From Chiloscyllium plagiosum (lineage: Eukaryota), in contig NC_057754.1 in assembly GCF_004010195.1 (NCBI RefSeq), positions 8,403,023-8,467,022 on the forward strand: a DNA stretch of 64,000 bases, read 5' to 3'. Numbering within the stretch: the first letter of the stretch is position 1; the number at the start of each line of letters is the position of its first letter. A program made the position numbers and the translations under genes. This document shows, one piece after another, positions 1 to 64,000 of the stretch. The notes below the pieces were generated by a model. It was not told where the DNA came from, did no database searches, and saw only the letters and a program-made list of their open reading frames with translations.

Positions 1-560
1 CACCCCCCAACCCCACCCCTACCCACCCCCAACCCCACACTCTCTTCCATCCCCACCTACTGTCTGACCTACGTTGTGCCGCCATCCTCCCCCCCACCAA
101 CTCTCCGGGGCAGTCAGACTGTATACCAACATTAAGACTGCTGCTGCCTTTGTGGGGTAGGTCTCCAAGTTGCGCACACAGCCACACACACAACTTTTTA
201 CTGCAACCTTTAGACAGGTTCCATCTCTGCCCTGTACAGGACAATGTTGGAGAGATTATCTGGGGAAGGGGGGATTTTGGGTTCACCCTTGTGTAGGACT
301 CCAGGGAAAGTGTAGGGGGCGGGAAGAGAGAGAGAGAGAGAGAGGGCGAGAGGTCAGTCATTTAGCGACGGTGCTTGGACTGTTCTCAACAGCATTTCAG
401 TGAGCCGAGTTCGTTTTTAATCATTGTACCTGTAAACAAGAGACACAATCAAGGTTGAAACAGCTCTTTGATGCAATGATTCTATTGGGAACTCAAGCTC
501 TCCTTCGGATAATCCGAAATACGGGGTAATTGATATTTGGATAATCGAGGTTCCTCTGTA
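1..560. mobile_element. Right end of a pogo/Tigger-like (Tc1/mariner superfamily) non-autonomous DNA element; left end not located
   Basis: Terminus ...GGATAATCGAGGTTCCTCTG followed by TA (559-560), i.e. a TIR reading CAGAGGAACCTCGATTATCC, plus a subterminal palindrome TTCGGATAATCCGAA at ~504-518. No partner TIR seen, so the start coordinate is a placeholder. Confidence 0.5.
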
Positions 561-904
561 TACACCACAGCCGCCATCCTCCACTGTGGAGGACCCATCT
601 ACATAGATTTTGACTGTGGTTTCTATCTGTCTATTCTTTTGTCTCGTCCCTCATGCTGCTTTGGGATGAAAGGATCAGTGGGGTATGTTGCTGTTATTCA
701 TAGAATCCCCACAGTGTGTAAACAGGCCCTTTGGGGGGATTCAAGATGGCAGCAAACCAGTAGGTCTGCTTTGCTGAGCTCCGCACCAGAGCCCAAAGTG
801 GGACACTCACCCTCTCTTCACTGTCCAATTTGTTGAAAGTAGCTATTTCCTCACCCTTGGAACTATTTAGCACCAGTTCTGAGCAGTTTGGTGCAGTTTA
901 AAAG

Positions 905-2054
905 ATGACTCAGGGGAAAGGAGCACGGGGCTCGCAGCAAGCAGAAACCCTCCCCCCCCCCGCAGCAATGGATGCACCCGTAGCCATGACTTAGGCCTCC
1001 GCGGCTGCCTCAGAGGATTCACCTGCAGAGCGGAGCCTGATCTCAGAGTTCGCAAAACTCCAAGAGAAGATTGACTCATCGATGGAAGAGACCCGGGCCA
1101 GGCTGGAATTGATCCCGATCATGCTACAGAGGCATGACCTGAAGATCCAGATTCTCAGGCAGCGTGTTAGAGGAGCGGAGCAAAGGGCCACAGCTTCCGA
1201 GACCATGGACGAATCCTTAGTGGGCCTGGTTCAGGCTCTGGAAAGTCAAGTGTGGGCCTTCGAGGTCGTCGGAAGAATATTCGGTTGCTGGGGCTTCCCG
1301 AACGGGAGGAAAAGGCCAGCTAGTCAGCTTTCTGGAGCAATGGCAGGTGAATCCTCTGGGGCGGTCGCAGAGGGCGATGCCATGGCTACGGATGCATCCA
1401 TTCTTGGGGGGGAGGGGGGTTCTGCCTGATGCGAGCCCCGTACTCCTTTCCCCTGAGTCATCTTTTAAATCTTCTAAGGCTGGAGGCTAAGGTAGGCCGG
1501 GTGCAGGTCGAGCAGGCCCACTGGGTCGCAGTACGCAGGCCCGGATCAGACCAGCGCCCCCGCCTGGTCCTAGTGTGACTCCAGCATTATAGAGCTGAAA
1601 ATGTGTTGCTGGAAAAGCGCAGCAGGTCAGGTAGCATCCAGGGAACAGGAGAATTGGCGTTTCGGGCATAAGCGATTCTCCTGTTCCCTGGATGCTGCCT
1701 GACCTGCTGCACTTTTCCAGCAACACATTTTCAGCTCTGATCTCCAGCATCTGCAGACCTCATTTTCTCCAGCATTATAGAGACAAACGAATGATGCTGG
1801 AAGCCTCTAGAGCACAGGGAAAGGATCCCCAGGCTATGGTACATAAAAGATCACAAATCATGCTTTTTCAGGACTTTTCCCCAGTTGTGATTTGCAAGAG
1901 GAAGGCCTTTGATGAGGTAAAAAGGCATCTGAGGGACCTGAATATCCAGTATTCCGTTAGATATCCGACAATATTGCGTTTCAGCCACAGAGGGTCCGTG
2001 TTTAACTTTGATTCACCGGAAAAGGCAAAGAATTTATTGGATGCTCTAAAATAG
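905..2054 (+). pseudogene. L1 ORF1p (disrupted)
   Basis: ATG at 905, coiled-coil-like segment (ORF 1082-1429), and C-terminal motif IMLFQDFSPVVICKRKAFDEVKRHLRDLNIQYSVRYPTILRF typical of L1 ORF1. Broken by frameshifts and two insertions. Confidence 0.8.
1592..1770. mobile_element. Penelope pLTR-derived hairpin element, family A
   Basis: Inverted arms (GAGCTGAAAATGTGTTGCTGGAAAAG...CTTTTCCAGCAACACATTTTCAGCTC). Flanking duplication CTCCAGCATTATAGAG at 1579-1594 and 1767-1782. Confidence 0.8.
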
Positions 2055-2662
2055 ACTGATTTGGCCTGAATTATATGGACAATTATTCTATTCTGCCTTT
2101 TTTATTCTGTAATTTGCCTGGTTTACCTGGTTGTCGGGGAGTGATCTTGGTCTTCCTTTCAATATATGTCAGGGTCATAACTATCTCTTTTCCTTTTTTG
2201 GTGTTCCCTCTCCCCACTCTTCTCCTCCCCCTCATCCTTTGTTTGGATGGGGGGGAGGGGCGGTGAGGGGAAGTGGGGAGAGATTCTTTTTGTTGTTCTA
2301 CCAGGACTGCCTAGGAATACAGTATTGGAGGGGATGGGTTGGGTGCCCACTTTTAACTTTGTTGTCATAAGATATTGGAATTTTTTTACCTTACTTTGTG
2401 GTGTCCGGGGTGGGGACATGGTTTCAGCAAAAGGAGTCATGGTAGGATTAATGGGTGGTATGAGCGCTCCCTGTGGACAAGGGGGAAAGTCTCCTTTCAG
2501 TTATGTTTTATGCTGTTATGTTGTAGACATAGTTGTTAGAAGTTTTGATTTAGTCCTTTTGGAAGTTGCACTTTTAAACTTATATGTACTGGTTATGGTT
2601 TTCACTTGGCGCAATGAGTAGGATTCTTCTTCCTCGGGGGGGGGGATCTTGGACTGTTTCAG

Positions 2663-5600
2663 ATGATCATGGCTAGCCATTCGTTTAAATGGTGCACCTG
2701 GAATATTAAGGGGAGTCGCTCACCAATTAAGAGAAAAAAGATACTGTCAAGCCTTAGAAAAGAGAGGGTTGATGTAGCCTTGTTACAAGAAACACACTTA
2801 ACTGATAAGGAACATTTGAAGTTGCAATAGAGAGGATTCGGCAAGCAGTTTTTCTCATCTTTTAACTCGAAAAACAGAGAAGTGGCTATTCTCATCCGGA
2901 AGAACCGCCCGTTTCAAATGCTCGGCCAAATAAAGGATGAGTCCGGGAGGTTCATAAAGCTTTAATACATGGAGAGAAGAATGGGATCCTGAATATACAC
3001 TGTCCCCTGGCACATCCCTTTAAATTTGTAATGGATGCACTCTCTAGATTGATGGCCCTTGGGGTGCATCATACAATCACAGGGAGAGACTTTAACTGCA
3101 TTATTGACCCTGAGGTGGACAGGATGCCTTGGGGTCTTGTGGATAAGTCTCCTCAACCCAGGCAGTTGGTGGACTTGAACAAGGAGTTGGGGTTGGTGGA
3201 TGTATGGAGATGTCTTTACCCCGAAGGTAGGGATTTTCCCATTTTTTTCCAATCCACATTAGTGCTATACAAGAATTGACATGTCTTTTGTCCCATCGGC
3301 CTTTTTGAACTTGATACTGTCCTGCAGAATAGGGACTACAGGCGTTTCTGATCACGTGACAATGTTTATGGAGGTCAAGACCGGAGGTGGTGGGGCGGTT
3401 TCCCGGCACTGGTGCATGGTCCCTTTCCTCCTGAAAGATAGCAAGTTTATACAGTATTTTTTGCAGGAGTTTAACATTTTCTGGGATATCAATTTAGGCA
3501 TGGCCAGCAACCCATCGGTGCTGTGGGAGACTGCCAACGCCTATGCATGGTGTTTAATTATTTCTTACAGTGTGACCTTGTGAGGGGAGAACAGCAATGT
3601 TAGACCGAGGCTCGCCTGAAGGTGGCTGAATGAGCATAATTTGATAGGCTGTCCATTACTAAATTACAGAGAATTACAGCCCTCAGGGCTACTTTGAATG
3701 CTGCAATTACCCAAACAGCAAAGAGGGAAATCTCTTTTGCAAAACAGAGCTTATTTGAGTATGTTGATAAACCAGGTAGTTACCTAGCATAGCTGAAAAA
3801 TGCGTTGCTGGAAAAGCGCAAGTCAGGCAGCATCCAACGAGCAGGAGAATCTATGTTTCAGGCATAAGCCCTTCTTCAGGCTTATGCCCGAAACGTCGAT
3901 TCTCCTGCTCCTTGGATGCTGCCTGACCTGCTGCGCTTTTCCAGCAACGCATTTTTCAGCTCTGATCTCCAGCATCTGCAGTCCTCACTTTCTCCTAGAT
4001 ATCTAGCATACTTGGCCAGAAAGAAGAATGCCCCCCTATCTATCACAGGGAGTGCTGGTACTCTGACTTGCAATGCCAAAAAGATTAATGCAGCATTTAG
4101 AAAGTTTTATTTTGAGCTGTATCAGTCAAAGGGCTGTGAAGATAGAATGACGAAGATGGAGTTGTTTTTTAAGACCTTGGACCTTTTGGGTGTAGCCTCC
4201 GAGCAGACATCCTTTTCGAGTGCTCTACTTGACAATTCAAGAAGTTCAGGAGGTGATGAGGCTGCTCCAGAGTGGTAAAGCGCCCGGACCAGATGGATTT
4301 CAAAGTGAGTTGTATAAAGAATTTACAGACAAGCTGACCGGGCCACTCTTGGATATGTACAATTACTCATTCAGTCAGGGCTGCCTCCCATCTTCTTTGA
4401 GAGAAGCAAATATTTCTCTTTTCCTTAAGAAAGGAAAAGCCCCAGATGATTGCACTTCATGCAGGCCCATATAATTATTGAACGTGGATTTTACAATCCT
4501 GTCAAAAATGCTAGCATTAAGGCTGGGGAGGGTATTGCTGTTTATTGTAAAGGAGGAGCAGACGGGTTTTATAAAGGGTCGTAGGTCTACCAATAATATT
4601 AGAAGAGTATTAAATATGGTCCAAATATGTCAGCAAAGAGCGATTCTGGGTTTGGTAGTCTCCCTGGCTGCAGAGAGAACATTTGATCCGCTGGAGTGGC
4701 CGTACCTCTTTTATGTCGCGGAACGGTTTGGTCTTGGAGAGGCTTTTGCCAAATGAGTGGCAGTGTTGTATAGTGATCTGAAAGCAGCGGTTATCACTAG
4801 TAGTATAAAGTCAGATAATTTTAGTGTCGTCAGGGGCTGCCATCAAGGGTGCCCTCTCTCGCCACTATTATTTACAATGGTGATCAAGCCGCTGGCAGAA
4901 GCCATTCGCACAGATCCCAATATAACGGTCTTGGAGGTAGGATTAGGCAGGCATAAAATTACCCTCTATGCGGATGACATCCTTCTCTTTTTAACTGATC
5001 TAATGACACCCGTGCCTCACTTAATACAAATGATTAATCTGTTTGGTTTGTTTTCAGGGTATAAAATTAATTCCATGAAATCAGAGGCCATGACTGTGGG
5101 GGATCTTACTAGTATATCCAACTTTGGGGATGGAACCCGTTTCCCCTTCCCGTGGTCTCAGGAAGGTTTTCTGTATTTAGGCATTTTTATTACCCCAGTT
5201 TTTGATCAATTATATAAAGCCAATTATGAACAGCTGCTGGAGAAAATTAGGCAGGATCTTCAGTGTTAGGAAGATCTTCCGATGTCCTGGTTGGGCAGGA
5301 TAGCTCTGGTGAAGATGAACGTTCTTTCTCGTCTATTATATCCATGGGAATGCTCCCTTTGATGTTGCCAAGGCAAACACTGCACAGGCTTTGCAGCTGG
5401 CTCAGATCTTTTATTTGGCATCACAGGCAATCTCTTATTAAGCTGGATAAGTTGCAGCTTCCGCAAGTAAGGGTGGGTCTAGATTTTCCTGGATTTAGGA
5501 GGTAACAATTGAGTTCCTTGTTATCCTATGTTGCTGAATGGGCCGGTCACGATCCGTGATCAACCTAGCTAGACAGCGAGACCTCCCAGTCAAAATGCCC

Positions 5601-6663
5601 CCTCATGAATTTGTTGTTCGTGGACAAAATGAGAACTGTTATGGATCACTGTAAAAACCCGATTGTCCTAAACACAGTTAAAGCATGGAGAATGATGCGG
5701 CAGGGCGAGGGCAATTTACTAAAAACTTCCCCTTTCACTCCCATTATGGGAATGTTGGGATTCCAGCCCGGTCAATGGACTCTGGCTTTAAGCTCTGGGA
5801 GTCCAGAGGAATCTCCTATTTGGGAGAGCTATTTGACGGGGAGGTCACGATGTCCTTTGAACAGCTGAGTCAGAAGTTTGAGCTACCTAGGAAGGATCTT
5901 TTTCGTTACTTCCAGGTTAGAGACTTCGTACAAAAAAAAAAGACTACATTGATGGTTAATCCCTACAAATCGGACATGGAAAGAAGAGTACTCCGGTCTA
6001 CGGGCGCCCTCTCAGTTAGCACTCTCTATCACTTGTTAGGTAGTAATGTTTCGAAGGACATTGAACGGCTATGTAAAACCTGGACTCAAGAATCAGGGGT
6101 GGAAATCTCCTCAGAGATGTGGGAGGATATCTGGGAAAATGTTAGGAAGTTGTCGATTTGTAATATGACCCAGCTATTCAACTGAAGATACTCCATAGGA
6201 CCTCACCTGGCACCAGAACGGCTTGCAAAATTCAAGACAGTAGTGTCCCAAATGTAAAATGGAGGTTGGTACTCTTACTCATTGCTTGTGGTCATGCCAC
6301 AAAATCCGCAGGTATTGGGATGACACAGTGAGTGCTTTGATAAAGGTTTTGGGAACTGAGGTCAGCTTGGATCCAGTATCCCTCCTTTTGGGATTCCCAA
6401 ATCTTCCCTTCCGGGATGCGCATGGGAAGAAATTGTTTAATATTCTTTTTTTCTGCGCGAGGATGAATATTCTAATGAGCTGAGTGTCGGAGAGTCCCCC
6501 AGGACTCTTGAATTGGCATAGGATAGTTATGGAACACATCCCCCTGGACCTCCTTATGGATATAGTGCAGCAGAAAATTGAATTGTTTTACAGAACATGG
6601 TGGCTCTTTTTGAATAATATTGATATAAATATATCGGCTATATTATCCAGGGCCTTTGTTTAG
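2663..6663 (+). pseudogene. L1 ORF2p (APE endonuclease - reverse transcriptase - CCHC), disrupted
   Basis: WNIKG and ALLQETHL (EN start), GRDFNC, SDH; KAPGPDGF, QTGFIKGR, RGCHQGCPLSPLLF, LYADD (RT); CPKC...GTLTHCLWSC zinc knuckle at ~6244-6297. Many stops and frameshifts. Confidence 0.92.
3791..3995. mobile_element. Penelope pLTR-derived hairpin element, family A
   Basis: Same inverted arms. Flanking duplication TAGTTACCTAGCATA (3777-3791) / TAGATATCTAGCATA (3996-4010). Confidence 0.8.
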
Positions 6664-6932
6664 CCGTGGGGTCTATGTCTGTCAGTTTGGGGGCCCCTGG
6701 GAGGAAGAATCCCGAACAAATACGGGTCTATTCACTATTGCTCCCAGTGGTGGGGAGCTGTGATGACATTGCACTGAGTGTAGTAATTTAATTGAATATC
6801 ATTTAATTGCCTTGTTATAATTTGGTTCAATTTTATTTCATCTGTTTATTTATTTGTTCTTCTTTCTCCTTGGTTATTTATTGAACTGTAGTTTTTATAG
6901 GGTTATTTTGTTTTTTTTGTGTTTCTGTAGTC

Positions 6933-7097
6933 TGACCATAAGACCATAAGACATAGGAGTGGAAGTAAGGCCATTCGGCCCATCGAGTCCACTCCGCCAT
7001 TCAATCATGGCTGATGCGCATTTCAGCTCCACTTACCAGCGTTCTCCCCGTAGCCCTTAATTCCTCTAGACAACAAGAATCTATCAATCTCGGCCTT
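6933..7097 (-). mobile_element. CR1-clade LINE 3' end inserted in the L1 3'UTR
   Basis: GACCATAA tail repeats followed by the reverse-strand CR1 3'UTR motif GGCCATTCGGCCCATCGAG...CCATTCAATCATGGCTGAT, also seen at 12950, 16535 and 58770. Confidence 0.7.
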
Positions 7098-7218
7098 GTG
7101 GAGTAGAGTAGTAGTTTATTTTCTATTATTGCTATTATATTATAAAGTTGTCATACTATTTTGTATTGGTTTTGTAAAAACCCTAAAATATTTTTTTCAA
7201 TAAAAATATTTATTAAAA

Positions 7219-7420
7219 AAACAGGCCCTTCAGCCCAACAAATCCACACTGACCTTCTGGAGAGTAACCCAGCCAGACCCCTTCCCTATATTTACCCCTG
7301 ACTAATGCACCTAACTCACACATCCCTGAGCACTATGGGACAATTTAGCATGGCCAATTCACCCGAACCTGCACATCTTTGGATTGTGGGAGTACCCAGA
7401 GGAAATCCACACAGACACAG
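7219..7420 (-). mobile_element. HE1-type V-SINE split by the L1 (other part at ~699-731)
   Basis: Continues ...AAACAGGCCCTTC from 699-731; matches the other HE1 copies (GCAATTTAGCATGGCCAATTCACC...CCTGCACATCTTTGGA). Confidence 0.85.
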
Positions 7421-7424
7421 TCCT

Positions 7425-8310
7425 CCGATTCTTAAAACAACAAACCCAAACAAGTAGACACAACACACACCCAGGAACTCTAGCCATGCTACCATACATC
7501 AAAGACATCTCAGCGATAACTGTCAGACTGCTCTGACCCTTTGGCATCATGGTAGCCCACAAACTTCCCAACACACAAACAGAGACTGATGAACCTAATC
7601 AGCCAAATTAATGTCATTTACAAAATACCCTGCAAGGACTGTAACAAATACTACATTGGACAGACAGTCAGAAAACTAGCCACCAGGATGCACAAACACC
7701 AGCTAGCCACAAAAAGACATGACCCGCTATCACTAGTATCCTTACACACAGATGAAGGAGGACATCACTTTGACCGGGACAACAAATGCATCCGAGGACA
7801 GGCTAAACAGACACGCACAGGAACTCCTTAGAGGCCTGGCATTCAAACTGGAACTCCATCAATAAACACATCAATTCGGACCCCATTTACCAACCTCTGA
7901 GACAAAGAACCGGAAATGATATCACCCACCACAACAGACCAAGACACACAAATAGAAAGCGGGACAGACACCAGCGCTTCACTGGAGGCTCACTGATGAT
8001 GTCAGTGTCAAAGGTTGTGGTGCTGGAAAAGCACAGCCAGTCAGGCAGCATCCGAGGAGCAGGAGAACTGACAAAGAGCTTATGCTCGAATCGTCGAGTC
8101 TCCTGCTCCTCAGATGCTGCCTGACTGGTTGTGCTTTTCCATCTCCACACTCTTCGACTCTGATCTCCACCATCTGCAGTGCTCACTTTCTCCCAGCTCA
8201 CTGATGATGTTACCTAGCATGGTGACGAAACGTCTGAAAACAAACCTGCCAGCTCAATGAGCAAACTTACAGTCTGAACCTCAACCTGAGCTACAGATCT
8301 TCTCAAAAAT
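7425..8310 (+). mobile_element. Penelope-like element, 3' part (GIY-YIG endonuclease + pLTR)
   Basis: VIYKIPCKDCNKYYIGQTVRKLATRMHKHQ (GIY-YIG), followed by a pLTR with a hammerhead core at 8201-8234. A family A hairpin is nested at 8003-8195. Confidence 0.88.
8198..8237 (+). ncRNA. Minimal type I hammerhead ribozyme in a Penelope pLTR
   Basis: TCA-CTGATGA-T-GTTACC-TAGCAT-GGTGAC-GAAAC-GTC-TGA: conserved core, 6-bp stem II, palindromic ACGT stem III, short stem I. Confidence 0.75.
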
Positions 8311-8337
8311 CATATGTTTTCTTCTTCTGGAGGCTTC

Positions 8338-8937
8338 TTCTGGAGTACTGTGTGCAGTTCTGGTCACCCTGCTACAGGAAGCATATTATTAAACTGGAGA
8401 GGGTTCAGGATGTTGTCAGGAATGGAGGATTTGAGGTATAAAAATAGACTGGAAAGACTGGGAGTTTTTTTCACTGGAGTGTGAAAAGTTGAGGGATGAC
8501 ATTAATGAGGTTTATAAAATCAAAGGATATGGATAAGGTGAATGACAAGGGTCTCTTCTTTAGAGGGAGAGTTCAAAATGGGGGGGTATTTTTAAGGTGA
8601 AGGGAGAAATATTTAAAAGGGACGTGAGGGGTAACTGTTTTAGACAGGGAGTGGTTTGTGTTTGGAGTGAACTGCCAGAGGAAGTGGTGGATGCAGGTCC
8701 AGTTACAATGTTTAAAGGACATTTGGATAAGATTTTTAAATTAGATTCCCTACAGTATGGAAACAGGCCCTTCGGCCCAACAAGTCCACACTAACCTTCT
8801 GAAGAGTAACCCACCCTAGACCCATTCCTCACATTTACCCCTAACTAATGCACCTAACATTATGGGCAACTTTAGCATGGTCAATTCACCTAGCCTGCAC
8901 ATCTTTAGATTGAAAGAGGAAACCGGAGCACCCGGAC
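8338..8937. mobile_element. CR1 RT C-terminal fragment (+, 8338-8730) followed by an HE1 SINE fragment (-, ~8735-8937)
   Basis: LEYCVQFWSP coding sequence and a WSELPEEVVDAG motif; HE1 tail TTAGATTCCCTACAG. Confidence 0.8.
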
Positions 8938-9251
8938 ATGCGGAATTTTGCATGCCCTGTGGAATGAATGTTACCTGCCAAAAGAAAAGGAGGTCAAGAG
9001 GATGTGACCATAGCTGGGGCTTTCTCAGCTGGAATTCCCATCTTCCTGCTTTGTTAATCAATGGGATTTTTATGCTGAAGTGAGGAGGTTTCCTTGTCCA
9101 AGTTAACGGAGAGGAAACTGCAGGAGAAATCCATACAGACACTGGGAGATGTATTTAAAACTTTAATCCCAAAATTAAAAGTTATATTTGAACACATGAA
9201 CTTTGAACTCAATACTCACACAGAGTTTATCATGAACAGAATGATTTCTAC

Positions 9252-10244
9252 TCAATCCTGAACATGTTCAACAGAAGCAGTAACTGCACCATCCAAAGGC
9301 GGCAGACACTTATGAACTTTCTGATGTGTCTGCAGGTTGGACTGCTGAGTGAATCCCTTCCCACACCCAGTGCAGGTGAATGGCCTTTCTCCAGTGTGAG
9401 TGCGTTGGTGTATTAGTAGAGTGAAAGATTTTGTGAACCTCTTCCCACACACTGAGCAGCTGAATGGTCTGTCACCTGTGTGAACTCGTTGGTGCGCACT
9501 GAGGTCAGAAGACTGCCTAAACCTCTTGCCACAGGAGGTGCAGCTGAACGGCCTCTCCTCAGTGTGAATTCGCTGGTGTCTCTGGAAACTGGATGACCCA
9601 GTGAATCCCTTCCCACACACAGAGCATGTAAATGGTCTCTCCCCAGTGTGAATTCGCTGGTGTTCAGTGAGACTGGAGGAACGTGTGAATGTCTTTCGAC
9701 AGTAAGTGCAGCTGAAAGGCTTCTTCTCAGTGTGTGCTTGCTGGTGTGATCTAAGACTGGATGACCAAGTGAATCTCTTCCCGCACACTGAGCAGGTGAA
9801 CGGCCTCTCCCCAGTGTGGATTCGCTGGTGTTCAGTCAGGCCAGATGGCAGTCTGAACTTTTTCCCACAATAGGTGCAGCTGAATGGCCTCTCTTCAGAG
9901 TGAACTTGCTGGTGTGCAGTGAGGTGGGATGACTGCCTGAATCCCTTTCCACAGCAAGTGCAGATGAATGGCCTCTCCTCAGTGTGAGTTCGCTGGTGTG
10001 ACAGGAGACATGCTGACTTTGTAAATCCTTTACCACACACAGAACAAGTGAAGGGTCTCTCCCCAGTGTGACTTCGTCGATGAATTTCTAGTAGAGATGG
10101 ATAATAGAATCCTTTACCACAGTCTTCACATTTCCATGGTCTTTCCATTGACCCAGGCCCAGCATGACTACGTCGGTGGATTTCTAGCAGGGAAGGGTAA
10201 TTGAATCCTTTACCACAGTCCTCACATTTCCATGGTTTCTCCAT
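9252..10244 (-). CDS. C2H2 zinc-finger protein, 11 fingers, 330 aa, no effector domain visible
   Basis: Uninterrupted ORF with 11 CX2CX12HX3H repeats and TGERP-type linkers. Good Kozak context (ACCATGG). Splice acceptor TTTTACAG|G at 10598 with a TACTGAC branch motif at 10629-10635. Confidence 0.93.
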
Positions 10245-11334
10245 GGTGCTAATATCCTTGTGTTTCTCCAGGTTGAATGATTAGTGCAGGCCTCTCCCAC
10301 ATACAGAATGTGTGTGAGGTTTCTCCCAGCTTGAATAGTGCAATATTTTTTCAAACTGCTTAACTGGTTAAAGTTCTTTCCTTAGTTAATTCACTGGGGT
10401 ACTCCCACTTAGGCATGTCAGTACTTTTCCAATCACACTGATGTTTAAAATCTCTTTGAGGAGACAGATCAGATGAACATCTCTTCTTCCAAGTTTAAAA
10501 GCCAGTAGTATTCAGATCCTTGTGGATCAAAGGACTCTGTCAGATCTTGATGTAAAGTTTGTTTTGAGGTTTTTGAGCAAATCTCCCCTTTATTATCCTG
10601 TAAAAGGAGTTTGCAAAAGTAATTCACTGTCAGTATAGGATGGAAATTCAGAATAGATTATTCCAGTTCCTGTGATTCCATTTTTCCTTTCTTGTTTCCC
10701 CAAAAGTCCCACACACTGTCTCTCATTCCTAGGTTGAAATCCAAACCCATCACCCTCACCATTTTTTCTCTCCATGGTAATCCAGGATGGAGGACAGGAA
10801 AAAATTGTGGCTGTAAGAGCTGCTCCTTTTTTGAGGCATTTTGAGGTGTTGGAGGTGATTTCCTCAAATTCCAGGAGCAGCAATTACAATTTTATGTGGT
10901 GTTGTATTCTTTGGATGTTTGGGGGGAGAAAAGGTCAAAACAACGGCACTTTAAAAAGGTGGAAGAATAACAAAGGCAGCGACCACACGATCAGAGAAAG
11001 AAACCTGTATTGCTGTCTGACACAGCAGCGAATCTGCACAGTTACTGCCTTCGCTGTTTGTGTTCAAACATCTTTGGACATCAGAGTGTGTCTAGGCTGC
11101 CAGAGGAAGTAGTGGATCCTGGTACAATTACAACATTTAAAAGGCATCTGGATTGTAAGAATTGTAAGACTTTGGAGGGATATGGGCCAAGTGCTGGCAA
11201 ATGGGACTAGATTAGATTAGAATGTCTGGTCGGCATGGATGAGTTGGAGCAAAGTATCTGTTTTTTCTCCTCTGTCTAACCTCAGCTTCTCAGCTCCTTT
11301 CGCCAGACAGTCTCAGACCAAGAGTCAATCATCT

Positions 11335-11690
11335 AGTCACGTGTCCCTATTAAACCCCGCCCATTCGGCCATGTTGCTCGAACGCTGCGCACGCACTCAC
11401 AACCCCATGAAAACAAAATGTCTGCTTCTCCGAAGCACCGAAAAAGCCTCCGAGCTGCAATAACAGGACCTACAGGTATTTATTTGGTGCCATCCCCAAT
11501 AATAAACGTTCACGAACGTTCCCCGCACGCTAACTGGTTCCACTCCGTTCCTTTGTTGCCGTCGCCTCTTACCGGTGCCGAGCGCCAAACGAGAATCTCC
11601 TCTGCGCCGTCACTCGGAAGACGGTGGCTCTGCGCTTGCGCACACGGTCCTGCTGACTCGATGAGGGACATTCTCTGCCGCGGGAGTTGC
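11335..11690 (-). promoter_or_regulatory. CpG-rich promoter and non-coding first exon of the 11-finger gene
   Basis: Local CpG excess. NRF1-like TGCGCTTGCGCA (11631-11642), ETS-like CGGAAG (~11615), GC box CCCCGCCC (~11355), E-box CACGTG (~11338). Minus-strand donor CCG|GTAAGA with the exon ending at 11573. Confidence 0.7.
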
Positions 11691-11711
11691 TGGGTAAAAG
11701 GCCCACCATTC

Positions 11712-11800
11712 CTGAAGAAGGGCTTATGCCCGAAACGTCGATTCTCCTGTTCCCTGGATGCTGCCTGACCTGCTGCGCTTTTCCAGCAACACATTTCCAG
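11712..11800 (+). mobile_element. Family A Penelope-derived insert with an intact hammerhead core (11712-11739)
   Basis: CTGAAGA-A-GGGC-TTAT-GCCC-GAAAC-GTC. TSD CACCATTC at 11704-11711 and 11801-11808. Confidence 0.82.
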
Positions 11801-11824
11801 CACCATTCACAATGGCAGGGCCAA

Positions 11825-12800
11825 AGATCTGCAGATGCTGAAGACCTAATTGCTGGGATACTCAGTCAATCCTGGCAGCATCTTTGAAGAGCAAACAGAG
11901 TTAACGTTTTGAGCAAACAGAGTTAACTTTCGAAGTTGATAGTAGCCTGAAAAAGGTGGTACTTATGAAAATAGCAGGGAAGGGGAAGGAGTGAGCAGAT
12001 AGGTAGATGGGGAGCCCAGAGAGAGAGAAACAAGTAAGGCAAACAAAGCGAGACAACCAAGAAGGAAAATCAGTTCTGATGAAGAGTCACTGCACCTGAT
12101 GTGTCAAATTAAATTTGATCTTGAGTCCTGAAGGCTATATTATCCTCTTCCCGACTCAAGTCTCACTGGAGTACCATAGCAGGCTTAACACCGAAACGTT
12201 GCTCAGGGAACACATAGGTGTTCTGCAAAGCAATCACCCAGTCTACATTTCATCTTTCTACATGTAAAAGAAGACCACATTGAGAGAAGTGAATACAGTA
12301 TACTAGACTGAGTGAAGGGCAGGTAAATTGCTGCTTCACCTTAGAAAGGGAAGGGATGAACAGAAAGGTGTTGCATCTTCGGTGATGGTGTGGGAAGGTG
12401 CTGTAGGGGTATTGACAGTGAAGGGAGGAATGGACCAGGGTATCCTTGCGGAACACTCCCTGTGTAGTGCTGACAAGAGAGGGGAATATGTGGATGTGGG
12501 TTTGCTCCCTGAGCTGGAAGGTTCATTTTCAGATGTTTTGTCACCATAGTAGATGATATCATCAGTGAGCTTCCAGATGAAGCACTGGTGGCACAGCCCA
12601 CTTTCTTTTTGTGTTTAGGTTTCCTTGGATTGGTGATGTCATTTTCTGTTCTTTTTCTCAGGAGGTGGTAACTTTGATCTAAGTCAATGTATTTGTTGAT
12701 AGAGTTCTGGTTGAAATGCCATGCTTCTAGGATTTCTTGTGCATGGCACAGTTTGGCTTGTCCTAGGATGGATGTATTGTCCCAGTTGACAACACTAGGA
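11825..12800 (-). mobile_element. Fragments of two Penelope-like families
   Basis: Decayed GIY-YIG VKQQFTCPSLSLVYCIHFSQCGLLLHV (12250-12456). A pLTR/3' ORF at ~12500-12800 matches the 7425-8310 family. Confidence 0.7.
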
Positions 12801-12949
12801 TAGCTTTACGTGCTGATGGGGAGAGAGAGAGAGAGAGAGACTGGGTGTGGATCTCGAAAAGTGGTGAAAAGAGCTGTCTGAGGGGTGTGGTACTTTTGGG
12901 TTTTAAAAAAAAATGTTTCCTGCAGCTCATGCCTTTGATTGGAAAGAAC

Positions 12950-13580
12950 ACAAGAATGTAAGAAATAGGAGCAGGAGTAGGCCATCTGGCCCCTCGAATC
13001 TGCTCCACCATTAAGTAAGATCATGGCTGATCTAGTCGTGATGTGGAGATGCTGATGTTGGACTGGGGTGTACAAAGTCAGAAGTCACATGAAATCACGT
13101 TATAGCCCAACAGGTTTATTTGAAATCACAAGCTTTCAGAGTGCTGCACCTTCATCGGGTGAGTGTCCACTCACTTACCCGTCCACTCACCATAACCTTT
13201 AATTCTTTTATTGTTCAAAAATATTTCTATCTTTGCCTTAAAAACATTCAACGTGGTAACCTCAGCTGCTTCTCTGGACTGGGAATTCCAAAAATTCACA
13301 ATCCTTTGGATGAAGAGATTACTCTCTCAACTCAGTCCTAAATCTGCTATCCCTTATTTTGAGGCTACACCCCCGGTTCTAGTTTCACCCACCAGTGGAA
13401 ACAACCTCCCAGCTTCTATCTTATCTATTCCCTTTATAACTTTATATGTTTCTATAAGATCCCCCCTCAGTCTACTGAATTCCAAAGAGTACAGTCCAGT
13501 CTACTCAATATCTCTTCGTAAGCCAATCCCTTCCAGGATCAATTTAATGAACCTCCTCTGCACCCCCTGCAGTGCCAGGT
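12950..13580 (-). mobile_element. CR1 3' fragment interrupted by a Penelope-derived piece (~13037-13170)
   Basis: CR1 3'UTR and RT end on the minus strand; the inserted piece matches the 39305-39462 family. Confidence 0.7.
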
Positions 13581-15059
13581 ATGGCTGAGACAGCGACTAA
13601 AGGCATATGTGCAATTGCTCCTCCTACCTTTGTGGATTTGAATCAAAGTATAGTCTCTCACACTGTACTGAAATCCGCTGTATAAGCATGTCTAATGGGA
13701 TTTCCAATGTTAAAATCAATACTTACATATGTTTTCAAATATTACCAATAATTCCACCCAGTGACATGATGGTAAATTCCATTGCATCATTTCCATGTAA
13801 GTGGTGGAGCACTGGTAATTACACCGGACCAGTAATTTTGAGACACACGATTTTGTTCAAGTTCAATATCCACCATGGGAGAAGGTGAAATTTGAATTCA
13901 AGAAAAATTTGGAATAAAAATACACTGTTGATTGTTGTTAAAAACCTACCTGGTTCGATCATGTCCTTTATGTGGCCTACTGGTTTCCCCGTCTGAACAA
14001 ATATAAGGTGTGACGCATAGAAAACCATTACTAATTGTTAGCAAATCTATGATGTGTTCAATGAAATGTTACATTTCAGCAAAAAAATTCATTATTTTCT
14101 TTGCTATGGTAGTGTGAAAACTGGAGTTAGAGGCACAATCAATAAAATTTAGTACCAACCTGTACACAAACCTAAGTCGATGGACAGCATTTGACACAAA
14201 GGTGGAGAATGGGATATCATGAAAATTGAGAGTTCCTCTTATAGCAGCAATGAGGTAGAACCAACAGCAGTCATGTTAACTGGGTGATCAGTTAGCGCAT
14301 CAGTAAAACTTGACAGACATTGTAGCTTTTTTTTAAAACATAAGAAATAGCAGGACTAGGCCATTTAGCTCATCAGATATTAAATAAGATTACGGCTGAT
14401 TTGTTTGCAGTTCTAACTTCATGTTCATGTCTGCTCTCTTTTTGTCAGTCAAGAACCTATCCAATTCAGCTTCAAATATATTTAATGACCCAGTCTCTTC
14501 ATCCAAGATATCAATATATATTGTAAATAACAGAGATCCTTGCACAGTTTTCTTGGTATTCCATACAATCTGAAAATGATCCATTTTTCCTGATTCTGTT
14601 TCCTATTGGTTAACCGGTCCACCATCCATGCCAATATGTCACCTTGACACCATGGACTCTTAACTTGTGCGTAACCTTTTATGTGTTGCCTTATCAAATA
14701 GTCCACATGCTTCACATAGAGGTAGAGTACTCCTTTATCTCACCTGCATTTTACATCCACAAACTATGTTGACCCTGCTTGGTTGTATTGTGTTTTCAAC
14801 TGTTTTATTATTACCTCCTTAAGAATGAAAAGTAGCATTTCCCCCAAGACACTTGAGACACTAACTGGCTTCCTATGTCTCTGCTTTCTTGAATGGAAGT
14901 GTTATATTTGTAGTTTCTGACTCACTGGGACCTTCCCAGAACCAAAGGAATTGAGAAAATAACAATTATTCATTTACCCTGAAACCATTTTCCTCTAGTG
15001 ACCGTCCTTGTTTTATGTTCCTTTCTCTCTTTTGCCCCCTATTTTTCTCATGTCTTTTA

Positions 15060-15285
15060 CAATGAAGGTCGATAGGAAAGGTGTGAGGGAGATGGAAGAG
15101 AAACTGACACTGGAGAAAGATGCCACTTCAGGGGGAGCTTTGGAGGCACTTTGGCCTGATGGGCAAGTGGAAGGATGGAAAGCAGCAGGAGCAGCTGATT
15201 GGATTGTCTCAATCTTAGTGTCAAAGAAGTCCATGAACTCTTCGCACTTGTTGTTGGAGGACACAGGAGGAGAGGTAGAGGACTT
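15060..15285 (-). mobile_element. L2-like LINE fragment
   Basis: SNNKCEEFMDFFDTKIETIQSA resembles the L2-clade C..F..FF..KI..IR motif between EN and RT. Confidence 0.55.
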
Positions 15286-15429
15286 CAAACAAAACCAACA
15301 GCGATAGATATATAAAAAAAAATTTGACATGCTGTATTTAACAAAGTCGATTTGACTTTTAATCATAATATTAATCATGTAACTGGGTTGGAGTTTATTA
15401 ATATCAGCAAAAATAAACCCTGGTGAACC

Positions 15430-16135
15430 TGGTTCAGTCCTGAATGTAATATGCACCAGAATCTAAATGCTGCGCAAGTTATGAACTCACTGGTGTCTTT
15501 GTAGGATGGATGAAAGAGCAAATTTATTTCTGCACACTGGACAGATTAGATTAGATTAATTACAGAGTGGAAACAGGCCCTTCGGCCCAACAAGTCCACG
15601 CCGACTCGCCAAAGCGCGACCCACCCAGACCCATGCCCCTACATTTACCCCTTCACCTAACACTATGGGCAACTTAGCGTGGCCAATCCACCTAACCTGC
15701 ACATTTTTGGACTGTGGGAGGAAACCGGAGCACCCGGAGGAAACCCACGCAGTCACGGGGAGAATGTGCAAACTCCACACAGAGAGTCGCCTGAGGTGGG
15801 AATTGAACCCGGGTCTCTGGCACTGTGAGGCAGCAGTGCTAACCACTGTGCCACACACTAATGGTCTTTCTCCAGTTGTGAATGTGCTTGTGTTTTAGCA
15901 GTTGGAAGACATTGTGTATCTCTTTCCATAGTCTGAGCAGGTGAACATAGATGATTGAATGTAAACTTGTCTACCCACAGAACAGATGTAGTTTCTCCCT
16001 ATCCAGAACGGCACTGTTTACTTCCATGTTCAAAATTTGATGATGTTCAAGTTTTGATAAATTGGGCAATTTTATCATATTATGTTGTGACCTTTGATTT
16101 CAGTTTGTCCATGCAAAACCTGCCATTGTAATACC
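15430..16135 (-). pseudogene. C2H2 ZNF pseudogene disrupted by an HE1 SINE
   Basis: Acceptor TTTCACAG|G at 16136, with downstream sequence homologous to the two intact genes; MEVNSAVLDREKL start; finger FTCSDYGKRYTMSS..LLKHKHIH. Removing the SINE gives ERPLVCPVCRNKFALSSILQRHQ*VH. Stops and frameshifts present. Confidence 0.75.
15544..15855 (-). mobile_element. HE1-type V-SINE, near full length, young
   Basis: tRNA-like head (GGCACAGTGGTTAGC...GGTTCAATTCC), V domain GTGTGGAGTTTGCACATTCTCCCCGTG, TCTAA tail repeats. Confidence 0.9.
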
Positions 16136-16534
16136 CTGTGAAATTGACCTAAAACTGGGTGACAGAAAAGCCTAAAAAATGCAAAAGCAGGTTGTGAAAT
16201 TGAGTTGACTAAGTAAGTCCATCTGTGGGGCTGGCACTAAGAAAAAGTAATCGTGAAAGCTGCCCAGATTATTGGAAAAAAAACTTCTCAGTTCACTAAT
16301 GTCCATCAAGGAAGGAAACTTACTAACCTGGAGGTTCACAAACACTCTGACCTCTATGGGAGGAGACAGAAAGAAAGACAACGATGTTCGGGAAGCATGA
16401 GGCAAAGGAGAGGTTTATTTTATATACACATGGACAAAATCTCCCTCACCAAGGTAGTAGGTGAATGTGGACAATTTTCATGCTTCACAAACACAATCCT
16501 AACTTAATATCCAGTACTGGATGACAAGAAATTT

Positions 16535-17310
16535 CACATATGAGTAGCAGTAGGCCATTTAGCCCCTTGAACCTGTTCCACCATTCAATGATGTCATGAC
16601 TGATTGTGGCCTAACTCCATATAACTGCCTTTGGCCCATATCCCTAAATACCTTCACTTAAAAATAAATTATCTCAGATTTAAAATTAATAACTCATGCA
16701 GCAACTACTGCCATTTGTGGGACAGTTCCAAATATCTACCACCCTTTATGTGGGGAAGTGCTTCCTAACACCTCTCCAGAATGATCAGACCTTAATTCTC
16801 AGACTATGCCCTCTAGTACCAGAATCCCCAACCTGTGGAACTACTTTATCTTTTATCTACCCTGTCTTTTCTCCTGTTAAGAGAATCATAGAGATGTCCA
16901 GCACAGAAACAGACCCTTCAGTCCAACTTGTTCATGCTGATCTGATATCTGAACCTAATCTAGCCCCATTTGCTAGCAGTTGGCCCTTATCCCTCTAAAC
17001 CCTTCTTATTCATATATGCACCTGGACGCCTTTCAAGTGCTGTAATTGTGTCAGCCTCCACCACTTCCTCTGGTAGCTCATTCCAGATGTGCACCACCCT
17101 CTGCATGAAAAAGTTACCCCAAGGTCCCTTTTAAAATTTTCCACTTTCACCCTAAACCTATGCTCTCTGGTTATTCACTCACCCCACCCCAGGGAAATTA
17201 CCTTGTCTATTTATTTTATCCTCGCCCCTCATGATTTAATAAATCTCTATAACGTCACCCCTCAGTCTCTGATGCTCCAAGGAAAACAGCCCCAGCCTAT
17301 TCAACCTCTT
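16535..17310 (-). mobile_element. Two CR1 3' fragments
   Basis: CR1 3'UTR motifs at 16535 and 16885; RT-end homology. Confidence 0.75.
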
Positions 17311-18014
17311 CTTGAAGGCTTTCCTCCATCTGAGTATTGGGAACACAGATGTTATTATCTTCAGTCCCCACTACAAACCCTGTGACTTTGCCATTGATTT
17401 AATTTCTCTTCCCTGGCACTGGTCAGTGTCTGCCTCGGCGCATTTTCTGAATCTCGGGTCATCTGCTTCAGAATCTCTTCTCTATTCCTTCGAGACCTGA
17501 AGATGTAATGAATCCAACACACTCCTGACAAGTCTCCTACATTTATGCACTCAGAAACTGCAGTTTTTCCAATCTGTTCAAGCAGTAAGTTTGATTCCAT
17601 CTGAGCTGACTGTATTGCAGATCTCGTCACTGAACATTATTTTGAGGAGACAGGTTCTCAAAATATGAAAGTCTTTAAGTTGAGAGTCAAGGTTATTTAC
17701 CTTAAGGACAATGAATTAAACTAATATTTACCTCTAAAATGCACTCAAAAGTTGAGTAGTTATCGTTACATTGCCACCTCTGTGATAATGGTTCTTCTTA
17801 CTATTTGCTAACTTGGGGGGCTAACTACTTTGGTCAAATGTCAGTTCCAAACAGCACTAACCTGCAGTACGATTGTGTAGGCCAATCTCTGTTTCTGCGT
17901 AATGCTGGTATTGACTATAAATTCAGCAGTGTGGTGAACCCCCTCTGTAACAGGAATTCACAAACTCCATCCTCAGTCAATGATACACAATGCCATCCTC
18001 TCGACTGGGGTCAG

Positions 18015-18400
18015 GGGTGACCGCGCAGGCGCCCTCTTCTCCATTGCCCTCAATAAAGATGGCGACTTTCCCGGGGCCTGGCCCAGAATCGCCGCGGCGC
18101 TCTTCATATCTATCGCCTTGTTCTGCGCCAGTGCGGGACCGATAGCGCCTTACGCAAGGTTCCAGATTTCCAGCGTATACTTATAAAGCTTGCCCAGCTA
18201 ACCCGTTACCTCGCTGAGGTCCGCCGTCTCTGGCTGATAGCGGACGGGTTGTGTTCCTCGTCAGGGCGGCTGGAGGCCCGAATCCGGCGCATGTGCGAAC
18301 AGGAATCCAAACGGCGCATGTGCAAACAAGAATCCAAACGGCGCGTGGCCGAATCGGAACACGGCACTGCCCATGCGCGGTTCCTGCTGCGGAATGTGCC
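18015..18400 (-). promoter_or_regulatory. CpG-rich promoter and first exon, probably of the ZNF pseudogene locus
   Basis: High CpG density. NRF1-like GCGCATGTGC in a 27-bp tandem repeat (18280-18350), YY1-like AAGATGGCG (~18056). Minus-strand donor GAG|GTAACG with the exon ending at 18210. Confidence 0.65.
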
Positions 18401-18499
18401 AGGCGTTTGTGCAGAATCATAGGAGGAGGCCATTCAGCCCATTGTGACTGCACCGGCTCCTCAGACAAGCATCATTACCTCGTGCTATCTCCCCGTGTG

Positions 18500-19740
18500 A
18501 CTTCACCAAGCCTTTTGATAAGGTCACGCATGGGAGACTGATTGCAAAGGTAAGAGCCCCTGGGATGCAAGGAAATAGACATGAATTGGTTGCATGGCAG
18601 GAAACAGAGGGCGGTGGTTGAAGGGGGATTTTGTAACTGGAACTCCCGTGGGGTTTCCCAGCGGGGATTACTGGCCTTGCTGTTTGTAATGTACGTAAAC
18701 GACTAGGACTTGGAGGGTTGATCAGTGAAGTGACATGAAGTACACAGGTAAGGAGGTCACAAGAGGACATAGTGGGGAAGTGATGATCAGAGGCAAATGG
18801 AAGGACAAACAAGCCAAGGGAACACATGATGAACCTGTGACCAGAGGCATGTCCACCAGTACCTGAAGTAGTAGACCAGCTAAGTAGTTAAAAAGGAATA
18901 TGGGATAGTTGCCTTTATCAGCTGAAGCATAGAGTTTAAGAAAAAAGATGTGCAGGTCAGGTGAATTGGCCATTCTAAATTGCCCACAGTATTAGGTGCA
19001 TTAGTCAGAGGGAAATGGGTGTGGGTGGGTTACTCTTCAGAGGGTCGGTGTGGACTTGTTGTGCCAAAGGGCCTCTTTCTGCACTGTAGGGAATCTAATC
19101 TAAAAGCAGGGTGGTGATGGAACTGTGTAAAAGATTTGTCAGTCCACCAGCTAGATTATTGGATGCAGTTCTGGAATGTACATTATAAGAGAGTTGTTAC
19201 TGCACTGGAGAGGTTGGTGAGGAGATTTATCAGGATGATGCCTGGGCTGGAGAGTTTTAGTTATGAAGAGTGATTGGAGACACTGGGGTTGTTTTCCTTG
19301 AAGCAAAGGGAACATGACTGAGATGTGTAAAATTATGAAGGGCATAGCCAGAATAGATTCTGGAACTCTGTCTGTAAGGGTGGTTGAGAGACAAAAAAAT
19401 ACTGCAGATGCTGGAATCCAAAATACACAGGCAGGAGGCTGGGAAAACACAACAAGCCAGGCAGCATTAGGAGGTGGAGAAGTCAATGTTTCGGGTGTAA
19501 CCTGAAGAAGGGTTATATGTAAAACGTTGACTTCTCCACCTCCTGATGCTGCTTGGTTCACTGTGTTCTTCCAGCCTCCTGCCTGTGTAAAGATGGTTGA
19601 GGCAGAAACTTCATAACCTTTGTACACTTGCAATGCCAAGGATTACTGTGGGTGTGGGAAATGAGATTAGAATATGTGGTTGTTTTTAACTGGCACAAAC
19701 TCTAAGAGACTTTTTTTCTGTGCTGGAGGCCTCTGTATGG
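18500..19740 (+). mobile_element. Decayed CR1 with a nested HE1 3' half (~18945-19102) and a Penelope-derived hairpin, family B (~19389-19588)
   Basis: DFTKPFDKVTH-like RT motif. Hairpin arms CACAGGCAGGAGGCTGG...CCAGCCTCCTGCCTGTG, with a flanking duplication of TGTAA.G.TGGTTGAG. Confidence 0.72.
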
Positions 19741-20454
19741 TCCTTGCACACTGTTCCCTCTCCCCACTCGCGCTCCCCGCCCCCACCCCCCTGTTTAAAA
19801 TCAAAATACCCAACGATGCAATAACCTACTGTTTTCCCCCCCCAAAAATCTGTTATAAAGGAGTGGTTAAATGAAATGAAATCCTTTCCTCACTCTGTAG
19901 TCAGCAAGTAATTTATTTATCTAACTCCAACAGTGAACACGTTTAACAGAACAACTAACAAACTAAACAATCCTCTTCCAATCACTAACTATTCCCTAAT
20001 AAAACAAAATTCTAATGGAATGCTGCTCCAACAAATTATAGGTCCCACTTATATAACAAAACAAAAGAATTTATTCTGTCAAATTTACAGCTAGGATACA
20101 CTTTCCGGAATGCTCCATGCCCTCTCTGCTTATCTTTTTTCAGGAACACCATTTCCTTCAAACTCTTGTCAGGAATGCTTCTCTCCGTCGAATTCTTATG
20201 TCAGGAATGTTCTCTCTGAATTCTGCTGTCTAGAATATTAGCTAAGAGTTCCATGGTACCTTTATTAATTAGATGGCACTTTCTCTGAGAGCTGAAATTT
20301 GTTATCTTTTGGCAGATGGTGGTTGGCTCTCTCTGATACATAGATAACTGTGAGAGTCAATTTGTTTCTTGAGAGCTGAAGACTCTTAACTCTGGCAAAT
20401 GGCAGTTAACTCTCTCCAATTTTCAAAATGCCCTCATCTTTTATACCCTGATAA

Positions 20455-20768
20455 TCATAGCATCCCTACAGAGTGGAAACAGGCCAATCGGCCCAACAAG
20501 TCCATACCGACCATCCAAAGAGTAACCCAAGCAGACCCATTTCCCACCATTTATCCTTGACTAATGCACCTAATCTACACATCCCTGAACATTATGGACA
20601 ATTTAGCATAGCCAGTTCGCCTAACCTGCACACCTTTGGGTTGTGGGAGGAAATCCATGCAGATACGGGGAGAATGTGCAAACTCCACACAGACAGTCCC
20701 CGAGGTGGAATCGAACCCGGTTCCCTGGCGCTGTGAGGCAACAATGCTAACTACTGAGCCACTGTGTT
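20455..20768 (-). mobile_element. HE1-type V-SINE
   Basis: Head to tail present; flanking duplication TACCC(T)GATAA. Confidence 0.88.
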
Positions 20769-21089
20769 ACCCGATAACTTATTAATTTCCTTACAATCCG
20801 ATTGATTCTAGGTTGTCAAAAGATTCAGATTTAAATTTAATAGGTTTTTGGTCGCTGAGCGTTTGGTTTAAGTTGATTGGCTAAATTTAAAAGACTTGTT
20901 GTCATGGTAAAAATTCTGCTGGCTGTTCGGTACAAAATTTTTCAATTTGGGAGTTCTGTGTACCTGCACTTTAAGCTGCTGTTCAGACAACCACTTTAAC
21001 TCTAACTCTAAGCACAGTGAAAAAAAAATCATCTTTTGAAGGGGCCTTGCAATGCTTTCCCCCATTTTACAGTTTTACATGCACCCACT

Positions 21090-22470
21090 TAGCAACAATT
21101 AGTAAGTTTGCAAATGACACCAAAATTGGTTGTGTAGTGGACAGTGAAGAAGGTTACCTCAGAGTCCAATGAGACTTTATTCAGATAGGCTAATAGACCA
21201 AGGAGTGGCAGATAGAGGTGAATTTGAATAAACACGAGGTGCTGCAATTTGAAAAAGCAACCAGCTGGTAAGGTCCTGGGGAATATTGCTGAACAAAGAG
21301 ATCTTCGAGTATAGGTTCATAATTCCATGAAGATGGAGTCACCGATAAGATAGACAGGATCGTGATGAAGGCGCTTGTATGCTTGCCTTTATTGGTCAAT
21401 GCATTAAGTATAGGAGCTGGGACGTCATGTTGCAGCTGTGCAGGACATTGGTTAGGCCACTTTTGGAATACTACATTCAGTTCTGGTCTCCCTCCTTATA
21501 GTAAGGACGTTGTGAAACTTGAAAGAGTTCAGAGAAGATTTATAAGGATGTTGCCAGGGTTGGAGGGTTTGAGCTATAGGGGGAGGCTGAATAGGCAAGG
21601 ATATTTTCCCTGGACCATCAGAGGCTGAGGGGTGACCTTGTAGAGGTTTATGAAATGGAGAGGGTGAATAGTTAAGGTCTTTTCCCCAGGGTAAGGGAGT
21701 CCAAAACTAGGGGGCATAGGTTTAAGGTGAGAGAGGGAAGATTTTAAAAGGGACCGAATGGGCAACCCTTTCATACAGAGGGTGCATTTAAAAACATCTG
21801 GAAGTATATGTTTAGGAAGGGTTTAGAGGGCTGTGGGCCAATTGCTGGTAAATGAGACTAGATTAATTTAGGATATCTGGTCAGCATGGACAAGTATTGT
21901 TCAGAGCGCTTGTGTTTTGTGATCCAATGTCGTTTGAAGCCATTGGCCCGAGCAGAGTTATTGAATGAATTGAACCAAAGTGCATGAGTCGTCATCACAG
22001 TTTTATATCGGATGTAATTAACAACAGAAAAGGCTCTACATTTAGATCGCTTGTGGTTCTCTGCTGTATGACTATGATTCTTCGGTCCAACCAGTCCATG
22101 CTGACCATAATCCTAAACTAAACTAGTCCCACCTGCCTGCGTTTGGCCCATATCCCTCCAAACAATCCTTATTCATGTCCTTATCCAAGTGTCTTTTAAA
22201 GTTGTAATTTTACCTACATCCACCATTTCTTCCGGACGTTTATTCCACACGTGAACCACTCTCTGTGCAAAATAAAAATACCCTGAATGTATTTTTTTGA
22301 AATCGTTCTCCTTTCACTTTAAATATATGCCCCATCATCTTGAAATCCCTCAACCTGGGGAAAAGACACCAGCCATTCACCTTATTTATACACCTTATGA
22401 TTTTATAAACCTCAATAAGGTCATCCCTCAACCTCTTACGTTCCAGTTAATACAAGTCCTAACCTATCTA
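21090..22470. mobile_element. CR1 (HER1-like) fragments: + strand 21090-21890, - strand 22065-22470
   Basis: KFANDTK; KDVVKLERVQRRFIRMLPGLEGLSYRGRL; DLIEVYKII. Confidence 0.85.
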
Positions 22471-23014
22471 ACCCCGCTTTTGTAACACTGTATGCAAATG
22501 AATGTTTCGGACAGTCTGTGCGTGAGAAGGAGGCTTCACTTTTTGTTTAGTTGTGTTACCTGTTATTTTTTCTTAATAAATACAAGAGCATTCACTATTC
22601 AAGTACAGTTAGTTTGATTGGGTAACTACAGTGTTGCTGTTCAATATTTCACACTTCGTCACACGTTATTTTGGGGAATAAATTAGAAAGAAAACGATTG
22701 GGAGATCCTTCTGTCTGCCATTTTAAAATCAGATGCAATATTTATGTAGTGTCAATGCAGCTCAACAATATCACAAGGTGGTCCTGTTACCCAGCCTCTC
22801 AACATTAGACAGTATATCTAATGGATCAAAAAGAAATCATCAGCCTGTTAAACAATTTCATAATGATTTTTCCACATGTTGAGGATGATGAGGTGTGTGA
22901 GAGCCATCAAGTGGACAAGATGCATGTAACCATGACCGCTGTAGTCCATGAAGCTTGCTGAGGTGCTTTGACAGCTAGAGTCAGTGGTGGTGGTGAGCTA
23001 ACTTAAAGAGTGAC

Positions 23015-23265
23015 ATTTACCTTTGTAGATCACAGAAGATTGTTAACCTTTTTTCCCTGTGTTGCAGTCCATTATGTTTCACCCAGGGCACTGCACTAAC
23101 CCTGGCCATGAACTCAGCCCATGCTGGCTGGGTCTGGTAGTGTAGCCTCCTTGCCAGTCTGCCGGAAAAAGACACTGTGCTTCTTCCCACCACGTCATCC
23201 ATCAGCACCTCCCAGGTCACTTCAGAAATACCAAGGAACAAACTTGCCTTTCTGGGCCATTTCAT
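23015..23265 (-). pseudogene. Myb/SANT-like DNA-binding ORF remnant, Harbinger-type
   Basis: Reconstructed MAQKGK...DLEVLMDDVVGR...QTQPAWAEFMARVSAVPWVKHNGLQHREKVNNL fits the Myb_DNA-bind_5/NAIF1-type pattern (LV.....R....F...AW.E.A..V.AV....R...Q.RKK..DL). Ends at a GTAAAT donor. Confidence 0.55.
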
Positions 23266-24169
23266 CAGGGATAATGCTGGAACACCAGAGTGTAAAGTGT
23301 CGATCTTGGCTTGCAGCAACTGAAGTGTTGTGGAGCTGGGGCCTAAATATGCTACCAGTACCATGAGAGATTAAATGTCCTGGAAGCAGTGAGCACTCCT
23401 GCCTCCTCTGCCATATGATTCCAGGAGATGGGCTTTGAAGATGCCAGTTACATCACCAATAAGCTGAAGTGTGTCACAATGGGTGAACTTTATCAGATAT
23501 TGCTTTCAACCAGTGTGGTGTAAATACAAAGTGAATCCAGAGTCTAGGCCCAATGTGATACCACTTCAAAGAGGAATGGAACCACTTCATAGGAATCTCA
23601 CTCCAGCTCCAATTAGCACCTGTTTTGCCCTTGAGACCCAAAGTAGTCTCACAACGTTAGTAACAGTGGAAACCAAAAGCTGCTTTGCATTAATTCGTAA
23701 CCTGTAATGGGCATGTGCATGAACATTATAATTTGTACAGAATAACCTGACCGTTATAGGCAATTAATCAGGATAGGGTTTGAAGTGCATTACAGATTTT
23801 ATTGTTCAGTCTGTTAGAATCATGTTTACAAAGCTGTCACAGCCAAAGGAAGCGATTTTCAGATCATCAATTCTAACTATGTTTTATTAAAGGTTATTTC
23901 AGTGCAGAGCTGCACCATGTGATTACTGCAAACTAAATCAACATTTTAAAAGGATCCTAGTGAAATCCAAAGAAGTTATGAGTTTGTTGACTTTTCTAAG
24001 GGATTGACTGTTTAACAGTGAATGTCTTCATTCAGAGGGTTGTAAATCTTTGGAATTCTCTAACTTAGGGCAAATGATGCTCAAGTTTGAATAATTCAGG
24101 AATGAGACCAATAGATTTTTAAACTCTTATTGGAAACAGATGGGAATTAGATGGATCAGTAAATTGAGG

Positions 24170-24487
24170 GGCAGCCACGGTGGCTCAGTGGTTAGCACTG
24201 CTGCCTCACAGCACCAGGGTCCCAGGTTCAATTCCAGCCTTGAGTGACTGTCTGTGTGGAGTTTGCACATTCTCCCCGTGTCTGCGTGGGTTTCCTCCGG
24301 GTGCTCCGATTTCCTCCCACAGTCCAAAGATGTGCAGGTTAGATGAATTGGCCGTGCTAAATTGCCCATAGTGTTAGCTGCATTAGTCAGAGGGAAATGG
24401 GTCTGGGTGGGTTACTCTTTGGAGCGTTGGTGTGGACTTGTTGGGCTGAAGGGCCTGTTTCCACGCTGTAGGGAATCTAATCTAATC
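24170..24487 (+). mobile_element. HE1-type V-SINE, full length
   Basis: A box TGGCTCAGTGG, B box GGTTCAATTCC, V domain, TCTAA tail. Confidence 0.92.
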
Positions 24488-24754
24488 TCACCAACCCTCC
24501 ATTCCCGACAACATCCTGGAAAAATCTCTTCTGAGTCCTCTCCCACTCAATAATATCCTTCCTGTAATGGTGCAACTGGGCACAGTACTCCAGAAGAGCC
24601 CTCCCTGACGTCCTGTGCAACCTCAATGTGATATCCCAACTCGCATACTCAAAGACTGAGCAATGAAGGCAAGTGTGCTAAATGTGAATTCACTAGAATC
24701 TCAGCAGGCAGAATGCACATGTTATTCTTTTTCCCTCATATACTGAGCTGTTAT

Positions 24755-27700
24755 GTAGAGGGTCCAACTCAGGAAAGAGCAAAACTCGATCTCCTCTTGG
24801 GAAATAGTTCAGGAGCACTTTGGGACCAATGACGATAGTTCCATTTATAGTTCTGATTTTAAAATAGTAATGGAGAGGGACAAAACTAGTTCAAGTTCTA
24901 AACTGGGAAATGGCGAATTTTGATGGAATTAGACAGGAGCTTGCAGAGGTTAACTGGAGTAGATTGTTTGCTTGCAGTCAAAGGGACCTCTGGCAAGTGG
25001 GAGGTCTTTAAAAGTGAATAGTTAGAGTTCAAGGTTGATATGTTCCTGTGAGGGTGAAAGGCAAGGTTCGCAGGAATAGGGACCCCTGATTGACAAGAGA
25101 TATTGAGGCTTTGACCAGAAAAAAGGAGGAGGTATGGCTCAGATACAGGCAGCAGGGATCAAGAGAATCGCTGGAGTGAGAGAGGGGATGTAGATGTTTA
25201 CTGAAGAAGGAAATCAGGAGAAATCAGGAGGGTGAAAAGAGGGTACGAGATGGCCTTGGCTGAGAAGATGAGGGTGAATCCTAAGTACATTAAAAGAAAA
25301 AGAGAGAGAACAGGACCCCTCAAGGACCAAAGTAGACGCGTGTGTGTGTGTGTATAGAACCGCAGGAGATGGCGACTCCTCAATGACTATTTCGCATTGG
25401 TGTTTGCTGTGGAGAGAGACATAAAGACTTTGGGAAATTAATGATATCTTGGGGATAGTCCATATCACAGGAGAGGTAATGTTGGACGTATTAGAATGTA
25501 TGAAGGTGGGTAAATCTCCTAGTCCTGACCAGATATATCCAAGAACACTGCAAGAGGCTAGAGAGGAAATAGTGGAGGCCCTGGCTGATATTTCTGCATC
25601 ACTTCTGGAAGACTGCAGGGTAACAAAAGATGAGCCATTATTCAAGAAGGGCTGCAAAGAAAAATGTGGGAACTGTAGACCTTAACATCTGTAGTGCCTA
25701 AGTTACTTGAGAAAATTCTGAGAGAAAGGATATACATCTTTTGGAAACAGAGGGTTTGATTAGGAGTAGTCAGCATGACTTTGTGTGAGAGCTCATGCCT
25801 CACAAATTCATTGATGAAGTGACAAGGAAGGTTGATGACAGCAGGGCAGAATACGTAGTTTGTAGAGCTTTCAGTAAAGCCTTTGGTAATGTTCCACATG
25901 ATAGGCTGCACTGGAAGGTTAGATCACATGGAATCCAGGGGATACACAATTGGCTTGATGGTAGGAAGCAGAGGGTAATAGTGGAAGGATGCTTCTCAGA
26001 CTGGAGGCCTGTGACTAGTGAGTGCCTCAGGGGTTGGTGCTGGGCCCATTGTTCGTTATTGATATAAATGATTTGGATGAGAATGTACAAGGCATGATTA
26101 GTAAGTTTGGTGATGACACTAAAATAGGCGAGATCGTGGACAGTGAGGAAGGTTGTCAGAAATTGCAGCAGGACCTTGATCAGCTGGGGCAGTGGGCCAA
26201 GAAATGGCAAATGGAGTTTAATATAGATAAGTGTGAGATCTTGCACTTTGGAAAGTCAAATAAAGGTAGGATTTTCATGGTGAATGGTAGGGCCTTAAGG
26301 AGTGTAGTGCAACAGAAGGTCTTTGCAGTTCAGGTGCACGGTTCTCTGAAAGGGGAGTCACAGGGCAGTGAAGAAGGCTTTTGGCACACTGGCCTTCATC
26401 AGTCAGGGCATTGAGTATAGAAGTTGGGAAGTTATGTTGCAGTTGTACAGGACGTTGGTGAGGCCGCACTTGGAGTATTGTGTTCTGGTTTGGTCACCTT
26501 GCTATAGGAAGGATGTTATTAAACTGGAAAGAGTGCAGAATAAATTTACAAGGATGTTGCCAGGACTCATGGTCTTAGTTGTAGGGAGAGGTTGGACAAG
26601 CTAGGACTTTTTTTTTTTACTTTAGAGTATAGGAGACTGAGGGGGATCTAATAGAAGTGTATAAGCTCATGAGAGGATGGACAGGGTGAATGCACTTAGT
26701 CTTTTTCCCAGGGTTGGGGAATCGAGGACTAGAGGGCATCAGTTTAAGGTGAGAGGGGAAAGAATAAAAGGGAACCTGAGGGGCAACATTTTTTAACACA
26801 GAGGGTGGTACGCATGTGGACTGAGTTGCCAGTGGAAGTGGCTGAGGTGGGTACATGAACAACATTTAAAAGGCATTTGGGCAAATACATGGATAGGAAA
26901 GGTTTTCGAAGGATTTGGACCAAGTGCAGAGAAATGGAGTTTGCTTTGATGAACATTTTGGTCAGCATGGACCAGTTTGGGCTAAAGGACTGTAGGTCTC
27001 TGACTCCATGGTATGATGTTGCAGAGAGACCTGGGTATTCCAGTGCCTGAATCGCAGAAGTTTGTAAGCAACGACAGCAAGTTATCAGGAACGTTCATAG
27101 AATTTTACAGTTTATTGCAAGGAGAATTGATTGCAAGAGAAGGGAGGTTATGCCTCACGGATATAAGGCATTAGAGAGACCGCATCTAGATTATTATGAG
27201 TCACCATGTATGAAAGGATGTTAATGCATTGGGAGCAGTTGAAAGGTTTACTCGAGTAATACTTGGGGGGAAAAAAAATAGATTGTCTTTTAGATAAAAG
27301 ATTTTTCTATTGTCTTTAATTTTGTCTTTTTAGATATATATTTAGATATATAAAAAGTAAGAAGGAGGCAAGAGTAGACATTGGATTGCTGGATAAGTGG
27401 TAATGGGGAACAAAGTGAATTGAATGGGTACTTTGCATCAGTTTTCACAGTGGAAGACACCAGCAGGATTCCAGAACTTTGAGCATCGGCGGGGGGGCCA
27501 TAGGTGAGTGTAGTGGCCATAACTAAAGAGAAGGTCTGAAGGTCCATAAGTCACATGGACTGAATGGACAACATCCCAGAGTTCAGAAGGAGATAGCTGA
27601 GGACATTGTAGAGGCATTAATGGTGATCTTTCAGGAATCACTGGAGTCCGGGAAAGTGTTGGCGGACTGGAAAAAGGCTAGTGTAATGGTCCTATTTAAG

Positions 27701-27900
27701 AAGGGTGGGAGGCGGAAGACAGAAAATGATAGGCCGGTTCACTCGAGTTCAGTCATTAAGATTTTAGAGTCCATTATTAAGAATGAGATTGTGGGGTAGT
27801 TGAAAGGACATGATAAAATAGGGCTGGGTCAGCACAGTATCATCAACGGGAGGTCATGCCTGACAAATCTGTTAGAGTTCTTCAAGGAGGGAATGAGCAA
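24755..27900 (+). mobile_element. CR1 LINE ORF2 (EN end to 3' end, 24755-27010) plus further CR1 fragments
   Basis: KSPSPDQIYPRTLQE, PQGLVLGPLF..INDLDE..KFGDDTK, RPHLEYCV; many frameshifts. Confidence 0.88.
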
Positions 27901-28705
27901 TTTGCTCACTGAGCTGAAAGGTTCATTTCCAGGCGTTTTGTTACCTTACTAGGTAACATCTTCAGTGGACCTCATGCGAAGCAATACTAAAATATCCTGC
28001 TTTCTATTTATATATTTGGGTTTCTTTGGGTTGTTGATCCCATTTCCTGTGGTGATGTTATTTCCTGCGGTGAAGTCAGTTCCTGTTCCTTTTCTCAGAG
28101 GGTGGTAGGTGGGGTCTAACTCGATATGTTTGTTGATAGAGTTCTGTTGGAATGCCATGCTTCTAGGAATTCTCGTGCGTGTCTTTGTTTGGCTTGTCCA
28201 ACGATAGATGTATTTTCCCAGCCAACGTGGTGTCCTTCTTCATCCGTATGTGAGGATACTAGTGAAAGCGAGTCATGTCTTTTGTGGCTAGTTGGTCTTC
28301 ATGTATCCTGGTGACTAGTTTTCTGCCTGTTTGTCCAATGTAGTGCTTGTTACAGTCCTTGCACGGTATTGTGTAAATAATGTTAGCTTTGCTCATTGTC
28401 TGTATAGTTCAAGTTCATGAGCTGCTGTTTTAGGTGTTGGTTGGTTTGTGGGCTACCATGATGCCAAGGGGTCTGAGTAGTCTAGCAGTCATTTCCGAGA
28501 TGTCTTTGATATAGGGGAGAGTGGCTAGGGATTCTGGATGTCTTTGTCTGCTTGTTTGGGTTTGTTGCTGAGAAATCGGCAGACTGTTCATTGGGTAGCT
28601 TTTTTTCATCTCTATCATGTATTCAAAAAGAATGGTACCAGACTAGGATTGGTGTGTTGTCCCAGTCGAAGTGGTGTCATTCCTCATCCGCATATAAGGA
28701 TGATC
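27900..28705 (-). mobile_element. Penelope-like element, 3' part
   Basis: LATLPYIKDISEMTARLLRPLGIMVAHKPTNT, GIY-YIG region and pLTR; homologous to 7425-8310. Confidence 0.85.
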
Positions 28706-28759
28706 CTAAAAGACGTGTGCAGTTTTTCTGTCATTGTCTGTGTTTGACAAGTAAATCTA

Positions 28760-31490
28760 TGCACATCCACCCACTTTGAGCGGGCATCCGTAATGACTAA
28801 GAGTATTGAGCACTTGAATGGACCTGCATAATTGATACGTAACTGAGTCCAGGGTTTACCTGGCCATTCCCACGAATGTGGGGGAGCTGCTGGCAGTAAT
28901 GTTTGTCCTTATTGGCACCCTGGGCACTGCTCCACCAATGTAGCTCACTCTGCACCCAATTCTGGCCATCAGACACAACTTCTTGCCGACACTTCTGGAT
29001 GAGCCCAGTCGAGTTTAGCCCGTATCCGGTGGCAACCTTTGCTTGGGACAATCGTTCTTGCTCCCCATGCCGTCCTATACTGTGATCTAGAATCTCTGGC
29101 TCTGAAAAGGTTTCAGTTCTGGGTGTAGCAGCCATCATCACCAGCTCTTTCAGTCTTGCCAGGACTGGATCTTTCTACGTCTAAAGTCTGATTATTGTCA
29201 GCTGAAACTGTGTGTCTCCAGAAAATTTAAAACCATTCTGGCTTTTTCCAGTGGTGTATCTGCCAGCGGGAAGTAGCTTAATACATCTGTATTTGTTACT
29301 TGGCCTCCCAAACAATGTACCAACTTGTAACTATACACTGTTCATATTAGGGCTGAATTTAGCCTGAAGCTATGAGCAGCACTGCCTTGTCCTCTAAGTA
29401 GAGCTAGCATGGGTTTGTAGTCTGTTATTATTACAAATGTACAGCCGTAAAGGTAATGGTGGAACTTCCTGACTCCAAATGTGACCGCCACACCTTCCTT
29501 CTCTATGTTAGCGTATTTATGCTCTGCATTGGCCAAAGTCAAGGATGCATACTCTATTGGATGTTCCTCTCTGGGCCACCTATGAGCTAATACTACCCTG
29601 ATACAGGGAGGCTTCACAAATCAATATTAGATCTGTCTTGGGATCACAGTGTGCCAACAGCTTGGAGGATGATAGCTGTTTCTTCACTTCCCTGGCTTGG
29701 CTATGCGACCATTTCCAAAGCTGACCTTTTTAAAGAGTTGATGCAAAGGTGCCAGGAAGGAGGCCAGATTATGCATGAACTTTCCAGAACAATTCACCAG
29801 TCCAAAGAAAGGTCTAAGCTCCGGTACAGATGTGGAAGCTAGGGCGCCTTTGATCTTCCTCACTTTAACTTCCAACAGGTGTAACCTGTTGTTGCTTGGG
29901 GTGTGTGGAAAACATTTTTCCCTTCTGAGGTGTATGCCTGCCTGGGAGAAATGTCTGTCGAAGAGTGTGGTGCTGGAAAAGCACAGCCGGTCAGGCAGCA
30001 TCCGAGGAGCAGGAGAGTCAATTTTTCAGGCATAAGCACTTCATAGGAATTAGAATAGATGAGATTCCCTACAGTGTGGAAACAGGCCCTTCGGCCCAAC
30101 CAGTCCACAGCAACTCTCCGAAGAGCAACCCACCCCGACCCTCATCCCTCTGACGAACGCAGCTATCACTTTGGGCAATTTAGAATGGCTAATTCACCTG
30201 ACCTGCACATCTTTGGACTGTGGGCGGAAACTGGAACACCCAGAGGAAACCCATGCAGACACTGGGAGAATGTGTAAACTCCACACAGACAGTCACCTGA
30301 GGCTGAAATCGAACCTGGGATCCTGGTGCTGTGAGGCAGTAGTGCTAACCACTGAGCTAAGGAAATACCTCAGGATTATGCCCAAGTGCTCCTTAATTGA
30401 CTACCCTGTCATTCAGATAAATGGCAACCTGGTGTGGACCATGAAAAATGTTCTCGAGTGTCTGCTGAGAAATTGCACAGGATGACAGTACCCCAAATGG
30501 CAGTGTCTTATGTTGATACAAATCCTTGAGTCTGTATATGTAGTATACTTTGTGGGAAACATCATCTAACGGCAATTGCAAGTACGCATGGCTTATGTCT
30601 AGCTTCGTGTAGGACAGCTGTGTGTATACATCCTCTATGTGAGGGACTGGGTATGAAAAGCGGCTTGCCACTTGTTTAAGATTCCCACAAAGATGAACCG
30701 ACCTGTCAGACTTCACAATCAGTATGACCGGTGCTGCCCATTCCGCAATCTGGGCCTGTTTGGTGGCTCCTTTGCTTTCCAGGCTTGTGGTTTCTGCCTC
30801 TACTGGATACCGGCCTATACGTTCTCTTACCCAATTCGGGTCCGGTGGGACTCTTTTGCTATCTTGACTCTGCATACCAGCAGCAACTGCAATGGCATTT
30901 CAGCCCGAATCGTAAAGAAACGTTTAACCGTTTTGGCCGAGGTTTGGCTTTGTTTTGCTGTGGGCTGACTGAGAGTCCCTCTGTTCAAGATATGTCCTGA
31001 GTGAGGCTACGCTATTGCCTTCGCTCAGGTGGTGTTGCCCAAACTCAGTCGGACTGGCGAGGGTGTCCACTTCCACCAGAATACCCTGCAACTGGTCTGC
31101 TCCATTTTCCACATTTTTCCAATGGTAAATCCAGCTGAATTGCCTGTTTGAAGTCCAGTTGGGCTTCAACCAGCAGGTGCTTTTGCATGATTCCATCATT
31201 AATCCCACACACCAAATGGTCTCTTGGCCTCCCACTCTCGTCGCCACTGAAATAACTCCACAGGGGCCATGTTCTCATCACCAAGTCACCCTTTATTTAC
31301 CTGTCGAGAGTCCTTGATGCTGATTCAGTTCCTCCAAGACAGCACTCAGGCTGACTGAGATGTCTGCCATTCCTGTTTTTTTTTTCTCTTTGTTTTTTTT
31401 CCCCAGGAAGAAAGGAAACATCCGAGTGCCAAGTTGTGCCCTTCTCAAAAGGCAATGTTGAGTGATGAAACAGTGAACTGGGGGCACTCC
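28760..31490 (-). mobile_element. Ty3/Gypsy LTR retrotransposon remnant (partial LTR, PBS, gag, RT, RNase H)
   Basis: LTR end ...AATAAA...TTTCA (31248), then PBS-like TGGCGACGAG (31237-31246). Gag RDHLVCGIND; RT EWAAPV..YPVPHIED..TKLDISHAYLQLPL..LPFG; RNase H IEYASLTL..YANIEKE..FGVRKFHHYLYG..ITDYKP. Nested family A piece (~29955-30047) and HE1 (~30050-30358). Confidence 0.88.
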
Positions 31491-32229
31491 TGTTTATGCA
31501 TGTAGGTTTGCTCACTGAGCTGAAAGGTTCATTTCCAGACGTTTTGTTACCTTACTAGCATAACCAATTCACCTAACCTGCACATCTTTGGACTGTGGGA
31601 GGAGACCGGAGCGCCTGGAGGAAACCTGGGTTCCTATGAGGCAGTGGTGCTAACCACTGAGCCACCTTTCCGAATGTTAGCTCAGCGGAATAGGTTCTGA
31701 AAGAAGTAGTTTTTAAGTGTTGTCACTGTTGCAATCAAGCATTTGATAATATATGCTAATTCAGCAGATCACAATAACTGCAGGCAGAATCCTTTATAGA
31801 TCTTGAAACGCTTTATTATTAGTTTGAGGCAGATTCAGCAGGTGAATGAATATATTTCATCTTGAATCTCTGATCAAACATGGACAAAGCTTCTTATTTC
31901 TCTCAGGTTATCCCTTCACTTTCTCTTTTCAGGAGAAGGCTTTTCTGGTGATTATAACCTCTGTTACTGCAACATTTGTGATTGAACTTTCATTTTTCTG
32001 TTCTTTTGTGAGTTATGATAGCAACAGAAACGATTCCAAATGTAGATGGTTTTCAGTGACAGCGCAGACTCTGACGTTATACCACACTGGAAACTTCCAG
32101 TGAATCTCTCAGTTGGCTTGTCTCACCCTCTCTTTGCCATATTTCATTCCGGACTAATTTCACCAGACACCAGTTGCTCCTGTAAAATACAGGTTCAGGT
32201 AGTAAACCAAACAACTTTTTCAGCCACTG

Positions 32230-32592
32230 ACAGTGGTGGCTCAGTGGTTAGCAGTGCTGCCTCACAGCGCTAGGGACCTGGGTTTGATTCCAATCTCTGG
32301 CGACTGTCTGTGTGGAGTTTGCATATTCTCTTCGTGTCTGCATGGGTTTCCTCTGGGTGCTCTGGTTTCCTCCCACAATCCACAGATGAGCAGGTGGTGG
32401 ACTAGCCATGCTAAGTTGCCCATAACATCAAGGGATGTGCAAGCTAGGTGGATTGGCCATGCGAAATGTAGGGTTACAAGGATAGGATAGGGTAGGGGGT
32501 TGGGTCTGGGTGAGATGCACTTTGGAGGGTCAGTATGGAGTCGATGGGCCAAATGGCATTCTCCCACACTACAGGGATTCTGTGATTCTATG
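32230..32592 (+). mobile_element. HE1-type V-SINE (longer variant with an internally repeated segment)
   Basis: A and B boxes, V domain, repeated GGTGGA.T.GCCATGC.AA segment, GATTCT tail. Confidence 0.85.
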
Positions 32593-33129
32593 AGGTGCAT
32601 AAGATGATGAAGGGTGTGGTCAGGGTGAATAGAAATCAGCTGTTGCCATTACGATGAACACCAAGGAGCATAGTTTTAAAATGATAAGCAGGAGGTTGAG
32701 AGGGGAGTTGAAGCAGAGCTTTTTCACCAAGAACATTGTGGGGATCGGGATGCACAGCCAGGGTGGGTGTAGTGAAGTGTATTTTTTTGGTAGAGTTGCT
32801 GGGCCAAAGGGACCCCTTGTGCTTTGGTTCTGCCACATACAAAAAGGTGCAATCTGAAGTTGCTGTTTTGCCATCTGCTGCATTGGTACCTTTCTTCGGG
32901 TTTCCGAAATCTGTTCCTTTCAACATTTCCTACACCCTCAATCTCTGTCTCCTGTTGTCTGTTTACATGCCTCAAAGTCTTTCACTCTCTGTCTGTAACT
33001 CCGTCTCCTTTTCCTCTTTTTATTTTTGCTTTTTGAAAAGCCTGAAGTTAGGGGACAGTGTGCGACTGCAGCAGCTGAGAAGCTGGAGCATCAAGAACTG
33101 GGCTAACATTCTCTAGATATGATTTTATT

Positions 33130-33767
33130 TTGAAAAGATTTATAGCTCAGGTTGTGGTTCAGGTTGTAAGTTTGCTCACTGAGCTCGGAGATGATGACCA
33201 GACTGCTCGGACCTCTTGGCGTCATGGGAGCCGACAAACCTCCCAACACGCTGAAACAGCTCCTGGTGAATCTAAAGGACTCTATACCAACAACCAGCAA
33301 AACGAACGTCATATACAAAATACCCTGCACGGACTGTAACAAGCATTACATCAGACAGATGGGCTAGAAACTAGTCATCAGGATACACGAACACCAACTA
33401 GCCACCAAGAGACATGACCCACTATCACTTGTATCCTTACATACAGATGAAGAGGGACACCAGTTCGACTGGGACAATGCATCCGTTCTGGGACAGGCTA
33501 AACAAAGACACACACGGGAAATCCTAGAGGCCTGGCATTCAAACTGGACCTCCATCAACAAACGCATCGATTTGGGCCCCATTTACCAACCTGTCAGAAA
33601 CAGAATCGGAAGTGATAATCACCCACCACGATAGACTGAGACATACAAATAGAAAGTGGGATAGAACACCAGCTCTTCAAAGGAGCCTCACTGATGATCT
33701 GACCTAGCACGGTGACAAAACATCTTGAGAACAAATCTACCAGCTCAGTGAGCAACCTTACAGCCTA
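33130..33767 (+). mobile_element. 5'-truncated Penelope-like element with an inverted 5' pLTR piece
   Basis: Inverted pLTR end at 33130-33187, then VIYKIPCTDCNKHYIRQ (GIY-YIG) and a pLTR with a decayed hammerhead at ~33691. Confidence 0.85.
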
Positions 33768-34439
33768 TTCCCTGGATAAGTTACCAGTCAGTTAGCACAC
33801 TTCTTCAGTGTTGTAAGTCTCTTTGGAATTCTGCAGCCCAGAGAGGTCAGTAAATCCTCAGTCAGGATGAAGAGGCTTTTGGATTGTAAGTGAATGCAGG
33901 GTAACTGAGACTGGGTGGGAAATCTGTGTTGAGGCAGCTGATATGTATGACCTCCTGAATCAATGGATTCGGGTCGAGGGACCAAAGGCCTGTTGCCCAA
34001 GTTCTATTGCAGTGGTGACCGTAGTTAATCTGATGTGCTGCTGTGTTTGAGCTATCTAAGGTGATGGATCTCATCTCTTTGGAGGCCTACAATTGAATCG
34101 CGCATTGCCAAAATCTCAGTTCCCTTTACATTTGTTTGTGTCTTCCAGTGAGCTAGGGCTGCTTCACTGTAAATGCACTGATATTTTCCCTGTTCCTGCT
34201 GATCAGAAGGACAAATACATGGGAAACACATTGATGTATTTGTCTTCCACAGAGCCTGCTGGGGCACCTGTTCAGCTGTTAGCCGACTCTTGTCTATTTC
34301 GATATCATTCAAGTGTATTTTAAAGTTGTTGTGGCGAGGGCGTGAATCTTATCACCTGTGTTTCAGTCGTTAACTTACTTGAACAATACTCATGCAGAGT
34401 TAGTTAGCCTTCACAGGAACTTAAGGTTAACCTGCGAGG

Positions 34440-36340
34440 ATTGGGTAAACTCAAAAAGGATGTTCCTGATGACCGGAGAGTCCAGAACTAGGGGTCACAG
34501 CTGAAAGATGTGGCATTGAGGACAGAGATGGTGAGAAATCTCTTCACCCAGAGCATAGTGAGCCTGTGGAATTCTCTGCCACAGTGACAAAGGCCAAAAC
34601 ATTGAATGGTTTCAAGAAGGACTTTGATATAATTCTTGGGGCTAAAAGGATCAAATGGTATGATTAAAACTGTCCACTGGAGTGGTGCCAGATGACTGGA
34701 TGGTGGCAAATATTATTCCCTTGTTCAAGAAAGGGAATAGGGACAACTTTAGGAATTACAGAGCAGTCAGTCTTACATCGGTGGTGGGCAAATTATTGGA
34801 GAGGCTTCTGAGAGACAGGATTTATGATTTGAAAAACATAATTTGGTTAGAGATAGTAGGCATGGTTTGTGAGGGGCAGGTCATGCCTCATGAACCTTGT
34901 TGAATTCTGGATGTAGGTTTGCTTGCTGAGCTGGAAGGTTAGTTTTCAGATGTTTCATCACCATACTAGATAACATCATCAGTGAGCCTCTGGATGAAGC
35001 ACTGGTGACATGGCCCACTTTCTACTTGTGTGTCTAAGTTTCCTTGGGTTTAAAAAAAATAACTCACTTATTGAATTATTTGAGGATGTGACAAAAAGTT
35101 GATAGAGCAGTGGATGTGATGTATGTGGATTTTAGCAAGGCGTTTGATAAGGTTCGAGCTGAAAATGTGTTGCTGGAAAAGCGCAGCAGGTCATGCAGCA
35201 TCCAAGGAACAGGAGAATCAATGTTTCGGGCATAAGCCCTTCTTCAGGATAAGGTTCCCCATGGTAGGCTCATTCAGAGAGTAAGGAGGCATGGGACGCA
35301 GGGAAATGTGCCTGTCTGGATACAGAATTGGCTGGCCCATAGATGACAGAGGATAGTAGCAGATGGAAGGTGTTCAGCCTGGAGCTCGGTGACCAGTGGT
35401 GTTCCACAGGGATGTGTTCTGAGACCTCTGCTCTTTGTGATGTTTACAAATGACTTGGATGAGGAAGTGGAAGAGTGGGTTAGTAAGTTTGCTGATGGCA
35501 CAAAGGTTGGAGTTGTGGATAGTGTGGAGAGCTGTTGTAGGTTGCAACGAGACATTGACAAGATGCAGAGCTGGGCTGATAGGTGGCAGATGGAGTTCAA
35601 CCTAGAAAAGTGTGAAGTGATTCATTTTGGAAGGTCGCATTCGAATGCGGGGTTAAAGGCAGGATTCTGGGTAGTGTGGAGGAACAGAGGGATCTTGGGG
35701 TCCACATCCATCGATCCCTTAATGTTGCCAGGGTTGTTAAGGAGACATATGCTGTGTTGGCTTTTGTTAGCAGGGGGATTGAGTTTAAAAGCCGTGAGGT
35801 TATGCTACAGCTCTGTAGAGCTTTGGTTAGACCACAGTTGGAATATTGTGTTCAGTTCTGGTCGCCTCATTAAAAGGAAGGATGTGGAAGCTTCAGAGAG
35901 GGTGCAGAGGAGATTTACCTGGACTGGACTGGACTGGAGGGCATGTCTTATGAAGAAAGGTTGAGGGGATCTAGGGCTTTTCTCATTGAAGATAGGATGA
36001 GAAGTGACTTGATAGAGGTGTACAAGATGATGAGAGGCACAGATAGGGTGGATAGCCAGAGACTTTTCCCAGGCAGAAATGGCTGTCAGAAGGGGGCATC
36101 ACTTTAAGGTCATCAGAGGAAGGTTTAGGGGAGATGTCAGAGGTTGGTTCTTTACACAGAGTGTGGTGTTTGTGTGGAATCCAGTGCCAACAGTGGTAGT
36201 AGAGTCAGATACATTAGAGACATTTAAGCAACTCTTGGATGGTAGTAAAATGACGCGTGTTTAGGTTAGTTTAATCTTAGAGTAGGATAAAAAGCCGGCA
36301 GAACATCGAGGGCCGAAGGGCGTGTGCTGAACTGTTCTAT
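34440..36340 (+). mobile_element. CR1 LINE fragments with nested Penelope pLTR pieces (~34908-35050 and 35156-35247)
   Basis: VPDDWMVANIIPLFKKG..NYRAVSLTSVVGK; TSGVPQG..KFADGTK. Family A insert with TSD GATAAGGTTC (35146-35155 / 35248-35257). Confidence 0.88.
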
Positions 36341-36479
36341 GGAAAGAAAGAAGGAACGCCTTCCATTTGAATTTTCTGAATGCTGATAATTCAATGGAAA
36401 TACAGCAGTGAGCAGATGTTGGGAAGGTTTTTCCCTTCTTGATTTTAGATAACGATTTCTGCAAATTACCGGTTCAAGT

Positions 36480-37950
36480 CAGAAATGTAAGTAATATAAT
36501 TGGCGGCATGTGAATTCTGCTGGGAGACACATCGGCTTCTCTATTTGCAGGTTCTATGCATAAAGCAATGTCCTTTTTTATATCCTGATTACACTAAAGA
36601 AAGGAAGCATTTGCACAGTTGCCTCATCAGTTTCTTTTATAGGACATGCCATCTCCTTTTGTGGTCTCTACTCTACACTCGTCTAGCCTTGCGCTGATTA
36701 TGTTACTTTCTATTTCTACAGCATACGTTATATTTAATGTAATAATTCTCTCTACCTACCCCAATATTTTCTCCTGTACATAGTGCCCTGCCAGGTGTTG
36801 ATGGTATAACAGGGATTATTAATCCAGTACCAATTATACCAACAATTATCCATAAAACATTCAACATTAACATTATGTACATGAGTTAGCATTATGAGGT
36901 GGCATCCAGTTAATCCACGGTCTTTATGTTATGAAAGATTGTATAATTTGTTACCCACAAGGGAACCACCCCCTTATTAATCAGCCTTAGATTTTCCTTG
37001 ACTCTTTAAGCAGCACGATCCATAGGCACTGCAACCATCATTCCGAGATGTTTTCTTCCCTAATTTACTTAATCTATTCATGGTGCCTGCATGGCTTTAC
37101 AGTAGAGTGGATGAATTTTGTTTCAACTTTGTCAGGCCCTTGTTTATATTAATTGCCTGCCTTGAATTCTTTGCTCTTCTGTTGGGATTGCCTTCTGGCA
37201 GGAGCTCAGGATTAGACCTTCTGGTCCACAGTTGCACGATTTATAGGGTTAACTATGGATGCAACGGAATTAAAAGCAGTGATATGCCAGTCATCAAACT
37301 GCGTTTGGATCTAACTTTCCCAGGGAAGCTGAGAATGCAGTCACTGGATGAGACACCACCGCCACATTGATTTGAACTGCTTCAATCGTCAGGGTGAAAG
37401 TGAGGACTGCAGATACTGGAGATTAGAGTCAAGAGTGTGGCGCTGGAAAAGCACAGCAGGTCAGGCAGCATCCGAGGAGCAGTAAAATCTATGTTTCAGG
37501 CAAGATCATGTATATATCTGTGGTGTGAGATGAACCATTGGGACAGGCTAATACCAGGAATGATTAGGGCAACAGGTTTAGATTTTCATCCTATTTTATT
37601 TCATTCATTAATGTCAGATCGTTTCTGGTCCAGGAGTTTTGCTTGGACAAAATAGCTCAGATGGCACTGGTGGTGAAACTCTTAACTGTTGGGTAGGGGC
37701 TTGGTTGTGGCGTTGTGGAAGGAGGTGAGGTTGTCGGGACAATTTTTTTCCTTCGGGTGGATTTCCCACCTGCACCGTTCATTGCTGTTTCCTTGTTAAC
37801 AAAGAGGTGGACACAAATGTCCCATCCAATATTCAAACGAGTGGAATTCACAACCTGGGCATAAGCCATCAAGCATGCCATGTAAACATGCCTGTTCTTT
37901 TCACAAACCAGTTCAGACTCTTCTTCTTCCCAATTTGTTCTCATATTGTT
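36480..37950 (-). pseudogene. Candidate decayed retroviral-type envelope gene
   Basis: S/T/P-rich N-terminal segment; furin-like RSKR (37301-37312) followed, with one frameshift, by SLMTGI/TAFNSVASIVNPIN..TVDQKV; then CSAYG..LL..VKENLRLINKGVVPLWVTN, GLIIPVIP and ENIG. Recognised by eye only. Confidence 0.42.
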
Positions 37951-38574
37951 GTGTTCAGCCTTTCATGCGATGTGCTGCATTCTGCCTTTGAGATGTAACC
38001 AAGTCCCTCTTGTATTCCAGTACTGATCACTGCTCTCCTGACCAGGATCAAGACGTCCCTGAAGGGCTAAAACCCACTCCCGCCATTCTGCAATCGATGC
38101 TCAACAATTAGTGTTAGTCTTGAAGCTCGAAATCAATTGTAAATGCTTCAGCTGTGACTTGAGCTTCCAGCACCTTCTACCTTTTCAGATTCACACAGGT
38201 GCAACTGTCACTGGGCATAATAATCTCAAACATATTTCAGTGTGAATCCAGGCTTGTCAGGTGCTATTTAACCATTACCTTCTCTTCAAATCGCAGTGCC
38301 CCAGCTTGCTTGGTCACAGTAACTCCCTTCCATATTGTGTGCTGTCTGCTAGCCTCTGACCTCCTGCCCTAGCTTATGCAATTATTTGTACAATTCTCCT
38401 GTTTCACTCTCTCCCTATCACTGGTCCTAACTGCTCTCTCACTGCTGCAACATCCCCTCGCAGTCTCATAGCTGCTCTTGTCATTAACTTGTATGCAGTC
38501 ATCCCGCTCAGTGATGCTCAGAGTCCCATCACCTCCACCAGCATTATTCAAGCAATGGTTGCAGCTGAAAAATG

Positions 38575-39200
38575 TCAGGTGGGAAACACTTCTACCCATT
38601 GAGTAAATTTGTTGATGATGGGGAGAGATGGAACTGTTACAAACTGGACATGTTGCACCTGGGCAGGGCCAGGACTGATGACCCAGGGCAAGTAATAGCT
38701 AGTGTGGTTTGGGGCAGGTTTGAAGTAAAATGGCAAGGGGGCAACCTCAGTGGCATGACACGGGAAACAGAAACAATGGAAAGAGGAGAAAGAACAGTAC
38801 AGTAAAATGCAAAAATGGTAGATAGGGTAATCAAGGGTGAGAAGCAACCTGAAAAGTTAGCATCATTCAAAAGAAAGAGAGCCTAAAAGCTTTATCCTCT
38901 CAATGTACAAAGCATTCAGAATAAGGTAGATGGACTGACTGTGTAAATGGAGGTAAATGGATATGATCCTTTAGCCATCACACAGACATGGTTACAGGGA
39001 AATCAGAACTGGAAACGTAACATTCAGGGACATTTGACTTTTTGGAAAGATGTGAGGGTGGAGTGGAACTGTCAGAAAGAGCTGAAACAAGGACAGTGGT
39101 GAGAGATGCTTGTATGATGTAGTCAACGGGAGTGAAAGTAAATAACAGCATGGCAAAGATGACACTGGTTGGAATAAAGACTGTAGATCCCCAAAACATT
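38575..39200 (+). mobile_element. CR1 ORF1 esterase end and ORF2 endonuclease start
   Basis: RWNCYKLDMLHLGRART (DxxH esterase-like motif); N..SIQNKVD..YD..AITQTWLQG. Confidence 0.7.
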
Positions 39201-39304
39201 CCTTAGATGATACATACTTTATGAAGAAAATAACTTTAAAACCATCAAGAAAACAATGATACTGATTTTTAATAAATCCCTACAGTGTCGAATCAGGCAA
39301 TTTG

Positions 39305-39462
39305 GGTTTATTTGGAAGCACTAGTTTTCGGAGCACTGCTCCTTCATCAGGTGGTTGTGACTCCGAAAGCTAGTGCTTCCAAATAAACCTTTTGGACTCT
39401 AACCTGGTGTTGTGATTTTTAACTTTGTACTGCCCAGTCCAACACCGGCGTCTCCAAATCAT
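39305..39462. mobile_element. Penelope pLTR-derived hairpin, family D, with a hammerhead core on the minus strand
   Basis: Arms GGTTTATTTGGAAGCACTAG / CTAGTGCTTCCAAATAAACC. Minus strand 39350-39321 reads CTGATGA-A-GGAGC-AGT-GCTCC-GAAAA-CTAG. Confidence 0.72.
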
Positions 39463-39509
39463 TTCAATAAGGAAAGTAACTATAGAGGTGCAGAATTTCT
39501 CTGCTTCCT

Positions 39510-39860
39510 GAATGAGATGTACAGCACGGAAACAATAGACCCTTCAATCCAACTCATCCGTGCTGACCAGATATCCCAACCTAACCTCGCCCCACCTGCC
39601 AGCATCCGGCCCATATCCCTCCAAACCCTTCCTATTCATATACCCATCCAAATGCCTTTTTAATGTTGCAATTGTACCAGCCTCCACCACTTCCTCTGGC
39701 AGCTCATTCCATATACGTACCACCCTCTGAGTGAAAAAGCTACCCCTTGAGTCTCTTTTATATCTTTCCCCTCTCACCCTAAACCTATTCCCTCTAGTTC
39801 TGGACTCCCCCACCCCAGCGAAAAGACTTTGTCTATTTATCCTATCCATGCCCCTCATGA
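39510..39860 (-). mobile_element. CR1 (HER1-like) 3' end
   Basis: SRTRGNRFRVRG..FFTQRVVRIWNELPEEVVEAG. Confidence 0.88.
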
Positions 39861-40252
39861 TTGCACATATTCTAGAAGTGAATGAAGAGTAAAATTATGT
39901 TGAAATAATTTGCAATTTTGTTCAGACAACGGACAGATAGATTTTTCGTAAACTATTAAGGATAATGCTGATTGAACAGTGACAAAAGCAATTGGCTTTC
40001 TATCCGAAGCCAGACGAAATACTTCATCTTATTGACGTACTACAGACATTTTTTTTGCTGCAGTAAAGCGGTAGTGAATTCTCTTTGACACTCGCAGACA
40101 GCCATGTTTATTTTGTATGTGGTTCTGGACCTCTCGTGCTTTAAGTACGCGTAGAATCCAAGTGCAGAAAAAAAGCTAACATTAATGGGACGAGTATTTT
40201 TTAAAATACTTCTGTTTTGAGAAACAGTCATACCGGACTAGAAACGTTAACT

Positions 40253-40384
40253 TCCTGAAGAAGGGCTCATGCCCGAAACGTCGGTTCTCCTGCTCCTTGG
40301 ATGCTGCCTGACCTGCTGCGCTTTTCCAGCAACACATTTTCAGCTCTGATCTCCAGCATCTGCAGACCTCACTTGCTCCTTTAA
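40253..40384 (+). mobile_element. Family A insert with an intact hammerhead core (40255-40282), nested in another pLTR-derived repeat
   Basis: CTGAAGA-A-GGGC-TCAT-GCCC-GAAAC-GTC. TSD AAACGTTAACT at 40242-40252 and 40385-40395. Confidence 0.82.
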
Positions 40385-40494
40385 AAACGTTAACTATTTG
40401 TTTATCTATGAAAGCAGACCTGCTCAGTTGCTCCAGGCATTTGTTTCAGATTCACAGCATCAGCAGTGTTTTGCTTTTATTCAAGTACTTTTGG

Positions 40495-40830
40495 ATGGGC
40501 GGCTTCTGTTCAGTTAATTGTTGGCCGTCCCTAACGACGCAAATCAAAGCCAATGGCGGCCAGAATTCCCACAATTCACCGCGACGCAGAAACCGCCCGA
40601 GCTCATTTCCCCAGGGGTGGGAAGTGCGCATGCTTGACTTTTTGCCAGGCGCGGGGCATTGTGGGGGTTCCTTTGTTATGGCTCGGGCTCAGTGGAAGCG
40701 GTGCAGAGGATGGAAGGGGCGCTGCACTGAGGACTAGGGAAGGCCATTCACATTGTCGCCCAGCTCTCATTGCCCTTCGACTGAGTGACTCTGTCCAGAC
40801 CATTTCTCAGAGCAGCTAACCGCTCGACAA
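40495..40830 (+). promoter_or_regulatory. CpG-rich promoter, probably of the 7-finger gene
   Basis: CCAAT/YY1-like CCAATGGCGGC (40550-40560); ZNF143/Staf-like TTCCCACAATTCACCGCG (40566-40583) and an inverted CCCCCACAATGCCCCGCG (40650-40667); NRF1-like TGCGCATGC (40625-40633). Assignment to the gene ~6.5 kb downstream is inference. Confidence 0.65.
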
Positions 40831-41340
40831 CGTTGCTGTGGATCTGCATTATCATGTAGGCCGGACCAGGTAAGGAAGGCAGATTTTCATCCTAAGGCGG
40901 TGTCAATAAAGCAGATTTTTTTTTTCTCTCAATAACTTGATGGTAGCTCCATTATCATTATTAAGGCCAGCTTTATAATCCGGATTTATTATTTGGTTTT
41001 GAATTCCGATTCCACCGACAAACATGAACCTGCGCACCTCCCCCCCCGTCCCCAGAGCATTAAAATAAAACAAAGAACGTGCAGATGCTGGCAAGCTGAA
41101 ACAGCTCTGAAGATGGGTCACCAGACTCGAAGCATTAACTCTGCTTCCTCTCCACAGATGCTGCCAGACATGTTGAGTTTCTCAAGCCATTTCTGCTTTT
41201 GCTCCCACCCAAAGCACTAGCCTGGGCCTCTTGATTACTGCTTCAGTGACCTGACCGTCTGCCTCTGGCATATCCTTTGTCCCCTTTGTTCTCCCCAACG
41301 TGGATACCACATTCTGATTTTCTTAAATTCTTTTTGAGGC

Positions 41341-41480
41341 CCTGAAATCCCTGTGGCAGGGTCATTTTGGCAAGTAGGGATTGACTGTCCTGAACTCCAC
41401 ACGACAGGGTCTGTCAGTGACTGGGGATTAACTTGTGCTGAGCTAATTGTGACAGGGTCATGTTGGGATTCAGGGATTGT
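41341..41480 (+). repeat. Degenerate ~48-bp minisatellite (3 units)
   Basis: Units start at 41341, 41389 and ~41437: CCTGAA.TCC.TGTGACAGGGTCATGT..G.GA.T.GGGATTGACT. Confidence 0.65.
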
Positions 41481-41519
41481 ACAAATTAAAAATCACAAAG
41501 GAGCAATTCAAATTGCTGG

Positions 41520-44500
41520 GAGAACATAAAACAGTACAGCGCAAAAGAGAACCTTCGGGCCACCATGTCTGCACCGACCAGAATGCTGTTCTTAATGAAG
41601 TCCATCTGCCTGCACACTACCTGTATCCCTCTCTTCCCTACCTTTCATGTGTCCCTCGAAATGCTTCTAAAACATTGCTATCATATTTGCTTCTACCACT
41701 GCCAGTGTGTTCTAGGCACCTCCCACTAACTATGTATTTAAAGAAAATAAATTGCCTTGCACATCGCCATTAAACTTTCTCAGTAACCTTTAAGCTTAAT
41801 ATTTGTTGTTTTCATCTCAGGAAAAAGACTCCCAACTATCCACCCTATCCTTACCTCTCATATTTTTATATACTTTTATTAGCATTGCTTAAGCACAAAC
41901 AATCTAAGTTTGCCCAACCTCTCCTTATCGTTAATGCATTCCAATCCAGGCAACATCCTGATAAACTTCTGTTGCATTTTCTTTAATACCTCCACATCCT
42001 TCCTGTAGTGTGGCATCCAGAACTGCACACAATACTCCAAATGTGGCCTATCTAAAGTCTCGTACAGTTGCACCATGACTTGCCAACTTTTATACTGCAT
42101 GCCACACCCCTTCTCTACCACCTTACCCGCTTGTGCTGATTAGGGAGTATGGACTTGCACCCCAAGATTCCTCTAAATCAATCAGTAAAGGTCCTGCCTT
42201 TTACTGTATATTTTTCTTTTGCGTTTGACCTTTCAAAATTCATCAGCTCACACTTATCGGGGTTAAGCCCATCTGCCATTTCAGTGCCCCACTTTCTAAC
42301 TGATATTTATCCTGCTGTATCCTTTGACAACCTTCCCCAATGTTTACAATTTCACCAATTTTCATATTGTCCGCAACTACCCACTGTCTTCTATGACCAA
42401 GCCAATTTTGTATCAAACTTACCAACTCACCGTGGATCCCATGTGACTTGATTTCCTTGACCAGCCTGCCATGAGAGACTTTGTCAAATCTTTTAGAAGC
42501 TTTTTATGTAGACAACATCTACTGCCCTACACTCATCAATTATCTTTGTCACCTTTTCAAAAACCTCAATTAAATTTATGACAGGACAAAACAAAGTCTT
42601 GATATTATCCCTAATAAGTCCATTGTTTTCCAAGTGCAAGTAAAGATTCTTTTTCTCAAATGCATGTGTACTATAGGTCCTCTGATGAAGAGCTGGTGCC
42701 CGAAACATCAATTCTCCTGCTCCTTGGATGCTACCTGACCTGCTGTGCTTTTCCAGCACCCCACACTCTCGACTAGTGATCCTCTGAGTCCAAAGTAGAA
42801 GAGCAGATATTTAGGTAAATTCAAAGAGGCGTAAAAGTAATCGAGTAGTGTTAGGGATTTCACCTTCTCCCCTCCCACAACGTAAACTGGGATGGTCATT
42901 GTGTGAAAAGTTTGGAGGGAGCAGAATTCTTCAAATGCATCTAGGAGAGCTTTTTAGGCCAGTACCTACCAGACTATGAGGCCAGAACCTGTGGGTCCTG
43001 GACTTAATTTTCGATAATGAAGCTGGGAAAGTAGTTGAACTATCAATGGGAGAACATCTTGCAGGCAGTGATCATAATTCTGTTACGTGGGTGGCACGGT
43101 GGCTCAGTGGTTAGCACTGATGCCTCACAGCACCAGGGTCCCAGGTTCGATTCCAGCCTCGGGCAACTGTCTGTGTCGAGTTTGTGCATTCTCCCCGTGT
43201 CTGCGTGGGTTTCCTCCCACAGTCCAAAAATGTGCAGGTCAGGTGAATTGGCCATGCTAAATTGCCCATAGTGTTAGGTGCATTAGTCAGAGGGAATTGG
43301 GTCTGGGTGGGTTACTCTTCGGAGGGTCAGTGTGGACTTGTTGGGCCGAAGGGCCTGTTTCCACACTGTAGGGAATCTAATCTAATCTAAAATTGCAAGG
43401 GAAAAGAACCAGAATTGCCTGAAATAATTGTTCTCTATTGTGGGTAGGCCACTTTAAATAAAACCAGGTATAATTTGGCTAGAGTGGACGGAAAGAAGAT
43501 CCTGTCAGGTAAATCAGTATCAAAGCAGTGGGACATATTCAAGAAGGAAATGGGGAGGAGGATAAGGCCAACATCTTTAAAAAAAGACAAAGGGTCAGAC
43601 CAATAAATTTGATCCACAGGAAGAGGGAGGCTTATGGCAGATACTGAGGACTTAAAACACCAGAAGCCCCAGAAGTGTATAGAATATGAAAGGGAAAATT
43701 TAAAAAGGAAATTAGAAGTGTGGTATAAGAGGACAATGGCAGGTTAAATTAATGTCCTAAGTTACCTTTTAATGTTCTTGAAAAATAAAAGGATAACTAG
43801 GGAAAGAGTAGGGCCCACTGTGGGGTAATTTATGCATGGAGCCAGAGGATGTATGAAGGGTTCTAGATCAATACTTTCTGTTAGTGTTCACTAGTGAGAG
43901 GAACAATGTGGATACAGAAATCAGAGAATAGGACTGTTATATATTTAAATAAACTATCATAAACAAGTACTGAGTGGCCTAGCAGACTTAAAGGTAGATA
44001 AATCTGCTGGGCTGGGTGAAATGTAGCCAGGCTGTTGAGTGAGGTGGGCATGTGCAAAAAAAAAAATCATTTTCTCCTCTAGCTACAGGAGAGGTGCCAG
44101 AGCATTAGAGGACAGCTAATGTATCATTATTCAAGAAGGGCACAAGGGATGTACCAAGAAACTACAGGCTAGTCAGCCTAATCTCAGTAGTGGAGAAAGT
44201 GAGGACTGCAGATGCTGGAGATCCTGATGAAGGGCTTATGCCTGAAACGTCAATTCTCCTCCTTGGATGCTGCCTGACCTGCTGTGCTTTTCCAGCACCA
44301 CACTCTCGACTCCAACCTCAGTAGTGGGGAAGCTATTGGAACCAAGTCTGAGGGACAGAATCTGCACTTGAAGAGGCAAAAACATGGTTTTATGAAAGGA
44401 AGGTTAGGGTTAGACCAACTTGATTGAAAGTTTCAAAGAGGTGACTGGATGGTGTAGATGAGGGCAATGCATTTGATGTTGTCTACCTGAACGTTTTGCA

Positions 44501-45210
44501 AAGTTTTTGATAAAGTTCTGTATGATAGACTGGTAACAAAGACAAGAGCACATGGATTCCAAGGAAATTTGGCAATTTCATTCCAGAATTAGCCAAGTGG
44601 CAGGAAGCAGAGGACCAATCGATGAGGGTGTTTTTGTGACTGGAAGCCTGTGCTGATTGGGCTCTGAAAGTTTCATTGTATATGTAAACCACAAACTTAC
44701 AATTTAGCCTTGAGTATATGAGGGTTGATCAGAAGATTTGCAGATGGTACAAGAACTGTTCTGAATAATGGGGAGGAAAGCTTTAATTACACAAGGATAG
44801 AGACAGGCTGATCAGTAGCAACTAGAATTCAATCAAGATAAGTCCAGGCGGGACAAATAAGGCAAGCGAATATATATTGAATAATAGGAGCCCAGGATAA
44901 AATTGAGGGGCGTAGACAGGAAGCAGCTTTTCTCCCCCTTAATAAAGGGATCAAGGACTGGGGCATTGTTTTAAGGTAAAGGTCAGAAGACTTAGGAGGA
45001 AAAATCCTTTTTTAACCAGAGAGTAGTGGGAATCTGCAGTTCATTGCCTGTAAGGATAGAGGAAGCAGAAATCCTCACTACATTTAAGAAACATTTAGGT
45101 GTAAAACTGTGACGGCATACAAGGCTATGGGTTGCTGGAAAATGGATTAGGTGATTGTTTTTGATTGAGCCTGTGCCAATGGCCCAAAAAGCCGCCTTCT
45201 GTGCTGTAGA
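41520..45210. mobile_element. CR1 fragments (- strand 41520-42660; + strand 42790-45210) with nested HE1 (43088-43390) and family A inserts (42682-42775, 44195-44312)
   Basis: RPHLEYCVQFWMPHYRKD; EN and RT remnants. Duplications TCCTCTGA and AA(T/C)CTCAGTAGTGG flank the inserts. Confidence 0.82.
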
Positions 45211-45233
45211 TCTCTTTTTGGCTGTAAATCTGC

Positions 45234-45420
45234 TTTGAACTCCCTGTGACTGGATCATGTCAGTGAGTAGGAATTGGTACTCTTATGACAGGATGACTTT
45301 GTTGAATGAGAATGGTCTGTCCTGAACGCCTTGTGACTGGGTCAGGTTGGTGAGTGAGGAATGACTATCCTGAATTTCCTCCCTCTCATAGGGTCCTGTT
45401 GGTGAGTGGAGATTGACTGA
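45234..45420 (+). repeat. Degenerate ~48-bp minisatellite (about 4 units), same family as 41341-41480
   Basis: Units at ~45234, ~45277, 45321 and 45369; three contain GTGAGT. Confidence 0.65.
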
Positions 45421-45556
45421 CGGACGGACTGACGGATTGTCCTGGGAACCCATAGGAAGACTATCTAAAAAGCTGGAGGTACAAGGGAGTAGCAAATTCA
45501 GTCAGCCTTCCTGCTGATTGAGAACTGGAAGCTGAGTGAGTCAGTGTGATAAATAG

Positions 45557-45652
45557 GAGAAAGCCCTTCCTGAAGAAGGGCTTATGCCCGAAATGTCGAT
45601 TCTCCTGTTCCCTGGATGCTGCCTGACCTGCGCTTTTCCAGCAACACATTTC
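45557..45652 (+). mobile_element. Family A Penelope-derived insert
   Basis: Hammerhead core from 45570 (GAAAT variant). Perfect TSD CAGTGTGATAAATAG at 45542-45556 and 45653-45667. Confidence 0.82.
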
Positions 45653-47262
45653 CAGTGTGATAAATAGTAATGTAAATATTTATTTTTACAAATTCACTTG
45701 GAGTTTTTTTTTAATTACAATTGAGTTTAATGCTTTTGTTAGGTAAATATCCTTTCTGTTTGTAGTGAACCACATTGCATCCCTGAGAAGATGCTGGTAG
45801 TTAATTCATTCATTGATGGGACTTTAACAGCTGCTGTAGTGGGGTGGAAGTGTGGAGGGAAAAGTTCTCGGACCACTCGTAGGTTGCAATCTAGTACTCG
45901 CCTTTATTGTAATTAAGCCAGCAAGAGAGCAATAGACAAAAATCCAGGGCATCAATCAGGGATCACCCTGAATATGCTAAAAACTGATCTCTGATTTCTA
46001 CCAGAAAGGCAGCATATTTTATAGGCTTTAAGTGTGTAACAATTTTACGTGTTGCATTCACACACAACGAAACGTTATGTTCTCATAAGTAAAAATAGAT
46101 AAAGCAAGCCAGTTAACAATGTTCTAACAATAATACTGGGAAGAAGCGTATACAGAAACATCTCCAAGCTTATGCAGAGACTCCTGCATTCTTGCAATTC
46201 ATGTTCTCACAGTCACTGTTCCTGCAGCTGCCATTTTGAACTTGTAAGACAAACCATTATTGCAGAATGGAGACTTACAAAATACAGACTTATAATTGTT
46301 GATTTCCCAATACTTTATCATAGCAACACTGACAGCTTTGTTAGGAAGGGCGTTCCAGGAATTTGACACAGGGATGGTGAAGAAATTGTTCCACCTCAAG
46401 ATGGCATGAGATCTGGAGGGAATCCCTGAGGGTTCTGATATTCCATTCACCCAGGAGGAATGGAGCCTGCGGCTGGCCTGAAGGAATTGGGAACACTTTG
46501 TAGAGCAGCAGACCCTGATTTCAGATTTGCAGCTCCCTGATTGGCAACTCCTCTTCCTTCCCTCACCCTGTCCCTTCCTCCCAGGAGCAAGCAGAGAGGA
46601 ACAGCCCTCATCTTGGGGCAGCAGCGGATCGGCGGGCAAAAGGAAAGAGAAATAAGAGATTCCGCTTTGCAGTAAATCACTGAGGCTTTGATGTCTGGTC
46701 AGGGGAGGTGGGTGGGAAGGATTCATTACCTGCTGTTGGAGGCTCCAAACCCAGAATTAGGCTCATTGATTTGGTAGCGAGGCCAGGCAGAGGACGGGGA
46801 GGGAGGGAGAAAACTGGGCAAGAAACGGGAGACATTAATTTGGATTTCAGCCCAGAAAGAGAAAATGTGTGGGACAGAAATTTACAACTTGGGGGAACAA
46901 GAGGAAAAAGTTTCATAGGAACTGGAATTATCTGTTTCAAATTTCCAACTTGTACTGACGGTTGATGACTTTTGTAAACTTGTTTACAGGGTTTTGAAAG
47001 GGGCCACTTGCAGATGAGAAACTCAAATCAAATATCACATTAAGACTTGACAGTCACTTACTCTGCGACTTGGACGTCATTGACCTTTGAGCTGAAAAGA
47101 AGACATTTGTGAACCAGTTACACAGCCTGAAAACAAACACTTTGCCCACTCACAGCGGCAAGAAACTGCTGTTTCTATAAATGTGTTCTGTATGAGGACA
47201 AGGCTTCAGCTGATTTATACACACTCCTCTCACAGCTAACCATTCACAAAGATACCAGCACA

Positions 47263-47853
47263 ATGGAGAAACCATGGAAATGTGGCGACTGTGGAAAGGA
47301 ATTCCGTTTTGCATCCCAGCTGGAAACTCATCAACGCAGTCACACCGGGGAGAGACCATTCCCCTGCTCAGAGTGTGGGAAAGGATTTATCAATTCGTCC
47401 TCTCTCCTGAGACACCAGCGGGTTCATGATGTGGAAAAGCGCTTTACTTGCACCGTGTGTGGAAAGGGGTTTAATCGATCATCCAACCTTCTCACACACC
47501 AGCGCATTCACACAGGGGAGCGGCCGTTCACCTGCTCGGAGTGTGGGAAGGGATTCACCAGTTCATCCCATCTTCTGAAACACCAACGTGGTCACACCGG
47601 GAGGAAGCCATTCACCTGCTCCCAGTGTGGGAAGGGATTCACTAACTCCACTGACCTTCTAACACACCAGCGAGTTCACACCGGGGAGCGGCCGTTCACC
47701 TGCTCGGAGTGTGGGAAAGGATTCACTCAATTGCAAAACCTAATGAGACACCACCGAGTTCACACGGGAGAGAAGCCGTTTATTTGCTTTGTGTGTTGGA
47801 AGCGATTCGCTGAATCACAGCATCTAAGGAGACACCAGCAAGTTCACAAGTGA
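47263..47853 (+). CDS. C2H2 zinc-finger protein, 7 fingers, 196 aa, no effector domain visible
   Basis: Intact ORF with 7 CX2CX12HX3H repeats and TGERP linkers. Acceptor TTTACAG|G at 46989 with TACTGAC at 46953-46959. Confidence 0.92.
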   Translation: MEKPWKCGDCGKEFRFASQLETHQRSHTGERPFPCSECGKGFINSSSLLRHQRVHDVEKRFTCTVCGKGFNRSSNLLTHQRIHTGERPFTCSECGKGFTSSSHLLKHQRGHTGRKPFTCSQCGKGFTNSTDLLTHQRVHTGERPFTCSECGKGFTQLQNLMRHHRVHTGEKPFICFVCWKRFAESQHLRRHQQVHK

Positions 47854-49074
47854 CTTTCATGTTCACATTCTGCTATTATTCACATCCACAATTGAAAATT
47901 CTCATATTTGGAGTTTATTTTTGCTGCAGTTCAACTCCAACCTGTTGTAGAGTTACTGATATTCATAATGTTTGTTGTTTGTGACTAATTGATCAGCCAG
48001 GGTCTAATTGAATGGCAGACCTGGCCAAGGGGTTGAATGGCCTACTCCAACTCCAATGTATCCCAGCCATCGCATTCTCTTTTAGTTTGCTGAAATACTG
48101 GTTTATGGAGTTCTTCCCATTCTTCCATGAGTTTCCATCCATTAGTATTGTTTGAGTCCAAGTTTCCTAGGAATCGGAACTGGGCATTTGGTTCCTGGAG
48201 ACTACTCTGTTCATTGAGGTTATGGCTGATCTGCAACTGAAAGTACACAGATAAATAACAATTTTAATGCTGGCTTCCCCAATCTGTTACAAGCTATTTT
48301 ACAATGAGTTTTTTTGTTTTTATCCCACCTTCAGTTAGGAAAGTTTCCCAAGGTGCAACTCGGAAGCATTCACTGTCAAATTTGACAAAACTCTATCTTA
48401 TCTAATCAACCTATTCAGAGATGTTATTACAGATCGCAGGAGCAGGTAGAATTTTAACCCAAACCTCTGGTTCAGGGGTAGGGACACTACCACCTCTCTG
48501 AAAGAGCCCTATCTTCTGACAAAAATATTGACAATGAGTTGAAGAACGGGAGATTGGGAGGTAAAATGCTTTGATAATGGCTTGGGTTTTTAAGACAAAG
48601 GAGGAGAATTACAGACTATCTGAGAGGGATAGTGAGGATGTTAGGTTTGATGACTAAAGGCCCAGACTGTGTGACAGAGAGAGTGTATGTGTGAGGGAGG
48701 GATGTGTCAGAGGCTAGAGTTTGAGGAATGCAGAGCTCTCATGGTGTTGTCCGGATGGATGTTACAGATATTAGCAGGTGTGAGCAATGGAAGGGATTTG
48801 AAGAGAAGATAAGAATATACAAATGGAGGCATTTGTGGAGCTGGAGTCATTGCAGGTCCAGTGAACACAGAGTGTAAGGGATAAGTGTAACATGGGGATG
48901 GTCAGGGAAATGTGCATCAGAATTTGGATAGGCTGAAGCTTCAGCAGGGGAAGACAGTTAGAGAACTAGAATAGACGAGCAGAAGGGCAACACAGTCACA
49001 TGAGCCTGAGAGAGGTGCTGAGGGAATAACAGGTAATCACTGTACATTCAGAACCTGATGTCATGTGTTTGGCA

Positions 49075-51570
49075 GCTTTTTCACTCAGAGGGTGTATGGA
49101 ATGAGCTGCCAGAGGAAGTGGTGGAGGCTGGTATAATTGCAATATTTTAAGAGGCATTTGGATGGGTATATGAATAGGAAGGGTTTGGAGGGATATGGGC
49201 TGGGTGTTGGCAGGTGGGACTACATTGGGTTGGACCAAAGGGTCTGTTTCCATGCTGTACAGCTCTATGACTCTTAAGTCATCAATCACTCCTTGAAGGA
49301 GAATCCAAGGTAATGGAGATGAGGGATCCAGTGCCGAAAATTGTGATAAACTAAAGAGAAGACCAGGTAGAACTGAGGGAAATGATAATCAAAGCACTGA
49401 CGGAAAGGAAAAAATTCTTCGAGGTAAGGCTCGAGGTTGTGAAAGTGGTGATGAGATAGAAATAAAAGCTCTGCATCTGAAGGCAAGTAGTATTCATTGC
49501 ACAATGTATTAATTAACAGCTCAAATCTGAATAAATATGTATGATATGATAGCATTACAAAGGCACAGCTCCAAGATAACAAATTTAGATAACATGGGAC
49601 CTGAATATTGAAGAGTACGTGCACTGCTGATGGACAGAATGTTAGGAAAAGGTGAATGAACAGCTTTGCTTAGAATGACTTTTCTACAATAGATAGTCAT
49701 AACTTTAGTTCTAATGGTGAAGGACTAAAATCGGTTTTGGTAGAGATAAGAAATTCTAAAGTCAAGAAATAATTTGTGGGAGACCGTTTTGCGCCACCTA
49801 ACAATAGGATGGGTATACGGGAGGAAATGGGGGCTTGTGAGAGAGATCAGCAGTAATCACTGTAATTTCAAAATGTGTATTGGCTGGATGAATGAGATTG
49901 GCAAAGGTAACTGGGAGTACGAATTCAGTGAGTATTTCTGGGAGAGTTTCCTGGAGCAGCACATTCTGAAGCCAGATGGAGGAAAGACTACACAAGATGT
50001 GGTAATGTGCCACATAAGGTTTAATTAAGAATGTAATTGTAAATTGCCTTTAGATATCATAACATGAGAGTTTGAGAGGGAAGAGTAGGCCCTAAATTAG
50101 TTTTAAATGATATTAAGGGCAAAATATCATTTATGGAGAACAGTACTTGCTAAAGTGAACTAGAAAAGTAGGTTGAGGAATAGGTCAGTAGAGATAAATG
50201 GCATATATTTGAGGAGATATTTCCTTTCACTTACTAAAGATGCAGGTCATTGTGAAAGAAAGTGCATCCTCCACCTAGAGATAAGAAAACCAAAGAGTAT
50301 CAATTTGAAAGAAAAAAGTGCACAACTCTGTGAAGATTAGTGACAGGCCAGAAGATTGGGCAGAGTCCAAAAACTACAACGAATGACTAAAGAATAGTGA
50401 CGATAGTGAAGTAAGACCATAAAACGAGTTGTAAATATTTTAAAGAAGTGCTCCTGTAAATATTTTAAATCCGAAAAGATTAAAGAAATACTTGTAGAGA
50501 GTGTGACTGAGACGTTAATAATGGAAAGTAAGGAAATGAGAGATGATTTGTACAGATATTTTGTCTGTCATCACAGCAGTGGATACAAATAACCAGAAAG
50601 TCCCATAAATATTTGTAAGTCAGGTGAAGGTAAGGAGAAACATAATCACCAGGAATGTTTACTGGGAGAACTATTATAACTAAAAGCCAATAAGTCACTG
50701 GGTCCTAGGGTGTAGCTTTGCTCGCTGAGCTGTAGGTTTGATATCCAGACGTTTCATTACCTGGCTATGTAACATCCTCGGTGGCGACCTCCAAGTGAAT
50801 CCTGGGTCCTATTGGACTGCATCCTAGGTTCATAAAAGAAGTGGTTGTTGGGATAATTGAAGTTTCAAAATGCTGTAGATTCAGGAATGGTTTAATTAGA
50901 TTGGAAAATAGCCAATGTAAGTGCTCCATTTCAAGAAGAGAGACAAAGTAGGAATTACATGTTAGTTTAACATCAATCATAGGGGAAATACTGGAGTCTT
51001 TTAAGGTAGTATTTGCAAGGAATTTAGAAAATCTGTGATCAGGCAGAGTCAGCATGGTTTTGTGAAAGTGCAATCATGTCTGACATTCATTCAGTTTCTT
51101 GAAGTAATACACCATTTGAAAAGTGGCAATCTGTGCTACGATTAGACTTGCAGAAAGAAGCGCCTTGAATCTTATTGAAACATACAAGATCCTGAGGAGA
51201 TTTGACAATGTAGATCATAAGATGTTTCCCATATGGGAGACACTAGTAAAGAGACTAGTGAAATATGTCACAGTTTAAAGACAAAGGCACTCTCTCATGT
51301 AAGATGGAGGTGAGGAGACTTTCTATGAGATTTGAGAGTCTTTGGATCTCTCTTTCCCCAGAGCAGCGGGGACTCAGCCTTTGAACATTTGTAAGGCAGA
51401 GTGAGATAGATTTTTGATGTTTTTGAAAAATATAAGTAAAAGGGTAGGCAGGAAAGTAGAGTTGAAGCCACTCAGAGTCGAAAGGTGTGTGTGGTGAAGC
51501 CAGTCAGATCAACCAATGGTCTTATTAAATGGTGGAGCAGGTTTGAGGGGCTGAGTGGCCTACCCTGTTC
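49075..51570 (+). mobile_element. CR1 fragments: young 3' end at 49075-49275; old EN-to-3' remnant at ~49440-51570 with a pLTR piece at ~50710-50797
   Basis: WNELPEEVVEAG-type end; decayed EN and RT motifs; CR1 3'UTR at ~51520-51570. Confidence 0.7.
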
Positions 51571-51699
51571 CTGTTAGTGAGGTGGAAGCCAAGTGAGGTC
51601 AGTCCCAGTGGCTGATGGTAAACGGGGTGTTGATGGATCTTATAGTTGACTTGGAGCTCAGCACGAGGAGGGATTCTGTCCCACACCTACACAGGGTGT

Positions 51700-51905
51700 C
51701 TCTTTGCCAGGTGGCCCATTCAGTCCACAGCAACCCTCCAGAGAGCATCTCACCCAGACCCTGTATTTTCCATGGCCTTTGGGAAGAAACTGGACCACCC
51801 AGGGGAAACCCATACAGACACAGTGTGCGAACTCCATAAAGACAGTCACCTGTGGCTGGAATTGAACCCAGGTCCCTGGCGATGTGAAGCAGCAGTACTA
51901 ACTCC
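51700..51905 (-). mobile_element. HE1-type SINE, internally deleted
   Basis: Head (TGCTGCTTCACATCGCCAGGGACCTGGGTTCAATTCC on the minus strand) and tail homology. Confidence 0.75.
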
Positions 51906-52075
51906 CTGTAACTAGGATTCAAGTTGTTTGTGTGTGTGTAAAAGCTATATCTTAATGTTTCTGTATTCTTGATTTGTGGAATGAAATGTTAAAAGGTCTC
52001 TGTTAAAAACCAGAAGGATTACTGAACTTTTTTAAAAGCAAGAACCTTACCCTCATTTTAAATGTTATCTACGCA

Positions 52076-52296
52076 AAGATTTGTAGCTCGGGTGCTCGTT
52101 GTTGTGGTTCTGTTCGTCGAGCTGGGAATTTGTGTTGCAGATGTTTCCCGGCCACTGCAGCGGACAGCTGGAACTGACAACCGGAATCAGCAGATTCAAA
52201 CCACTATAAATGCCGGAGGAAACCCCACAGGAGGCTCCCAAGCACTGAGGATGTCACCTATAGACGGGACGAAACGTCTGCAACACAAATTCCCAG
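52076..52296 (+). mobile_element. Penelope pLTR, family E, with an inverted 5' piece and a hammerhead (52242-52281)
   Basis: GCA-CTGAGGA-T-GTC..GAC-GAAAC-GTC-TGC; inverted arm CTGGGAATTTGTGTTGCAGA. Duplication TTATCTACGCA / TTATTTACGCA. Confidence 0.78.
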
Positions 52297-53189
52297 TTAT
52301 TTACGCAGTTGTCTATGCAAGTAATTCAAAGCCAAGGTATTGACAAGCTGGAACTGGGGGTGGGGTGGGGGAGGGGTGCCAATGTGCACATGAAGCTTTG
52401 GCTGGCAATGAGTCGCTGATTGACCTGTGGACTAATGACCAGTTATCAATGACAAAGGACTCCTGTCTGCAAATAATTATTGATTGGCTCCAGGTAGCTG
52501 AAGAACTTGGGGAAAGAAATGTTTGGGTCGAGGCCATCGGACCTTCAGAAGGGAAGGAGCTGTTTTGTTCGACAGTTTAAAAAGCATCTCGACCCTGGAG
52601 AGAGCGTGCTGATTTCTCCTCATCAGTCGCTGTAAGCTGGGACTTTTAATTAATAACTGCGAGACCTTTTACGTGCGAACCAGTCAACTTGTGCCTCCTG
52701 CAAACACCAAGTGAAAGTATCAGGAGAGCGAAGATTGAGAAGCAGCATTCTGATCAACAAAAAGGATTATCTCAACCCTGATGGAGAGGGACCCTTGATC
52801 TGCCTTACCATTCTTTCCCTTCACACCTAACACCCATGGTTTCTTTCTCTTGTCTGTCTGTATGTGTATGTACACAGGAATATATAAGGGGGTTAAGAGT
52901 TTTAACTAGTAGAGGTCTATGGCTTTATAATTGTGTATCTGTAGTTAGAATCTACTTAACTTGTAATAAATAATAATTCTTGTCAAGTACAAAAACCTGG
53001 TCTGTGCTTTAACCTGGATTGAAAAGACGGGTAAAGAGGGAAATTCTGTTCGTTTTAAAAAGAAAACCTTGAACTTTTGTGATAACTCTGGAAGTAGTGT
53101 AGCTTGATTTCCAGTGTGCTACTACAATGAGGCACAACCAAGTGGTGTGGTTGGGATGGGAGCTGACTTGGAAAAGTTCATATAACACC

Positions 53190-54125
53190 ATCATCTCCTC
53201 AACAATATGGAAAATTGCTCAGGTATGTCCTGTACAAACACCACAAGACCAATCCAACCCCAGCCAATTACTGCTGTGTCAGTCTACTCTTGATCAGGTG
53301 TCATCAACAGTGTTACCAAGCTGCACTTTCTTAACAATAACCTGCTCATTGACACTCTGTTTGGGTTCTGCTGTGGCCACTGAACTGACCTAATTACAGA
53401 CTTGATCCAAAGATGGACAAAAGAGCTGAATTCCACAGGTGAGGTGTCCACAGCTCTAGATGTCAAAGTTGCATTTGACCAAAGGTGGCATCAAGGAGTC
53501 CCAGCAAAATTAGTCAGTTGGTATCAGGGGAACTCTTCACTGGTTCGGAGTCGCACCTTACCCGTAGGAAGATGGTCGTCATTGTTGGAGATCAGTTATC
53601 TCAGTTTCAGGGTAACTCTGCAGGAGTTCCTCAGTAGTGTTCCAGACCCAACAGTCTTCAGCTGCTTTATCAATGACTTTCCCTTCATCGTAAGGTCAGA
53701 AGTGGGGATGTTTGCTGATAACTGCACAATGTTTAGTGCCATTCATGATTCATCAGATGATGAAGCAGTCCGTGTCCAAATGCAACAAGGTATAACTTGG
53801 ACTGACAAGTGGCAACTACCAATCACTCCAATCAATGACCATTTCCTACAAGAGAGAATCTAATCATCACACCTTAACAGTTAATGTTATCACCATCTCT
53901 GAATCTCCCATATCAACATACTGGCGCATATAATTAACCAGAGATTGGACATGTATTTACTGTGTGTCAATCAAAGATTAAGAATCCTTTATCAAGTAGC
54001 TTCTGACTCCCCACAGCCTATCCACCATCTACAAGGCACAAGTCAGGAGTAAGATGCCAGGATGGGTCCAGCTTGACAGTACCCAGGACAAAGAAACCTT
54101 GATTGGTATCATGTTCACAAGCATC
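53190..54125 (+). mobile_element. Non-LTR retrotransposon RT fragment (CR1/L2 group, distinct from HER1); its 3' tail probably resumes at ~56066-56190
   Basis: WKIAQVCPV, ALDVKVAFDQRWHQG, FINDFP..MFADNCT. Confidence 0.72.
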
Positions 54126-54132
54126 CAGGGAT

Positions 54133-54691
54133 TGTAAAAGCACAGGTTCTGAAAAGTCTGAGGTTGAAGGGTTTTAGGGCCAGTTTGGTTATAGCTAACA
54201 GATACTGCCTCAGGGAAAAAAAGGCTTTCCAGTTTAAAAACAAACACTTGTACAATGAAAGGGGAGTGGCCAGTTCTCCCAGCTCAACTTTTCTCTGGTT
54301 TGGTTTGGTCTGGCTATTCACTGAAAGAAGTTGGAAAAGCTGCTGGACCCAAAGAAGCAGGTCTAGGCTGATCCTCCTCTCCCACTGACATCTCTCCTGT
54401 AAGATCCAGTGTTTGAGTTTAACTTTTGTGCCAAGGGGTGTTTGTGGGAATTGTTGCAAGCATTTGGAACAGCATCATTAAGTTAGGATATTCTATTGGG
54501 TTTTCAGATCGGTTGTGTTATTCTGCATTCCGTTCTCTTTTGTTTGTGTTTCATTTGGTAACCTTGAAAATAAATTCAGTCTTGTTTAAAACTAAGTGGC
54601 TTGACCAGCTGTTTCTCTCCTTGAATATCCACTTAACACCTGCTTAAAACAACGTGAAATGTTTTGAGGGGGTCTGGCCTGGTCCATAACA
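54133..54691 (+). mobile_element. Solo LTR
   Basis: TGTAA...ATAACA termini, AATAAA at ~54569, and similarity to the LTR at 60992-61583. TSD not evident. Confidence 0.55.
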
Positions 54692-54714
54692 CTTGAGAGA
54701 GAATGAGGTAGATG

Positions 54715-56060
54715 TTAGAGTCAGAGGTATCCAACATGGAAACAAAGCTTTTCGTCTAACTCATCCATACCAACCAGATATTCTAAATTAATGTAGTCCC
54801 ATTTCCAGCTTTGGCCCATATCTGTCTAAGCCCTTCATATTCATATACTACCATATGCCTTTTAAATGTAATTGTACCAGCCTCCACTTCCTTTGGCAGT
54901 TCATTCCATACACACACCACTGTGTGCATGAAAAAGTTGCTTCTTGGTTCCCTTTTAAAGCTTTCCCTTCTCACCTTAATCTTATGCTGTCTAGTTTTGG
55001 ACTCCCCTACCCTGTGGAAAAGACCTTGACTATTCAGCCTATTAATACCTTTCATGATTTTATAGAACTGTATAAGGCCCCCCATCCCAGCCTCCGATGC
55101 TCCAGGGAAAATAGCCCAAGCCTATTTAGCCTCTCCCTGTAGCTGAAACCTTTGTACATCTTTTCTGAGCCCTTTCAAGTTTAACAACATCTTTCCGGTA
55201 GCAGGGAGACCAGAACTGAATTCAGTATGCCAAAAGTGGCCTAACCAATGCATAGTTGTGACATGACCTCCTAAATTCTATACTCCTTAATCGATAAAGG
55301 AAAGTGTACCAAGAATGCTGCCTTCACTAACCTGTCTACCTGCGACTCCACTTATAAGGAACAATGAACCTGAACTTAAAGATCTCTTTGTTCAGCAACA
55401 CTCCCCAGGACCTTACCCTGTAAGGTATAAGTCCTGCTCTGAGTTACTCGACCAAACTTTAGCACCTCACATTTATCTAGGATAAACTGGACTAGATGGG
55501 CCAATGGGCTGAGAAGTGGCAGATGGAGTTTAATTCAGATAAATGCGAGGGGCTGCATTTTGGGAAAGCAAATCTTAGCAGGACTTACTTAATGGTAAGG
55601 TCCTAGGGAGTGTTGCTGAACAAAAAGACCTTGGAGTGCAGGTTCACAACTCCTTGAAAGTGGAGTCGCAGGTAGATAGGATAGTGAAGAAGGCTTTGGT
55701 ATGCTTTCCTTTATCGGTCAGAGTATTGAGTACAGGAGTTGGGAGGTCATGTTGCGGCTTTACAGGACATTGGTTTGGCCACTGTTGGAATATTGTGTAC
55801 TAGTAAGTGTATGGAATGAGCTGCCAGAGGATCTGGTGGAGGCTGGTACAATTGCAACACTTAAGAGACATTTGGATGGGTATGGGCCAGGTGCTGGCAG
55901 GTGGGACTAGATTGGGTTGGGATATCTGGTCAGCATGGACGGGTTGGACCGAAGGGTCTGTTTCCATGCTGTCCATCTCTATGACAATGACTGTAAATGC
56001 CATCTGCCACTCCTCGGCCCATCTGATCAAGGTGCAGTTTTACTCTGAGATAACATTCTT
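54715..56060. mobile_element. Minus-strand CR1 with a plus-strand CR1 (~55490-55990) nested inside
   Basis: RT C-terminal motifs on both strands; the minus copy resumes after 55990. Confidence 0.8.
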
Positions 56061-56559
56061 GGCTGTCCACCCACAGCAGGTGGACTAAAGCAATTCAAAA
56101 AGGCAACTCCCCATCACCTTTACAAGGACAATTAGGGCAGGCAATAGACACTGGCCAGCCAGCAATGCCCACATTCCACAAGTGAATAGAGAAACCTGAC
56201 ATCTCAGGAATCAATTTAGTGAACCTTTCTTGCTCTCAATTCCAGCGCCAGAACATCCCACCCCCAGATTAGGAGATGAGACAGTGAGGTAAAAGATGAT
56301 GTGTAGTAGTATGCAGATTTAGAATAAAATGAATATAGGTTGATGTGGTTTATAGGGTATTAGACAATACTGCATATAGCAAGCTATGCCAAAAAGTGTT
56401 GTTAGATCCAAGGGGAAATTGGAAATGGATCCAAAGTTGATTTTGTGAAAGGAACAAATAATTTATGGATAGTTTCTGAATACCATTTCTGGTGGTGTTT
56501 CTTTGCTTTCTGAGGTTTGTATACATCAATGATTGAATGTACGAGACAGAATTTATAAG

Positions 56560-57840
56560 TTATAGAGTCATAGAGATGTACAGCATGGAATCAGACCCTT
56601 TGGTCCAACTCATCCATGCCAACCAGATATCCCAACCCAATCTAGTCCCACCTGCCAGCACCTGGCCCATATCCCTCCAAACCCTTCCTGTTCATATACC
56701 CATCCAGATGCCTTTTAAATGTTGCAATTGTACCAGCCTCCACTACTTCCTCTGGCAGCTCATTCATACATGTACCACCCTCTGCGTAAAAGAGTTGCCC
56801 CTTACATCTCTTTTATATCTTTCCCCTCTAGTTATGGACTCCCCCATCTCAGGGAAAGGACTTTGGGTTTATTTATCCTATCCACGCCCTTCGTAATTTT
56901 ATAAACCTCAATAAGATCATCCCTCAGCCTCCGATGCTCCAGGGAAAACAGCCCCAGCCAATTCAACCTCTCCCTATAGCTCAAATCCTCCAACCCTGGC
57001 AACATCCTTGTAAATCTTTTCTGAACCCTTTTAAGTTTCACAACATCTTTCCGATAGGAAGGAGACCAAAACTGCACGCAATATTCCAACAGTGTCTTAA
57101 CCAATGTCCTATACAGCTGCAACATGACCTCCCAACTCTTGTACTCAGTACTCTGACCAATAAAGGAAAGCATACCAAACGCCTTCTTCGCTATCCTATC
57201 TACCTGTGACTCCACTTTCAAGGAGCTATGAACCTGCACTCCAAGTCTCTTTGTTCAGCAACACTTCTTAGGTCCTTACCATTAAGTGTATAAGTCCTGT
57301 AAGATTTGCTTTCCCAAAATGCAGCACCTCGCATTTATCTAAATTAAACACCATCTTCCACTTCTCAGCCCATTGGCCCATCTGATCAAGATCCCGTTGT
57401 AATCAGAAGTAACCTTCTTCGCTGTCCACTACACCTCCAATTTTGGTGTCATCTACAAACTTACTAACTGTACCTCTTATGCTCGCATCCAAATCATTTA
57501 TTTAAATGACAAAAAGTAGTGGACCCAGCACTGATCCTTGTGGCACTCCACTGGTCACAGGCCTCCAGTCTGAAAAACAACCCTCCACACCACCCTCTGT
57601 CTTCTATCTTTGAGCCAGTTCTGTTTCCAAATGGCTAGTTCTCCCTATATTTCATGAGACCTAACTTTGTTAACCACTCTCCCATGGGGAACCTTGTCAA
57701 GCGCCTTACTGAAGTCCATATAGATCATCAGTCCTCTTTGTTACTTCAAAAAACTCAGTCAAGTTTGTGAGACATGATTTCCCACACACAAAGCCATGTT
57801 GTCTATCCCTAATCAGTCCTTGCCTTTTCAAATACATGTA
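56560..57840 (-). mobile_element. CR1 (HER1-like) RT to 3' end, relatively young
   Basis: KKAFGMLSFIGQSTEYKSWEVMLQLYRTLV..LEYCVQFWSPSYRKDVVKLKRVQKRFTRMLPGL. Confidence 0.92.
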
Positions 57841-58229
57841 TTTGAGACATCTGAGGAGAGAGATACAGATTTAGCATTTTGAGTGCATTGACACTCTTCA
57901 AAACACACTCCACAGATACTGCCAAACTTGCTGAGTTTCTCCAGCACTTTGTTTTTATTTCAGGTTTTTTTACACAACATTGTCCCTTTGAATTGTTTTG
58001 GATGGCACTGCTCATACACACTTGTCACAAAGTGAGGGGACACTACTTTGCAGACTGCTGCATGTATACATACGCACATACACTCTCACATAGCAAGGCC
58101 AGTGTGATATCTTGCAGGCTTCTACACAGCTGTTTGTTAAGTAGGAACTTTGCAACTCGGTGTGCTGAAAGTGGCAAATTGAATTCAATTTAAAATAGTT
58201 TTTGCGTGAATATTTATCAAATTTGGGGG

Positions 58230-58570
58230 TGGGGGTGATGGCCTACTAGCATTATGGCTGGATTGTTAATCCAGAGACCCCAGGGATCCTGGTCTGAATC
58301 CCACCAAGGCAAATGGAGGAATTTGAATTCAATTTTAAAAATCTGGAAGTATGATTATGTCTAACTATGATCATGAATGTATTATCGATTGTCAGGAAAA
58401 AAAAAATCTGGGTTCACTAATGCCCTTTAGGGAAGGAAACTGCCATCCAGGCTGACATGTGACTCCAGATCCACAGCAATGTGGTTGACTCTTAACTGCC
58501 CTTTGGGCAAATTAGGGATGGGCAATAAATGCTGGCCAAACCAGCAAAACCGTCAACCCATAAATGAATT
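58230..58570 (+). mobile_element. tRNA-headed SINE (not HE1); related copies at ~13855-13985 (+) and ~40830-41260 (-)
   Basis: B-box-like GGTCTGAATCC (58291); body GGTTCACTAATG.CCTTTAGGGAAGGAAA..ACATGTGACTCCAGA..GTGGTTGACTC; tail shared with 56125-56190. Confidence 0.72.
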
Positions 58571-58619
58571 AGTTACATAAGTACATAACATAATACTTAT
58601 GTAAAGGGGAAACAGGTGG

Positions 58620-59890
58620 CCTTTCATTGATAAACTGTGAAAGACTGAAAGTGAGGATATTATCAATGACTGTAGGGAAATGGAACATGTTGAATTAATT
58701 TGTTGGAAGTCCCATGGAAATTAATAGTGGATCAGGAACAAGGACTGAATAAAATTAATGGAAGCAAAAACCATAAGAAATAAGAACAGGAGTAGGCCAA
58801 TCAGCTCCTGTACCCTGCTCCACCATTCTGGCTGATCTGACATTTCTCACATCCATTTTCCTGCCCTTTCACCATAACTCTTGATTCCCCTGCTGATCAA
58901 GAACCTATCTATCTTAGCCTTAAATATACATAAGGACTCTAACCGCTCTGAGGGAACAAGATCCAAAGATTCTCGTCCCTCTGAGAGAAGAAATACCTGC
59001 TCATCTCAGTCTTAAATTGGAGTAAGGAGCAATTTTGACCACTAAAGATTGAAGGTGTGGATATTGTTGATGACTGTGAGGAAATGGTAGACATGTTGAA
59101 CAATTACTTGTCCTCGGTATTTAGAGTAGAAAAGAGAGGTAGCTTGCCAGAAGTCCTGAGAAAATTAATTGTGGATCAGGATCACGATCAGTGTCTGAAT
59201 AAAGTTTCTGTCATGTAAAACATCACTCATGAGGAAATTAATGGAATTAAGGAATCAGAAATCCCTGGGACTGTATAGTTCCCATCCAATATTAAAGAAA
59301 CTGGGGGAGCACATTGTAACCATCTTAATGATGATTTTTCAGCATTCCCAAGATACAGGAGTCATCCCCTGGGTTTGGAAAATTGTACGTCACTCTGCCT
59401 AGTGAAGAGTAGATGAGGAAAAACAAGGAATTACAGACCAGTTAGCCGAACAACTCTGGTGGGGAAATTCTTAGAGTTTGTAATCAAGCATGGTGCACCT
59501 GAACATCTTTAAAATTTTCAGTTCATCAGGGAGAGCCAGCAAAGATTCATGACAGATAGGCATGCCTTACAAACCCCACAGACGTTTCTTTGAAAAGCTG
59601 ACTAATGTCAGGGGACTAGTGGACAGGGGAATGTCTATGAATATTGTGCACTGTATATGGACTTCCGGAAGGCATTTGATAAAGTTTCACATAATAGAGT
59701 GTTAAATAAGCTGGAAGCCCCTGGGAACTGAGAGTAAATTACTGACATGGCTAGGAAATTGGTTGAGTGGCGGGCAACAGAAAGTAGTGAAAATGGGTAG
59801 GTGCCCAAATTGGCAGGATATGACCAGTGGTGGCTCACAAGGATCTGTGTTAGAATATCAATTTTTTGCATTATATGTTAATGAGTTGGA
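58620..59890 (+). mobile_element. Old CR1 RT fragments (continuing at ~60730-60990 and ~62510-63260), with a minus-strand CR1 3' end at ~58770-59020
   Basis: NYRPVS.TT..GK; YMDFRKAFDKVSH. Confidence 0.72.
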
Positions 59891-59904
59891 TAATGAAACA
59901 GAAA

Positions 59905-60728
59905 GTGGACATCATTATTGTTGGCCAAATGTCAAACAATGATGAGACAGAATACAGGATAGAGATAGAGTGCTTGATGGCTTGGTGTAAAGATAACAAC
60001 CTCTCCCTCAATGTCAACAAAATTAAAGAGCTGATCATCGACTTCAGGAGGCAAGGAAGAGGGCATGCCCCTATCAACATTATAGAGCTGAGGTGGAGAT
60101 GGTCAAGAGCTTGGAGTGACAATCACCAACAGTCTGTCCTGGACCACCCACATTGATGTGACAGTTAAAAAAGTGCGATTGTGCCTATTCTTCCTCAGGA
60201 GGACATTTGGCACGTTCATCAGGATTCTCACTAACTTACATAGGTGCACCATAGGAAGCATTCTATGTGAATGCATCACAGCATGGTATGGCAACTGCTC
60301 TGCCCATAAGAAACTACAGAGAGTTATGAACACAGCCCAGTCTATCACGCAAGCTGACCTTCCATTCATTGACTCCATCTACACTTCTTGCTGCCTTGAA
60401 AAGGCAGCCAACATCATCAAAGACCCCTCCCAGCTCATTTTAATCTCTTCCAAACTCTTCTGAAGATACAAACGCTTAAACACATGTACCAACAGATTCA
60501 AGAACAGCTTCTTCCCCGTTATTGATAAACTTCTGAATGGGCCTCTCAAATTTTAAATGTTTATCTTGCTTTTTGTTTGCTTTCTTTGCAGCTGTAACTC
60601 TACAGCTCTATTCAATCACCCTATGATCTTTGTATGTTATGATCTGCCTGTACGGGATGCAAAACAAAACATTTCACTGTATTGAGGTACATGTGACAAT
60701 AATAAATCAAACCAAATCAGATCAAATC
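59905..60728 (+). mobile_element. Rex1/Babar-like LINE 3' fragment
   Basis: WCKDNNLSLNVNKIKELIIDFRR; LSWTTHI..VKK..RL..FLRR..RCTI.SIL..CITAWYGNCSA..KKLQRV. Tail AATAAATCAAACCAAATC. Confidence 0.78.
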
Positions 60729-60991
60729 GAGTGATATATACAAGTTTGTTGATAGCATTGCAAACAGTGTGAATATATTAGCATAAAATTACTGAGGGAT
60801 TTTGATAGACTGGGTGAATGGGCAAAACTGTGGCAGATAAAGTGTAATGTGAGCAAGTGTAAGGTTATCTATTTGGACTGACAAACGATAGGTCAGGGTA
60901 CTTTCTGGATGGTCTGAAGTTAAATACAGTGGGTGGCCAGAGGAACTTGGCGTTTCAGGTGCATAGATTTTTAAAATGTCACAAACAGATT

Positions 60992-61950
60992 GTGACAAAG
61001 CTGTGGCTTTAAGAGCTGTATTTTGTCCTGTCCTTTTTTTATGAAGAAAGATTGAGACAGAGATGCTAAGCAGACTGCTCAAAGCCAATAGAGTAAAATT
61101 TGTGAGGCATTGGTTTTTTTTTAACGTTGGAACAATAGCAGCAGATGAAAATGTGGGGTCAAGCTCCCACAGAATCAGAATTTTTAGTTTTAGCTTTCAG
61201 CAGTTGCTGGGGTCTTGAAGCTGAATGTAGAAGCTCTTATTTTTCTCTCTCTGTTACAGCTAAAAGCTGGGGATTCTCTTTAAGCTGTTAGAATTGCATT
61301 GAGATCATCTGTTTTACTGAATTTGCTTTGTCAAGGGTGTGTTTATGGGGTGTTACTATCTTGGAACAGTTGATTAATAGTAGTTGATATATATTTAATT
61401 TTGTTATGCATGTCAATAGAGATATAGTTAAACCAATTCTTTTCTTTTTGTAATGTCTGTAGTGTAAAAATAAAGTGCATTTTGCTGAACATTGAGTTGT
61501 TTGATACTTACCTCAAAATAAGAAAAAGTTAAGGTCTAGACTATATTCTTAATATGTTTTGAGGGGTTTGGTTTGGAACATACTAAGTTGGGGTCTGTTA
61601 TCAGAATCAAAATCTCTTAATTCCAGACTATTGGACTTAAAGGCAGTCAGTGGTAAAGGTTGGTGTTTTTTTTAAATTTTGGATGTTATATTCGGTTGGT
61701 TTAAATAGGGTGTGCGTTGTGTCGTAATGGCTCTTTCGGTCACTAAGAGTTTCTTGGGGTGAAAGAAGACACTTTTGGTGTTTTACAGAAAGTGAGCACA
61801 GTATGTGATGAAACAGGAAGCAGACAAGAAATCAAAATGTACAATTTTGCTTGTGGAGATAAGGTGGCTATGTTACTCCCAGTGGTAGGTGAAGCTTTAA
61901 AGGCAATCTTTAGTGGGCATTATCAAAGCGAAAGGAAATTGAGAGAGGTG
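60992..61950 (+). mobile_element. Internally deleted Gypsy-like element (LTR, gag start, integrase C-terminus)
   Basis: LTR-like 60992-61583 with AATAAA; ATGGCTCTTTCG ORF start at ~61727; FACGDKVAMLLPVVGEALKAIFSGHY matches the GPY/F module pattern. Confidence 0.55.
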
Positions 61951-62480
61951 GGAGAGGACATATCCAGGGATGGTGTTACTAGTATCTGGGACAATTTCTG
62001 TCAGGTATGATTCCATGAGTATGACTATGTCAGGCTGTTGCTTGACTAGTCTGTGAGACAGCTCTCCCAATTTTGGCACTAGGCCCCCAGATGTTAGTAA
62101 GGGGATTTTGCAGGGTTGACAGGGATGTTTCTGCCATTGTCTTTTCTGGTGCCAGGTGGTCTGGTTGGTTTCATTTTTTTTGAGACTTTGTCGTGATTGG
62201 TACAACTGCAAGGCCAATTCAGAGGGAAATTGAGTCAACCACGTTGCTGCAGATCTGGAGTCACATGTAGGCCAGACTAGGTTCAGGAAAGCAGATATCC
62301 TTTCCTGAAGCACATTAGTGAATTAGGGTTTATCTGATACTTGATAATGATTTAATTATCATAAGTAGATTCTTAATTCAAGATTCTTTTTGATTGAATT
62401 TTAATTCCACAATCTGCCACGGTGGGATTTGAACCCAGTCCCCAGAGCCGAGTTTCTGAATTAACAGCCTAATGATAATA
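61950..62480 (-). mobile_element. 5' end of a LINE: tRNA-like head followed directly by the APE endonuclease start
   Basis: B box GGTTCAAATCCC (62435-62424); body matching the 58230 SINE; then GLVPKLGELSHRLVKQQPDIVILMESYL..IPGYVL (APE N-terminus). Confidence 0.7.
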
Positions 62481-63339
62481 TCTTCCCATCTAGGGTCACT
62501 GTTTTATCTAGAGGACTGGGGTACAAGGATGTAGGAGTTATGCTGCAGTTGTATAAAACTCTGGTTAGACCTCCCTTGGAGTATTGTGAGCAGATATTGT
62601 TAGAAAGGATACAAAACAGAGAACTGCAGATACTGGAAATATGAAAAACAGGAATTGCTGGAGAAAAGCAACAGATTTTTTGATTTGAATAAAGATCACT
62701 GGACCTGAAATGTTAACTCTGCTTTCTCTCCACAAAGTCTGCCATACCTGCTGAGTTTGTCCAGCAATTTCTGGTTTTGTTTAGGAAGGCTATATTTGCC
62801 TTGGAGGGAATAGAACATAGTTTACAAGAATGATAACTGGACTTCAGGGTTTAACTTATGAGGAGAGAGTACACAGATTGGACATGTTTTGTTTCCAGAA
62901 TTTGGATGGTTAAAGGGTAGCCTAAGATATTAACATGAAAAGACAGATAAACTATTTCTACTAGTCAGGGATTCGAGTACTGGGGGGGGTCATAGGCTGA
63001 GAATGAGAGTCAGACTGTTCAAGACAGATGTTAGGATGCACTTCTATGTGCAGTATAAAGGATGATCAATGTTTGGAATACTCTTCTACAAATGGCAGTT
63101 GATGCCACTTTGGTTACATTTACATTTGAGATAGATTTTTGTTAAGCAAAGGTATGAAGGGATATGGGCCAAAGGTCACAAATGGAGTTGGCCAGGGTTC
63201 ATCCATGATGTCACTGAATGGCGCAACAGGCTCCAGTGGCTGAATGTCCTACGCCTGTTGCAATGAAAGTGTGAGGAACAGTGTTTGTACTGAAAAAAAA
63301 ATAAGGCAAGGGAATACACTATAAATAACAGGAAACTAA

Positions 63340-63661
63340 GATTAGATTAGATTACATTACATGATTAGATTAGATTACTTACAGTGTGGAAACAAGCCCT
63401 TCGGCCCAACAAGTCCACACTGACCCGCCGAAGCACAACCCACCCAGACCCATTCCCCTACATTTACCCCTTCACCTAACACTACGGGCAATTTAGCATG
63501 GCCAACTCACCTAACCTGCACACTTTTGGATTGTGGGAGGAAACAGGAGCACCCGGAGGAAACCCACGCAGACATGGGGAGAATGTGCAAACTCCACACA
63601 GAGAGTCGCCTGAGGCGGGAATTGAACCCATATCTCTGGCGCTGAGAGGCAGCAGTGCCAC
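63340..63661 (-). mobile_element. HE1-type V-SINE, young subfamily (like 15544-15855)
   Basis: High similarity to 15544-15855; ATTAG tail repeats. Confidence 0.9.
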
Positions 63662-63734
63662 AGAGAAACTTTGAAGAGTTCATCTCAGGATGCCTGATAG
63701 ATAAGCTGTAAGGGGCCATATGAAGAAATTTTAG

Positions 63735-64000
63735 AACAAAGAACAATCCAGCCCAGGAAGAGATCCTTCAGCCCTCCAAGCCTGTGGTGATATAATCTGC
63801 CAAAACTAACTTCACTTACAGGGTCCGTATCTCTTTATTCCCTTCCTATTCATGTATTCATCCAGGTGCTTCTTGAATGCAGCTATTGTGTGTGCTTCCA
63901 ACACCTCCACTGGCTGCGCCTTCCAGCCACTCACCACCCTTTGTGTGAAAAACATGCCTCACACATCTCTTTTAAACATCACCTCCTGCACCTTGAACAC
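63735..64000 (-). mobile_element. CR1 3' end
   Basis: Similarity to the other minus-strand CR1 ends (CACCACCCTTTGTGTGAAAAA). Confidence 0.7.

Follow-up and report, generated by a model that had tools for sequence, protein, structure and literature searches.

Two poly-C2H2 genes and a decayed relative

The window, a 64-kb stretch of Chiloscyllium plagiosum DNA, contains two intact genes for tandem C2H2 zinc finger (ZNF) proteins, on opposite strands, and the remnant of a third locus (Table 1). Self-repeated sequence, with the finger arrays counted in, makes up 30% of the window, a figure that describes the window alone; reverse-transcriptase fragments were detected in 4 of the 16 tested ORFs, and no tRNA genes were found in the window. 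The initial annotation described both intact genes as encoding fingers only, and the domain searches agree: the two ORFs are Kruppel-type arrays with canonical linkers and contain 11 and 7 zf-C2H2 stretches, respectively, and the Pfam families listed for them (the best 25 of 34 and 46 families) are all finger-type, with KRAB, SCAN and BTB not among them.

The same annotation counted three paralogous loci, one of them dead. Two are indeed intact and the third is decayed, but the remnant contains no recognizable Trp finger, and its nucleotide alignment with gene 1 (score 156.5) barely exceeds the maximum obtained in 30 shuffles (146.9). The CpG island at 18 kb may be the promoter of this locus; comparison of the promoter patches of the three loci did not reveal clear mutual homology.

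Table 1. Features of the ZNF loci (window coordinates)
Feature	Position	Strand	Remarks
Gene 1 ORF	9252..10244	-	330 aa; 11 C2H2 fingers, 14-aa tail, no other domains; starts MEKPWKC
Gene 1 lead finger (Trp/Pro+1/Glu+5), copy 1	10164..10244	-	carries the start ATG
Gene 1 lead finger, tandem copy 2	10068..10148	-	25/27 residues identical to copy 1; pS 0.57, pN 0.03
Gene 1 leader	10245..10598	-	decayed coding sequence (acidic linker, dead fingers); stops in three frames; 3 short upstream ORFs
Intron-end element with splice acceptor	10599..10748	-	conserved in the family; 115/142 columns identical to gene 2
Gene 1 exon 1, predicted	11573..11700	-	non-coding, CpG-rich patch; donor 11572; prediction only, unseen in reads
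Decayed third locus	~15480..16135	-	acceptor, linker, two finger remnants; tblastn E 3.4e-5; lead finger gone
Repeat inserted in third locus	~15550-15850
CpG island	18001..18500	-	observed/expected 1.0; candidate promoter of third locus
Gene 2 exon 1	40669..40869	+	non-coding, CpG-rich patch, 5' end undefined; contig records X13 record 1, X3 record 8
Gene 2 intron	40870..46989	+	GT..AG, 6120 bases; conserved element forms its final 150 bases
Gene 2 leader in finger exon	46990..47262	+	decayed linker and fingers; untranslated in main frame
Gene 2 ORF	47263..47853	+	196 aa; 7 C2H2 fingers; starts MEKPWKC; lead finger 47263-47343

Gene organization and the gene 2 transcript

The putative gene plan consists of a CpG promoter with a non-coding exon 1, an intron that ends in the conserved element and a single finger exon; this organization was shown for gene 2 and is predicted for gene 1. 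A presumed-RNA contig that aligns to positions 40690-40866 and 46987-47292 contains the joint between exon 1 and the finger exon of gene 2 (40869 to 46990). The leader includes six upstream ATGs and, because each of these is followed by a stop ahead of the main ATG, the spliced isoform encodes, as read from its sequence, a protein that consists of fingers only. No in-frame upstream coding exon joins in the single spliced gene 2 isoform seen, and the contig skips both a candidate small exon (~46586-46665) and an open-frame AG at 47155. A single contig shows that this isoform is present and says nothing on the absence of others; minor isoforms may exist, with 528 further joints beyond those listed. 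None of the listed sequence sets is recorded as RNA and the RNA nature of X3, X13 and X9 is a presumption, so that the joined exons may also represent a recent retrocopy rather than spliced RNA. Raw reads from X19 (~2% of the run) give very thin coverage of gene 2 and show neither the joint nor the start. For gene 1 the indication is indirect: the fraction of words present in four runs of one study is 0.75-0.77, with 0.747 expected from the exon alone.

In contigs from a related organism, the gene 2 leader shows 10 substitutions and two one-base deletions in 274 bases, compared with at most 3 substitutions in 292 covered coding bases (Fisher p 0.049 at worst). The predicted structure of the gene 2 protein comprises seven finger folds, among which the lead finger, starting at residue 7 and joined to the rest of the array by a 7-residue linker, is an ordinary one (pLDDT 80-90); the ESM Atlas and PDB neighbours are generic C2H2 only, and a homodimer prediction for residues 1-56, run without an alignment, scored 0.00, a value that argues neither for nor against dimerization.

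A conserved lead finger in sharks and batoids

The first fingers of genes 1 and 2 are identical in 19 of 27 residues, compared with a mean of 15.9 and a maximum of 21 shared residues between later fingers of gene 1 and those of gene 2 (54 pairs), and their pN, 0.15, equals that of the lowest later-finger pair. This excess of identity is modest within the window, so that the claim of conservation is carried by the family data. In shark and ray arrays, a helix signature of Pro at +1 and Glu at +5 is present in 31 of the 94 fingers in slots 1-2 and in none of the 290 later fingers, being confined to the head of the array; among the fingers of other animals, it appears in 3 of 2722. The signature is absent from slots 1-2 in 17 of the 47 shark and ray arrays and in all five P0143 arrays, which were tallied apart. 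When the fingers are picked by the Trp alone, Pro+1 is found in 27 of 29 and Glu+5 likewise in 27 of 29; the lead finger of gene 2 has the Trp and Glu+5, with Ala instead of Pro at +1.

The family is represented in both sharks and batoids, and the one candidate returned by the region search as the closest match is P0121 of Chiloscyllium punctatum (93% across the lead finger). Many of the sequences come from unvalidated gene models retrieved with a profile of the lead finger itself, and 15 of the 29 named proteins belong to one species, Heterodontus; a search with a profile lacking intact fingers recovered the lead finger in 13 of the 19 matches that have a downstream finger (counted by eye). 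No earlier description of a family with this lead finger was found in the literature searched. A YY1-like motif occurs at chance level (37 matches, 34 expected).

The conserved first finger of the initial annotation is accordingly a shared family feature, although it is often second in the array and, while present in both genes, is not single, given the nearly identical tandem pair in gene 1. Nor does it typically begin at the start Met: a Met precedes the lead finger in only 13 of 35 cases, and in genes 1 and 2 the start Met occupies an inter-finger linker position, with decayed fingers lying upstream. The finger that precedes the Trp finger has died in genes 1 and 2 but survives intact in other members, so that what stays constant is the Trp finger.

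The dN/dS of the gene 1 tandem pair is ~0.03, and pS between lead fingers reaches 0.45-0.60 with replacements rare. At positions -1, +2, +3 and +6, the lead finger is less variable than the next finger (6.27 bits, versus 10.01 for the next finger, over 29 pairs; a difference of this size arose in 0 of 5000 paired swaps), in line with the earlier claim that the recognition helices of later fingers differ. On these comparisons the lead finger is under purifying selection; it is a specialized, selected module.

Upstream segments of family members

One of the 34 models matched by the acidic linker, P0262, was dropped as an unrelated repeat protein. Among the Pfam families listed for the remaining 33 leader-bearing models there is no KRAB, SCAN or BTB, and no common upstream domain. 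At least seven models (P0007, P0153, P0245, P0248, P0249, P0251 and P0252) hold the linker in frame, as sampled with a linker profile that could return only models with the linker in frame; P0002, P0172 and P0243 read it in another frame. Across the upstream segments of 24 models no domain recurs, and the few stretches in common are translated intron element, repeats or one three-model cluster. The designation "effector-less" therefore describes gene 2 and likely gene 1 and may not extend to the whole family, some members of which retain an in-frame acidic linker. The sequences and one spliced contig show that the ancestral N-terminus of genes 1 and 2, comprising the acidic linker and two to three fingers, has degenerated into a leader that carries upstream ORFs; translation would begin at a Met that arose in a finger linker and yield a fingers-only protein.

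Possible functions of the lead finger

We propose that these genes belong to an elasmobranch family of tandem poly-C2H2 proteins in which the selected lead finger provides a common protein-contact surface and the later fingers select DNA, a reading that we hold at slightly less than an even chance. The lead finger would most likely contact a shared cofactor or fellow family members, because its fixed residues (Trp before Cys1, Pro+1, Glu+5 and Arg/Gln+8) lie outside the base-reading positions, whereas +3 and +6 vary. The variable later fingers would pick the DNA targets, which, by analogy, might mainly be transposons, and the lead finger may do the job of the separate silencing domain of land vertebrates. 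Protein-binding N-terminal C2H2 fingers have a precedent in the available part of PMC12774644.

It is also conceivable, although rather unlikely, that the constraint on the lead finger reflects DNA binding or folding, with the finger serving as a fixed anchor, backbone contact or stabilizing cap and recruiting nothing; any action of the proteins would then come from occupying DNA. The conserved Tyr at -1 (22 of 29) and Ser at +2 (23 of 29) are what a fixed DNA contact would be expected to show, the linker to the array is canonical, the modeled fold is that of an ordinary finger, and Pro+1 is likewise present in two fingers (1 and 3) of the solved KRAB-type array of ZFP568. Yet +3 (Glu, Gln, Lys or Leu) and +6 vary, giving 22 distinct fingerprints in 29 fingers, +1 and +5 are the most fixed sites, and the signature is almost missing from the fingers of other animals. 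We find it improbable that the acidic linker of ~35 residues, or an unannotated small exon, is a separate N-terminal module translated in other members, with genes 1 and 2 being truncated. The linker is recognizable at the protein level when shark and skate models are compared, resembles FiNZ in size and charge, and shares its reading frame with the fingers in seven models; the exon layout also resembles that of KRAB and FiNZ genes, as described in the accessible text of PMC10547256. Against this stand the lack of a common domain or of KRAB, SCAN and BTB in the models listed above, the three models that read the linker in another frame, the bias of the profile toward in-frame linkers, and gene 2 itself, which is expressed (judging by the presumed-RNA contig) and whose coding part looks selected without the linker.

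The possibility that recent amplification of a master copy alone explains the shared first finger, which would then lack any special function, appears very remote. The families are large (703-3586 multi-finger ORFs per assembly in seven elasmobranch assemblies, according to the part of PMC10547256 available), and the non-coding intron ends of the two genes are likewise 81% identical; nevertheless, the synonymous divergence of the lead finger is far advanced while replacements are rare, and the helix signature is common to sharks and batoids. Extending the proposed contact-surface role, sharks and rays could possess a transposon-silencing ZNF system of several hundred to thousands of genes in which a C2H2 finger heading the array has been repurposed as the repressor recruiter; having shed their ancestral N-terminal part into the 5' leader, these genes would represent a third solution alongside KRAB and FiNZ. 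We regard this broader scenario as doubtful.

Relationship to known ZNF systems

KRAB-ZNF proteins carry an N-terminal KRAB domain encoded by an upstream coding exon and repress bound transposons in a TRIM28-dependent manner; FiNZ-ZNF proteins show positive selection at recognition residues, and their knockdown derepresses transposons. The gene 2 isoform has neither a KRAB domain nor an upstream coding exon, its exon 1 being non-coding. Otherwise, in the portions available of PMC10547256 and PMC10380595, the KRAB-ZNF genes of tetrapods and lobe-finned fish resemble the shark genes in their clustered, lineage-specific C2H2 arrays within a single last exon, their dead copies and their variable recognition helices; the latter source confines KRAB-ZNFs to lobe-finned vertebrates. 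The cyprinid FiNZ-ZNF family, as presented in the accessible part of PMC10547256, is similarly large, KRAB-independent and equipped with a conserved N-terminal feature and a two-exon layout; FiNZ, however, is a 28-aa acidic peptide with its own coding exon, whereas the conserved feature of the shark family is a finger within the array. No FiNZ-type upstream coding exon is present in the gene 2 isoform, the two families being set apart by description rather than by sequence, and the same portion of PMC10547256 presents cofactor recruitment by FiNZ as yet to be demonstrated.

The Drosophila family of CGx-Phi dimerizing proteins (IMZF) is likewise defined by an N-terminal C2H2 finger, which makes protein contact via non-canonical residues (PMC12774644, available part). 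That finger is separated from the array by at least 100 residues and requires an extra beta-strand motif, whereas the shark lead finger adjoins the array directly and lacks such a motif; it is not a distant single finger with a CGx-Phi strand.

Automatic shark and ray models named "zinc finger protein 239-like" or "850-like" belong to the same family as genes 1 and 2; these names provide no family definition, and many of the models fuse neighbours or translate leader, intron or repeat. The multi-finger ORFs of elasmobranch assemblies include a clustered expansion that, in the literature searched (PMC10547256, available part), is counted rather than characterized. The lead finger can serve as a marker for proper annotation of the elasmobranch family and, as a family-diagnostic unit of 27 residues, as a small bait for tethering and IP-MS.

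Finger arrays in the window

A six-frame scan recovered two C2H2 arrays in the window, genes 1 and 2, both with MEKPWKC as the N-terminus. Among the best 25 of 34 and 46 Pfam families matched by the two genes, only finger-type families appear, in agreement with the initial annotation, which described both as encoding fingers only. The first finger that it reported as shared is indeed found in both, but gene 1 contains it twice; and a third, dead locus exists as a decayed remnant, interrupted by a repeat, from which this finger is missing. In database comparison, the first finger comes closest to a Chiloscyllium punctatum model (93%).

Features of the window
Feature	Position	Strand	Details
Gene 1	10244-9252	minus	11 C2H2 fingers
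Gene 2	47263-47853	plus	7 C2H2 fingers
Decayed third remnant	~16135-15480	minus	tblastn E 3.4e-5
Conserved intron-end element, gene 1	10599-10748	minus	81% identical, genes 1 vs 2
Conserved intron-end element, gene 2	46836-46989	plus	81% identical, genes 1 vs 2
Gene 2 intron	40870-46989		GT..AG, after allowing three-base ambiguity at the joint
Gene 1 leader	10245-10598		at least three upstream ORFs
Gene 2 leader	40669-40869 + 46990-47262		six upstream ORFs
Exon-like segment	46586-46665	plus	
Possible mini-exon upstream of dead locus	16330-16355	minus	polypyrimidine tract, AG, GT 26 bases later
Long LINE-like element, decayed	995-6200	plus	RT fragment within it at 4757-5266
Other RT fragment	26022		
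Other RT fragment	30396-30899	minus	
Other RT fragment	35347		

The lead finger across the family

The lead finger (Trp before the first Cys, Pro at helix position +1, Glu at +5) is restricted in position and is under selection. Of the 241 proteins analyzed, 29 are chondrichthyan by name and 212 are others; the chondrichthyan ones are gene models, 15 of the 29 come from a single species, and part of the set was retrieved with a lead-finger profile. Across 47 shark and batoid arrays, the window genes included, a Pro+1/Glu+5 finger occupies 31 of 94 first or second slots and none of 290 later ones. It is present in 30 of these arrays, in four of the seven shark arrays from a generic search, and in none of five arrays of a model tallied separately (P0143); the 212 other proteins have it in 1/660 first or second slots and 2/2062 later ones. 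A profile of the acidic linker (the N-terminal stretch of about 35 residues), without an intact finger, yielded 34 matches, 33 of them family-like; of the 19 with a downstream finger, 13 carry the lead finger, and among new proteins 10 of 16 do (both counted by eye). Across 60 sequences, Trp before the first Cys was found 26 times in slot 1, seven times in slot 2 and in no later slot.

When 29 pairs of lead and next fingers were chosen on Trp alone, Pro+1 and Glu+5 were each present in 27. As originally proposed, the lead finger is the less variable, with 6.27 bits summed over -1/+2/+3/+6 versus 10.01 for the next finger (0/5000 swaps), and it too varies, with 22 fingerprints in 29. Between the duplicates within gene 1, ten differences are synonymous and two change the residue (dN/dS about 0.03), indicating conservation at the protein level. 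In some batoid arrays the helix persists but the Trp does not; P0179 and P0230 have Tyr in its place, and in P0230 Trp replaces the core Phe.

Two start types were observed. In one, Met lies farther upstream and an extra finger precedes the Trp finger, an arrangement to which the dead locus appears, by eye, to belong; in the other, represented by genes 1 and 2, the preceding finger is dead. Of the conserved MEKP-type first finger originally described, the finger itself withstood comparison but the start did not: of 35 Trp fingers, 13 have Met directly before them, other members having the extra finger first, and the constant element of the family is the Trp finger. Long "ZNF850-like" shark models (P0123, P0133, P0140, P0162 and others) are neighbouring genes fused via translated repeats, with a lead finger marking each gene start.

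Transcripts and the origin of the N-terminus

Contigs from four of 24 listed runs, which we guess to be RNA and in which rare isoforms are dropped, were compared with the gene 2 region (40300-48300). A 483-base contig from run X13 joins 40690-40866 to 46987-47292 with two differences, delimiting the gene 2 intron; one contig from X9 begins at the acceptor, another from X3 stops at the donor. All six ATGs of the spliced 474-base leader terminate upstream of the main ATG, so this isoform encodes fingers only, and the exclusion of an upstream in-frame coding exon holds for one spliced gene 2 isoform in a contig of putative RNA. In X9, which bears a different organism label, 274 leader bases contain 10 substitutions and two single-base deletions, one within the 44 open codons preceding Met, versus at most three differences in 292 bases of the coding pieces covered (Fisher p 0.049 at worst); the coding part is under selection. 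Gene 1 has only 12 open codons upstream of Met, and four runs contain the word share expected for its exon alone.

The interval from acceptor to ATG is decayed coding sequence in which no frame is free of stops: first an acidic linker, then dead fingers. For gene 1, the linker matches one that a Stegostoma model has in frame (E 1e-8). Given this decayed leader and a start Met at an inter-finger linker position, the N-terminus of genes 1 and 2 is, judging from sequence, a truncation product and not the primary design. The upstream ORFs should lower translation; ribosome stalling is reported for zebrafish C2H2 mRNAs (PMC11620358).

Genes 1 and 2 have 223 bases in common around the acceptor (71.7%). 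Of the last 150 intron bases, 115/142 are identical, compared with 69/121 in the preceding stretch and about 40% at lead-finger synonymous sites. This element may act in splicing or regulation throughout the family, or it may be a conversion tract; it is found translated in models P0247, P0261 and P0268. In translation, the exon-like segment resembles the sequence directly before the linker in model P0007. Skipped in the spliced contig and covered only by one unspliced contig from X9, the segment may be what is left of a coding exon present in the ancestor.

Proposed role of the lead finger

Other family members could make a FiNZ-like acidic peptide, given that the linker is in frame with the fingers in at least seven models and is recognisable in a skate. 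Against a separate effector, KRAB, SCAN and BTB have no match in any of 33 linker-bearing models (all Pfam families covered per protein), and no common domain was found across 24 upstream segments, the matches among them coming from repeats, from the translated intron element and from a single three-model cluster.

Helix positions +5 and +8 presumably lie near the lead-finger Trp. The fixed residues fall outside the base-reading positions -1/+2/+3/+6 (PMC4592553), which fits a common protein-contact surface that the lead finger would offer; we consider this role nearly an even prospect, and a DNA anchor or structural role rather unlikely. N-terminal C2H2 fingers are documented as protein-contact modules in Drosophila (PMC12774644), and the same use is proposed for the shark finger; an interaction survey took in human C2H2 proteins that lack auxiliary domains (PMC5131825). 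Transposon silencing by the window's genes would be an extension by analogy from the cross-species correlation and zebrafish knockdown presented in PMC10547256.

No description of this lead-finger family was found in PMC open-access and bioRxiv full text, and it represents a real, apparently undescribed variant of the lineage-specific poly-ZNF expansion, which would be striking through its putative function. In the passages covered, PMC8455134 mentions just C2H2 enrichment and KRAB loss. The main text of PMC10547256 contains none of the words "shark", "catshark" and "cartilaginous"; its supplement file 2 gives 703-3586 ORFs in seven elasmobranch assemblies and 475 in a chimaera.
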